Of a stretch of 64,000 bases of DNA, positions 1 to 64,000 are shown piece by piece; within the stretch, counting starts at the first letter, position 1, and each line of letters starts with the position of its first letter. The notes below the pieces were generated by a model. It was given only the letters and a program-made list of their open reading frames with translations, made no database searches and was not told the DNA's origin. Made by a program: the position numbers and the translations under genes. This DNA comes from Chiloscyllium plagiosum (taxonomy: Eukaryota), in assembly GCF_004010195.1 (NCBI RefSeq), contig NC_057751.1, positions 12,319,508-12,383,507 on the forward strand. Direction: 5' to 3'.

Positions 1-14
1 AGTATGATGGTTCT

Positions 15-695
15 GTCAGCACCCCCAATTAACCCCACTATCCTCTGCTGTTATTTCATAGACCTGAAAATGTTTCCTCTTAAGGATTTCTCAATTTTAA
101 CTTATGTTAATATTGCATCTGTGAGCAGATGATAACAGCTCACTGCCAATTTTTATTTTCTCATGTCACCTCTGCTCTCTTGCCAATCTTGTTAAATCTG
201 TATCTGCTGTTTACCACCTTCTGCTCCTGGAAATAGCTCCTTGAAATGTACTCTGTCACAATCTTTCCTGATTTTTGAACACCCCTATCTATCTTCCCTT
301 AACCTCAAGGAGACCCATTGTGATTTCTGTTGTCTCTTCAGATAATCAGTCATTTATCTCCAGTGCGATTTGACTAAATCTCTTCTACATTTTTCTGAGC
401 ATCTTCCTAAAGTGTTCTGACCAGAATTAGCTACACCTCTCCAGATGAGGCATATGTAGAGTTTTATGAAGTTTGACTGTTTGTTTTGTACTTTGCACCT
501 GTATTTATAAAGCCTTGGATTCCATGTTTCCTTTTCACAACTCTCTGAATTTGTCCTGTCATCTTCGAAGACTTGTGTGCATGTCATCTTGATCTCTCTG
601 TTCCTGCTCATTCTTTCAAACTTTCTACTTCATTTCATTATCTTGCCAAAAGGAGTCACTTCACATTTCTTGCATTTGAATTTCATCTGTCACAA
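15..695 (-). mobile_element. Old degraded CR1 LINE 3' fragment
   Basis: Resembles the other minus-strand CR1 3' pieces in the window (e.g. ttaaatctgtatc...tttttgaacacccctatc...ccttaacct, cacatttcttgcatttgaatttcatctg); highly diverged. Confidence 0.5.
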
Positions 696-1232
696 CCCTA
701 CTAATAGCTCACCAGAGCACTTGCAGGAATGTGTTGGAATAGAATTTAGTGTTCCAATTACAGGGCTGGCTGAACAGGGTAGGCCAATGAACTAAGGAGA
801 GCAAACGAAGAATAAAATATGTGCCAAGGGAAATCGGTATTTTAAAATATTAAGCACAAATGATCATGGTCAACAAAAGGTAATGGAGTGTAAATTTAAA
901 TGCATGTAAAACGTGCATTAAATCTTAGTAAATTGTCAGTTAATTTGTGGCTATGTATGTTATTTACTCTGTAATTCACCCATTTCAGATTTCCATTACC
1001 GTTTGTTGAACTATGATTTCGTTCAATGGGAGATATTTTCATTTTTCATTTCCTACTGTCTAGTTTTAAATGATATTTCGAACCACAAAGTGATGGTGAC
1101 ATTTCTCTGCTCTTGATGAGATATCCAGAGCCAGTGCAAGAAAAAATGCACAGAAGTATACATAATACATTTTGTTCTTTGTTGTGGAAAAAAAGATAAT
1201 GCCAACAATGATGTCTCCCCATCTTTCTTTAG

Positions 1233-1331
1233 CTTCTATGATGGCTTTGACCTTTCCAGTTCAATTGATGGTTGACCAGTTACCAAGAAGGAGAATAACA
1301 GAGCAGTCTATCAATCAGGGCAATACATTTG
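1233..1331 (+). CDS. Candidate coding exon A (99 nt, phase 1-1) of an unidentified host gene, possibly an MFS-type membrane protein
   Basis: Polypyrimidine acceptor tctccccatctttctttAG (AG 1231-1232) and donor TTG|GTGAGT. Open frame (A)SMMALTFPVQLMVDQLPRRRITEQSINQGNTF, a hydrophobic stretch followed by a basic loop. Confidence 0.55.
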
Positions 1332-1730
1332 GTGAGTCATTTACGTATTTGTTTCTTTTTGTGGATATCTCTCTAGTTGTTTCCCGGGGCTCAGACTGTA
1401 GGCAAGGAGTCAAATTCTTCAAATAGTCAGGTCCTTGAGGCGGGGTGGGGGTGAATGAGACAAAATCGCATGGCTGATTATTATTGTACGTTACAGCATA
1501 AGAACAGACCCTGGAGTATTTTAAGCTCAATGCATAACTCCTTCTACCATAGTACCTCTCACCCATCTAGCAATAAATTTTTATTCCTTGCTCCCTCACG
1601 TACTTGTCTAACTTTCACTTTATATGCACCATTGATATTCAGCTTACTCCACTCTGTGTAGTGGTGAGTTCCACAGACCTTGTCTTCAGTCAATATAGTT
1701 CTTGTTGATTCCAGATTGGACATATTAGTG

Positions 1731-1866
1731 AAAAATCACACAACACCAGGTTATAGTCCAACAGGTTTATTTGGAAGCGCTAGCTTTCGGAGTGCTGTTC
1801 CTTCACCTGGTGTTGTGTGATTTTTAAGTTTGTTCACTCCAGTCCAACACTGGCACTTCCAAATCA
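1731..1866. mobile_element. Mini fold-back Penelope-like element (inverted pLTR pieces only)
   Basis: Perfect 20-bp inverted repeat aaaaatcacacaacaccagg (1731-1750) / cctggtgttgtgtgattttt (1806-1825). Matches the terminus of the PLE at 40360-40450. Putative TSD tggacatattagtg (1717-1730) / tgggtttattagtg (1867-1880). Confidence 0.8.
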
Positions 1867-2611
1867 TGGGTTTATTAGTGGTTGTCTTAGATATACGGCA
1901 GTTTATCTGTGACATCAAACCTCCTATAATAATCAGGAACTCAATAAAATCATCTCTGTCTTTGATTATCAAGAGGTAAGAGTCCCAGCCTGCTCATTCT
2001 TTAGTTTAAGCTCTGGAATCGTTTGGTAATTATTTCAATACTCTTCAATGCCTCTTTCTCCTTTGTGTCATACAGAGATCAATATGACGCACAATACTCA
2101 ATGTGTGGGCCAACTGATCTTTTAACATATCCTCTCAGCTAATGAATTGTGTCCCACTAGTAATGATTCATAGTGCTTTGATTGTACTTGTGTTGACTTG
2201 GTCATCGAGTGTTGTGATGAATTTGACTTTGAGAGGTCAGGAATGTTGGTATAAGATAATTAAATATTTTTCAGCCACCACATATCCTTGAGTGCTTTCT
2301 GATCAGGTGCAACACTCCATCCACCCATTGTGTTTCAGCTCAGCACCTGAAAGGCAGTTTTATTGTGCAGCTATGGTATTTTCTGTTTCCAAAGCCAGCC
2401 TTTCTTGTGCTTCCCATCAAGCTTGATTGCCACTTGCTTAATTGGTGGCAATTCTGTTCTGCCCATTTAGAATTGAATAGAGACAGTGATAGAGGGAAAG
2501 TCGGGACTCATTGAAATGCTGTTACATGTCTTCAACAATATCCCTGCGATGTGAAACTGCTGGTTCCCCATACCTTAAAGATCAAAATGGCTTGTAGCAA
2601 TTGTAATGAGG

Positions 2612-2716
2612 CAAAGGTAGGTACTGCAGATGCTGGCGATTACAGTCATCAGAGTAGTGCTGGAAAAGCACAGCAGATCAGGCAGCATCTCAGGAGCAGG
2701 AAAATCGACGTTTTGG
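2612..2716 (-). mobile_element. Penelope-like pLTR 3' fragment
   Basis: tgcagatgctgg...gtgctggaaaagcacagcagatcaggcagcatctcaggagcaggaaaatcgacgtttt is the reverse complement of the PLE tail at 58840-58938; truncated inside the hammerhead. Confidence 0.75.
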
Positions 2717-3182
2717 TAATGAGATCAGTCAACTGAAGCTCCAGGAGTCTGAGTTCCCTAATTGGATCAGATTATCTGCCCCAATCACTGGTAAGAACAG
2801 CAGTGCCAGAGATTATGACACTGTGGATGCTGACTCTGACAAAGCTGTGCCAGAGTCAACGACTTTCCACGTGTAAACAAAGGCTGACTTGGTGACGGGA
2901 TACTGGCCACTGTGAAGTTTTTCGGCTAATTTTCTTTGACTTTGTGAACACTACTGTCCATTGACGTAGAAGAATTTTTAACAAAGAAAATCAGGTTCAA
3001 AACAACAGAGGTTCTTTGCTGCTGAAATGGTCTAGATAAGGCTGCAGGGTGGGCCAATGAACACTGTTCCAGTGAAATCACTTTTCTTAACTGTCATTGT
3101 AAGCCATTGAGATGTCAAGGTTTTTGAAAGAGAGTTTTTCAGAGGCAGGAAAGTAAATCCCCAAGCCTAAGTACATTTTTTC

Positions 3183-3380
3183 TTTATTCATTCATGGGAT
3201 CTGGGTGTCACTGCCTGGATCATCCAATTATTGCTTACTTGCAGATGGCCTTGAGAAAACTGGTGGTGATGAGCTGCTTTCTTGAACTGCCGAAGTCCGT
3301 TCAGTCCAGCTGTCTCCCACAATGCTGTGAGAGAGTGTGTTGCAGGATTTCGACCCAGTGGCATTGAAAGCATGGTAATA
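3183..3380 (-). mobile_element. 3' end fragment of CR1-group LINE (family of 18960-20865)
   Basis: ORF 3188-3373 (..NGLRQFKKAAHHH..) and its tail match 61380-61550. Confidence 0.7.
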
Positions 3381-4043
3381 CCCCAAATATTGAATCAACC
3401 TGTGCCTCCTTTTGCATTTAGCACCTTCATACGAGAAAGGATAGATGAGACAGTCACAGAAGAAATAGTCAAAAGTCAACATTACCTCCATGCTTTATTG
3501 AAGTGGAATCTTTCTGTTTTAATCTCCAGTGTTAAATTTCCTTTAAGATATAGAAATTCCAGTAGCATGTGCTCTTTTATTGTGAAAATTGGTCAATGGG
3601 TACATGCTGCATTTTACATATTGTACTTTTCTGACTCCCCAATCCCCACCTATCTCTCCTTCCACCTCTGCAACCATGCAATGCAGACTTTGGCTTGGAT
3701 TGACCTTTAGAAATGGTGTGCTGAACCTCGATGTGGATGTGCTGCCATCAATTTTGACAGATGCAATTTCTGCTGATAGAGCAATGGCAGAATGGTGAAT
3801 CTTAAAAAAAGGATAAGTCAAAGGGCCATTTGAACTCCTCTCTGAGCTTTAACAGATCTGACATCCCCTTGCAATGGCTTTGACCTGGGCGGAGGCTGCC
3901 ATCTGGGAGCTTAAAAATGCATTGTGCTGGGCTACTTTGATTCACAGGCTATCTGGTATATGTTAGGACAAAGCTTTGCTGCCAGGTCATGCTGTTTCAA
4001 TAGAGTTGAAGTTGATATTTTCCTAAGGATTGCCGTTATGTTT

Positions 4044-4361
4044 GATTTAGATTTAGATTAGATTACAGTGTGGAAACAGGCCCTTCGGCCCAACAAGTCC
4101 ACACCGACCCGCCGAAGCGAAACCCACCCATACCCCTACATTTACCCCTTACCTAACACTATGGGCAATTTAATATGGCCAATTCACCTGACCCTGCACA
4201 TCTTTGGACTGTGGGAGGAAACCGGAGCACCCGGAGGAAACCCACGCAGACACGGGGAGAACGTGCAAACTCCACACAGTCAGTCGCCTGAGGCGGGAAT
4301 TGAACCCGGGTCTCTGGCGCTGTGAGGCAGCAGTGCTAACCACTGTGCCACCGTGTCGCCC
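4044..4361 (-). mobile_element. HE1-type tRNA-derived SINE, full length, young
   Basis: Minus strand GGGCGACACGGTGGCACAGTGGTTAGCACTGCTGCCTCACAGCGCCAGAGACCCGGGTTCAATTCC (A and B boxes), central TGTGTGGAGTTTGCACGTTCTCCCCGTGTCTGCGTGGGTTTCCTCCGGGTGCTCCGGTTTCCTCCCACAG, (TAATC)n tail. Possible TSD atgtttga/atgtatga. Confidence 0.9.
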
Positions 4362-4465
4362 ACAATGTATGAAGCTATGTTAGTTGGCACAGTATCATTT
4401 GTCTCCGAGTCCGTTCTGCGTTCACAGTTTGATCAATAGTTTTAGAATTATATTAAAGGATTAAT

Positions 4466-4767
4466 TAGGTTAGATTACTTAGTGTGGAAACAGGCCCTTC
4501 AGCCCAACAAGTCCACACCGACCCGCCGAAGCACAACCCACCCAGACCCATTCCCCTACACTTACCCCTGCCCCTAACACTACAGGCAATTTAGCATGGC
4601 CAATTCACCTAACCTGCCCATTTTTGGACTGTGGGAGGAAACCGGAGCACCCGGAGGAAACCCAATCAGACACAGAATGTGCAAACTCCACACCTGAGGC
4701 GGGAATTGAACCCGGGTCTCTGGTGCTGTGAGGCAGCAGGGCTAACCACTGTGCCACCGTGCCGCCC
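4466..4767 (-). mobile_element. HE1-type SINE with small internal deletions
   Basis: Closely similar to 4044-4361, same orientation, ~100 bp downstream. Confidence 0.9.
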
Positions 4768-4994
4768 ACATAGATTAAGTGGAAACATGTCTTTGTGGGA
4801 GATCAGGCATTTGAGATTTAAAGGCAGTGAATAGTCCTTGAGCAGGACTGATTTTTGCACGACCAAGCATGCTGATGTGAGAAATACTGGACAGTTTTTT
4901 TTTCTTCTTCCCAATCTGATCCTGAGATGTGAAATGATACTTCCAAATTTGCAGTGAAGGCTTCCTTCAACATCAAGAAGTGTATACTGGAATT

Positions 4995-5095
4995 GCACCT
5001 CATTAGCAATGCCATATCTGTGTGCACATTTGACTTTGCTAGCCTATTCACTAATGTACCTCTCTGGGAAGTTGTGGACATTGACAGCACATCAT
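4995..5095 (+). mobile_element. Penelope-like reverse transcriptase fragment
   Basis: Translates VCTFDFASLFTNVPLWEVVDI, matching the PLE RT D-x-x-SLFTNVP motif. Confidence 0.6.
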
Positions 5096-8000
5096 GGTTT
5101 AGTGACAATGGAGGTGGCATGGTGTGTGAGCAAATGTGTAATTGGCATGGTCAAGAGCTTAAATATCGGAATGAGGGACCGTTGGATAGAGGGCAAGAGT
5201 TGGTACGGAGAGGGCATGAGGATGAAGAGATATGGGAAGTGAACAGTTTCTGGAACAACTGTGCGAAGTCCCAAGAGGTCAGACTTCTGACCACCAATAT
5301 TGACATTCACCGGCCCCATGGCTGCTGAAAATCTGCTTACAAGACCTGTGGATCTGACTCAGACTTGCCCCAGCTTTCTCCCGTGCAAAGATTACAACTC
5401 ACATGCTCCTTAAACTGAAGCCTGAGTCATGTCACCTTGCTCAGTAGTAAAAATCGTCCTCTTGATTTTAACAGCAAAGGTAAAACTTTGCACTTATGGT
5501 GCCTTCATGTTGACAAAAACAAGCACTATTCAAGTTTAAAAGAAAAGCTCATTATAAAAGGTTTCTATTTAAATATTTATATGGAAGAAGAGAAGAAATG
5601 GACTATATTTTGAAATTTAATAAAAATTACTATTGTTTCTGGCAATATCATATCAATTCAGAATAATAGTTTTGAAAGACAGGGATTGTGTAATGGAACA
5701 GAGCAGTATACATTTGCATTACTTGCCATTCTTTCAGTATTTTATTTGTCCATTTTCTTTTTCAAATATTGTACACTTACCAGAAAATTTAAATAATGCG
5801 ATCTATGCAACATTTCTTGACTGTTAAATATATCTGCGGTATCTGAATAAAACATGGGAAGTCTCTTTTCTTTAGTAGCAATTTTAGAGATGGCATCTGC
5901 AACTTCTTACAGATACAGATTAATATCCTAATTTCCTTTTAGTTTGAAATGCCATAAAACTGTGGAAAAGGTAATGGTAATTTTTCAGGAGAATATCAAT
6001 GACGAGATTTCAACTTTGGCCTTAAACATCAGTACTGTTGCACAGGACTTGTGATTGGGGTTTGTTTTCTGCCAAAGAAACTCAGTGGTATTGTGGCAAA
6101 TGTGGATCACCATGAATTACTGCATGTGCACAGCATTGAGCAAACCGAGGCTATAAAACACCTTTTTTTTTTGATCCAGAGCAGGAAAAAGCTGTTATTA
6201 ATAGATGACTATCAGTGTTACAGCATCAAATGTTTTGATGTAATGCAGCAGGTACAGCAATGTTCTGTGCAACAAGATGGTTGAGTGTGAGTTTGTCTAA
6301 CTCGGCTGGTTAGGACTCCACAGTCTGATCAGAGTGTGATGCTAAAATGCTGAGCAAGGGAAGGATGGATTATGAAAGGTCATCCTTGTATACTTGTTGG
6401 CATGTCGTTACGGAGTGATTTGTCAAAGACCTGGAAGCCTGATGTATGGTTTGAAAGATCATTGAAACAGATCATTCGAAAACCTTGAGCAGAAATGCGA
6501 GGAAAAATGCTTTCCAGGACAGCCATTGTTATAGATGGCTGTCCTGGACAGGGGTGATCCTATTTCTGCTGTGTTCAGAACAGCATTAATTCCTCCATGT
6601 TGAGTTATTTCACTGACCTTTGAATTAATGAGGCAAATAATTCTTCAGTTCATTTAATAATTGACACTTAACACTCTGATATATATTTTAATCACAGGTG
6701 TAATATTGTACCTCGTTGGCTTTGCAGCACTGAAATTAATTCGGCCATAAGTTTCATGGAGAAATTTGTTTTAAATTGATTAATGGTGTTCTTAGACTGG
6801 AAGGCAGGGGCACCTCATGAGTATATGTTTATGACCCATATTAAATAGGGTGGGTTCAACCCATTTGTAATCGGCCAGAAATTTGCAGCAGTGGCATTGC
6901 TACATCATTGCTCACTGGTCATTATTTGAGCTGAAAGCTTAAATTAGCACTAAAAGTAAATCAAAACTGCCTAAAAGCTTCTGTGAAGTTCACAGCATAC
7001 ATTGTGAAAGACAGGTATCCTTAAGTAAGATTGTTATGAAACTGATGCAATGATAAAGCATATCCATAGTGCTTACTGACCGTGTAAACATTAATCAGAT
7101 TTTTAAAATCAGCTTAATCGAACATATTATGGCACGCCGTCATAACAGGTGAGACTCTACCTCAGCAGCACTGTATCAGCAGAGTTGTCTTGATTAGATT
7201 TTTACCTTGCATGTAAATCTATTGTCTTTGATCTGAGCAACGCCTTAGATACAGCACAATGCGAATAAAAGGGGTACTAACCCTGATAAAAATTTAAATT
7301 ATATCGATTGAACCCTTAATTTTGAAAGTAAAAGTTGTGATTTCCTCTAAATTTATTTTTGTAAATTGCTGCTAGCTGAAAATAACTAGAATAAACTGAT
7401 GTGTTTGGGGCTTTCCAAAAGTTTGAAATTATAAGCGGCTTCATCACAACAGCTATTGCTACAAACCAATTGCTATTTCTTTCCCTTAATGTAGTGGTTA
7501 GATATCCAAGTTAACATACCAAGTGTTATCAAGATGCTCTTTGTTATACTATATGTGAAGTTATTCAAGTTTTTCCAGCATGTTGTTTTGAGCTAGTAAG
7601 TAGATACAATATTGCAATATAATTTAGTCTTTGGATCACATCCATTTCAAATCTAATATGAAATCCTTAATTATTTTTACAAAAGCGCAGATAGAGGTGA
7701 CAAGACTACAGCTGCTCACTTGGGGATGACCAGGCATTGACAATAATCCCACCCCTGACTTGGGGAAATATCTAATATGTTCTTTTTTCTTTTCCTTACC
7801 TTCTCCCCTTGTCATTATTTTCTTACTTTTTGTAGCACAGCAGCTTATTTATTAGATTTCATATGGGTCCTTTAACTAAGACGCCACTATTCTCATGCTT
7901 TGGTATTTATTGATTTCATCCAAACTTTACATGTAGATTAAATAATGCTTTGAATTTGATGCAGCAACAATCCTGATCTGAATTTCAGTGAAAAGAACCA

Positions 8001-10761
8001 ATTAATCAAATTTCCATTAATTGATTCTTAGAAGCAATGCAACATACTAGAATGATAGGGTGTATCAGAGTTTTTTGCTGCTACTCTGCCAGTGGCTTTC
8101 TGAATCAACTACAACAAATTGCTTGTCACATCTGTCCAGGAGCTTGATGTGCAGCATACTCTGTATTTTCTAGTTTTGTATGTGGATCTCATGCACAGTG
8201 ATGTCGCAGCTGCCAATTCCATCAAATCATTCAGTCACGTTCTTGTTTTCCAACTTGCTGATCTATTCCCATCATTCTTGTGCTCATAATAACACAGATG
8301 CCTCTCTTCTGGCTCCTGAACATCATGCTCCCAGTATGTCATTTTCCCATCATTATCTGTCTTATTGCTTTTCTCCTTCAGCTTGCTGAAGGACAGTCTC
8401 ATTTGGTGGTGTTGTCCAATTCATTTTTAGTGTGGTGCAATAATTCAAAAAGGAACCAATTCTTGCTACTTTAATATGTCCACTCTCCCCTCTCAATTCA
8501 CAGACTTCCTACTTGTTTATCACCAGGTTAATTGTGTAGTTTCTCGTAAGGTTGATACATGCTGTTTTTATGCCTTTCTGTCCTCATTTACCTTCTTCAA
8601 TGTTTGACGAAACAAACATTTTATCTGTCTGTCAAATTTGAATATTCGGTGATGGCTTTGGAGGTTTCTTTCTTTTTGACTATCATTTTGAATTTGGAAT
8701 TTTGGAATTTGGAATCTGGTGACACCCTGCAATTAATTGCCAACACAGATTAATTGTCGACTCTGGACATGAGGTCCATGTTCACGTTCCATCTGCCCAG
8801 AAGGTGTGTCATAGTGTGTCTGAACATGATGATTAAAAATAATCTTTTTAACCTTCAGTGACTTCTATTCAATAGTGTGAAAAGGTAATAAATCAGCTAC
8901 CTTATGGTGATTACCTGATGAACATATGGGCTGAATTATTACTGACTTTTTTTGTTTTACTGAAAATGCCTTTTGATTTCCAAATATTGCTTCCAAATTC
9001 CCAACTGCATGGAAACCCTGTTATAAAAAAAATGGCAGTAGTGGCTAGGTCAGAATCAACACGCACTCTTTTTTGTTTTGAATTTTCAAAGCATGAAGTG
9101 AAAGATCATCAAGAGGAGCTAATTTCACCTGCTCCCCCCAGCCAAAAAATGCACTATCAGAGTTTTGTATGATTGTGTAGCTCAGTTGAACTTGAAGTAT
9201 TGTTTTGCTGTATCTGAATTTCTGAGCACAGATATGAAAATAAAATGATGGGCTTACAAATATTTCGGAGAGAAAAGTGGTGGTCATTCCCTTTGGCAAA
9301 GAAAGAGGAGGGTGTGGTAGTTAATGAGCATGCTTGGAAGATTCATAATCATAAGTCAAGCATTCAAACTTCATCGTAAAGGAAAAGTCCTTTTAAAATC
9401 CAAAGACTCCACTCAAAAAGAAGCTGTTTTGCATGTCATACATGATGACAATTAATACACTCAGGTTAACAGTCAAGATCAGTTCAATTTGTAACATTAC
9501 TTCACATATGGATAGTATCATGCCACAACTAAAATTAATTCTAGAGTGGTTGTAGTGACGTTGCTGTCAAATGACCTACTGCAATTCAGAGAGGATGGAA
9601 ATATTTGACAGAACCTCTTGTTGGTTTGATATGTTTGCATGAGCCATGGTTTGACTTGTACACATCATTTGCAGCTTGGAGATCTCTGGTCTTTCAACTG
9701 GGAGGATGCCTGCGTTTAACACCAGTGAAAACATACTTTTGGGATGAGCTTATCTTTTTGGTTCAGGATTGTGGTTATAACAATTAAAAGGCCATATTGT
9801 ATGAACTTCTTCAGAGGGAACTGGTATAAGGCATAAATAAGTTAATTATTTCTTGAAAAGTTCATTATTTGGCTTTGTAATAAGGGTATCTGTGATGCTT
9901 TGTTCATAAATGCATATCAATTATATTGTGTAATCTTCCATGAAACTTGTGAAGCATTGGTCCAGTTTTTTTTCCCTGTGTAAGTAGTAGTCAGGCTCCT
10001 GATTGCTATTCTTGATGAGCCAGAGTAACTGCAACTTTGGGCAGGCGACAGATGTTCAGTTGAACTAAAATTCCCAGATATTGTCTCTGCACCACTCTGA
10101 GCTTTGCAAAAATGTTATCTTTCAGGCTGGCCCATGTTGAGATTCATTAACTGGTGTGAAGTTCTCTTATCTGCTCTGCAGAATGTTAATCGTGTCCATT
10201 TCATTCTAAGTCACTTTTAACCATGTACTAAGTGTTAATAACTGTCAAATACCATCTCCAACAGTAGCAATTAGCTGTAAAGAATATAAATATACATCTA
10301 TCTTATTCCTTCGGGTTTTAATGATTGCAGTTTTTAAACAAATTCACATTAAAATTCATTTTCTTTACCTTTCTACTCCCCTTTCTCTCGATTCTGTTTA
10401 TTTGAGCACTTCCATATGGCACTGAATTCAGTTGCTTGAAATGTTTATATTTGATTTCATCCCTGTGCTGTTGCTTTCACCATCCTTCAATCTGACTGGT
10501 TACAGAGATGCACAGTTACTGGCCTTGTTGACTCGTGCCCCAGATGTCCATTTTTCATTCCTGTAAAAATTCCCAGTTGCACTTTGTGTGTTCTACACAG
10601 CAATGCTAAAATCCAAAATGTACAAAGGCAAGGTCAAGTTCAGTGCTTCACAATGCATTTTGGCCTAATTGCTTTCTTCCCATTTTTTTCATACCTTATT
10701 CTTGCACAATGGCTGAAGCTATGGTTTAGTATGAGCTCACAAGACTGGAGGTATTGATGCC

Positions 10762-11233
10762 AAGTTCTGGATTAGTGGTGCTGGAAGAGCACAGCAGTTC
10801 AGGCAGCATCCAAGGAGCTTCGAANNNNNNNNNNNNNNNNNNNNNNNNNNNNNNTGAGCTGGAAGTTTAGAACTAGGGTGAGGTGGGGGATGGGGAAATG
10901 AGGAAACTGTTGAAGTCCATATTGATGCCCAGGGGTTGAAGTGTTCCGAGGCAGAAGATGAGGCGTTCTTCCTCCAGACGTCTGGTGGTGAGGGAGCAGC
11001 GGTGAAGGAGGCCAGGACCTCCATGTCCTTGGCAGAGTGGGAGGGGGAGTTGAAATGTTGGGCCACAGGGCGGTGTGGTTGATTGGTGCGGGTGTCCCGG
11101 AGATGTTCCCCAAAGCGCTCTGCTAGGAGGCGTCCAGTCTCCCCAATGTAGAGGAGACCGCATCGGGAGCAACGGATACAATAAATGATATTAGTGGATG
11201 TGCAAGTAAAATTTTGATGGATGTGGAAGGCTC
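10762..11233 (-). mobile_element. Penelope-like element 3' part: GIY-YIG endonuclease plus pLTR tail, interrupted by assembly gap
   Basis: Minus frames give IYCIRCSRCGLLYIGETGRLLAERFGEHL...VAQHFNSPSHSAKDM and GLLHRCSLTTRRLEEERLIFCLGTLQPLGINMDF (frameshifted); tail gtgctggaagagcacagcagttcaggcagcatcc. Confidence 0.9.
10825..10854. other. Assembly gap (30 N)
   Basis: Run of n inside a PLE. Confidence 1.
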
Positions 11234-11610
11234 CAAGGTCAATCCATTATTGCTTATTTCCCTTTTCTTACGAGGTGTTGACATTGCGTTATCATACCCC
11301 AAACATTTTCTGAAATGTGAAGATCATGGGTCTAGGAGTCTTGGACTTGGGTTTGAGTGTGATCTGCAGAATGTGCTGTGAGTGTCACTGTCAGTTGAGT
11401 ACGCGATCCCTTTGCGCATTGCATTATTGATACAAGGTAGTGCAAGCGCCATAAACCTGGCAAGTTGATGTGTCTGTTTTTCTCTGTCATAATCACTTGT
11501 ATTTCACTTCTCTGTCAATACAACATTTTTCTTTACGTGATGGTTTCCAGTCTCAAATCTATTCCATTCCAATAATTGATCATGATTGGGCAGGGTAGTG
11601 ACGTTCAGTG

Positions 11611-12203
11611 GAGAAAGTGAGGACTATAGATGCTGGAGATCAGTGTCAACAAGAGTGGTGCTGGAAAAGCACAGCTGGTCAGGCAGCATCTGAGGAGCAG
11701 GAGAATCAACGTTTCGAGCATAAGCTCTTATCAGGAGTGGGGGGCAGGCCCCAAGGGGGCTGAGAGATAAATGGCAGGGAGGTGGGGCTGGAGAGATGAT
11801 AGCTAAGGATGTGATAGGTTGGGGTGGAGCGGATAGGTGGGAAAGAAGATGGACAGGTCAAGAGGGCGGGGACAAGTTGGAAGGTTAGATCTGGGGATAA
11901 GGTGGGGTAAGGATAGATATGGAAATTAGTGAAATTTATTTTGATTCTGTGTAGTTGGAGGGTCCCAAGGCGGAAGATGAGGCTTTCTTCCTCCAGTTGT
12001 CAGGTGGCTCGGATTTGGCAGTAGAGGAGGTCCAGGACTTGCACATCCATGGCCCCAACCCCCTCCCATTTATCTCTCAGCCCTTCCTCCCCCACCCCCC
12101 CACCCATCCCCATTGCTGATAAAGGATTTATGCTTGAAACGTAGACTCTCTTCCTTGGGTGCTGCCTGACCGGCTGTGCTTTTCCAGCGCCACACTTCTC
12201 AAC
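11611..12203 (-). mobile_element. Penelope-like element with inverted 5' pLTR (fold-back)
   Basis: Minus arm 11611-12052 (tail, hammerhead remnant, GIY-YIG C-terminus) abuts a plus arm 12053-12203 repeating the same pLTR (ctgataaagg...gaaacgtagactc...gctgcctgaccggctgtgcttttccagcgccacac). Confidence 0.85.
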
Positions 12204-12834
12204 AGCAATTTTTCAGTATCCGAACCTGTGGTCAATCAACTTCCACGTGGTAGTGAACAATAATGTCTGAGGATGAACATTTCAGTGCCAAAATGAAGCA
12301 TTTGAGAATGTAAGGAATTTAACCCCTGAGCATGTGCTCTGCCATGGGGACAAACACTAGCATTATTTAGATAGAATCAAACAGCTCATTGGCCCTGTTC
12401 CAGCTCTCAAAGATGTGTCCAATTATTCTCACTTCCCTAACCAATGCTTTGGTTCTGAGAAGTATTCCTTGTCAAGTGTATATCTAATTTCCTTTAAAAA
12501 TTGCAATTGAATCCATTTCCATCATAATTTCAAGCAGTTCTGTCTGAATTGTAACAACTTACTGTGGAAAAACATTGCTCCTCATCTCTGCTGTTTGTTT
12601 TTGTTTTTGCAATTATTTTAAACCCTTATCCTCTGGTTACTGATCCTCCTGACAGCGAGAACAGTTTTTCGCAACTCATGGTATCTACATGGTTTGTAAT
12701 TTTGAGTATATCCATTAAATTTTGACATTGCTGTCCTCAGAGTCAGAAAGGCGATGTTGCTTCACTCCTCTCTCTCCAAAAATGTAAATCTCCTCACCCT
12801 AATAGCATTTGGCATGCTACATCAAGACCCTATT

Positions 12835-12875
12835 GCTGCATTGCTCATTGTGAGCTGCATTGCTCATTGTGAGCT
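12835..12875. repeat. Perfect 19-bp tandem duplication gctgcattgctcattgtga x2
   Basis: Directly visible. Confidence 0.95.
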
Positions 12876-14107
12876 TCATTTTGTAAAATGGATGTGGATG
12901 CTGACGAGATGGGGGAGCAAATTAATGCAGAGTGATCTTTGATTCAGCAGCACCCAATGTTATAAATCACTTTCTGTTCAACAAAATCAGATCACATTTA
13001 TATTAAAATGTGACACAGTGACATTTTCCAATAATTGATTGCCTCCTTTCATGAGGAACAAATTGGGTGTTTTCTTTTTAACAAATTGGACATTGCTTTT
13101 CAGCTTACAGTCTTGCCTTTTTGTTCTCATTGAGCTGATTACATTTTTTCCATCATTGTGGCTTTCGCAGGAAGAAAATAAATTGTTTGATAAATTTTAA
13201 TTTGGTTGACAATTTTATGAAAAACTTCTATGTAATAGAGCTGTGCATAGAAATAACTTAAATGCTCACATTTAAACTTGAAAGAGAAAAACAAGTCAAA
13301 GAACCAAAACATTAATTAGGTCACCACTGATTTAGATGGTTGTTTGATTTGTAATGCTCCAGAAAAACTGAATTGAATAGCCATGCAAAGAGAAAAAAGC
13401 AATTATTTGGGGTATAGGCATAAAAAAGACTAAAGCATGGACTGGAGTATTTGGCTATGAAGGAGTGTGGTTGATTCATATGCAAATTCAATAGCAGCAG
13501 GTATTGTGTATATATATCACACAAACAATCCTAATTCAACTCAGCTGTACAGAACTGGCCAGTTGTTGATACCATTACACCTTTTTTGAAACTTCTGTTT
13601 TGACAGGTGCTCCATCAAACCTGTCCTGAGTTGGCTTCCTTTTGGAATCTTCAACATGTGGTCAGTTCATGAATTTTTTTTTAGTTATGTGCAGATGCTG
13701 CTCTTTCACCTGAGAGCCAAAATGTTTGGCCGTTGATTTGGCGGAGGCTATGCAAAATCGTGAATGATTTCTGTGCAGGCTTCAGTTGAAACGGTCTCCA
13801 GTGGCAGAAGGGTCAGCTGCTGAATAATGCAGATTGCCTCTCTTTTTCTTCAATGTGTAGAAAATATTTTTACATGGTGAGTTGTACTCTGAAATATACT
13901 GCCTCATAGGGGGCTTGAATAAAATTGTTACTTTCAAAAAGGAATTTCACAAATCCTTGCCAGGATAAAGGTATAGACCATGCAAACTGAGCTGCGAAAT
14001 GTAACAAATTTTATAGCGCTTTGGAAGTCAGTGCATGGATAGCAGCATAAATGATCTCCTCCTCTGACTTGTCAGTTTATAATCCTTTGAAGACAGTTAT
14101 CATAAAG

Positions 14108-14232
14108 TCATATAACATGGAAACACTCTTCAGTCCACCCAGTCCATGCCAATCACAATCCCAAACTAAACTCGTCCAACCTACCTGCTCCTGGCCCATA
14201 TCCTTCCAAACCTTTCCTATTCGTGTCCTTAA
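14108..14232 (-). mobile_element. CR1 (HER1-like) 3' tail fragment
   Basis: atggaaacactcttcagtccacccagtccatgcc...tggcccatatccttccaaacctttcctattc matches the CR1 3' end at 60407-60540. Confidence 0.7.
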
Positions 14233-15289
14233 TATGTGAGATTAGCGATTATGCAATATAAAGTAGATAATTTTCTGTGAGCACTTTGGAACACCCTGAC
14301 ATCATGATAGGTGCTGCAGAAATGCAAGTATTCATTTCTTTACCACATAGGCTGTGCCAAAAGATCAATTCTTGACTTTACATCCTTGTTCATTTCCATC
14401 CAATGCTGTGAATTCATTCTGTTGGCCAAACCCATGACTAAGATGCAAAAGGAGCTGACAAGCGTGAGAATTGTTATTTGGTAAATCAAGGAGAAAAAAA
14501 GGTTGTGGCTTAATACTTCACATTAAGATGTAAAGATGAAAATTTCTCTCAAAACAAAGACTAATTACCGACTGGATATTCTAAAGTTCTAACGTTAAAG
14601 TTAAATTGAAGGGTTTCGGTAATGATTGAGTGAATCTTTACTCCGTAACGATTTGTAAGGGCTGCAATTCATGCTTGGATGTTAAATCAATGGACATCAG
14701 GAAAAATTCTAGACTCAAGTTGTCTTCCTAAAATCTGGAATTTCATCTCATCATTAGTGCGAGCATTGTTATAAATGTGCACTTTTATTTCTTTATTATC
14801 ACAAGGATCAGACACTAAACAATTGGCAAGAGTGTTCTTTCAAATAACCTAACAAAGAAGTGGTGTGAAATTTGCCTTTCAATTGGGATTTCTTGGTGTC
14901 TGCTGGCCACCTACTGTGACAAATAAAAATAGCTGTTCCTGCTGGAAATAAGACTGGTCCTTGAATGTTGCTTGAGGCGTGAGCAATTTTGCCAATTAAT
15001 ATATCTTGTACATTCTTCTATTAAATTATTATCTACAAATTTTATGGTGGATGGCTCAAAAGAAACGTGGAAAGTCCTAATTTCCTGATCAGACCTTGAG
15101 TGTCAATAATGTGCATGCATAATGACATAACTAAGCTTAATTTGGAAATATACTCTTTTGTGTCCATGCTGCCAAGAACACCAGTAGCTCACATTTGGAC
15201 ACACATGACCCAACAAAACAGGACTATTCTTTGAAATGAGTCAATTTGATGGGAAATAACCTCATGGCTCTTTAGTCATGCTTTGAACA

Positions 15290-15566
15290 GTGACTTCAAT
15301 TCAAGGCTTGAGCACTCCGACACCTCCCTATACTGCAAAGGAAATCCATACTGTCAGCAGGACCATCTTTTGAATCTCATGTGAACAGTTCCTCTCTGCA
15401 CTATTGAAAAGGAGGAATGAAGTTTTCTTTGTCAACAGTTATCCTGAAGCAACATTATCATGACTGATTATTTGCCCATTTTCATTGCCTTTTGTGGATT
15501 CTGGCTGTGTGCGAATTGGAGCATGTTTCTGTACATTACAGCAGTGACTACATTAAGAGGTACACT
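15290..15566 (+). mobile_element. Degraded Deu-domain SINE (SacSINE1-like)
   Basis: gattatttgcccattttcattgccttttgtggattctggctgtgtgcgaattgg...tacattacagcagtgactacatt resembles the Deu domain and tail; similar to 57505-58130. Confidence 0.6.
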
Positions 15567-15809
15567 TTTTTTCCCCCCTCTGTTTTGCTTTATTTCTTGG
15601 TTTTCTCCTTCTTCCCTTCCATCCTTGATGATAATGCATAAAAAAAATGTCATTGTCTGGAAAGGAAACCCTTGAAGACTCTTTGTAACAAAATTCGCTA
15701 TAATCCATTTTCTATGACCACCCATGCTAATTTTCATCCTTCAGAGTCTGGTCAAAATAGACAGAGGAATTTCTTGACTCTAGAGTGAAGCAGAATCATC
15801 CATGATCTC

Positions 15810-16832
15810 ATAAGACTGTAAGACCAGAAGAAATATGAACAAGAGTAGGCTCTTTGGCCCCTCAAGCATGCTCTACCATTCAATATGATCACAGCTTATC
15901 TTTGATTCACCGGCTGATCAAGAATCTATCTCAACCATAAATATGCACAAGAGCTCTACCCCCACAGCTCCCTGTGGCAATGAGTTCCAAATGCTGACAG
16001 CCCTCTGAGAGAAATCCCTCCTTATCTCAGTCTTAAATTGAAGTTTCTTTATTCTGTGACTATTTCATCTGAACTTAGATTCTCCCATGAAGAGAAACAT
16101 CTCTCAGCATTTAGCCTATCAAGCCCCCTGAAGAATCCAATCTGTTTCAATGCAAACACATCATTCTTTTAAACATCAGTGAGTAGAGTCCCAATCTGTT
16201 TAGTTTATGCTCGTAAGATAAGCCCTCTATACCAGGGAACATCTTGGTGAACCTTCTCTGAACTGCCTCCAATGAAACAACATCTTTCTTGAAATAAGGG
16301 GACATAAACTGCTCTCGTTACTCTAGATGTGGTCTCACCAGCACTTTGTACAGTTACAGTAGGATTCCCTACTCTTAAACTCTAACACCGTTGAAATAGC
16401 AGCCTACATTGCATTAACCTTCCTGATTATCTGCTGTACTTGTGTGTTCATGTTCCATGTTTTGTGCAAAAATGTCCTCAAGTCTTTTGTGTTGTACCTT
16501 TCTGCAGTTTCTTTCCATTGAAATAATGTTCTGCTCTTTTGCTCTCTCTTAAGAAATTAACTACTTTGGAAGACATAAATTTGTCAGACATGATTACTGC
16601 TTCATGAAGTTATCTAGACTCTGATCAATTAGATTACAATCTTCCAAACATTCTGCAATTAGTTCCTTAATAATTGATTCCAAGTACTTTGGCAACAATA
16701 GATGTTCAGCTATTTGGCATACAGTTACCTGCCTCTTGTCTCCCTCTCCTTTTTGAGTAGGGCTGCTCCATTTACACTTTCCCACTCCTTTTTAGTATTT
16801 CTACAAAATCCTGCAATCTTTGGTAAATTACG
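15810..16832 (-). mobile_element. CR1 LINE, 3' end plus RT N-terminal piece, internally deleted
   Basis: Tail taagactgtaagaccagaag...gtaggctctttggccc; ORF 16594-16785 (KYLESIIKELIAECLEDCNLIDQS..FMK) is CR1 RT-like. Confidence 0.8.
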
Positions 16833-16844
16833 ACACCACAGATT

Positions 16845-18317
16845 TCTCAAAGTTAGTTGAGGAGATTGTGGAGGAATTGGTAGTGACCTTTCAGGAATTA
16901 CTGGAGTCGTGGAGGATCCCAGATGGTTGGAAAATTGGCAAATCTTAACACCCCTGTTTAAGAAGGGAGGAAGGCAGAAGACCGGAAACGTCAGGCTGTT
17001 AGGTTTGATCTCAGTCCTTGATAAGATTCTAGAGTCCATTGTTATGGATGACATTGCGGAGATTTAAAAAAATGGATCATCAAATAGAGCTGAGTCAACA
17101 TGGATTTGTCAAGGGGACATCGCACCTGACCAACCAGTTAGTATTGTTTTGAGGAGTAATTCAACAAAAGGGAACCAGTGGATGTGATTTTTTTGGGTTG
17201 CCAGAAGATCTTTGTCTCTGTACCACACAGGAGATTGAAAAGTAAACTGGTGTAAGGGGCAAGGTACTGGCATGAATAGAGGATTGGCTGACTGGTAAAG
17301 GCAGAGAAGAGGGATAAAAGGATCTTTTCAGGATGACAGATAGTGAGTAGTGGAGTTCTGCAGGAGTCGGTGTTGGGACCACAACTATTCACTTTATATG
17401 TTAATGATCTGGATGAACGAACTGAGGACATTATTGCTAAGTTTATAAAGATAGATGGAGGGACAGGTCGTGTTGAGGAAGCGGGGAGGCTGCAGAAGCA
17501 CTTGGATAGGCTGAAAAAGTAGGCAAAGAAGTGGCAGATGGAATACAATGTAGGAACATGTGAGGTGATACACTTCGGCATGACTATTATTTAACTGGAA
17601 CAAAACCGCAGAAAAGTGTAGCACAGAGGGATTTTGTGGTTCACTGGTGCACAATGTAAAAAGTCTCACATACAAGTACAGTGGGTAATAGGGAAGATGA
17701 ATGGATTGTGGTCTCTTTTTTTCAAAGGGAATGGAATATAAAAGCAGGGAGCTTTTTCTAAAACTAAATAAGGCACTAGTTAGAGCACAGCTGGATACTG
17801 TGATATTTTATGTATTGAATGAAATACGTTATTGAATGAAAGGTAGACTGGCATTGGAGGTAGTTCAGAGGTTGTTCACTGGACTTTTACCAGGTGTGGA
17901 GTGACCGTCATATTAGGAGAGATTGAGTAGATTGGGCCTGTACTCATTAGAGTTTAGTAGAATGCAAGGTGACTTTTTTTCAGACATACAAGATTCTTAA
18001 GGGGACTTGAAAGGGGATATGTATAAAGGCTGCTTCCCCCATGGGGGAGTCTAGGACCAGAGGGTACAATCTCAGAACAAGGAATCTCGCATTTAAGATG
18101 GAGTTGAGCAGTAATTTCTTCTCTGAGGATCAGGAATCTGTGGACAGCAGAGGGCTGTCGAGGCTGTATCTTTGTCGGTATTCACAGCTGACCTAGAATG
18201 ATTTTTAATCAGCAACAAAGTCAAGGGTTATGGAGAAAAGGCAGAGAAGTGAAGCTGAGGATGATCAGATCAGTCATGATCGCATTGAAGGTGGAGCAGA
18301 CTCCATGAACTGAATAG
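16845..18317 (+). mobile_element. CR1 LINE ORF2 RT region through 3' UTR, degraded
   Basis: Recognisable motifs TPLFKKGGRQK, QHGFVKG, SGVLQESVLGPQLFTLYVNDLD, LQKHLDRL, CEVIHFG, with stops and frameshifts. Confidence 0.9.
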
Positions 18318-18469
18318 ACCCTGAGGAGCAAAGAAATGGCTTGCAGATAAAGAGAGTGCCAAACTTTCAGACAACTAACCAGGAGAGTTCCAGCACGACT
18401 GAGAGGGAGTTCGGAAAAGGTACCAATTTAGAATGAGAGCAGGAAGCACATGTTGAGAGCTGGGTGGAG

Positions 18470-18765
18470 TGGACGTTAATTAATGGGACTGAAAACTTGT
18501 TTAATGATGTGAAGTCATGAGTTCAGATTCCACATTTGACAGCTGGGTAATTTAAATTGAATTGAATCAGTCCAGAAGTTATTATGAGTAATAAGACTAC
18601 TGGATTGTCATAAAAAAGCCACCTGGTCTACTCATGTCTTTTAGTGAAGGAAATCTGCTGTTTTTTGCTGTTCTACTTCAAATGTGAGTCCAGACTCAGC
18701 AACAGTGTTGGAGATTAAAGACCACCTGCTTGAATTGAATGACAATAAAGAAATGCCCACCAGTG
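18470..18765 (+). mobile_element. Degraded tRNA-derived SINE (family sharing its head/body with 59938-60230)
   Basis: cctggtctactcatgtcttttagtgaaggaaatctgct...atgtgagtccagactcagcaaca aligns to 60090-60175. Confidence 0.6.
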
Positions 18766-18959
18766 TATAGGGAGTGTTAGAAGGGAGGGAGATTCTCTGT
18801 ACAAGATTGGAGTCTTTAATGGGGTATCTCATATTTTTGCAGGACCATCCATTGCTGGCTTGTGAGTGGTGCAGCATGCTGCCGCCAATTCTTTTTTTAA
18901 CACCAGGATGTAGGTTACTTAATGATTTCAATTGATACATGTTACATTGACTAATATTT

Positions 18960-20865
18960 ATCATTCACTTGTGGGACACGAGTGTCACTGCTGGCCAGCA
19001 ATTATTGCCCATTTCTAGTTCCCCTTGAAAAGTTCAGTAGTAAGTTGCTTTTTTAAACCCCGATGTCCATAGGCTGTAGATAGATCCACAATGCCCTTAG
19101 GGAATTCCAGGATTTTGACCCAGTGACAGTGAAGGAACAATCTATATATTTCCAAGTCAGGACGGTGAATGGCTTGGAAGGGAATTTGCAGATGGTGGTG
19201 TTGCCATGTATTTGCTGCCCTTGTCCTTCCATATGGAAGTGTTCACCGGTTTGGAAAGTGCTGCCTGAGGGACTTTGGTGAATTTCTGCAGTGCATCTTG
19301 TAGATAGTAGTACACGCTGGTTCAACTGGACACCAGTGGTGGAGGTAGTGGATGTTTATGGATGTGGTGCCCATCAAGTGGGCTACTTTATCCTGGATGG
19401 TGTTAAAACCTTCTTGATTGTTGGAGCTGCACACATCCACTATCACATCAAGTATTCCATTACACTTCTGACTTGCGTCTTGTCGATGGTGGACAGGCTT
19501 TAGGAAGTTAGGAGGTGAGTTACTCACTGCACTATTCCAGGTCTCTGACCTGCTCTTTAGCCATTGGTGAGTCTAGTTGAGTTTCTGATCAATGGTTACC
19601 CCACATGCGCACACACACACACACACACACACACACGTCGGTAGTGGAAGATTCAGAGATGGTTAGGCAATTGAATATCAAGTGTGGTTAGATTGTCTCT
19701 TGTTGGAGATGGTCGTTGCCTGGCAATTGTGTACCACAAATGTTAATTACCACTTGTCAGGCCAAGCCTGGATATTATTTAAATCTTGAACGTTAAGTGC
19801 TTCAGTATCTGAGGAGTCCTGAATGGTACTGGACATTGTGCAATCATTTGTGAACATTCTGACCTGATGATGGAGGGAAGGTCACAGCTAAAGATAGTTC
19901 AGCCGAGGACACGATCCTGAGGAACTCCTGCAGAGATGTCCTGGAGCTCAGATGACTGACTTCCAATAATTTTCACCATCTTCCTATCTGCCAGGTATGA
20001 CTCCAAACAGCAGAGAGTTTGCCCCATTAACTCCAGTTTTGTTGAGGCTCCTTGATGCCAAGGGCTGAAACTCTTATTTCCACTTTTCAGCCCTTTTGTC
20101 CATGTTTGAAATAAGGATATAATGAGGTCAGGAGGTGAGTGACCTTAATGGAACCGAAAAGTAGGCATCACTGAGCAGGTTACTGCTCTGCTCGGTAGCA
20201 CTGATAATGACACTTTGCCACAATTCGCTGATGATCAAGCGTAGACTAATGTGGAGGTAATTGGCTGGGTTGGATTGTCCTGCTTTTTGTGTACAGGATA
20301 TACCTGAGCATTGTTGGGTAGATGTCAGTGTTGTAACTGTACTGGAACAGCTTGGAGGATTTTGGAGCACAAGTCTTCAGTTCTATTGCCCAAATGTTGT
20401 CAGGACCCACAGCCTTTGCAGTACTCTGTGCCTTGAGTTGTTAGCTCTGTTCAAAGCCTGTCCCAGTTAGCATGGTGTTAGTGTTACACAGCTGTATGGT
20501 GGTCATTTTTACTGATCCTATAATGGAGAAATGTATCTGCAGCCAGCAGGTTGGTAACGATGAGGTCAAGTATGTTTTTCCCCTCTCGGTTCCTCCACCA
20601 CCTGCCACAGATCCAGTATGGCAGCCATGTCCTTCAGGATCCGACTAGTTCAATCAATAATGTTTTGCTGCCGAGCTACTCATGGTGATGGACATTGAAA
20701 TCTCCCAAACAGAGTATATTTTGTGCTTTTGTCACTCAATGCTTCCTCCAAGTGTTCAACATGAAGGAGTTCTGATTCATCAGCTGAGGGGGGAGACTAA
20801 GTGATAACCAAAAGAAGGTTTTTTTTTTGCTTGTGTTTAACCTGATGCCACGAGGCTTCATAAGG
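18960..20865 (-). mobile_element. CR1-group LINE (second family): endonuclease C-part, RT and 3' tail, degraded
   Basis: Minus strand encodes GDFNVHH (20680-20707), PANYLHISL, GVPQDRVLG and a ..DLPSIIRS piece, and a C-terminal IYKMHCRNSPK...KSWNSL; a (CA)n is inserted at ~19609. Confidence 0.85.
19609..19636. repeat. (CA)n microsatellite
   Basis: Directly visible. Confidence 0.95.
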
Positions 20866-21018
20866 TAAATAGGCATAATTGAAAGACCATCAGGAACCAG
20901 AGATGTTACATTGTCTCCAACGAAGCCTCGTGCTTGACTGTATCATCTGCACAAAAAGACTCTGATGTATGTCATATTATTTATATTTTAATGTCATCAA
21001 TTTTTGATTTGGAGTTTT
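20690..21018 (+). repeat. Direct repeat copy 1 (329 bp)
   Basis: Near-identical to 21259-21590. Confidence 0.97.
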
Positions 21019-21259
21019 AGATTAGATTACTAGATTAGATTACTTAGTGTGGAAACAGGCCCTTCGGCCCAACAAGTCCACACCGACCCGCCGAAGCGCA
21101 ACCCACCCATACCCCTACATTTACCCCTTTAACCTAACACTACGGGTAATTTAGCCTGGCCAATTCACCTGACCCGCACATCTTTGGACTGTGGGAGGAA
21201 ACCGGAGCACCCGGAGGAAACCCACGCAGACACGGGGAGAATGTGCAAACTCCACACAG
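21019..21259 (-). mobile_element. HE1-type SINE, 5'-truncated (no tRNA head)
   Basis: Near-identical to 4044-4279, ending at ...aaactccacacag; flanked by the 329/332-bp direct repeats. Confidence 0.95.
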
Positions 21260-21590
21260 GACATTGAAATCTCCCAAACAGAGTATATTTTGTGCTTTTG
21301 TCACTCAATGCTTCCTCCAAGTGTTCAACATGAAGGAGTTCTGATTCATCAGCTGAGGGGGGAGACTAAGTGATAACCAAAAGAAGGTTTTTTTTTTGCT
21401 TGTGTTTAACCTGATGCCACGAGGCTTCATAAGGTAAATAGGCATAATTGAAAGACCATCAGGAACCAGAGATGATACATTGGTCTCCAACGAAGCCTCG
21501 TGCTTGACTGTATCATCTGCACAAAAAGACTCTCTGATGTATGTCATATTATTTATATTTTAATGTCATAAATTTTTGATTTGGAGTTTT
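21259..21590 (+). repeat. Direct repeat copy 2 (332 bp)
   Basis: Differs from copy 1 at few sites (gatgttacattgtc vs gatgatacattggtc; gactctgatg vs gactctctgatg; catcaattt vs cataaattt). Confidence 0.97.
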
Positions 21591-21984
21591 GAATTTGAAT
21601 TCGTGACATATGGATTTTCTGTGTCTGAAATTGTTCAATGGTTACCTTGTAAGTACTTTGGGAGCCGTGGTGATTTCTTTCAAAACTCAGAATAAGAAAA
21701 AAGACTTGCTTAATTGCTGAATGAGTAATGGTTTTTTGTTTAAAATGGAGATTTTATGATGATACAAGGGAAACAGTTCTGCATCAGGCTCCAATTTGGA
21801 GTATGAGGAATTGATTTGCCTTTCTTCAGATTCGCAGAAGCACCCAAAGCTTGGGGGGAAAAAAAAGATTTAGTTTCAGTTTGTGCAGTTCTGCAGGGTT
21901 TATTGATGGAGTTGTATGAGTAAATGAGTTGCTGCTGAGAAAGGGAGAAGGTAGCATAGAATTGTTTTTTTAAAAAAAAAGATT

Positions 21985-22756
21985 ATCAGTTTGCTCGCTG
22001 AGCTAGAAGACTTGTTCTCAGACGTTTCATCACCATGATAAGTAACGTCATCAGTGAGCCTCTGTTGAAGCGCTGGTGTACTGTCCTGCTTTTTTTTATT
22101 TGTGTCTTGGTCTGTTATGGTGGGTGATATCACTTTTTTTTCTTTTTCTGAGAGGTTGGTGAATGGGGTCCAAACCGATGTTGTTGATGGAGTTCCGGTT
22201 TGAATGCCAGGCCTCTGGGAATTCCCCACAAACCTACCAACACACAGAAAAACTTTTGATATACCAACAACCAGCAGAATGAACGTCACATATAAAATAC
22301 CCTGTAAGGACTGCAACAAACATTACATCGGACAGACTGGCAAGAAAATAGCCTCCAGGAACACTAACACCAACTAGCCACCAAAAGACATGACCAACTA
22401 TCACTAGTATCCTTATACACAGACAATGAGGGGAATCAATTCAACTGGAACAATGCATCCAATCTGGGACAGGCTAAACAAAGACGCACATAGAAATTCC
22501 CAGAGGCCTAGCATTTAAACCGGAACTCCTCACCAAACGCATTGATTTGGACCCCAGGAAAAGAACCAGAAGTGATATCACCCACCACAACAGACCAATC
22601 CACAAATAAATGGAAAACAGTACAGTACAACAGCACTTCAATGGAGGCTCACTGATGATGTTACCTCACATGATGTCTGAGAACAAATCTTCCAGCTCAG
22701 TGAGCAAACTTGCAACCTGAACCACAAGCTGAGCTACAAATCTTCACAAAAATTGC
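21985..22756 (+). mobile_element. Penelope-like element (third family) with inverted 5' pLTR and GIY-YIG fragment
   Basis: Plus arm encodes NVTYKIPCKDCNKHYIGQTGKK (GIY-YIG). Minus arm 21985-22225 is the reverse complement of 22495-22712. Degenerate TSD attgtt..aaaaaagatt / attgttaaaaatagatt. Confidence 0.9.
22017..22058 (-). ncRNA. Minimal type-I hammerhead ribozyme motif, intact core
   Basis: Minus strand ctca-CTGATGA-c-gttac-ttatcatg-gtgat-GAAA-cg-TC-tgag: 4-bp stem I, stem II, palindromic ACGT stem III. Confidence 0.8.
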
Positions 22757-22759
22757 ATT

Positions 22760-23257
22760 GTTAAAAATAGATTGCCTCAGCATCAAGAGTTCAATAGAAA
22801 TTGCAGACCAGAATATTTGATTAAAACCTTGAAGGAGTTATTTTGAAGCTGAGAAAGTTTATGCTGTGTTATATGATGGAGCAAGGAAATGGCTGTCAGA
22901 TTTTCATGACGGGAGCTAAAGCTGCAGCTCAGTCAAATCTGATGTGAGGTAGAGATGGGAATTTTCTTGGGTATTTGAGGACTGCAATGGAATTTTGTTA
23001 GAATTTATGGTTCTTTGTATTTTTGTGTTAATAAAGACACATTAAATGTGTGTTATTTATGGAAATGGATTTGTTCATTCTACTTTATCTTTTGCTATTT
23101 GATGCAATGAAATTCTGGTTTTATTGTTAATCCTGAAACTGCATCATTGTGTGTTCACTTTTCAGCATTAAACGCAAAATAAAACAAATTCTGATCTATA
23201 AAGCCAGATTTTAGACTGGGATCTGACTTTCCAATAATAACCTCAACTGTGTGACAT
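22760..23257 (+). mobile_element. Possible old LTR remnant (U5-like end)
   Basis: aataaa signal, T-rich U5-like segment ending ...ctgggatctgactttccaataataacctcaactgtgtgaca; no TSD confirmed. Confidence 0.3.
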
Positions 23258-25169
23258 TTATCAGGTTGGTGCACCAGAAGTGCATTTTTAACATTAACTG
23301 TTTCAGAACCATTACCTTCAACACTAGATTGAATCTTATCTGCAAACTGCATTCAAAGGGGCAGATTAAATTGGTAATACTGGATTCCAAGTCATATTGG
23401 ACTGAAGATATGAAACCTATTTCAGTCTCCATATGTGCTGCCAGACTTGCTACATTTCTCTATCACTTGCTGTTTCTACTTAAGTTCTGCAACATCAGGA
23501 ATACTTTGTTTTCATTTTACCATGGTGAACTGGATTTAGTACACTCAAGTAACGATTGTGGTAACTTTTGGGCAACTAACTATCTACTTTGTCACTTGAA
23601 AATCTAAATGTCACTTCATTTTTTTTATATATTGCACAAAAATGCTTCAATAAAATCCATCATTCCAATGTAAAAATTCAGACGTGTCTGACTGATTCTG
23701 ACCATGGTGATTCCACCATATTTACATCAGTTACTGTGTGACTTTGAAATTTCTTTAACTAACATTGAGCAGGTTGGGAATGATGGGGTGAGCATCAAGC
23801 CTATACCAATATCATCAAATTGAATCAAGTTTAAGACCAGTGACCTGGGCCGAGAATTCATCCGTTGGTTCACTAATGTTAAGCCTGAAGGCCGATCCTT
23901 GGATCATTTAAGTACTGATGCTTCATCCTGAGATGTATCTTGTGGTGGTTTGTCACGGCATTACATTTTTAGGCAAGGCAAAGAGATAGACCCTAAACTC
24001 GCTCCAACCGGGACGTCAGTCTTGGTTCTGACCCACATGCTGGTCAGCAGAGTTAACCAGCCCTTTAGGACTGTGAAGGAACTTTGAGAGATGGGGTGTG
24101 CTTGGTGAGGTGATTTAGATCTGAACAAATTTCTTCACTGCCTCCACTCGGAGTGGGAGTGATGCTTGGAAGGGAGTTCTGGCAGGGAGGCAGGTGGTGC
24201 CTGTTGTAGATCTGAAATGTTTCCTTTTGTAACGATGCTTTCCTTTGGCCTCACTGGTTTCCCATGAATAAGGCAGTAGCTGGCCAGCCACCCCAGGCAG
24301 ACAGGGGTTGGTTTTGCAATCAATTTTGCCCTCTGTGCTGTCATGCTTTTGCCCCTGCTTTAACTGCAAGGGCAACCCATCTGATGCTTTGTGACAGGAG
24401 ACATCAAATAGGTCCAAGTGAATACTCACTTCACCTTTTTAATGGTTTGCTCTGTAAAGAGTAAGGAGCAGTTTCCCCACGCCAGGAAAGAGTCCTTGCC
24501 TCTCCTCTCCATCTCTGGCAGTGCCGGAGACAGCAAGACCTCTGGTCTAACTTAATTCCTTTCATTCCTCCGAGTTCTGGAACAATGTTCATGGTTTCTG
24601 CTACCCTCTAAAGCCATCCTATCAGCTTTAAGTGGGAGCCCAGGATGGATTATCATGAAGAGGCCTTAGAATGCAAATGAACCTGGACCTCTGTCATTCC
24701 CCAAATATTCCCAGAGTTAAAATCAAACCATAATGCCAAAAGTAGCACCTGTCTACTTTGTACAATATTGTTTTTGAACTCGGCTTCACCTCGTAGTCAT
24801 CATTCACTGGAAACTTGAAACCTTCCTGTTTGCATACTCTAAATTGTCAACGTAACATGGCTAATGTAGAATATGAGATAGGGAATTCATTCCCATTTTA
24901 GTAGAAACATTGGGTTAAAGAGAATGTGGCTATACTGCTGTACATTTAGTGGAAAGCTGCTATTTGACAGGAACAATTTTCATTTGGATTTGTGCCTAAT
25001 AGACAAGTGCCTGGACAGCATTACAATGATGTAATCAGTTGCTGGATTAATACAGGCAAGTATGCTGTGCCATTACAGGATACATGGCATTGCACAATAC
25101 ATTTTGCAGTTCATTAGATTTTGCTTTTCTCCCTGTGTTGCCAAATAAATTAAGGGGCACTGGCACTTA

Positions 25170-25440
25170 GGAACTCACGAAAGCTCCTTTGACAGCATCT
25201 TCCAAATCTCTGACCGCCAATTGAAGGACAAGGACAGCAGGTGCAAGGAACTCTGCTCCCTATAAATTTGTCTTCAAGCCACACACTGCTGTCTTTCATT
25301 CACTGCTGCCAGGTCAAAATTCTGGGTGACCACTTGTTCAAAAGGTATGCTCATCGCCACTTATCAATAACAAAAAGAAATGGGCAATAAATGCTGGCCT
25401 CAGCAGTAATGCTCACGTCCCACGAACGAACAAGTTAAAC
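25170..25440 (+). mobile_element. 3' fragment of the second CR1-group LINE
   Basis: cagcatcttccaaatc...aaggacaaggacagcagg...atgggcaataaatgctggcctcagcagtaatgctcacgtcccacgaacgaa matches 61240-61550. Confidence 0.7.
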
Positions 25441-25869
25441 AGAAAACACTGTGCAGCATTTACAACCATATGCTCCACGACTGTACATTAACGTTGCAAA
25501 GTTGCCATCCAGCTCCCATTTTCACCTTATGTGTTTGTTGTGTGATACTTCGACAAGACCACCGAAGAGTGTAACCAAAGCATTGCCATGAGCAGCTTTG
25601 AGAAATTGCGAACAAGTCAATTTCAACATCAGTTTCTATACCATTCCCTATATTTTATCTTGGCCTTGTCAAGAGCAGGGAACCATAAGCAATGGCAAAA
25701 GAATTGATAAGATATGTGACCCTGAGCCAGTCTTGCTCATAGACTGCTTTTTTTTCTTCTAAGCAGCAATGATGGTAATGCATTCAAAAATAGTCTGTTG
25801 ATTGTGAAAGAATAAAAGGAAGAAAACAAAACAGCTTTCACAACTCAGGAATTAATCAGTCTTGTGAGT

Positions 25870-26070
25870 CAATTAGTGCACAGCAAGGACCTGGAGCCAG
25901 CAATGTGATAATGACCTGATACTGTGTTGTTTTATTGCTGTTGACTAATAAATATGGGCAACAGGTATCATTGAGAACCCCCCTGTCCTTCTTTAGCACA
26001 TAAAACCACTGTGGAACGTACTGGATGAAAAGCCAAGCTGCAACTTCTCATGGGTTGCATCATAACATTT
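25870..26070 (-). mobile_element. Deu-domain SINE fragment
   Basis: gcacagcaagg...cagcaatgtgataatgacctgata...taaatatggg...gagaacccccctg is the reverse complement of the Deu domain. Confidence 0.6.
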
Positions 26071-28204
26071 GCTTCTCCATTTACAGACTTTTTTTTAACG
26101 TTACCTTAGAATTCAGACAGAGAATTTTCTATCGGTACAGCTTCTGGGAGCAGGCAGGTGAAGCACAGACCTATTATCAAGTGGTATACTCAATGAATCA
26201 TTTTGCAGAAGGTGAAAACTGGAACTCTGTCCAATGTGAGCCCTGAAGCAGCTTTTTGAAACAAGCCTGAAAGACCTTGTCATCTGTGGTCAGTGGAACA
26301 AAGTGTGGCAAATATCCAATCATACTTTCCAAACTTATTGATACAATATGTATGAGGAATAGGATGTGAGGGCTGTGAGTGCACCACAGGCATTGTAATG
26401 CCAGGCATTGTAATGATAAACATCTGAGCTTATCATCATTCATCATTGCCTAGTACTTGGAATTTAAACTCTGCTCAATATCAATGCAATCCTTGTGCAT
26501 AATGTTTGTTGAGGAGAAAGTCTCACCCATGGGAGGTCCTTTCAACTCTTTAAAAATCAGTTCCAGAAGGTTGAAAACCATGTGAGGCTTGGAATTCCGT
26601 CTCCAGAATGCAGGAACTTGGACTGAGGCAACACATAGGTGTCCAATGCTGCACCTTTTCTGTATTGTTCATAATCAAGATGTTTCCAGTTGAAAGCACT
26701 GACTTTACATCTGTAGCAGTTTTGTGTGGCAGTTAAAGAGACTGCAAACTGTTTTAGGTCAAGCGAAGTAAAATAGAAAAAATATTGCACTGGTCGAATG
26801 TAGATCCCTCTCAGCTGACCGTGTATCTTAGTGTGCAACTGCTGAAGCACTCATCTTTAAATTATGATGTTCTAATCCTGTTTTTTGTCTTTGCTTTGAA
26901 AAGGTAATGCAAGACTTGAAACAGGAGGCTTTGGGTTAGAATGGAAAATTCAGGCTGAAATCAAGTGCTTCACAGCAATTTATGAATTGTTATGCATTTG
27001 CTAATGTCTGACACATTAATGCTTCTATTTTCCAAAAGTTCTGATTTTTTTGTACATCAGTTTCACTTAGCAAAACAAATGTTAATGTGTCAAAAGAAGC
27101 TGCTTCTTCAGCTTGGATTAATGTTGTGATGTAAAACTCTGGGCACGCCAACAACTTCGGGCATGCAACAAGTAGAAACCACACTCACACCACATCCACA
27201 AACACTGGCATCTGCACCATCTTGGCACATTTGTGATCCACTTAAGATAAAGTTCTACACTGCCGTGCTGCATTTGAGAGCACACAGTTGCAACATTGCT
27301 GCAAGGTCACTCTGAGTTTGACAGGCACCCAGCTCATGGATTAGACCATCTCAGGGCTACTCACTTGCTCATTTTAGAGCTTACTCATCTGAATGGTTGT
27401 GGCATCTTTGCTTTCTGTGAGAAATGAAGCTCACTCACTTCAATAATTTCAGTCCGAGACAAGATCTGAAGCAATCGGTATTGTTTATTATACGCTTGCA
27501 AGCGTGGTGCCTAAAATAGACACGCAGAGTTTAGCAAGTACATATCTTATATAGGATTCATTTCTCCTTCTCTCCTCCCACTGCTCTAAACCCGGTGCCC
27601 ATTACTATTGTTTATCTCTTGCCTTATCCGGCTTTGTGCATAACAAAGTACAAGTTTTACTCGGCCATTTCACCACATGCTGCTGTGGTCCATTGTTAGT
27701 ATATCCTCCTTCACTGCCATCTGTTTCCCTTACTTGTGACATTTCCTCCCATTCCTCAACCTTATTGAGCCTTATGACCTTTTAATTGAGGTTTGTTTTT
27801 GTTTTTGCAGAATTAGGAACCAAATGCTTATAACTACTGTTTGTACAAGATATCTGACTTAACCTACATCCTTTATCTATTTGTCAGTAACATCTACCAT
27901 TGTTTGCAGGCACATTTCATTCTTGTATGCACATTTTAGCTAATACAAAACAATTATATATTTCCTTCACATAGTTTTCATTCTTGTTGACTCAACTCTT
28001 GGTTGAAACAATTATACGCTGATGTGAGTTCATTTACCTTGCATAAGTAATTATGATTGCAGAAGTATCACGACTTTACCTATATCCCACACTTTCCAAA
28101 CTCTTTCTTTGCCATGCTTTGCCTTTTGGCATAAACACCAGCCCAGTACAGTTTCTTACTGTTGTCTGCATGCCACATTCTCCGTCATTGTTACAATTGC
28201 TTGA

Positions 28205-28470
28205 TGATAGGAGAGAAAGGGTGGTGATAGAGAGTTGTTTTTCAGATTCATGTTTTTCAAGAGTCCTGTGATGAGTGGTGTTCTGCAGGGATCGGTATTG
28301 GGTCCACTGTTGTTCATCATTTATATAAATGATTTGGATGAGAATACAGGAAGCATGTTTAGTAAGTTTGTGGATGACACCAAAATTGGTGGTATCATGG
28401 ACAGTGAAGAAGGTTATCGAAGACAACAATGGGATCTTGATCAACTGGGGTATTGGGCTGAGAAGTAGCA
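28205..28470 (+). mobile_element. CR1 LINE RT core fragment
   Basis: ORF 28235-28468: SGVLQGSVLGPLLFIIYINDLDENTGSMFSKFVDDTKIGG. Confidence 0.92.
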
Positions 28471-28679
28471 CTCATGGAAAAAAGTCCCATCCCTATTCTG
28501 CACATTGAAATTCATTAAGACAATTAACAGTGATTACGTGGATGCCATGGCATCGTCTCTTCTTAACATGGATTCCCATCACAGTTTACTAATTCGCATT
28601 TGTATGTAGCATCTCTGCCTTATAACTTCAAAATGGCAGTTTGATTATGTGTTTTGAAAGTACTTCATTAATTATAAAT

Positions 28680-29375
28680 TTTTAAAATAAGATGAGTAAT
28701 AGATAAGGTAGCTAGGAATTAACTTTTCACCTTGATGGAGGCATTAGTGATTGGGGGAAGAGACTTAAGTTAAGGGGCTGAAGGTTTCGAGAAGATGTGA
28801 TGAAAGACTTTTCTCACCCAGAAGGTCGTGGAACTCTGGAGCTCAAGGTTCCAAGATGCCCATGAGAGTGGTAGGGGCAGAAACCCTCATTTAAGAACTA
28901 TTTCTGGGAGGCATGGTGGCTCAGTGGTTAGTACTGCTGCCTCACAGCGCAGTACTAGGTCCCAGCCCAGGACCTGGGTTCGATTCCAGCCTCGGGCCAC
29001 TGTTCTCCCTGTGTCTGCATGGGTTTCCTCCCACAATCCAAAGATGTGCAGGTTAGGTGAATTGGCTGTGCTAAATTGCCCATAATGCTCAGGGATGTTC
29101 AGTTTAGGTGCATTAGTCAGGAGTAAATGTAGAGTAATAGAGTAAGGAATGGGTCTGGGTGAGTTACTCTTTGGAGGGTCAGTGTGGACTTGTTGGGCCA
29201 AATGGCGTGTTGCCACACTGTGCACGGATTCTATTTCGATGAGCATTTGAATAGACAAGGCACTCCAGGCTATGGACCAAGTGCTAGAAAATGGGATGAG
29301 AATAGTTCGGTAGTTGTTTTTGACCAGTGGGCTGAATGACCATTTTCTGTGCTATAGATCTATGACTCTGTGACA
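28680..29375 (+). mobile_element. CR1 3' fragment interrupted by an HE1-type SINE
   Basis: aagttaagggg...ttctcacccagaaggtcgtggaactctgga before the SINE; ggctatggaccaagtgctagaaaatgggat...ctatgactctgtgac tail after it. Confidence 0.7.
28905..29230 (+). mobile_element. HE1-type SINE nested in CR1
   Basis: ggcatggtggctcagtggttagtactgctgcctcacagcgc...gggttcgattcc head; putative 7-bp TSD ctatttc (28898-28904 / 29231-29237). Confidence 0.88.
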
Positions 29376-29471
29376 CCGATGAAGTTTGTGAAATGTGAAT
29401 TCTTCCTTCATCTTTCTGCTTTTGTGTCCTCACCTTTTGCATCCAGAGCATATGTCTGTTTGAATGACATT

Positions 29472-29649
29472 GTCAAAAAATTCACACAACACCAGATGCA
29501 AGTCCAAAAGGTTTATTTGAAAATGTGAGTTTTCAGAGCTCTGCTCCTTCAATAGCTTATGTTTTCAAATCAACCAATTGGACTATAACCTGGTATCATG
29601 TGATTGTTGATCTTGTTCAACCCAGTCCAACACCAGCACCTCCATAATA
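29472..29649. mobile_element. Mini fold-back Penelope-like element (same family as 1731-1866)
   Basis: Inverted arms cacacaacaccagatgcaagtccaa / ttggactataacctggtatcatgtga, tail cccagtccaacaccagcacctcc; putative TSD tgaatgacatt (29461-29471) / tgattgacatt (29650-29660). Confidence 0.75.
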
Positions 29650-31759
29650 TGATTGACATTAGACAATCATTTTTCCAAGAAAGCAGACCATGGCATGACA
29701 TGACTCACTTTGGAAAAAATGAAATGCCCATCTTTCTAAGTTCATATTAATTCTTAGGATCATTCACAAATTTTGGCCTCCTGTTGGTCAATGGAAAATA
29801 CAGGCAAATTTTCCATTTTTATTTCTCTTCAGACTTAAAGGCGACTCATCAAGTTTCATTAAGCTCTTTAAAGCAACCTATCTGCCATGCTAGGCAGCAC
29901 ACGGTATGCCAGTCTGATCTGGAAATCAAAAGGCAACGCACCGTGTCCATAAATAAGAGGAATCAATCCGAACATGATATCTGTTAAGCAGTGGGATTTA
30001 TTTGTCATAAGATAAGAAGGGAGCCAATGTGTATTTTATCTGCTTAAGCAATTAAAAATTTGAAGAGAATATTCGCCTAACGTTATTAAATGGGTAATAC
30101 TGTCAGTCATTATTCTAAACTAGTCACACTGGCTAATCTTTTGCAACACTGTTGTTCACTGAAACCCTGTACTGAGGCAAGTTTTCCAGAGGAAAAATAA
30201 ATGTGTCTTACTTTGAATTGGGAAGTTTCATTTTGCATAGCAGCACTGCCTATACTTCCCATTTTGAAGGTTTGGGGCTGCCTCAAAATGCGTGCAGTTA
30301 AATATCACAGATGGTAGACTGTAAGCTGTCCTTTTGACAGCTGTCTGCTGAGTACTTGCAGCAGTTTTCAGCAATGGGAAATGTGAAAGAGAGCCCTTTT
30401 GTTTGGCTCCTGTCCACCCTATTTGTCCTCCTCATTGATCACACTTGGTGGAAGTGCTTGCCTGTTTTTTGAGCAGTGACATTTAAATGTGTTGACCATG
30501 TCAGGTTTGCTGAACAGGAGCAACTTGGCTTCTTTGCCAGCACAACGTAGGTTCTGTACTGAGAATTGAACACAAGACCAAGCCTGTTGCATGAGGCAGT
30601 CCAGGCTTGGAACAGTTAACATAATATGTTAACTGATGTCATAACGTAAACTTGAGCGATCAGGACAAAGGACTGTTCCTGGACAGTGCTTACCAGTGTT
30701 GCAGCAATCTCCAGTGTGCTTCAGTGATTAATCTTTGTGCAAACAATATGCAGCTTAAGAAGGCATGTGAGTTTACCCTTCAGTTCAGGCTGATATCTCA
30801 CAGAAGCAATCATGCATTTTAATGGGATAGGACTAGCTCTAATGTAACAAACCTATTTACTCTTCAAGATGATGCTGAAAATCTGCTTTAGACCTTGAGT
30901 AGGTATCTTCCTCACAGGTACCACAGACTAATACCAGTAAGAAGGATTGGTGATGCCAATTCCATTTAAAATATCACAGATGATAGTATGCGTGGATAAC
31001 TGCAATTCGGAATGGCCAATTATGAGATGCTTGCAGAGGTGGGACCTGTTAGCCAATTGTAAGAAAAGCTGACAGTTCAGAGTATAAACAAGCATCATTT
31101 GGATAAGCAATTAAGTTTCATGTCCCTGTTTAAGCTGAAACAGGGAAAGATTCAGCACATACCTTTACATATTTAACAGCAGCACCTGCCTCTGACAAAT
31201 GGGATGGTCAACGCCGCTGGTTCCACCTTTGTTAAAAATGGGAGTATGAAGTTTCAAGTTGCTTCTCAATTTTTGGGCAATGGGGATGGGGGTGACTGTT
31301 AAAACTGCCCCCAATGAATCTACAGAAACCTCTACCTTCTGGCAGACTTCACAGATGTCCTTTCAAAAATGAAATGTGATCAACATTGTGCCCCTCATTA
31401 GAGCTGCCAAATCAATGTAGTTTCTCACAGCAGGAACCAAACCATATTTTTAATATTGCACTGGCTCAGGAAACTTCAGCAAGAGACTGGATCTTACTGA
31501 ACTTTGAACTGTGATTTCAGCATATATTTCATTTAATTTGGCATGCTTTGGCAGCTCTCACTGTCTCCAGCCAAGACTACCAGGAGCTGAATATCTTGAT
31601 CCATGATTTTATGGTCTTGCTGTTTTTCATTCAACTGGTACTTGCTGTGAATTGGTGAAGATGGCAGGGAAGGTTGAGACATTGGTCAAGGAAGCACACA
31701 CGATTTTGGACTTGATTGACAAAGTGATAGAGTACGAAAGCAAGGAAGTCATGATGTTC

Positions 31760-32215
31760 TCACCACCAGACAATTCTTTGGCAGACAGCATTCTGAAGGG
31801 TCATTCCCTCATGAGATCCAGCTTCTCTACTTTATCACCCCCAAGACCACACCCCTTTCTCTGGCATCTTCCCTTGCAATTGCTGAAGGTGTCCTACCTT
31901 TAAAATAGTTGGCTGCACACCCTGTTCACATCGTGTGATCTCCTCTACACTGGGGTGACCAATTGCACACTAGGTGACCACTTTGCTCAGTCCATGAGCA
32001 TGATCTCAACCTTCCAGTCACTTGCCATTTCAATACGCCAACTGCTGTGGTGTAACAGTGAAGCCGGCACAACCTGCCGATTAGGCACTTCTGTAGGTTC
32101 TCTGGACTCTCTTCAGAGCATGAATATCGTCCTCCATTTTTATTCTATTGTTGTCTATCCTCCAGTGCCAGCCTGTCTCTTGTTCTTCTGTGTTTCAGAC
32201 AGAGCTGACCGTTGA
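31760..32215 (+). mobile_element. Very degraded Penelope-like GIY-YIG fragment nested in a CR1 3' fragment (31640-32580)
   Basis: cgtgtgatctcctctacactggggtgacc...taggtgaccactttgc resembles RCGLLYIGET..LGDRFA; flanks are CR1-like. Confidence 0.55.
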
Positions 32216-32645
32216 CTCTTCAGGCAGTTCTTTGTTTGGAGACAAAGGGATTGAGAGACTTCTTGCTGGAGTTCAGAATCACTAGGGGTTAGGTCAATTA
32301 ACTAGAGATGAAATCTTCCCACTGTGGATGAGTTACCACAATTTACGGTAATTGGCAAAAGAACCAAAGGTGGCATGAGGAAACATTTTTTGTGATTCAG
32401 TGAGTGGTTAGAATTTTGAAAACACTGCCTGAGAGTGTGATGGAGGCAGTTTCACTTGATAGCCTCAAAAGGTAAGCTGCTGACCAGGGAACATTTATGT
32501 GGGTGGGTGGGACAAGTTGAGATGTGTTTGCAATGATATGCTGTGACCTTTTCTTGTGCTGTAACCATTCTATGATGCAATGATCGGATAAAAACTTAGA
32601 TCAGCATTCCGCTTCCATTCAGTATCTTCCTTCGAATGTAGCTTG

Positions 32646-33229
32646 TGTGATGATGCTGTCAGTTTAATGAGGCTATTTTATCCTTGGGTTTTTTTTTAAA
32701 GAGAGGTTGTAAAAGCAGAGTTGCCACAGGGTCGCGAAAGAGCCTAATTGAACAATGGCAGGGGATGGTCAGTTCTTCCATTTCAGGCTTTTTCTAGTTT
32801 GGTTTAGCTCTAGCAGTCATAAGATACTGCAGTCCAGAAAAGTTCCAAACTTCAGCAGAAGATTCCTGACTGATTTTTTTTTTTCTTTCTGAAATCTCTT
32901 TGGATGTTGTTCTCTCCTGCCTGTAAAAAATCTGTGTCTCAGTTTATCTTTTTGCTAAGGGTGTGTTTATGGGATGTGACTGGATTGGAACAGCTCCTTA
33001 CTTAAGTTGCTGTATCTGGTTGGTTAAGTTTCCCAATAGTTCAGTTATTCTAAATTCCACTTTCTTATGTTAATGCTTCAACTGTAGTGTTGAAATAAGA
33101 TCTGTTCTGCTTAAAGCCGAGTTGTTTTGCCATCTGCATCACACATAGAACATCCACTACACATCTGCCTTTAAAATAAGAAAATGTTAGGATTTAGGCT
33201 ACCTCCTTAAATTGGCCTGGTCCATAACA
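32646..33229 (+). mobile_element. Solo LTR (584 bp), probably Gypsy-type
   Basis: Starts TGTGATG, ends CATAACA (imperfect terminal inverted repeat), exact 4-bp TSD cttg (32642-32645 / 33230-33233). Strand is tentative. Confidence 0.75.
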
Positions 33230-33399
33230 CTTGCTTGAGATCAGGAACTCAAAACATGCAAGGTTGCAGTGCAAAACAGAAACCTTCCTATTGTGATATG
33301 TTAGGCACCATCAACATGCATCCCTCGACTCTAATATCGCTCTTCAAAGTTCAAACAAGAAACGACAATGTTTACGGAGACACCATTTCTGTAAATTTA

Positions 33400-33648
33400 T
33401 GAATACAAATAAAAAGTGCTGGAGAAACTCGTTTGGTTTGACATCATCCGTGCAGAGAGAAATAGAGTGAATGTTTCAAATCCATTACAACTGTTCTTGA
33501 ATAAATGACTTAGTTTTTAAAAAGAATCAATGGAAATAGAAGTGTTAACTTTATTTCTCTTACCATAGATGCTGCCACACCTGGGTTTCTCCAGAATACA
33601 CTGGTTTTATTTCAGATCTCCAGTATCAACAGTGTTTTTCATTTTTAT
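33400..33648. mobile_element. Degraded mini fold-back Penelope-like element
   Basis: Inverted arms aagtgctggagaaactc...gcagagagaaatagagtgaatgtttc / gaagtgttaactttatttctct...gatgctgcc...tttctccagaata, tail ttcagatctccagtatc. Confidence 0.65.
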
Positions 33649-34099
33649 CCTAGCAATTATACGTGTTGGCTCTTTTTGACCCATCTCGACTGAGTTTCAA
33701 AAGCAATGACTACTTTTGAAATTATGTTGATGCAATTTTTACTTTGTTACTTTTGGCAGTAATTGCAGGTATAACATCCTTGAATGGGCAGTATCTTTGG
33801 AAGGGGAAAGAAAATCCCGACTTGTTCACTTGCTTACAGATGAAAAAGGATGATTGCTTGTGTCTTAGTTCATCCACCCACAGATACCCTGCAGGTCCAC
33901 CATCACAATGAACTCTGTAATTGTTAGAATTTCCCTGAAGTTGTTGGTAAAATGGGGACAAATTTTGACTCTGGCATGCAGTAATTGTGATTACATGCTA
34001 TGGGTGCATTAAAACAAAATACAGTTTGAGAATATCACAAGCACAAAAACCACTGAATTCCTACCAGCTTGCAACACGGCAATAAAGAGTCTGTGATGG

Positions 34100-34240
34100 T
34101 ATCAGCTGTGGCTCAGTTTGGAGCACGTGTACCTATTTGTCTGACAAGATTGTGGGTTCGAGTGCCACTGACAGGACTTGAGAATAATGATCAAGAGTGA
34201 TGGAGTATTGCACTGTTTAGGAGTGCTGTCTTTTGGATCT
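34100..34240 (+). mobile_element. Deu-type SINE 5' part (tRNA head)
   Basis: tggctcagtttgg (A box), gggttcgagtgcc (B box), then ggacttgag...ggagtattgcactgtttaggagtgctgtcttttggat. Confidence 0.65.
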
Positions 34241-34839
34241 GGTACTACTGGTCCAAATCTTCCAGTAAAGTTCAGAAGTAGGAAAAAACAGACAAAAAAC
34301 AGAAATTAACAACTTTTGAGGGATTCTGCATGAAAATTTCTGGGCCAGGAACCCCCTCAGCTGAATTAATCTCGAGCATGACGGGAAACCTCTCAGTCAG
34401 CAGTGAAGTGGATTGATGTTGAGATTTACATCCTTTTTTCACAATTCCTTTTGTGTTCCAGGATTGCCAGACCTTGACACCACTGCCACAACTGGTGTGA
34501 TAAGGAATACGCGTAAACCAAGTAAGGGAGTAGAATACCAGGTGGATGGGAGTCGGGGTGGCATATGAGGGATAGATTGGGATTTCAGGGTGGATGTGGT
34601 AGTTGCGATGCCAATTGAGTGTTATAAAGGATGTCCGGTGAGTCAGTGTACCAGGTGCGTGAAGTAATGACATGTCAGATGGTTGGGCTGGCAGCATGCC
34701 AGGTGGACCATGGCGGGGTTCTATGTAAGTGAGGTTGGGATGCCCAGAGAAATTCTCAAGGGACAATTATCAACACTTCTCTGTTATGCATCAGATTTAG
34801 TGTTAGAAAAGTTTAGAATGTCATTCTTTCTTTCATCAG

Positions 34840-34901
34840 ATCTTGCTTTTGGTGGAAATAAATATCAAAGAAATTCACAGCAGAGAGTTCGAAATGGACA
34901 G
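34840..34901 (+). CDS. Candidate coding exon B (62 nt, phase 1-0)
   Basis: Acceptor tcattctttctttcatcAG; donor CAG|GTGTAA is weak (alternative GT|GTAAGC 2 nt downstream). Reads (D)LAFGGNKYQRNSQQRVRNGQ and bridges the phases of exons A and C. Confidence 0.4.
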
Positions 34902-35489
34902 GTGTAAGCTGATAACAAGTTGGAGCTCCTTTGCATTTTGCTTCCTGCAGCTCAGTCAAAGAACCAGGTAACACGCAAATATGTTGCGTGTGCCCAAACA
35001 ATGGATACAGGCTGAGTTTTGACAGTACAGTCAGTGGGGCACAAATAATTTTTTTCAAGGGTTCTTCCTCAATGATTTTTGTTTGTCTGAGTGGTTTCTG
35101 CTTTCTGGTTTACATCTCTGTAACTTGTTTATTCAATAATGCAGCCATTGCTTTTTGCATTTATGTTAACTGTGTGGAGCATTTGGATTCACACAGATGC
35201 AAAATTATAATTCATTAATCTTCTCAATGATTCCAACCCTGCATTAAATTGAAAGCTACAATGCTCAGGAAATGCATTGGTTTCTCAGATGTAACAATAT
35301 TAACATTGGAATAAGACGACAGGGATAAGTTAGCAAGGAAAGATTTTATTGAAAGAATTGACGCACACTGCTCCACCCTAAAAGCCCTCACCAGAAACAT
35401 ATCTCCTGGTCTGGTGAGGTTACAGCCAATGCACTTCTGTTGCATTTTTACAAAATTGGATTGTTCAATCTCAGCTGTTTTAATGATTA

Positions 35490-36400
35490 ACTCATTGGAT
35501 CACACTGCACACAAGGAGCTCATTTTGGACCATCAGACCTGCTCTGTTACTTTTGAAAGAAATACAGTTAATGCTACTCACCCAATCTATCTTCATACCT
35601 TTTCAATTCTTTTCTGTTTCACATATTTAGCCATATCCATTTTGAAGCTGATATTGAATCCATGACTCTACCCAATCAGGCAGCTCATTCCAAATCTGAA
35701 GCATGTGCTGTGCAAAAACATCTTTATTCCTATGATTTCCGGTTCATTTATGAATCACCTCAAACCTGCGCCCTTCAGCCTTTCGAAAGAGTTCCTGTTT
35801 ATTTATGCTATCTGACACCTTTGTTATTTTAAATGCCTTGATCAAATCTCCTCTGTTACCCTGCATGAAGAGATCATGAATGGCTTATTTAGTCTGTCTT
35901 TGTAATTGTAGTTCTTTGATCACTGGGGCCATATCCACTTCGAAGACTCATACCCCTCATAAATTATGAAGCCTTGAATTGGACCCTGTACTCTAGTTGA
36001 GGCTGAACTTATGTTTTGTATTGGGTCATATTGGTCATATTGACTAATATAATCTACGCCTCCATTTATTAAGCAGAGTATCCAATAAGTTTATGAACTG
36101 CTACATTAACATTTCATGGCATCTCCAAAGATCTGTACACATATGCATTCACCCTCTGTTGTCGTCCACCCTTACACTTATATTGGCATGTAGGTCTTTC
36201 CGTACTCTTGCAGTGTCTCACATTTTGTTCCATTGAATGTATAATTGCTCATTCCAGTGGCCTGTTCCAATCCTCTTGAAGTTTGTTTCTGTCTTCTCTT
36301 TACATTGTTGATGCTGATGCTCAAAGATATAATGCAGTGCATTATCTGAACTCCTCAATTTATGCTTTGTACCCACAACCCTCTTCCAAAATTATTCTAT
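35490..36400 (-). mobile_element. Old degraded CR1 3' region
   Basis: Motifs such as ttttaaatgccttgatcaaatctcctct and gaattggaccctgtactctagttgaggctgaac parallel other minus CR1 copies. Confidence 0.5.
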
Positions 36401-36537
36401 ATAATCTGATTCTTGGAACTGATTAAATATAATTCTGGTCAGAAAGGTTGGTCAAAATGCTACGTCATGATGATATTTTTGCACCGGTTCCATTCAGGAC
36501 ACAATTGGCATCAAATGGGAAAAGACCTATCCAACAC

Positions 36538-36745
36538 AGATCAGTTGGCTGGATGGCCAGTTAGTGACAGAGTGATGCCAACACCATGGATTCAATTCTG
36601 GCTGAGGTTTGCGTGAGCTGCTAGTCTTCTCAATGTGTCCCTTCACCTGAGGCATTGTGACCCTGAGGTTAAACCACCATCAAGCATCTCTCTAATGAGA
36701 GAACAACTCTGTGGTCTGAAACGTTGACCATGACATTTTCCTTTA
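36538..36745 (+). mobile_element. tRNA-derived SINE (family shared with 53812-54028)
   Basis: Shared body cccttcacctgaggcattgtgaccctgaggttaaaccaccatc...tctctctaatgagagaaca; B-box-like ggattcaattct. Confidence 0.65.
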
Positions 36746-38069
36746 TCGATGGAATATTTCTGTAATTGATGCACTTAGCATCAGAGCAATGAAGTACATA
36801 TAACTCAAAATCCCTAAGACGGCCATATATTCACAATTTAAACTTGAACATCACTGCAAGGTAAGCTGGGATTACAATTAAAGAACTCCTTGATAATTAA
36901 CTGAAGGAAATGTGACGTAACTACTCTGACTGGGAGACAAACGTGTAAGGAAGAACTACTCTGGTGCGTGACCTCAAGTTGTGGGGTTCCTTCCTTTTAA
37001 GGTTTTGAACTGACAAGTCCTCACCAAGTCAGACAATTTACCATCACTCACAAAGAAGTCTAAAATTAGGCTCCACTGTCAAATTTGAATGTGCAACAGA
37101 TGACCAGATGCAACCATCTTCAATAACAACGAGATGTGACCATCTTTGGTAATAATGTTGCTGCAAGCAAAATGAAGATTGTTCAATTGTAGGATATTGT
37201 AATAAGATGTTGCCATCAGTCTGTCATCATAGATATGTCAGCTGGGTGCTGATGCTGAACGTGATGGTATTGGATCTGAAGCTTGCATGCCAATCATTTA
37301 ATGACCACTTTAATTTTTGGGGCTTGTAATGCAAGAACGTACATGTTGCATTTGTCATTACACAATTCTCCAATTGAATAAACTTGGCATTATTGTCCTG
37401 CATGTAGCTCCAATCATTTAATGGAATTTGAGGATTGCTTTATTGTCTTAATTTCCAAGAAGCCTATGAAGTTATTTATAATTTTATTGAAAAGTAAATT
37501 TTTCAAGTAAAGTTCTTTGCAGGTGAAAACACAGCATCTATAAAACTTATTAGTTTTCAATTGGCACAACTTCTGCTCCCTTTGTTGTGCCATGTGATTT
37601 GATTCCAAAATAATGAGGTTTGCAATGGAAATCTATACAATTATTCTGCAGTACCATCCAGGAAGTCACCATCCAACACACACTTCATGCTGTTCTGACC
37701 AGGTGAGGAAAGATGAACCAGCTCCCCTCCTTTATGTTTAAACAGCCTTTGTTGGTTGTTGCAAATGTTTAAATGTCTGTCCTAATACAAGGCTATTTGC
37801 TTTCTCTAATGAAAATACAGTCGACATTGGGAAGCTGCATCAGTAGGGAACCAATTAGAATATTTTCTTGAGTGAAAGAGAGCAAGTTTATTCTATGTTC
37901 ATCTCATGAAAAATACTAGACGTGTGATGTTAAGCATTCATGCGCATAGGTATAAACGTGAAAAGGATAGTGTCCTGTGCAAAAGGAAGATTCAAGGAAT
38001 ACACAATTTAAAGTCATAATGTACAAGGTTTTAACCTGTTGAATAATAACTCCAACATCCGCAGTATTT

Positions 38070-38117
38070 TGTGTGTGTGTGTGTGAGTGAGTGAGAGAGA
38101 GAGAGAGAGACACACAC
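38070..38117. repeat. Compound (GT)n-(GAGT)n-(GA)n-(CA)n microsatellite
   Basis: Directly visible. Confidence 0.95.
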
Positions 38118-38154
38118 TGGAGTGCATTCTGGTCACCTGCAGTGTGACATGAAC

Positions 38155-40450
38155 TTGAATCCCACCAGAGGATCGCTGCCCTGGGCTTGACCATGTATGC
38201 TAAAACAGCCAGGATTCATCAGCCGCACCCATAAGGTAGAGAAAACCATCACCCGATCACAACACAATGGTTTTGAGAGAATGGATGGCAATCACAACAT
38301 TGTCATCAAGCCAGCAGATAAGGGAGGAGCCATTGTCATTCAGAATAGAACTGACTGTTGCAAGGAAGTGTACATACAACTGAACAACCAGGAAAATTAC
38401 AGGCAACTACTGGCTGATCCAATCAAACAGCACACCCATGAACTAAATAGATTGATCAGAACTTTGGATCCAGTCCTTCAGAGTTCCCTACGTGCCCATA
38501 TCCCATGTATTTCTCATGTAGGCAACTTCTGCTGCATTCCAAAGATACAAAAAGTGAATACACCAGGACATCATATCGTATCAGGCAATGTGACCCTGTG
38601 TGAGAACCTCTTTTCCTATGTTGAAGGCATCTTGAAACCCATTGTACAGGGGGCCCCCAGGTTCTAGCGCGACACTCCAGATTTCTTACAGAAACTCAGC
38701 ACCCATGGACCAGTCGAACTAGGAACATTCCTCACTGCAATGGACTTTTCAGCACTCTACACCATCCCCCACAATGACGGCATGATGGCAACAGCTTCAT
38801 TACTCAACACCAGCAACTGCCAATCTCTGAGCAATGTCCTACAACTCATCCGCTTTTTTCCTTGACCACAGTCTTTTCACCTTTGACAACCAGTTCTTCA
38901 TCCAGATACACTGAACAGCCATGGAGACCAAATTTCCACCCCAATATGCCAACAGTTAATGCACAAATTCAAACAAGACTTCCTCTGTACGCTGGACCTC
39001 CAACCCACACTATACGCCAGGTACATTAACGACATTTTCTTCCTCTGGACCCATGGCAAGGAGTCACTGAAATAGCTACACAGTGATATCACTGAATTTC
39101 ATCCCACCATCAAACTCACCATGGGCTACTCTTTTAATATCTGTCTCATTCTTGGACACAAGTGTCTCCACCAAGGATGGGTATCTCAGCCCCACATGGT
39201 ACCATAAACCCATGGATGACCTCATGATGCTACACTTGCCCAGCTTCCACCCGAAACATATTAAAACAGTCATCCCCTGTGGACAAGCCGTACACACACA
39301 CAGGATCTGATCAGATGAGGAGGAATGTGACAGACACTTGGAAGTCCTCAAGGATGCCCTCATACGAAGAGGGTACAATGCTCAACTCATCGACCGCCAG
39401 TTCCGATGTGCCACAGCAAGAAACTATAATGACCTCCTCAGGAGATAGACACGAGCTGCAACTGACAGGGTACCCTTCATTGTCCAGTACTTCCTGGGAG
39501 CAAAAAAGCTACACCATATTCTTAATAGCCTCAACACATTATCAATGAGGATGAGCACTTGCCAAGTCATTCCCCACACTTCCACCTCTCACCTTTTAAG
39601 CAACCACTAAACCTGAAGCAAATCATTGTTCACAGCAAACTGCCCGGCTTTCAGGACAATACCATACAACCCTGGCACGGCAGACCCTGCAAGATATGTC
39701 AGGGTGTTGACACGGATAACATCATTATATGTGGGGATACCACCCAACATGTATGCAGCAGGTACTCATGTGACTCTGCCAATGTTGCCTATCTCATACG
39801 CTGCAGACAAGGATGGTACATTGGTGAGACCGAACAGAGGCTACGGCAACGGATGAAGGGGCACCGCACAACAATCAACAGGCAGGAGTGCTCCCTCCCA
39901 GTTGTCATCTGCTCAGACATACACATACAAACAGTCATACACCACCCCCCCCCACCCCCCGCAATTGCAACACACACAGTTTGTGGGGTGAGTTTGTACT
40001 TCAGAATTATTTTACTTTGCTCAAAAACTGCATGAATCCATCCAAGATTCTGTAAATCCCTTTAATCCCTTTTTTAAAAATAGAATCCATCTGAACACTG
40101 GGACATAGGCAGCCGAACACTGGCACCTCACACCTTCAGTGCATTATCTGTGACAATATGGCACCTATTGTTAAAGTTCACTTGAGAATGTAACTTTTAA
40201 AAAAGGTTCTGGGATTGGCGTATGAAAGAAGTGAAACCAACATGGTCATTCTAAAAGATGAGAGACTTAAATTACGTATTGAAAAAGACCTGGATTGGTT
40301 AAGTTGCATCACATTGGAAACTTTTGCTATAAATTCTGGGTCTTACGATCTTATACTCCGCAACTACCTGATGAAGGAGCAGCGCTCTGAAAGCTAGTGC
40401 TTCCATATAAACATGTTGGACTATAACCTGGTGTTGTGACTTTTAACATA
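38155..40450 (+). mobile_element. Penelope-like retroelement (Neptune-like), near full RT plus partial GIY-YIG, pseudogenised
   Basis: IVIKPADKGGAIVI, CIPKIQK..PGHHIVSG, MDFSALY, TAMETKF, YARYINDIFFLW, FLDT, YHKPMD, HPKHIK, PWHGRPCKIC (degenerate Cys linker), NVAYLIRC..WYIGETEQRLRQRM; multiple stops and frameshifts; pLTR with hammerhead at the 3' end. Confidence 0.93.
40365..40399 (+). ncRNA. Minimal type-I hammerhead ribozyme motif, intact core
   Basis: tac-CTGATGA-a-ggagc-agc-gctct-GAAA-gc-TA-gtg; palindromic AGCT stem III. Confidence 0.75.
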
Positions 40451-40577
40451 CGCAATCTAATAGCAGCATGAACTGTCAGAGGTGAATTAATTTGGAAGAT
40501 AGTCAGTTGGAATGAGAAGTATGTGGCGCAGTTATTAACATCTCTGCCTTTGAGCCACACGTTGAGAGCCACACCAG

Positions 40578-40878
40578 GATTGGATTAGATTCCCGACAAT
40601 GTGGAAACAGTCCCTTTGGCCCATCCAGTCCACACTGACCCTCCAAAGAGTAACACACTCAGACCCATTTCCCTCTGACTAATGCACCTAACACTATGGG
40701 CAATTTAGCATAGCCAATTCACCTGAAATGCACATCTTTGGATTGTGAGAGGAAACTGGAGCACCTGGAGGAAAACTACACCGACACGGAGAGAATGTGC
40801 AAACTCCACACAGGCGGTTGCCTGAGGCTGGAATCGAACCTGGGTCTCTGGTGCTGTGAGGCAGCAGTGCTAATCACG
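40578..40878 (-). mobile_element. HE1-type SINE (older copy)
   Basis: Aligns to 4050-4345 with more substitutions. Confidence 0.88.
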
Positions 40879-41489
40879 TGCATAAAGGTGTAATCATTCC
40901 ACACGCAAACCGATTGATATTGATCTGCAAATCCTTCCAAGGCATCCCAGTGAACAGAGAGTAAGAGGAAGAAAGATTCCTGGTCAGCCATGTGATTGAA
41001 AGAAAATTGGACCCTTCATACAATTCTTCATCTGGACTACAGTTTGCATGTACAAGTGGATGTTGCCAGAACAACTCTGGATCCCTTTTATATCTGTCAC
41101 ACCTCACTTGGAATGACGGTACCTGTGGACCCCTTCTGCCCAGATAGCCCTTCTTTTTGTGTTACTTTATGTGCACATATGCAAATCTTTTGAACATTTG
41201 CTCCTTCATTTCATTGCATAAACTTTCAGCTGACTGCATCCACCATAGTTCCTTTCATGGCCTTAAAAACAGCTCTGTAGTTATTACTAGTAAACAGTAG
41301 ATGGCCTCAACGAATGCTGTAAGATGCTGTAATTTGTTATGTGCACTTGCTATTAATTTAAGCTGCTGAATCCATAACAGAGCATAGAGGGTAGGTATGA
41401 AGCTGATAAAACCAAGAACATCACTCTTGCTACAAAGCATTCAAAACTGAAGGTGACTATCCGACCCCACCCAAATTTTGTTTGATATT

Positions 41490-41805
41490 TAGTTCATGTA
41501 ATGAGGGTGCTCCTGGCAAGACACTTTTGTTACTCCTCCGCAGTTGTCTTTGAACTGGGGACAGTTTGCTGTGGATCAGGAGTCACATGTTGGCTACACT
41601 GAGTAAGGGTGGCAGGTTTTCTCTCCCAGAGAGAAATGGTGAACCAGATGGGGTTTCACAACAATTAATTCCCAGTCATCGTAAATCAGACTAGCTTTTA
41701 AATTTTAATATTTATTTATTAATTGAATTAAAATTTCACCAGCTACCTCAGTTGGATTGGAACCCATTTCCCCAGAGCATTAGCTGCCACTGCATTCTGG
41801 ACTCT
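41490..41805 (-). mobile_element. tRNA-derived SINE (family of 59938-60230 head plus LINE tail)
   Basis: ggagtcacatgttggctacactgagtaagggtggcaggttt...gtgaaccagatggggttt is the reverse complement of 60085-60165, joined to a short LINE-type tail. Confidence 0.65.
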
Positions 41806-41869
41806 GAGGTCTCTGCTTTTCCGATCCTGACCTCCAGCACGTCCTACTTTTCTTCATGTCACCATTGAC

Positions 41870-42270
41870 CTTCCAGATGTTCTGTGTTTCTCCAGCGCTT
41901 TCTGTTTATGTGTTTGTTTTAGATCTCCAGCATCTGCGGTTCTTTGTTTCATTTACATGACCATTATCGTGATTTGTTCTGAAGACCCACTGTTGATCTT
42001 CAGTCATGGGGATTGTCTTTCACCTCTAAGGTTTTCACATCACTGTCCTCTATCGTGAAGCTGCTTAAAACCAGTGATTTTGACCAAAACTGTTGGCTAT
42101 CTATCGCAATATTACTTTGTGTGTCTCCATGTTCAATTTTGTCAGACTGTGTTTCTATTAAGTGTGAACTGAAAAAAAGAGCTGTGGATACTGGAAATCT
42201 GTAGCAAAAACTGGAAATTGCAAGAGCAACACAGCAGGTCTGGCAACATCTGTGGAGCAAATACAGTTCT
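41870..42270. mobile_element. Two short PLE pLTR tail remnants (41870-41955 +, 42170-42270 -)
   Basis: tttctccagcgctttctg...agatctccagcatctgcggttctttg and gatactggaaatctg...cagcaggtctggcaacatctgtggag. Confidence 0.55.
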
Positions 42271-43044
42271 TGAGTACTTTGCTGAGTTAAAGGTGCTGTG
42301 TCAATGTAACTTGTGTGGTGCTCAGCTTTACAAAACACTTATTGAGGATTAGCGGGAACAATGAAAAACCTTCTCTTAAAGAGTCAAACATGTATTGGAA
42401 TGCTTCAAAATCTGCTGTGATCTGCATGATTTTTAAATTCTTCCGAGGCAGATATTTCATCTTTGTTGTCTTTGAGAGATTGTACCATACAACTTAGCAA
42501 ATCTAATGGGTTGCAAGAGCTCTTCAACTGTACACCTCACCATTTTCCTGTTGATGCTTAAGATAAGAAATAAAATATGCAGGGTCTTAGTGAGATGTGT
42601 ATATCCCATACTAAGTCCTGTGTGATGCAAGTCTCCATTTTCCTGCATGTCACCAGAGATATTTTCTTGGACCACCTATTGAAATGGCTACCTTTGTAGC
42701 ACACTGCTTGCAACCAGAATGAAGATAATTGAGCAACCATCCTGTTAATCACCCCGAGAGGTGACTGGAAGTGATGATACATAGGTTGTTTTGATTTTGT
42801 TTGTATCTTCTACTTTGTCCATTTTACAGCAGATGTAATCCCACTCTTCATGCGAGATTTTTGTGGTTTTGGTTATGGTCTCTGTCTGCTCTGCATCATC
42901 AAAATCTTTCTTGATTGATTCTGTTCACTGTCAGATAATCTGACTGCTATAATTTCCATCCAAAATCCTGCTTCATCTCATTTATGTGTTACAGAAATAT
43001 TAAACCTCTTGTATTGAAAGCAATAGTTAAAAGTAGCGTTTTTT

Positions 43045-43265
43045 TTCTTTTATCTACTCGTGGGATGTACGTGTCACTGGATAGACCAGTATATATTACC
43101 CATTCTTAGTTGTCCCTGAGAAAGTGATGGTGAGCTGCCTTCTTGAACCGTTGCTGTCTATTTGTTGTAGGTGGACCCACAATTCTGTTAAGTAGGGAAC
43201 TGCAGGATTTTGACCTAATAAAGTTAAGTAATGGCGATATGCTTCCAAGTCAGGATAGTGAGTTG
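43045..43265 (-). mobile_element. 3' fragment of the second CR1-group LINE
   Basis: gagaaagtgatggtgagctgccttcttgaaccg...caggattttgacc...ttccaagtcaggat. Confidence 0.75.
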
Positions 43266-43354
43266 CCTTTAGACGAAAGCTAAATTAAACTTGAACTCTG
43301 ATATCACATCCTGTGTTTCACACTCCCTGAGATTAATGGAGAAATTTAAGAGCA

Positions 43355-43821
43355 ATGAGGTCATGCATTTTGGTAGGAAGAATAGAAGTAAGGACTATTT
43401 TCTAAATGGGGTGAAAATTCATAAACCTGAAGTGCGAAGGGAGCTCTTGTCCAGGATTCTCTCAAAGTAAACTTGCAGGATGAGTCTGGAGTTAGGAAGG
43501 AAAATGCAATGATGGCATTTATTTTGAGAGGACTTGAATATAAAAGAAAGGATGTACTTCTGAGGCTCAATAAGGCTCTGGTCTTACCACATTTGGAGTA
43601 TTGTGGCAGTTTTGGGCCCCTTATCTCAGGAAGGATGTACTGGCCCTGGAGCATGCTCAGAGGAGGTTCACGAGAATGGTCCCAGGAATGAAAAGATTAA
43701 CATATGAGGAATGTTTGAGGTCTCTGGGTTTATATTCTATCGAGTTTCGAGCGATGAGGGGGTATCGAATTGAAACTTACAGAACACTGAATGACCTGGA
43801 CAGAGTGGATGTTGGGAAGAT
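43355..43821 (+). mobile_element. CR1 LINE ORF2 post-RT segment
   Basis: EVMHFGRKN, RGLEYKRKDVLLRLNKALVLPHLEYC, QFWAPYLRKDVLALEHAQRRFTRMVPGM. Confidence 0.9.
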
Positions 43822-44270
43822 ACCACTTCTTTGCCCACTTTCCTAACCTGTCCAAATCCTTCTGCAGCCACCCTGTCACCTCAGTGCTTCCTGTCCCTCT
43901 ACCTGGCTTTATGTGGTCTGCAAACATAGCCAGAATGCCCTCCATTCCTTCATCTGGATTGGTAATGTATAAAGTGAAAAGTTGTGGTTCCAATACTGAG
44001 ACTTGCGGAACACCACTTGTCACCGTCTGCCATCCTGCCTTCTATCCATGCTAGCACCTTGCCACTCACACCATGGGCCCTTATCTTACTCAGTAGCCTC
44101 CTGTGCAGCATCTTATCAAAGGCCTTCTTGAAGTCCAGGCAGACAACATCCACTGGCTCTCTTTGGTTTAATCTACTCATTACTTCCTCAAACAATTCTG
44201 ACAGATTTGTCAGGCATGACCTCTCCTTGATGAAACCATTCTGACTTTGCCCTATTTTACACTTCCATAT
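43822..44270 (-). mobile_element. CR1 LINE RT core segment (inverted relative to adjacent segment)
   Basis: DVVCLDFKKAFDKMLHRRLL, SGVPQVSVLEPQLFTLYI, FADHIK, LQKDLDRLGKWAKKW. Confidence 0.9.
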
Positions 44271-46851
44271 TCATCAACTTTGATATTTGAAGAGTACCAT
44301 GCGCCGAAAACAATGGGATGTTATAGGTCTTCCCTACTTTCCCGTAGCAGTGTACATCATTGAAATAAATGTTTCCTAGAAATTTTGAACTTAATTTGTT
44401 TGATGGTGCACCATTTTATGAACTGTTCATCCTCTCCAGTGTTCACTTTTACAAGGGTATGATTTTTGGGCCATGATATCCCTTTATTACCTTGCCAAAG
44501 CAGCCATCCCACTTGAGAGGCAGCATCAAGTCTCATCCCGAAGCTGCATTTTCTTCTGAGGCAAACTCACAAAAGGGCAGCTGATCGTGAGATTTCCTCT
44601 GTTATGTTCCTTGGCGCCATGTTGTAAGAACGTCGAAGAACAATTTACTTACAAATACACAAGCTAATAAAATGTTGTTTTAGGCAGAATTAGTGAGCTG
44701 GTGCATTACAGTTTTGTGATACATGTGTTTTAGATTAATCTATTTTCCAAAAAAAAAATGCATTTCCCCCACGGCAGGCAGACTTGAAACAAGCAGTAGA
44801 AATGTGATTGTTCGAAAAATGCTAATCTGCAGCGAGTGCAATATTTATGAACTTCTCAAAACCAAAACACTGTTCATTCTTCTGCGATCCTGAGATATAT
44901 TTGGGCTCAGTGCCACAATCCTGGTTGGTAAATTTTTATTCCATTTGGAATCACGTCTCATCTTGTAATATACCATCTACCAAATTTTAAGTGTGTTTCT
45001 TTTCCAAAAAAAACATGCATATATGTGCAGTTTCCAAACCTTTGCAGACAATAAAAAGCAATGACCTTTCTCAGTCGAAAAGAAAAGCACTTTGTAAATT
45101 ATAGTGTACTTCAAAAGGGTGCTGTGAAATTTCCAACACATAAGTACCTCATTCTAAGACTGTATTCAAAAATCCTGTTTGCTTACTTGTAAAAGACCTT
45201 GGCAGTGCCATAGTAACTAAAATCCTGTTTATTGTCCAATCTCTGTCTGTTCTCAGAGAAGTCATACCAGGCAGTTAACTTGCCCCAAAATTGCACAAAC
45301 CTAAAATTCTGATTATAAATTTTCTTTCTGTTGTTTGGCAAAAAAAAAGAATGAACAAGCTCCAGTTTTGCACTTGGAAACAAGAAGGTAATCTTGGGGT
45401 ATGTTGCATATTTGCCAAGGTTTAAGGATGCAGAATGTTTTGTGGGAATGACTCATTTCACTTTAAATCAATCTTTTTCAGTACCTGTTCCAATATCATG
45501 CATTTTACCTTCAGGCTTGGCTAATTGTTTTTCCATTATGTCATCTTCTAATTGCAATTCTGGGTGATTAATTTCTTCACTTTGCTTTTTTTTTGAATAC
45601 ATCAAAGTAATTGGGTTGAATCCCTCTCTTAATAAATCTCCATGTGTGTTCACCTCACCTTGTCCAGACATCAAAAAGGATAGACGGCTTTTTTTTTTGC
45701 ATCTGTTGGATGATAATACATGGCTGTTTATAGTTGGGAAGCAATTTGTCTTGTTCATCCTGACATGAAGGAAACCACTTCAATATTTAATTGAATTTCC
45801 AAATCATTATCATTCTGGGCATGCCATGAACGCAGGTCAATGAGAATACCACAGCATCTCAGGGATTCTTATGATGGGCAATAATTGTTGCCATTTTCTG
45901 TCACCTCCAACCTGACAGTCTCAATTCAGTAAGGTGCTATGTGACCATTGAACATTTTCCAGAAACGTTGAAGGGGTTAAATTTGGCTGATTGGCACTTA
46001 TGTTTAACATGGCTAATGTAGACTCTGAGCTATGTCTGTGCAATCCCCCAACTTACTGTCACCAGTGTGTGAAATCTAAGTGTGGTGGGTATGAGCGGTG
46101 CAATTGTGCTAAGTGTGTAAAGTGAGGTGCTCAGTACTGAATTGTTGAAATCTTTCATTGATGAATGTAAATTGAGTAGTGTATAAGGCTCTTAGTGCAG
46201 TTATTAGGATATTCAGTTTGAGGATTTGACTCACCTTGAGCACTCATGTTCGACCAAGAAACGACCTTCTGCACTGCACTAGGGGTCTTATGCATTAACT
46301 GTCTCCTCCCACCACTTAATGAGGCAATACCTTAGAACTTTCTGTACCCCTGTCACCCCATGTGTCTACCTCATCCACCATGGCCTGTGGGAGAGCTTTG
46401 GTGGATGCTGTCCTGCACATTGAGTCAAATTGTTAAAATGTTTCCAAATCCTTTCTTGCCAATACTTCCAGCAGTTGTGATGCACCTTACATTTAAGAAT
46501 TGCCAATTGGTCTTAAGTTGCACCATACGTTATGTGGCTTCCCGCTGATCTGTGCAACAATCAACCGTGTAGCCAGCAATCATTAAGATCAGCAGGCAGC
46601 ACAAATTTACTGGAGCATCAGCACAATGATTGTGCATAATTTAAGTCCAAAGCATGATATACCGGAGATTGGCTGGCAGACAAGGGCTGCAGAGTAAGCA
46701 TAACTGGGTCCTTTTCATTATGGCAAGATGTAACGAGTGACATGCCGCAAAGATCGGTGGGACCTCAACTGTTTACAGTTTAAATAAATTGAGCTGAAAA
46801 ATGTGTTGCTGGAAAAGTGCAGCAGGTCAGGCAGCATCCAAGGAGCAGGAG

Positions 46852-46887
46852 AATCGACGTTTCGGGCATAAGCCCTTCTTCAGGAAT
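46852..46887 (-). ncRNA. Minimal type-I hammerhead ribozyme motif, intact core
   Basis: Minus strand attc-CTGAAGA-a-gggc-ttat-gccc-GAAA-cg-TC-gatt; palindromic ACGT stem III. Confidence 0.8.
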
Positions 46888-47021
46888 GAGGAAGGTGTGC
46901 CAAGCAGGCTAAGATAAAAGGTAGGGAGGAGGAACTTGGGGGAGGGACGTTGGGAATGTGATAGGTGGAAGGAGGTTAAGGTAAGGATGATAGGCCGGAG
47001 AGGGAGTGGGGGCGGAGAGGT

Positions 47022-47472
47022 NNNNNNNNNNNNNNNNNNNNNNNNNNNNNNNNNNNNNNNNNNNNNNNNNNNNNNNNNNNNNNNNNNNNNNNNNNNNNNN
47101 NNNNNNNNNNNNNNNNNNNNNNNNNNNNNNNNNNNNNNNNNNNNNNNNNNNNNNNNNNNNNNNNNNNNNNNNNNNNNNNNNNNNNNNNNNNNNNNNNNNN
47201 NNNNNNNNNNNNNNNNNNNNNNNNNNNNNNNNNNNNNNNNNNNNNNNNNNNNNNNNNNNNNNNNNNNNNNNNNNNNNNNNNNNNNNNNNNNNNNNNNNNN
47301 NNNNNNNNNNNNNNNNNNNNNNNNNNNNNNNNNNNNNNNNNNNNNNNNNNNNNNNNNNNNNNNNNNNNNNNNNNNNNNNNNNNNNNNNNNNNNNNNNNNN
47401 NNNNNNNNNNNNNNNNNNNNNNNNNNNNNNNNNNNNNNNNNNNNNNNNNNNNNNNNNNNNNNNNNNNNNNNN
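47022..47472. other. Assembly gap (451 N)
   Basis: Run of n between inverted PLE arms. Confidence 1.
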
Positions 47473-50400
47473 CCCCCACCCCCTCTCCGGCCTATCACCC
47501 TCACCTTAACCTCCTTCCACCTATCGCATTCTCAACGCCCCTCCCCCAAGTTCCTCCTCCCTACCTTTTATCTTAGCCTGCTTGGCACACCTTCCTCATT
47601 CCTGAAGAAGGGCTTATGCCCAAAATGTCGATTTCCCCTGCTCCTTGGATGCTGCCTGACGTGCTGCGCTTTTCCAGCAACACATGTTTCAGCTCTGATC
47701 TCCAGCATCTGCAGTCCTCACTTTCTCCTAGTTAAAAAAATTGCTTGGATGAAGGAACTGTTGCTAAATTTGCCAATGACTCAAGGATAAGTAGATCCAT
47801 AAGTTGTGAAGACGATATATAGGAACACTGCAGTGGGATATAAAGAAGTTTAAGTGAGTCAGCAAAGATCTAGCAAATGGAGTATGATATGAGAAAATGT
47901 GAAATTGTTCATTTTTGGTGTATCATTGAAATGAGATCCCGGAGCTCTGAAATGCAGAGATGGGGATGTCATAGTGAATGAATTGAGGAAGGTTGCTTTG
48001 CAGATACATCAAATAATTGGGAAAACTCACAAAATGATATGAATACAAAAGTAAGGAGGTTGTGCTTCAGTTATGCAGGGCACCGGGAAGGCCACATCTG
48101 GAATCCTTTGCACAGTAGTGGTTACCTTACTTAAGGAAGGATGTAAATATGTTAAAAGCAGTTCAGCGAATGTTTATTATCTGGAATGGGCTGCTTATTT
48201 ACGAAGTGACTTGATTGACGCACACAAAGCAGGGGTTTTGACAGAGTCCATGTGAAGAGGATGTTTGCTGTTTTGGGAGAATCTATAACTAGGGTGGGAA
48301 TCCTGGCCCTTGCTGGAGAAAAATGGGACTGCTCCTATCGGCCTTTCAAAATATTCATGTTCTGCCAACTGAGTAAGTACCATTCCACTTTATTTCATTG
48401 CAACTGTCCCGTTAACCCTGCTGTCAGTCTTATTTATTGCATGCTGCTTGCGAGCAATGGCTGTGATGACTTCTCACTTTTTTTTCTTGCAGGTACCACT
48501 ACCATATCCAGCACCAGTACACTGATATGGCTGGCCACATCTTTGACCTCTGAGAACAAGAGTACTGAGATCTCAGAGGAACTTTGGCAGGTCGCCTTCC
48601 TTCATTCCGCGACCCCCCCCCCCCCCGCAACCTCACAACTTAACAGTCCAGATACTGACACCCCGATGGGATTGTTCATATTAGAAATTGTGGGAGCATC
48701 ATCCAGTGAGCTCATCATTGTAACAGTTCTGTGGTTGGCTGAGGAAGAAACACACCAGGCCACTGACTAATCAGGGAAAAAAAAGCTGAATATTAGTTAG
48801 GGGAGTTCAGTCATTAACAAAAGGTTTAGCGAGCAGTAATCCCTTTGATAGGCAACTGGCTACTGCCTAGGAAGAAACTTGCCTTATAGTCCAGAGTTTA
48901 GTCAAAAGGTGCAGTACGTTGCCCCTGATGTCGAGGTATACCATGTCAACTTCTTGTCCAATTCTGCAGCAAATCTTGCCCACATCACTCAGACTCTTAT
49001 GAGTTTTTAAAACTCTCTTCCTGAAGAAATAGTGGAATATTGGAGTATTTTAAACATGGGTTTCGATAGAATCTTGGTGAATGATTAGATGCATTAGTTA
49101 GGAATGTGAATTTGAGGTTATAATCATATCAGCCATAATCTTATTTAGCAGCTGAGCAGACTTGAGGGGCTGAATGACCTCCTCCTACTCCTTATTCATG
49201 GGATTGTCCAACAGTTTTGAGGAGTTATCCAACTTGATCACCAGAATTGCTGTGTTATTGATGTGGTGTTATTCAAATTATTTGTTAAAATTAAATTGAG
49301 CTGCCTGGAGTATTCTGTGGTACAGAGAAATTCAATAGCAACTAGGTAACAGGTTTGCAAAACAAAGCACATCTTTTCAATATTATTGTAATGTCAGATG
49401 TTCAGCAGAAGAGCTACCTCAGTGAAAAGTTTGAACAATACATATCAACGTCAAATCTCGAAGGTAAATGGTAATGATGCAAACTGCATCTTGCTAATTA
49501 AATATTTGGTAGATATTTTATATTTCTGGAACTTTCTAGCATGGCATTTATAAGTTTAAGGGACTTCGACTTTCTCTATATGTGGAATGCAGTCATCATG
49601 AAGTCTGAACATTGACCCATCCATCAGCAGCTACAACAGCCTGGGTTCTGCCTGTATTGCATAATTCACCACAGCATTCCATTGTAAACTCATCTGTTTC
49701 TTTTCACTTCACAGTCATTTCTCACAAATAAAAAAAAAAATTCTTCTCATTATGGATCACTGGTCATCGACTGTTGTTTCCCTGGAAGCGGATTTTAAAA
49801 AAAAAAAACCATGAATAAAGTAACAACATACTTCGTCCATTGCCCTACTGACTTCACAGATTAAATTATCTCCCAAATATCATTGCTTGATCAACTAGTG
49901 AGGATAAATTTTGCTATTTCATTTTATAGTAATTGAGTGTAACTGTTCTCTCTTCACATTTGCAACTTTCTGAATTGAATTCCTGCACTATATAGATCAG
50001 GTCTGATCCCTGGAAGGGATGTGTGTGTTCATCATAATACCTTTGTTGTGTTCATCTCTCAAGCTCTGTTCTGCTGCAGCTTGAATTTAGCACAAGTGCT
50101 TTGACATAAACGCCATTTTACTGGATACCCAGTTCCTTTATCACACAGACTATGTATGGTATTTAATTATAACAAATCTTAAATTTTAAGATGTGTGCAT
50201 TCCAAACAGTTTTCAATCATGTGAAAATGTTACACTGTTTAATAGTAAAGATGTTGTTGATTTTCAATTCCATGCAAAGGAACAAGCTTAAAGCTGATTG
50301 TTTATTATTAAATTGAATATTCCTGCATCTTGCAGAACTGACACAGCAGGAGCAATATGATGGCATGCACAATGCTGCACCACTGAGGATTTAGTTAACA

Positions 50401-50760
50401 GCAGATGAACTATCAAACATGCTCATGTATTTGAATTAGAGACTTGATCTAACGGAACTTGAATATTGTTGAAAAAGACACACTTTGCAAAGCCTTTTAT
50501 CATGCAGTCATTGGGACAATTTGTAAGAAGACCAATAGGAAAGGAAAAACGTTTTTTTTCCTCTTAGGAGTATAATGTGATTGGCTGGTAAGTGGAGTAA
50601 GATTGATAGACATATTGCCTTGGAGAATGCTCCAGTTATATGATGCCTGACAGTTAAGTACCAAGATCCTGATCATGCATTCCACTGAGAAATAAACCAG
50701 AGAATGGTTGTTTTGTTCAGTTGAACAAGGTACAATATATGCATATTTTTCTTCTGTCAG

Positions 50761-50810
50761 CCAAGAACAGGGTCTTGTGTATTAATGTATGTTGCTTCCT
50801 GTGTACACAG
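50761..50810 (+). CDS. Candidate coding exon C (50 nt)
   Basis: Acceptor atttttcttctgtcAG and consensus donor CAG|GTGAGT. Phase-0 frame PRTGSCVLMYVASCVH(R) joins exon D in frame. Confidence 0.6.
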
Positions 50811-50973
50811 GTGAGTTACACTATGAGGCTGACTGACAATCTTAAATTGATTGTCAGTGCAATTTCTGGAGCAGTCAGACGATTTCTCAAATGTTGTTCA
50901 CTCACAGAATCACATCTAATGTTGGACATTGTTTAGAGTTTTGTGAGCACAGGCTGTTTGGATAAGATCAGTA

Positions 50974-51047
50974 AGGTAAGATCGACGCTCCTGCTCCTTG
51001 AATGCTGCCTGACTGCTGTGCTTTTCCAGTGCCTCGCTTTTCGATTC
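50974..51047 (+). mobile_element. 74-bp PLE pLTR tail insertion with TSD
   Basis: tcgacgctcctgctccttgaatgctgcctgactgctgtgcttttccagtgcc; flanked by tggataagatcagta (50959-50973) / tggataggatcagta (51048-51062). Confidence 0.8.
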
Positions 51048-52340
51048 TGGATAGGATCAGTACCTTGTCTGTTGTGAACAGTTGAAGAAGCATCTTGGTT
51101 GGTATGATCTTCCGGTCTTTGGGGTATACGTTCAACATAGCTTGCGTGTTACTGTCAGTGAAATTCGTACACAGATCACTCTTTGATGTTAACTATCTGC
51201 CATCATCTGATTGGTGCATTCTTCATGGCCATGTCTTTACCATTCAACATTGGCTTGCCAAAGAATCCGCGTCTCCTCCTCACACGGGAAAAGAACAAGT
51301 TGGATGCCTGAACACCTGTATTCTTGAGAATTGTTCTGATCAGTGCAAGTTGAAAAGCCTCAACAAAATGTATCATCTTTTCCGAACTATTCATATATCT
51401 CAAGCAAAGTAGTTTGGCAACATCAAGTAAATTATTCTAGGCAACTTGAAATGCTGTATCTTGCAGCTGAGTGCAATTTATTTTCCTCAGCATGCTGACT
51501 TAATGGAGTTTTCATAGAAATGTGAGTAGTAGATTTAGAAATTATGGAATTGATTTTCAACTTATTTAATGAAAGTGAACATTGGATGGTTTTGGTAACA
51601 GATAACAGGTGGTTGATCTGAAATGCCAACTTATGTCTGGGTAGCAAGTTATTCCAATGTCTTCAGGAGCCTATCTTTTGAAGAAAACAACACAAAAAAA
51701 CACCATCACCTGACTTTCAACATTTAATCCTATTTAATGTTACACATATGTTTGAAAATAAGAAAACATGGGCCATTATACCATAAGCCTTGTGGCAAAA
51801 TCGGCTGGGATCAAATGTGTGATTAGATTCCTTTGCCCTGCTGCTCAGAGAAATTCTTGAGTTTTAGTTCAAATGTAATTCAAAAGGATAGTTGGCACAT
51901 TATAAAGATTGAGAGAGGAACATATTGAAATAACCCCTGCTGCTGCTCTGGTACATGACTACGTAACGCAAGTATGCAACAGGTCTCATCAGCCAGGAAA
52001 CAAATCTCAGAAACCTATTGTGAAAAGACCACAAAGGCTTTGAGTTTGTTAGTTGATTGTTTTTCTAAGTCATGCAGTCAATGCATTTCTTTAACACTGC
52101 AGGATCCATCCAATTGAGGCTTGCAACATTTTGCAATAGGTTGGCTGGCATCGAAACTTTCAAAAGGAAGCAAAAGAGCCCTCGATAATAATATCTAAAC
52201 TGACCAATGATAAATTCATGACTGCCAACCAACAAATGAAATGCTGTTGAAGATGACCCTGCCACTGTACGAATCGCTTTGGAATACCTTTGACAAACTG
52301 GAATGCAAAAACATTCAGTCAAGTTGGAAAATTCTTGTGG

Positions 52341-52450
52341 AAACAAAAACTGCTGGGGATCACAGCTGGTCAGGCAGTATCCAAGGAGAGAAAACAAACA
52401 AATGTTTCGAGTCTAGTTGACTCTTCATCAGAGCTGATGTGAATAGGATA
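52341..52450 (-). mobile_element. PLE pLTR fragment of a fourth family
   Basis: aaactgctggggatcacagctggtcaggcagtatccaaggagag...tttcgagtctagttgactcttcatcagagct. Confidence 0.75.
52397..52435 (-). ncRNA. Minimal hammerhead ribozyme motif (core intact, stems I/III mutated)
   Basis: Minus strand agct-CTGATGA-a-gagtc-aacta-gactc-GAAA-ca-TT-tgtt; perfect 5-bp stem II. Confidence 0.7.
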
Positions 52451-52457
52451 ATCTTTC

Positions 52458-52945
52458 CAATCAGTCCCACCGCCCTGTGGCCAAACATTTCAACTCCCCC
52501 TCCTACTCTGCCAAGGATATGCAGGTCCTGGGTCTCCTCCATCGCCACTCCCTTACCACCTGAGGCCTGGAGGATGAACACCTCATGTCTGCCTCGGAAC
52601 ACTTCAACCAGCTTCCTCATTCCCCTTCCCCCCACTTTACCCCAGTTCCAACCTTCCAGCACAGCACCATTCTCATAACCAGTCCCATCTGTCAATCTTC
52701 CTTCCCACCTATCTGCTCTACCTTCCTGTCCAACCTATCACCTTCACCCCCACCTCCATCCACCTATTGCACTCTCAGCTACCTTTCCCCTCACCCCCAA
52801 GCCTCATGCCCCTCCCATTTATCTCTCCACCCGCAAGGCTCCCATCCTCATTCCTGATGAAGGGCTTTGCCCGAAACATCGATCTTCCTGCTCCTCAGAT
52901 GCTGCCTGACCTGCTGTGCGTTTCCAACACCACTCTAATGTTGAC
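52458..52945 (+). mobile_element. PLE 3' fragment (GIY-YIG C-terminus plus pLTR)
   Basis: Encodes PVAKHFNSPSYSAKDMQVLGLLHR..LEDEHL; pLTR as in 58640-58938. Confidence 0.85.
52850..52884 (+). ncRNA. Minimal hammerhead ribozyme motif (core intact, palindrome CG>CA)
   Basis: attc-CTGATGA-a-gggc-ttt-gccc-GAAA-ca-TC-gat. Confidence 0.72.
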
Positions 52946-53811
52946 TTATCGCTACACGAGATAAGTAAATTGATATTGCTATTCATGGCTCACAATTATC
53001 GTTGGCTTATTTCCCCCTCCTGTCCTCAACATTTTTCTGACTTTAAAGCCATGATTTATACCAAGACTCTGGTTAGACACTGCAACAGTTACACTGAGTT
53101 TTCTAATCACTTGCAAAGAAAGGAATGGGCGAGCCAGGGTACAGTATTGTATTGGTTTCAACGTCACAATGTAGAAAAGAGTACTTGCTGGATGTGAATT
53201 TGGAGCTTAAAGGAGGGAAATGAAACTGAACCTCATAATGTCTGTGAACTCATGAAAATTGAGAAGCACCTTTTGGAAGAAGCAAGCGAGAGATTTTGTA
53301 TTAGAGATGTACGTTTTCTTCCACCTGACCCCTGGTGGAAAGCAAATTCCATTTTTAGTCTTAATGTAGCAAACTGCATGCAAAAGAATTTCAGTGTCAA
53401 GCAAGTGATGTGATATGTTTTCGCTTTAACTGCAGTTTCATTTTATCGGTCTTGTAAATATCCCTAAAAGCTAGAAAAGTTAAGTGAAAAATTCAAGAAA
53501 ATGGTTTTAAAACAACATTTTAGCCGACTACATGTTGTTCTGGAATGATTTTACCAGATTTCTGAAATCTTACACCTTTGACCCCGTTTGTGTTCGCCTG
53601 TGCAAATGTCACAATCTTTTGCTCAACGTCTGACAATGCACCTGAGAAAATTGTGATGTTTTACTATGTCAAAGGTACTATATAAATGCAAGTAATTTCA
53701 AGTATCTCAAGATGTGTCACACAAGCAAAATGTGTCAAGCTACAGCATGACAAAAACATTTGGTGAGGTGACAGGTGTTGAAAGATCTATTTGTGTACAA
53801 TGTTTTATTTC

Positions 53812-54028
53812 AAAGCTCATTTGCTTATTTAGTTTGGTTTGCAATGCAGAGCAATGCTAGTTGCATGGATTCATTTCCCATACTGGCTAAGATTACCATT
53901 AACAGCTGTCCTTTTCAACCTCTCCCCTTGCCTGAGGTGTGGTGATCCTCAGTTTACACCACCACCAGTTGTCTCTCTCTAATAGCGAACAGACCTTTGG
54001 TCTGGCAGCAGTAAGCCGCTTTTACCGT
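53812..54028 (+). mobile_element. tRNA-derived SINE (family of 36538-36745)
   Basis: ctccccttgcctgaggtgtggtgatcctcagtttacaccaccaccagttgtctctctctaatag. Confidence 0.65.
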
Positions 54029-54496
54029 ACCCTCCTTCCAAGATTTGGACAGGTGAATTTTATAAATGGAAAAGAATGTCGGTTATGTGTAAAAGTGAGC
54101 TGTTAATTCCCAACGAACTCATTCAGTACTGTTGACAAAGACCCATTTCACTCCCCCACCTTACCAAATTTTTAATTTCTAAAGCCATTGATACGTTTAA
54201 TTATTAGTACTTAAGAAGTACCTACTGGTGAGATAATTATATAAAAAAGGAGATTAAGTTTTTAAATTCCAGATTCTTCGTAGTCGGCTAAGCTCCTTTG
54301 GTTTGTTGTACACAATTACTGTTATGAATGTAACAATGCTCACATATTTCAATGCTCCATTCCTTGTGACACACACATTGTGTGGAAACCAGTCTCTGTC
54401 CAAACTGATCAGTTATGCATCTGTGCATGAAGCTGATTCTAAATGTCTCTTCATTTTGTGGAAAAAGCAACACTGACTGTTCTCTCTCTCCTTTAG

Positions 54497-54530
54497 GCTG
54501 TTTGTTATTTGCGCAATAGAAACCGTGATG
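54497..54530 (+). CDS. Candidate coding exon D (34 nt)
   Basis: Branch-point-like cactgac (54471-54477), pyrimidine tract tctctctctcctttAG, donor ATG|GTATGC. Phase-2 frame (R)LFVICAIETVM continues the hydrophobic helix of exon C. Confidence 0.6.
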
Positions 54531-55149
54531 GTATGCTCACCATATTCATTGAATTTGTTAGTGCAGCTTGTGCTTGCTGAAGCAAAGCAATTCTCATCAT
54601 ACCTGTCTTTGACTTTTGTCCGGAATACCGAAACATGTCTTTTTGCACTGGAGATAAAGTGTATTGAAGCTTTTCGTATTAAAAATTGACATCAGACTTT
54701 TGAAACAATGCACCTAAATAGTGAGGATGGTCTCCAACTTCATCTCTCACATTGTCTACAAGCTTTTAGAACAAAATGAAAAGAAGGTTCTTTTCTTCAA
54801 TTATATTTCTACACACCTGCGGTCATGTAGAGAATGGGTCACATTTGAAATGATGCTGGAAGCCTGCCAGTATCCTGCTCATGTATGCCATGGGGAGGCA
54901 TTACAGCTCAACATCTTACATTGTCCACACATAAATATTTCCGGAAATAAGTGACAGGAAAGTAATCAGACTTAGACTTTGGCAAATTCCTTACCTTTTG
55001 GCATTTTCCTCTGTTTGAAGACATTTGGGGCCCTTTGTAGAGGTTTTATTGACTTCTCAATTCAGATTGAATAGGTTCGAGGTTCAATCTGATGTCCATG
55101 TTTTAGACCCACTGTAGAATGGCAATTACCATTAGATATGGGAGATCCT

Positions 55150-55400
55150 CTAACAGTTTGCATTTTTATGGAGCCTTTACCATAATAAAAGATCCCAAGA
55201 TATTTTGCAGAATAATTAGGACCAGAATCTGGTACAGGGACACCAAAGGAGATATTTGGACAGGTCACTACAAATTTGGTCCAAGAAGTAGGTTTGAACA
55301 AATGTTTGCAAGGAAAAGAGAGCTAAAGGGGGGTGGAGAAGTTCAGGGAGGAAATTCAAGAATTTGGGACCAGTTACTGATTGCACAGTTGCTGATGGTG
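55150..55400 (-). mobile_element. L2-like LINE 3' fragment
   Basis: ttgcatttttatggagcctttacc is the reverse complement of the aaagg(c/t)gctatataaatgcaag tail also seen at 53670-53693 and 58097-58120; followed by gggaggaaattcaagaattt (WNSLP-like). Confidence 0.5.
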
Positions 55401-55879
55401 CAGTGCTAAACATTGGGAATATGCAACAGTGCATAAGAGATTCAGACTGTTTAACGGATGACTTGGATTGAGTCATAGCTGAGTGTGTTGCATATGGCCG
55501 AGTCTGTTTGTTCATTTGAATCCCTTGTCTGCAGTTACACACCTCATTTATACGGCAGAGATCCGATATCTTGAATGCAAAACACATGGGGAATAATGAG
55601 TTCAAACTACACAAAGCAACAGAGATTGCCAAAGACTCCTCACTTCAATTACTGCCTTGTATCTCACTGAAATCCATTTTATTAAACCCATCTGCTGTGT
55701 AACATACTGTGCAATGTGTAGATTTATTACAAAGCTTGTTTGTGTTAGTGGTTACAGTTTCTTTATGTAGAATCCCCAGACAAATGAAGCTTTTTGAATT
55801 ATATCGAACAAAGGGTTAGAAAATTAAAAGTGCCATCAGACAAGACAAACTGGAAATTAGGGTGTGGGAAATTAGCCTT

Positions 55880-56168
55880 ACGGGTGGCAAAATGGCTCAG
55901 TCATTAGCACTGTTGCTTCACAGTGCCAGGGACCTGGGTTCGATTCCATGTCTGCATAAATTCTCCAGTTTCTTCCCACAGTCCAAAGATGTGTGGTTTA
56001 GGTGGATTGGCCATGCTAAATTGCCCATACTATCCAGGGTTGTACAAGTTAGGTGGTTTAGTTGTGGCAAATGCAGGGTTCAGGGGATACGGTGGGGTGT
56101 GGGACACTCTGTGGAGGGTCAGTGCAGATTCCATCATCCATATGGCTTCAATCTGTAGGGATTCTATC
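55880..56168 (+). mobile_element. HE1-type SINE (older, internally deleted)
   Basis: ggtggcaaaatggctcagtcattagcactgttgcttcacagtgccagggacctgggttcgattcc...cccacagtccaaagatgtg...ctgtagggattcta. Confidence 0.85.
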
Positions 56169-57504
56169 TAGGTGCACAGATGTAGATTAAAAGTTCAACT
56201 GAAATAAATATAGCAATATTTCACAATTGTATTAGAGGTTAATGTCACAGAGATTTCTAGGCTGTATACTGTCCCATGAAAATGCTAAGGCGATGTTTTC
56301 TTCTTTTTGATAAAGATTACAGAAAAGAAAACCTGATTTCAAGAGAAGGTCCCTGGCAAGGTATGGGCATTCCTATTATGAGCAATGGGTTCCTTCAATG
56401 TTTGATATAAAACTTATCATTACTAACTTATGAAGAATTACTTAAGTTTATATCAGGGAATAAGTGATAATGTTACAGAGTTAACCCAAAACACACAAGC
56501 TTAAATTGAAATGAATTACTTGTGAGTTTTGACTTTAATGAAAGAAAGAAATCTCTCAGTATTTCGATGACGCAGCCTCATGTTACTCATTTACAGTTTA
56601 AGCAAACACTTTGTTGTTTCAGAAAGCAATGTTGTGAAACCCCAGCTTCTATTTATTACCAATCTAATTGGACCATACATCAGAGGTTTGTTTTAGAGGT
56701 TGTGCTGATTCTGAAAGCTGCAAATTCTTTGTACCTTCTAACTGTGTTAAAGGTCTCATGATGCAACAGACAGTAATTCAATTCTCTAATACATCGATAA
56801 GAACAAAAGCGATGAATAGGATGAAGGAGAAAATTATTTTGCACAGAAATACATCAAAGTTACACTGGAGGAACAGACCTGACCGCTTTGTGATGGTGTC
56901 ACGTTGCTTCACCTCACTCCATCAACATATCCTTCCATTCCTTTTGTCATTTCTTCTATTTCAATACGTTTATGCAATTCATCTTAGCCAGTCGTGAGAT
57001 ATCCATTTCCAAGTTCTCACAAATGTTGGTCAAAAAAGCCTTTTATTTCTTCAGTAGAATACGAATCACAGGGAACATATACATAAAACTGTTTGTGGCA
57101 ACAACTTGCAGCTAAGGCATCAGATTGTTAAGTGCAGATTTGTTCTGAAACCTTAATTCAGACATCATGTTACCCAATGACTATTGGAAATGAATATTGT
57201 GGCTGAATTTGACAACTGAGCTGCCAATGCATGATGAATTTATTTTATATTTCTATTTTTGTAACTAGAAAATGAAATATGTAACAAATTATGGGCAACA
57301 GTTGTGCAATAATATAATATTTTGGCATATGATGTATTCTGAATATGAACATGTACTATCTGATCTCTAATGGTGTCACATATGAAGTTAGGTGTTGCAA
57401 ATGAAATCATTATTTAGCTTGTGCCTTTAAGGCCACTCTTTTTCATACTCCCTGTGCCAACATGGTTTTGAAATCCTGAAAGCAATTTCACAGTAATTGG
57501 ATGT

Positions 57505-58130
57505 AACTGCTTAGCTCAGGTGTTAGAACCCTCATCTCTCAGTTAGAGAGTTCTGCGTTCAAGTGCTACTCAAGAACTGAAGCATAAAAATCAAGGTTGA
57601 CACGTCAGCACAGTACAGGGGGAATGCTGCATTGTTGGAAGTCCTGTTTCTGAGCTGAGATGTCAAAGGGAGGATGCATTCATTTTCACGAGCAAATGAT
57701 TTCATGACACTATTTCAAAGACAATCTGGAGAGTTATCCCCAAGGTTTAGGCTAATATTTATTCCATCCTGAAGCAAGATTACATTCCTGTTATTTCATT
57801 GATGGTGATAGGAATTCTGCTGCTGGAGGTCCCATTACAGAGATACGCAGTTCAGGAAAACATGCTTCCCACCAATTGGGGGTAGGTTTATCATAAAATG
57901 CAGCTGATTCGAATAATCTAAACTTGGTGGTACATTCTTCCAACTCTTAAGCTCCCCCCTTCCCCCGTCACCCCCAAAAATAAATTCCAAAATTTGAATG
58001 TGACTAAGCTGCTGTGTTTCTCACATGACAACACTGACTAAACTTTGGATGTATGTGATTGTCTGTAAAACCCTTTGGGAAGTTCTGCGGTTATCAAAGA
58101 TGCTGTATAAATGTAAGACTTTCTTTCTTT
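57505..58130 (+). mobile_element. Deu-domain SINE (SacSINE1-like) with ~170-bp internal interruption
   Basis: tRNA-like head (gcttagctcagg...gcgttcaagtgc), aaaaatcaaggttgacac...tgctgcattgttggaag, gacactatttcaaag...gagttatcccc...aatatttattcc, tail aaagatgctgtataaatgtaagactttctttc. Confidence 0.7.
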
Positions 58131-58187
58131 TGTTTACAAATGATTGGTTAGGATTGATATAAGTGGTATTGAGCTAAAATTGGCCTT

Positions 58188-58938
58188 GTGCCACTCTTTC
58201 CGAGCCTCTTGTATTTATGTGCGCCCACACCTCCCCCCTTACTTCCCTCCAAGGCCCCAAGAGATCCTTCCATATCTGCCATAAATTCACCTGCACCTCC
58301 ACACACATCATTTACTGCATCCGCTGCACCCCGATGTGGCCTCCTCTATATTTGGGAGACAGGCCGCCTACTTGCAGAACGTTTCAGAGAACACCTCTGG
58401 GACAACTGGACCAACCAACCTAACCACCCCGTAGCCCAACACTTTAACTCCCCCTCCCACTCCACCAAGGACATGCAGGTCCTTGGACTCCTCCATCGCC
58501 AAACCATGGCAACACGGCGGTTGGAGGAAGAGCACCTCATCTTCTGCCTGGGAACCCTCCAACCACAAGGGATGAACTCAGACTTCTCCAGTTTCCACAT
58601 TTCCCCTCCCCCCACCTTGTCTCAGTCAAATCCCTCGAACCCAGCACCGCCTTCCTAACCTGCAATCTTCTTCCTGACCTCTCCGCCCCCACCCCCACTC
58701 TGGTCTGTCACCCTCACCTTAACCTCCTTCCACCTAATGCATTTCCAACGCCCCTCCCCCAAGTCCCTCCTCCCTACCTTTTATCTTAGCCTGCTTGGCA
58801 CACTTTCCTTATTCCTGAAGAAGGGCTCATGCCCGAAACATCGATTCTCCTGCTGCCTTGGATGCTGCCTGACCTGCGCTTTTCCAGCAACACATTTTCA
58901 GCTCTGATCTCCAGCATCTGCAGTCCTCACTTTCTCCT
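58188..58938 (+). mobile_element. Penelope-like element 3' part: GIY-YIG endonuclease and complete pLTR
   Basis: FTCTSTHIIYCIRCT / RCGLLYIWETGRLLAERFREHL...VAQHFNSPSHSTKDMQVLGLLH..RRLEEEHLIFCLGTLQPQGMNSDF; tail matches 47473-47729. Confidence 0.92.
58811..58846 (+). ncRNA. Minimal hammerhead ribozyme motif (core intact, palindrome CG>CA)
   Basis: attc-CTGAAGA-a-gggc-tcat-gccc-GAAA-ca-TC-gatt. Confidence 0.72.
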
Positions 58939-59029
58939 ATTTATACAGATAGCCTAATTTATGTTTGATCAATATAAACCTCCGAGCTGTTGAGAGTGAG
59001 GGAATTCAATAATGCTGAAGACATAGAAT

Positions 59030-59930
59030 GTTATTAGTTGGATTCCCGTTTTGTTGGAAATGGTCATTGCCTGCCATTTGTGTGGCATGAATGTGATGTA
59101 GCACATTCCAGCCTAAGCCTGAATGTTTTCCAGGTGTTACCGTGTACAGATACAGACTCCTTCGGTATTTGAGGTGCCACAAATGGTGCTTAACATCCTG
59201 AAATCATCAAAGATCCCCATGTCTGATCTTATGCTGGAGAGAAGGTCATTGATAAAGCAGCAGTGGAGTTTGTACTGATGAGGAAGACTTGTACAGATGT
59301 TCTGGGGCTAACATGACTGACTTCCGACAACAACAAATATCTTCCGATGTGCCAGGTATGACGCCAGCTAGTGGAGAGTTTTCCCTGATTCCTCTTGACT
59401 TCAATTTTGCTCTTGTTCCTCGTTGCCATGCTCAGCCAAATGTTGAGATTTGATGACAGTCGCTCTCAGTTCATCTCTGGAATTCAGCTCAAGGCATGCG
59501 TTATGTGACCATGACAAAACCCAAACTGTCCACCAGTGAAAAGCTTGTTCCTTTTCAAAAGCTGCTTCATAACACAGTCAATGATCCCTTCTATCAAGTA
59601 ATTGGCAATTGAGAGCAGACTGAAGTGTTGGTAATTGGACAAGTTGGATTTATCCTACTTTTTGTGTACAGAAAATTCCTGGGCAATTTTCCACTTGATT
59701 GGGTAGATGTCAGTGTTGTAAATGTACTGGAACAGTTTGACTAAGGACACGGCAAATTCTGTTGCACAAGTCTTCAGTGATGTTCAGTTTGACACATAAG
59801 TAGTCCTGTATTGATGCTTCACCAAACTGATACCTTTTTAGGTATGGTTGCTGCTGCTTCTCCATGCCCTCCTGTACTTTTCATTGAACCAGGGTTGATC
59901 CCCAAGCTTGATGGAAAATATAGCATGAAA
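59030..59930 (-). mobile_element. RT region of the second CR1-group LINE, degraded
   Basis: Colinear with 19685-20400 (gaaggtcattgataaagcagc, tgccaggtatgacgccagc, ggtaattggacaagttggatt, gcacaagtcttcag). Confidence 0.8.
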
Positions 59931-59937
59931 TATATCA

Positions 59938-61552
59938 GGCAATGGCCGAGTGGTATTATCGCTCGACTACTAATCAGAAACCCAGAATAATGTTCTGGGG
60001 ACCTGGATTTGAATCCCATCATGGCAATAAATGTCTGGAATTAAGAGTCAACTGATGACCATAAAACCATTGTCGATTGTCAGAAAAGCCCATCTGGTTC
60101 ACTAATGACTTTTAGGGAAAGAAATCTGCTATCCTTTCCTAGTCAGGCCTACATATGACTCCAGAGCCACAGCAATGTAGTCAACTCTCACCTGCCTCTG
60201 AAATGGCCTAGCAAGCCACTCAGTTATATCAATTGTTAGGAAGTCACAACAAAGAAATGAAAACGGACGGACCACCTGGCATTGACCTTGCGACTGGAAA
60301 AGACAACGGCAAAAGCACAAACAGCCCTGTTGACCATGCAAAGTCCTTCTTACCAACATCTGGGGGCTACTGCTGAAATTGGGAGAGCTGTCTCACAGAC
60401 AAGTCATAGAAATGTACAGTATGGAAACAGACCCCTCGGCCCAACTCGTCCGTGCCAACCAGATATCCCAAAATAATCTAGTCCTATTTGCCAGCACATG
60501 GCCCATATCCCTTTAAACCTTACCTATTCATATATCCATCCAGATGCCTTTTAAATAATCCAATTGTACCAGCCTTCACCATTTCTTCTGGCAGCTCATT
60601 GCATACACGCACCACCCTCTGTCTGAAAAAGTTGCCCCTTACATCTGTTTTATATTTTTCCCCTCTCACCCTGAACCTATGCCCTCTAGTTCTGGACTCC
60701 CTGACACCAGGGAAAAGACTTTGTCTATTTATCCTATCCATCTCCCTCATGATTTTATAAACCTCTATACGGTCACCCCTCAGCCAGGGAAAACAGCCCC
60801 AGCTTATTCAGCCTCTTTCTACAGCTCAAATCCTCCAATCCTGGCAACATCATTGTAAATATTTTCTGAACCCATTGAAGTTTCACAACATCTTTCCAAT
60901 AGGAAGGAGACCAGAATTGCACGCAATATTCCAAAAGTGGCCTAACCAGCATAGGATTCTGGGTAATCCAAGATGGAAGTTGGGAAAAATTTCTGGCTGT
61001 AACAGGCTACTCCTTTTTTTGAGGTGTTCGAGGTGATTTCCTCAAATTCCAGGAGCAGCAATTACTGTTTTATATGCTGTGGCATTGTTTTGGAAGTTTT
61101 TGAGTGAAGCTACAGCCTGACGTAGTCATTCTTACAGAATCATACCTTAACATTCAATCCCTCCAACACCGGCGCACAGTAGCAGCAGTGTGTACTATCT
61201 ACATGGTGCACTGCAGAAATTCACCAAAGATCCTTAGATAGCACCTTCCTAACCCACAACTGTTTCCATCTAGAAGGGCAAGGGCAGCAGGTACTTGGGA
61301 ACACCACCACCTGCAAGTTCCCCTCCAAGCCACTCACCACCCTGACTTGGAAATATACTGCCATTCCTTCACAATCGTTGGGTCAAAATCCTGAAATTCC
61401 CTCCCTGCTGGCATTGTGGGTCAACCCACAGCAAGTGGACTGCAGTGATTCAAGAAGTCAGTTCATCATCACCTTCTCAAGTGCAAATAGGGATAGGCTT
61501 TCAATGCTGGCCAGCTAGCAATGTCCAAGACCCACAAATGAATTTAAGAAAA
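59938..61552 (+). mobile_element. tRNA-headed, internally deleted (bipartite) CR1-group element, split by an insertion at 60407-61102
   Basis: A box tggccgagtgg (59943-59953), B-box-like ggatttgaatccc (60005-60017), APE start TNIWGLLLKLGELSHRQV|KLQPDVVILTESYL fused in frame at ~61148 to C-terminal NIQSLQHRRTVAAVCTIYMVHCRNSPK and the LINE 3' tail. Confidence 0.8.
60407..60950 (-). mobile_element. CR1 (HER1-like) LINE 3' end nested in the bipartite element
   Basis: ORF 60520-60750: DRINRQSLFPGVRESRTRGHRFRVRGEKYKTDVRGNFFRQRVVRVCNELPEEMV, the typical CR1 ORF2 C-terminus. Confidence 0.92.
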
Positions 61553-62489
61553 GGTGACACATTTCCACAGAAATAAATTATTTTGTAACTGATGGCCTAC
61601 GGCACTGTGTGAGTGCCCAATGGATCTGGAGTATACTTGTACCCTTTTATTATGTTTGTTCACATCTCCAAAAAACCAAGAATATTTTTTCATCTAAGAT
61701 TAACTCGCGGCCAATAAAATTGTTGAATCTTTTATCTCGAGAAAAAAGATGTCACCTAAATAAATGCCAAAGCTATTTACTTTTCCAAGTAGTCCTTTGG
61801 TTCAGCTTCTTTTTTGTTCTTGTTTGATAACAAATAAATTTTCTAATGAAATCATACAACGTCTGAGTCAAACTCTTGCTGAAATCTTGAGGTGGGTGAA
61901 TTTGACAGCTGGGATGAATTGAAATATGAAGGATTAGCAGTCTACTCTTGTCGACTTGTGTGATCAAAATGCATTAAAATTTTGATTGCCTTTGCATGGC
62001 ACAAGTTGTCTTTATTGCTAAACATGTAAATAGAAACTTCAAAGAAAATACAGTAATATAAAATTTACAGTGATATGGGGAAAGAGTAATGAGAGGTTAT
62101 AAACTGTGGCTATCCCTTTAAGTCAAACTTCAAATCCCCATTGATGTCTTACCTTCAAAGCAGCAGGCTGCTCTTTGGGAGAGAGTGCCAAGTCAACTGT
62201 TTTGCATTGCAATGTCATATAACCACATTTATGAGTGCTAGTGGGCATTTTCCAGGACAATCTTTCCCCTGAGTGTGGGTCCAGATGACTGGTCCCATGG
62301 CACTTCAACTCATTGTTCCCAGATGGCATCTAGTATGAGACACAGTCTAAACTAGCATTCCAATTCAAGACCCTTGCTCAATCTTGGGCATCTTGCAGCT
62401 CATTTAGTCTGTGAATATGCAGCTAAAATGTGCCTTCTGCCTCCCCAGTCCCTAGCATGTTGAAGTAAACAAGACCCTGAACAGTGGTT

Positions 62490-62730
62490 GTGGAGAGGAC
62501 TTTTTTTCTCTGAAGGGTGAGTCCAGAACTCAGGAAAAACGTTTTAGGGAAGAAATTAGGAGAATTTTTTTTTCTCTCTCAGAAGGTTGTAGAGGTGGGG
62601 TGATTCAATATTTTTAAGGAAGAGATAGATTCTTGGAGGGTAAGGGAAGCATAGCTTATCAGGAGTGGATGGAAATATGGAATTTAAATCACAAACAGAT
62701 CAGCCGTTATCTGATTGATGAACAAAATGC
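62490..62730 (+). mobile_element. Degraded CR1 3' fragment
   Basis: gtccagaactcagg...gaagaaattaggagaattttt...ctcagaaggttgt...aaacagatcagccgttatctgattga. Confidence 0.55.
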
Positions 62731-64000
62731 AACTGCTCTAGCACAGTTGTGAAGGTGCTTATCTGATCCTTCATCCCTTTGCTGGCTCTTTGAAAGCATT
62801 GTCTAGTTTAGTCCCAGAGTTCACCTGTTTCCCAAAAACTTGAAAATTAATCTTCCTCAAATGCATGCCCGATCCAGTTGTCTTTTACTTGAGAGAAATG
62901 ATTTGGAAAGTAGCGGATATTTCTCCTTCAGGCTCCTTAATGCAGACAGTTGTTGGAATAAAGATGCTAACTGACGGAGGAAAGCATTAGGGAATTAAGG
63001 AGCGCAGTAGGTGATCAGTATCTGACATATGAAGGTGGCTGCTCACCACAAAGATATCTGGATAACTGAATTGTATTGAGAGATAGCAACTTAGCATAAT
63101 GAGCATTCGACCAGTGCAAACACCTAAATGTGAAAATATTCCACATTCCAAGTTGGAAATGTAATAAGAAGTGGCAGAATTGCACAGTGCTCAGTAGCCT
63201 TGCAGGACAAGGAAAATTGTGTAAATGATGCCCAGCATTCCCCATTAGCTCAACACTGAACTGATGGGTTTGATTCTTTCTGGTTAGTTAGATATGACCT
63301 TAATGGATGACCATATCGCCAGCGGCAACAATGATTTTCTGGAGCTTGACAATGTTTTATTTATCTTTGTTTTAAATACTAATTATGTCATTTGGTGGAG
63401 CCAGTGAAATATAACTCAAACTATACATTATACTATAAAACATCTCTTACCACTATCTGCATCTTATGGTTCGTTGCCATTTAATATGTACCAAGACTTA
63501 AAAGCAGGCACAATTTTGAATTATTCATGTTTTTATTTTTCTTTCTTTCTTTCCCTGGTCCTCTTTATCAGCCTTTTGCCTGTCATCGCACATATTACCC
63601 CAGAGAACATAGAGCATGGACTGTGGGTGTTGAAGAAGTGACTCACTACTGCCTTCTCAAGGAGCAGTCGGGATGAGAAATAAATGTGGGCCTCGCCAGC
63701 GGTGCCCACACCAGTGAAAGGGTGACAAAAAGGCATTGGCCAGGCTTCTGCTTTCTGGTGCACGGTATCACAATGTGACCATCAGCTACCTGCCATCATA
63801 AAGCAACTTGTACCCACTGTGGGTCAACTCGAAATTCTCACAAGAAGTGTTACCGCGAGGGTAGCCAAACAGGATCGCTGGGTGGCTCTGTCAAAACTTC
63901 CTGTCACAAGGAGTAGAACCTTTTTTTTTGTTTCAGTTCCTTCAGAATATGTGGGCTTCACTGCTGACTGAGCCAGCATTTATTTCCCCCTCTTTATTGC

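Follow-up and report, generated by a model that had tools for sequence, protein, structure and literature searches.

Hammerhead motifs in a shark genome are decaying ends of Penelope-like elements and a probable record of their copying

The minimal hammerhead motifs found in a 64,000-nucleotide stretch of the Chiloscyllium plagiosum genome (hereafter the window) are the decaying ends of a known jumping gene, the Penelope-like element (PLE). They most likely derive from the capped leader of its mRNA and form a record of PLE copying, not a reservoir of working ribozymes. PLEs are the closest retrotransposon relatives of telomerase, and their self-copying and the role of their weak hammerheads are poorly understood. 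The motifs were noted in an earlier reading of the window, the original prediction, whose observation is partly confirmed and whose interpretation is partly supported by the analysis presented here.

All six sites proposed to have an intact core conform to CTGANGA-N-stem II (4-6 bp)-GAAA-NN-T-H, with core, coordinates and strands as predicted, and are far above chance, as dinucleotide shuffles of the window (n = 200) give a mean of 0.045 motifs and a maximum of 1. The stem III palindrome is kept in three of them, at 22017(-) and 46852(-) as ACGT and at 40365(+) as AGCT. The other three, at 52397(-), 52850(+) and 58811(+), cannot be called intact, as CpG decay has left ACAT in place of the palindrome, which does not self-pair (duplex +3.4 versus -1.7/-2.5 kcal/mol); the site at 52397 also lacks stem I. 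The proposed switch of stem III between ACGT and AGCT stands at the level of families, with the palindrome lost in half of these window copies. The eight sites listed as broken are all relics of the same four families, the one at 2705 without its CTGANGA half, and the quoted stem II pairs are correct, gagc/gctc belonging to the broken copy at 11704. A profile search recovers 20 pseudo-LTR (pLTR) stubs in the window, compared with 14 in the initial list (Table 1). An imperfect target-site repeat surrounds the family A pair at 46.8/47.6 kb. An Rfam scan of the window returns no hammerhead match up to E=10, a tandem repeat search of the window returns no retrozyme-like array, and a Pfam scan of 150 of the 254 non-repeat open frames returns no credible host exon. 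No two intact motifs of one family stand in tandem in the window, where same-family neighbors form head-to-head inverted pairs.

Table 1 PLE-derived features of the window.
Feature	Position	Strand	Remarks
Family B mini doublet (head-to-head)	1726..1870		broken core
Family A stub	2613..2723	-	truncated inside hammerhead
Family A nest	10737..12204		GIY-YIG fragment 10737-11246(-) (Pfam PF01541) and head-to-head pair
Family A nest pair, broken hammerheads	11704-11737(-) and 12113-12147(+)		G8A-type; inside 10737..12204
Family C (Poseidon-type) minimal hammerhead	22017..22058	-	core and ACGT intact, stem I 4 bp; left arm of inverted insertion 21981-22750
Right arm of family C insertion	22226..22750	+	broken GIY-YIG end, pLTR; hammerhead 22648-22683, GAAA half deleted
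Family D tail stubs	23391-23475 (+); 42213-42266 (-)		similar to 50978-51049
Family B mini doublet	29469..29650		decayed
Family D mini doublet	33408..33605		decayed
Family B (Neptune-type) element	38161..40450	+	5'-truncated, broken; RT fragments, GIY-YIG region, 3' pLTR
TATAAA box of family B pLTR	40328..40333	+	40 nt before core here; 38 in most copies
Family B minimal hammerhead	40365..40399	+	core and AGCT intact, stem I 3 bp; then decayed poly(A) signal and GU-rich tract
Family A (Neptune-type) left arm	46791..47021	-	short 3' end; intact hammerhead 46852-46887 (ACGT, stem I 2 bp)
Family A right arm	47473..47729	+	beyond 451-N gap, long 3' tail; hammerhead 47598-47633: G12A, broken palindrome
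Family A tail stub	50978..51049	+	no core; absent from the initial list
Family D stub	52341..52437	-	old; Neptune-type by shared tail; hammerhead 52397-52435: ACAT, no stem I
Family A fragment	52457..52945	+	GIY-YIG end, pLTR; hammerhead 52850-52884 with ACAT
Family A fragment	58173..58939	+	GIY-YIG end, TTATCT box, pLTR, long tail; hammerhead 58811-58846 with ACAT

Judged by sequence, the motifs are known minimal hammerheads of PLE pLTRs from three probably Neptune-type families and one probably Poseidon-type family, and the assignment to type I hammerheads of four PLE families is upheld by core, G10.1-C11.1 pair and palindrome. The core CUGANGA...GAAA...UH, in type I order, is the majority base at every core column of the four families, with H17 being C, A, C and T. 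An unpaired nucleotide lies between positions 9 and 10.1 in 90 of 91 hits from a 1.2 Mb genome sample, GC is the commonest 10.1-11.1 pair in every family, and at family level the palindromic 15.2-16.2, without a loop 3, is CG in A and C (D after CpG decay) and GC in B. Stem I has 2 bp together with U-U and A-U in family A, 3 bp in B and 2-4 bp in C and D, where 4-5 bp would be expected; a 2-bp stem I has been reported for D. virilis (PMC4209133).

Reverse transcriptase (RT) followed by GIY-YIG is linked to family A at loci L079 and L120, and to family B at window positions 38161-40035 and loci L185 and L187. Family C is linked to the GIY-YIG end only, its window copy being broken, and no ORF link was found for family D in this analysis. 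Locus L188 holds a family B pLTR-ATG-RT...pLTR unit with the core 120 nt before the ATG, and the layout of EN+ PLEs is found here: pLTR-ORF-pLTR, an inverted truncated copy and a one-sided tail of 30-40 nt. For the RT of one family, the nearest relative shares 82% identity and is labeled Heptranchias perlo by its source, which supports a shark origin of the DNA. The CX2-5CxxC linker before the endonuclease, a Neptune mark, was read by eye in family A at L079, is decayed in the window copy of family B and was not seen in the broken family C copy. The clade names Neptune (A, B) and Penelope/Poseidon (C) are tentative, and Nematis may be the right clade instead.

Because the motif descriptor itself demands stem II, covariation was scored on profile-collected copies and genome counts and not on descriptor hits. 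At pair 10.2-11.2, double changes occur in 1,785 copies versus 54 expected from single changes, a comparison that reflects few independent events and ignores kinship; the counts in family D are 24/13/4/16 (p=0.002, kinship ignored). The stem I closing pair is CG, CG, AT and TA across the families, and these compensatory changes bear out the anticipated stem covariation between them. This covariation is a record of selection on active element lineages, not on genomic copies. Minimum-energy folds of monomers or dimers did not reliably give the catalytic fold and are not used as evidence of activity.

The genomic copies themselves decay neutrally. Mutation of the core and of the neighboring tail is 3.9% versus 5.0% in family A (p=0.15) and 7.4% versus 7.6% in family B (p=0.92); the catalytic G12 lies within a CpG and is A in 20/120 and 12/42 copies. 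Among single changes, pair-breaking (2,759) and pair-keeping (2,426) ones are about equally common. Numbers are very large, both in the 1.2 Mb sample and in exact-pattern genome counts. Stubs occur once per 3.2 kb both in the window and in the sample (374 copies), the window being average for its own genome, for which the estimate is 1.1 million pLTR stubs. Motifs with core and palindrome number 70 in the sample, or about 1 per 17 kb; the genome estimate for these is about 207,000 (148,000-273,000), and a single exact 24-nt pattern accounts for 124,974 matches in the genome.

This abundance speaks for the original prediction's reading of a ribozyme reservoir, taken here as a stock of active ribozymes on the scale of the host that would cleave its transcripts as dimers. 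Stubs are also present in RNA reads on both strands, 18 of the 70 intact motifs lie within 4 kb of a motif on the same strand with the same palindrome, and one U6 junction lies at a predicted cut site. We consider this reading very improbable: the numbers stand, but neutral decay, including G12A and the parity of pair-breaking and pair-keeping changes, and the head-to-head layout speak against function. An intact partner on the same strand lies within 1 kb of only 2/70 intact motifs, and for 26/70 an antisense arm, no more than about 300 nt away, would enclose the motif in a long hairpin. Since close neighbors are head-to-head and not tandem, cleavage as a cis dimer is mostly impossible; leader-only stubs are predicted not to work as ribozymes, because the TATA box is missing from them and tandem partners are very rare. 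Further points against a reservoir are the 2-bp stem I of the main family, the absence, in one run of RNA reads, of any starts or ends at the cut site, the low activity of PLE hammerheads even as dimers (PMC4209133), the need for protein in cleavage (PMC11167929) and the cleavage of only 1/9 Xenopus dimers (bioRxiv 10.64898/2026.07.22.740005).

The ends of the copies, in contrast, carry information. Same-family pairs within 300 nt in the sample are head-to-head in 80 cases, tandem in 7 and tail-to-tail in 1, compared with 5, 7 and 5 for different-family pairs. In each of the four families the 3' ends have a bimodal distribution, with sites some 35 nt from each other (roughly 95 and 130 nt after the core), and each arm of doublets that have target-site duplications (TSDs) on either side ends at one of these sites. 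Among family A doublets (n=85), 68 have the long tail on a single arm and 2 on both arms, and it was not detected in 15. Flanking direct repeats of at least 11 nt accompany 52/68 one-long-tail doublets versus 0.7% of random flank pairs. The arms agree at all diagnostic sites in 33/47 young doublets, versus 16.5% at random; an origin of doublets from two different RNAs was rejected on this agreement, with 4/47 differing at 3-4 sites.

The inverted pairs and high counts are hardly credible as assembly artefacts. Many long copies do flank N gaps, and the 46.8/47.6 kb pair spans one, but target-site repeats and tails of unequal length mark the doublets, the arms of old ones have diverged, and raw reads contain identical opposite-strand joints and the 5' boundary. 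It is also improbable that doublets result from self-priming by fold-back on an antisense template, the mechanism put forward for PLEs of rotifers (Arkhipova et al. 2013, PMC3846280). Common palindromic junctions and subfamily sites shared by both arms agree with this proposal, whereas junction positions vary between arms and loci, often with inserts, solo copies have the same 5' boundary, and family B reads are mostly sense. Moreover, the arms end at two different fixed 3' sites, like in kind to the starts on sense RNA in vitro (PMC11167929). The second arm may still be built by fold-back of the first cDNA.

The 5' ends of Neptune-type copies cluster 4-8 nt upstream of the core and 30 nt downstream of a TATA-like box, often with an extra G before them. 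Ends at -20..-1 number 80/175 in family A, 24/61 in B and 39/83 in D, where divergent upstream sequence inflates the pile-up, while ends around the cut site number 7, 1 and 3, respectively. The TATA-like box lies 30 nt before A(-4) or A(-8) in families A, B and D; family C has a TATA box and no 5' pile-up (0/28). In 58/77 young family A copies the 5' end lies 0-6 nt upstream of the core, and only 15,955/57,732 family A copies genome-wide keep nine native bases before it. Ends exactly at the cut site number 134, versus 175 at a control position two bases on. With rows ending in the CAGG/CAGGA of the inverted arm dropped, G precedes A(-4) in 44/78 and 33/54 among the rows listed, counted by eye (background 0.29), and in family B it precedes A(-8) in 10/11 rows, or 7/8 without three arm junctions. 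In a stricter scripted subset of host-flanked copies the excess of G is weaker, at 16/37 (p=0.046), with one subfamily at only 3/13. A jump onto cut RNA beginning GATTC is an unlikely source of the extra G by the listed rows, where G is high (33/54) in the subfamily with GAATC after the cut, but may still contribute, as G is not high there in the small scripted subset (3/13).

Could the pile-up instead reflect RT falling off after a structured ribozyme, or ATTC/AATT microhomology with an AT-rich target or the other arm? Perfect palindromes around ATTC make up 36/100 junction rows, 5' ends are also raised inside the ribozyme (32/175 at 0..+23), and family C combines the same ribozyme and a TATA box with no pile-up; the ATT nick motif preferred by the lizard enzyme (PMC11167929) could add to a pile-up at ATTC. 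We nevertheless regard this explanation as unlikely, since in both families the pile lies 30 nt downstream of a TATA-like box and coincides with an initiator-like A (at -4 in A, at -8 in B), the base before it is enriched in G and poor in T, and other AT-rich upstream words show no pile-up.

In family B, polyadenylation falls about 30 nt past the cut site, with 844 poly(A)-bearing reads at 4097/4100 of L188 and no genomic copy of this form; these RNA reads derive from a single run labeled as another organism and may represent host transcripts ending in relic copies. In these reads, no molecule starts pile up at the predicted start, no starts or ends fall at the cut site, and no poly(A) site is seen for family A. 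At locus L263, a full U6 is joined exactly at the predicted cut site of a PLE tail, which, at the one locus tested, suggests some cutting in vivo; no U6 was found joined at the predicted start.

The 5' ends before the core, their TATA-like spacing, the extra G and the lack of a pile at the cut site therefore make it probable that most Neptune-type stubs are reverse transcripts of a capped, uncut leader, begun at two internal start sites. RT would start at one of two sites about 95 or 130 nt downstream of the core and run to the capped 5' end of the uncut transcript, predicted to lie 4-8 nt before the core; the pile-up would then mark the transcription start and the extra G a copied cap. In doublets, a dimeric protein may nick both strands and use both start sites on one and the same leader, with microhomology joining the resulting cDNAs. 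Few of the copied RNAs seem to have been cut, and selection on active elements maintains the ribozyme, which probably serves to cleave pLTR-ORF-pLTR transcripts as a dimer or with help from protein.

Lunse et al. 2017 reportedly comprises about 150,000 variants in total. A conclusion on dimers from that work is cited in PMC6765202. Cervera and De la Pena (PMC4209133) reported about 4,000 hammerheads for coelacanth and about 9,000 for Xenopus, and the shark count is some 20-50 times higher, a rough comparison given the different descriptors behind these counts. The PLE hammerheads of that study share with ours the core, the extra nucleotide 9/10.1, G10.1-C11.1, the palindromic 15.2-16.2 and the missing loop 3, as well as the co-occurrence of several families in a genome, a predominance of single motifs from truncated PLEs, and opposite-strand pairs 100-700 bp apart. 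Its main-text passages include no shark and do not describe the geometry of start site, cap and poly(A) site, and the main shark family differs in a stem I of only 2 bp.

The lizard PLE, Poseidon PAc of Anolis (Frangieh et al. 2024, PMC11167929), has two internal start sites and a protein predicted to be a dimer, extends both strands and uses uncut RNA. As in our reading of the shark copies, two RT starts downstream of the ribozyme explain the optional tail, both strands are extended, uncut RNA is used and no RNA ends lie at the cut site. The systems differ in that three of the four shark families are probably Neptune-type, the family B ATG follows the core instead of lying inside it, and the 5' pile-up and one-long-one-short doublets are known here from genomic copies, not in vitro. 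Head-to-head arrangement, a tail at one end and a TSD are shared with canonical EN+ PLE insertions (Craig et al. 2021, PMC8557442; PMC3846280), although shark insertions are mostly 100-250 nt, without ORF and extremely numerous. TATA and initiator-like motifs also occur in the pLTR of rotifer Pen2a among these canonical elements; the D. virilis PLE promoter has been described as TATA-less and internal (PMC2377424).

Animal non-LTR retrozymes (10.64898/2026.07.22.740005), which include one from a chondrichthyan, likewise carry type I hammerheads from PLE pLTRs, but are defined by tandem repeats; tandem units each with a hammerhead were absent from the window, and tandem neighbors are rare in the sample. 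The L263 copy resembles the U6/LINE-1 chimeras formed by RtcB ligation (Moldovan et al. 2019, PMC6789731) in joining a full U6 to a 5'-truncated retroelement, and differs in that its partner, at this one locus, is a PLE tail from a predicted ribozyme cut.

More tentatively, and with some doubt on our part, the Neptune pLTR might work like a true LTR (U3-R-U5), with the ribozyme deciding whether copying is abortive or productive. The pLTR would then carry, in this order, TATA box, start site, hammerhead and poly(A) site, which would place the ribozyme inside the repeat at both mRNA ends. Uncut capped RNA would yield 'strong-stop' leader cDNAs and hence genome-filling doublets, whereas cleavage at both copies would take off the cap and the poly(A) at once, so that the RNA could form a circle or RT could jump end to end, leading to long and tandem copies that regain a promoter. 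If so, the shark genome would hold about 10^5 readable products of each route.

For hammerhead surveys, these results mean that censuses by motif count mostly dead copies and that standard Rfam models miss these hammerheads. For PLE biology, they make this genome a very large natural record of fixed RT start sites, of a predicted transcription start exact to the base, and of predicted two-ended priming on one leader.

A descriptor made up of CTGANGA, one extra base that may be absent, at least four stem II pairs, GAAA and NN-T-H matches the window in exactly six places, the motifs that the original prediction had named, with coordinates and strands as claimed, whereas 200 dinucleotide shuffles of the window gave a mean of 0.045 matches and a maximum of 1. 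Stem III reads ACAT instead of ACGT in three of the six, a CpG change that abolishes the palindrome. Profile search placed all eight sites that had been called broken, as well as unlisted stubs (short pseudo-LTR, or pLTR, copies), in the same four Penelope-like element (PLE) families, A to D, and the final profile run found 20 pLTR stubs in the window. An Rfam scan of the window detected no hammerheads.

Family A is preceded by GIY-YIG fragments in the window and stands behind RT and GIY-YIG at two other loci of the genome (L079 and L120). For family B, a pLTR at locus L188 is followed by an ATG and RT and, beyond a gap, by another pLTR 3.7 kb on; the family's RT matches PF00078 and has relatives with RT and GIY-YIG domains, the closest of which (82% identity) is assigned by its source to the shark Heptranchias perlo. 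Family C is preceded by a GIY-YIG end in which no cysteine linker was visible by eye, and family D shares its tail with family A and was linked to no ORF. The accessible text of Craig et al. (PMC8557442) gives a cysteine-linker rule separating Neptune from Poseidon clades; read by eye from sequence, this rule would make families A and B Neptune-type and family C Poseidon-type.

Features in the window and at related loci (L-numbers) or contigs (G000:C-numbers) of the same genome
Feature	Coordinates	Strand	Remark
Hammerhead motif	22017-22058	-	
Hammerhead motif	40365-40399	+	
Hammerhead motif	46852-46887	-	
Hammerhead motif	52397-52435	-	
Hammerhead motif	52850-52884	+	
Hammerhead motif	58811-58846	+	
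Broken motifs	1775-1805, 2705, 11704-11737, 12113-12147, 22648-22683, 29525, 33470, 47598-47633		
GIY-YIG fragment	10737-11243		Pfam PF01541
Broken RT-GIY-YIG element	38161-40450		family B at its end
Family B pLTR	L188:4078-4125; window 40400-40445		complete poly(A) site with AATAAA/ATTAAA hexamer, cut point and GU-rich tract; RNA reads use it
Family D stub and family A fragment	52341-52945	- and +	head-to-head, directly adjoining
Open frame, 459 aa	L187:8170-9546	-	strong RVT_1 match (LINE-type RT); adjoins family B element
U6 snRNA copy joined to family A tail	L263:1400-1621	-	complete U6 (90 bits to Rfam RF00026), near 45.25 Mb on G000:C10
Tandem/nested pLTR cluster	L119:2232-3106	-	short
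Tandem/nested pLTR cluster	L191:245-304	-	short
Tandem/nested pLTR cluster	L113:5209-6840		short
Array of about 47-nt units	G000:C16:42817567-42817930		each unit starts at family A cut site
Direct repeat, 340 nt	20690-21026 and 21259-21598		97.6%; flanks SINE-like repeat
SINE-like repeat, further copies	4047-4770, 28902-29221, 40580-40881, 55893-56124		
Another repeat family, fragments	17082-17807, 28076-28471, 43823-44257		open frames of 130-150 aa, no Pfam match; may be LINE pieces, which they resemble

A sample of 120 stretches of 10 kb, each placed at a round coordinate on one of contigs C1-C42 (56,171 N in total; placed contigs only), contained 374 pLTR stubs overall and 91 motifs in which the core, stem II and NN-T-H were all present; 70 of the 91 kept a palindrome. 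Scaled to 3.56 Gb, these correspond to about 1.1 million stubs, about 270,000 motifs and 207,000 palindrome-bearing motifs (148,000-273,000). Direct genomic counts are in accord with this extrapolation, at 124,974 matches for one family A pattern, 34,462 for an exact 28-mer and 12,045 for a filtered family B pattern. The 64-kb window, with 20 stubs against a sample average of 19.9 for that length, is thus no hot spot. The ribozymes are members of the kind described in the available portion of Cervera and De la Pena (PMC4209133), where hammerhead counts are about 4,000 for coelacanth and about 9,000 for Xenopus. The literature searched, with subscription papers mostly outside it, yielded neither counts of shark PLE hammerheads nor a description of how cap, start site and poly(A) site are arranged in PLEs.

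Base counts were made on copies gathered by profile rather than by structure. At every core column the most frequent base is that of the hammerhead in all four families, with N7 and H17 varying, and the predicted covariation between families holds in these copies, as paired positions change on both sides: stem III carries CG or GC depending on family, the stem I closing pair is CG, CG, AT and TA, and pair 10.2-11.2 is GC, GC, TA and GC/AT. In family A, 1,785 copies carry a double change at 10.2-11.2 where the singles predict 54, which reflects a single amplified event or a small number of them; pair-breaking singles (2,759) are as common there as G-U-keeping ones (2,426). Non-CpG mutations number 47/1,200 in the core and 167/3,360 in the tail of family A, and 31/420 and 96/1,260 in family B, while G12 has become A in 20/120 and 12/42 copies, respectively. 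Because the core decays like the tail, G12 is often lost and pair-breaking singles are common, selection is placed on the active lineages and not on inserted copies.

Among neighbours no more than 300 nt apart, members of one family lie head-to-head in 80 pairs, in tandem in 7 and tail-to-tail in 1, against 5, 7 and 5 for different-family pairs, and the window pairs at 1.7, 11.7/12.1, 22.0/22.6, 29.5, 33.5 and 46.8/47.6 kb are every one head-to-head; four of these were folded, each giving a long hairpin. Among the 70 intact sample motifs, 26 have an antisense arm within about 300 nt, and an intact same-strand partner lies within 1 kb of 2 and within 4 kb of 18. The hammerheads are real and of a known class; the ribozyme reservoir originally proposed is unsupported in a functional sense, since inserted copies decay without selection and same-family pairs are mostly head-to-head. 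PLE hammerheads are weak even as dimers, and protein-dependent in the one case reconstituted, in the accessible parts of PMC11167929 and PMC6765202. Pairing of two intact motifs in cis would be conceivable at rare places, namely the clusters at L119, L191 and L113, and the C16 array is a minisatellite built from the family A tail.

In 85 family A doublets (head-to-head same-family pairs), the pattern used finds the long tail on a single arm in 68, on both arms in 2 and on neither in 15. Direct repeats of 11-18 nt flank 52 of the 68 one-tailed doublets (0.7% for random flanks), and in young doublets the arms are identical at all diagnostic sites in 33/47, versus 16.5% at random. Flanking repeats, one-sided tails and agreeing arms together indicate that each doublet arose in a single insertion; for PLEs, copies in inverted orientation, tails at one end and TSDs are already described in the portions seen of PMC8557442 and PMC3846280. 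At the mixed D/A pair no target-site repeat was seen, and either a mixed-family insertion or two separate events may lie behind it.

In each of the four families the 3' ends of stubs fall into two groups some 35 nt from one another, which is what the two internal start sites of a lizard PLE, shown in the accessible text of PMC11167929, would lead one to expect. At the other end, 80/175 (A), 24/61 (B), 39/83 (D) and 0/28 (C) copies begin at -20 to -1 from the core's first C, and 7, 1, 3 and 1 (A, B, D, C) around the cut site, the predicted ribozyme cleavage point; alignment ends overshoot by some bases, and divergent upstream DNA inflates the family D count. Exact mapping of young family A places 58/77 ends 0-6 nt before the core. 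Genome-wide, nine native bases are kept there in 15,955/57,732 copies, mutation and upstream variants accounting for part of the loss, and a non-native base directly precedes A(-4), the adenine 4 nt before the core, in 7,169 (the filter drops roughly a quarter). There are 134 ends exactly at the cut site and 175 two bases beyond it, so the cut site is not favoured as a 5' end.

Upstream of the pile-up of 5' ends by 30 nt lie TATA-like words: TTATCT at -34 to -36 in family A (37/41 matches), TATAAA at -38 in family B (19/25) and TATAAA-like words at -33 to -35 in 4/21 copies of family D; in family C, 5/8 copies have such a word at -47 to -50. The sequence around A(-4) is TCATTC in A and TCAGTT in D, both of which fit the initiator consensus. 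When a cap is copied, its mark at a 5' junction is an additional G. Among the rows listed, counted by eye, G precedes ends at A(-4) in 56/100 and 43/100 for two subfamilies, and in 44/78 and 33/54 once rows ending in the inverted arm's CAGG/CAGGA (22 and 46) are removed, versus 0.29 expected; a stricter script on stored loci gave 16/37 (p=0.046) and only 3/13 in the second subfamily. In the family B rows listed whose 5' end is precisely A(-8) and whose preceding base is non-native, that base is G in 10/11, or 7/8 without three arm junctions. On the simplest reading, these stubs would be complete copies of a capped, uncut leader. Family identity, copy number, decay, layout, ends and the poly(A) site are shown; in the mechanism inferred, transcription would start at the 5' pile-up, the cap would be copied, one leader would be primed at two ends, and the ribozyme may have a role.

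RNA data came from one single-cell poly(A) run, filed under the label of a different organism. It contains family A stubs in both orientations, which share the 5' boundary of the genomic copies and show opposite-strand joints; molecule ends do not pile up at the family A cut site in this run. At L263, a U6 copy is joined to the family A tail exactly at the cut site, a single locus for which controls at other positions are weak; the junction is of the kind that RtcB makes from a cyclic phosphate and a 5'-OH, as in the U6 chimeras of the accessible text of PMC6789731, and suggests occasional cleavage in vivo.

Over the ribozyme and the pLTR sequence upstream of it, family B reads are mostly sense. 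In 844 of them poly(A) begins at L188 4097 or 4100, about 30 nt past the predicted cut; a hexamer whose only variants are AATAAA and ATTAAA lies 12-15 nt ahead of the poly(A), and an A-run of this kind is present in no genomic copy. These reads may be host transcripts using relic copies as poly(A) sites, which about 190,000 family B relics, by extrapolation, could provide. The stubs themselves constitute a large, testable record of PLE copying.
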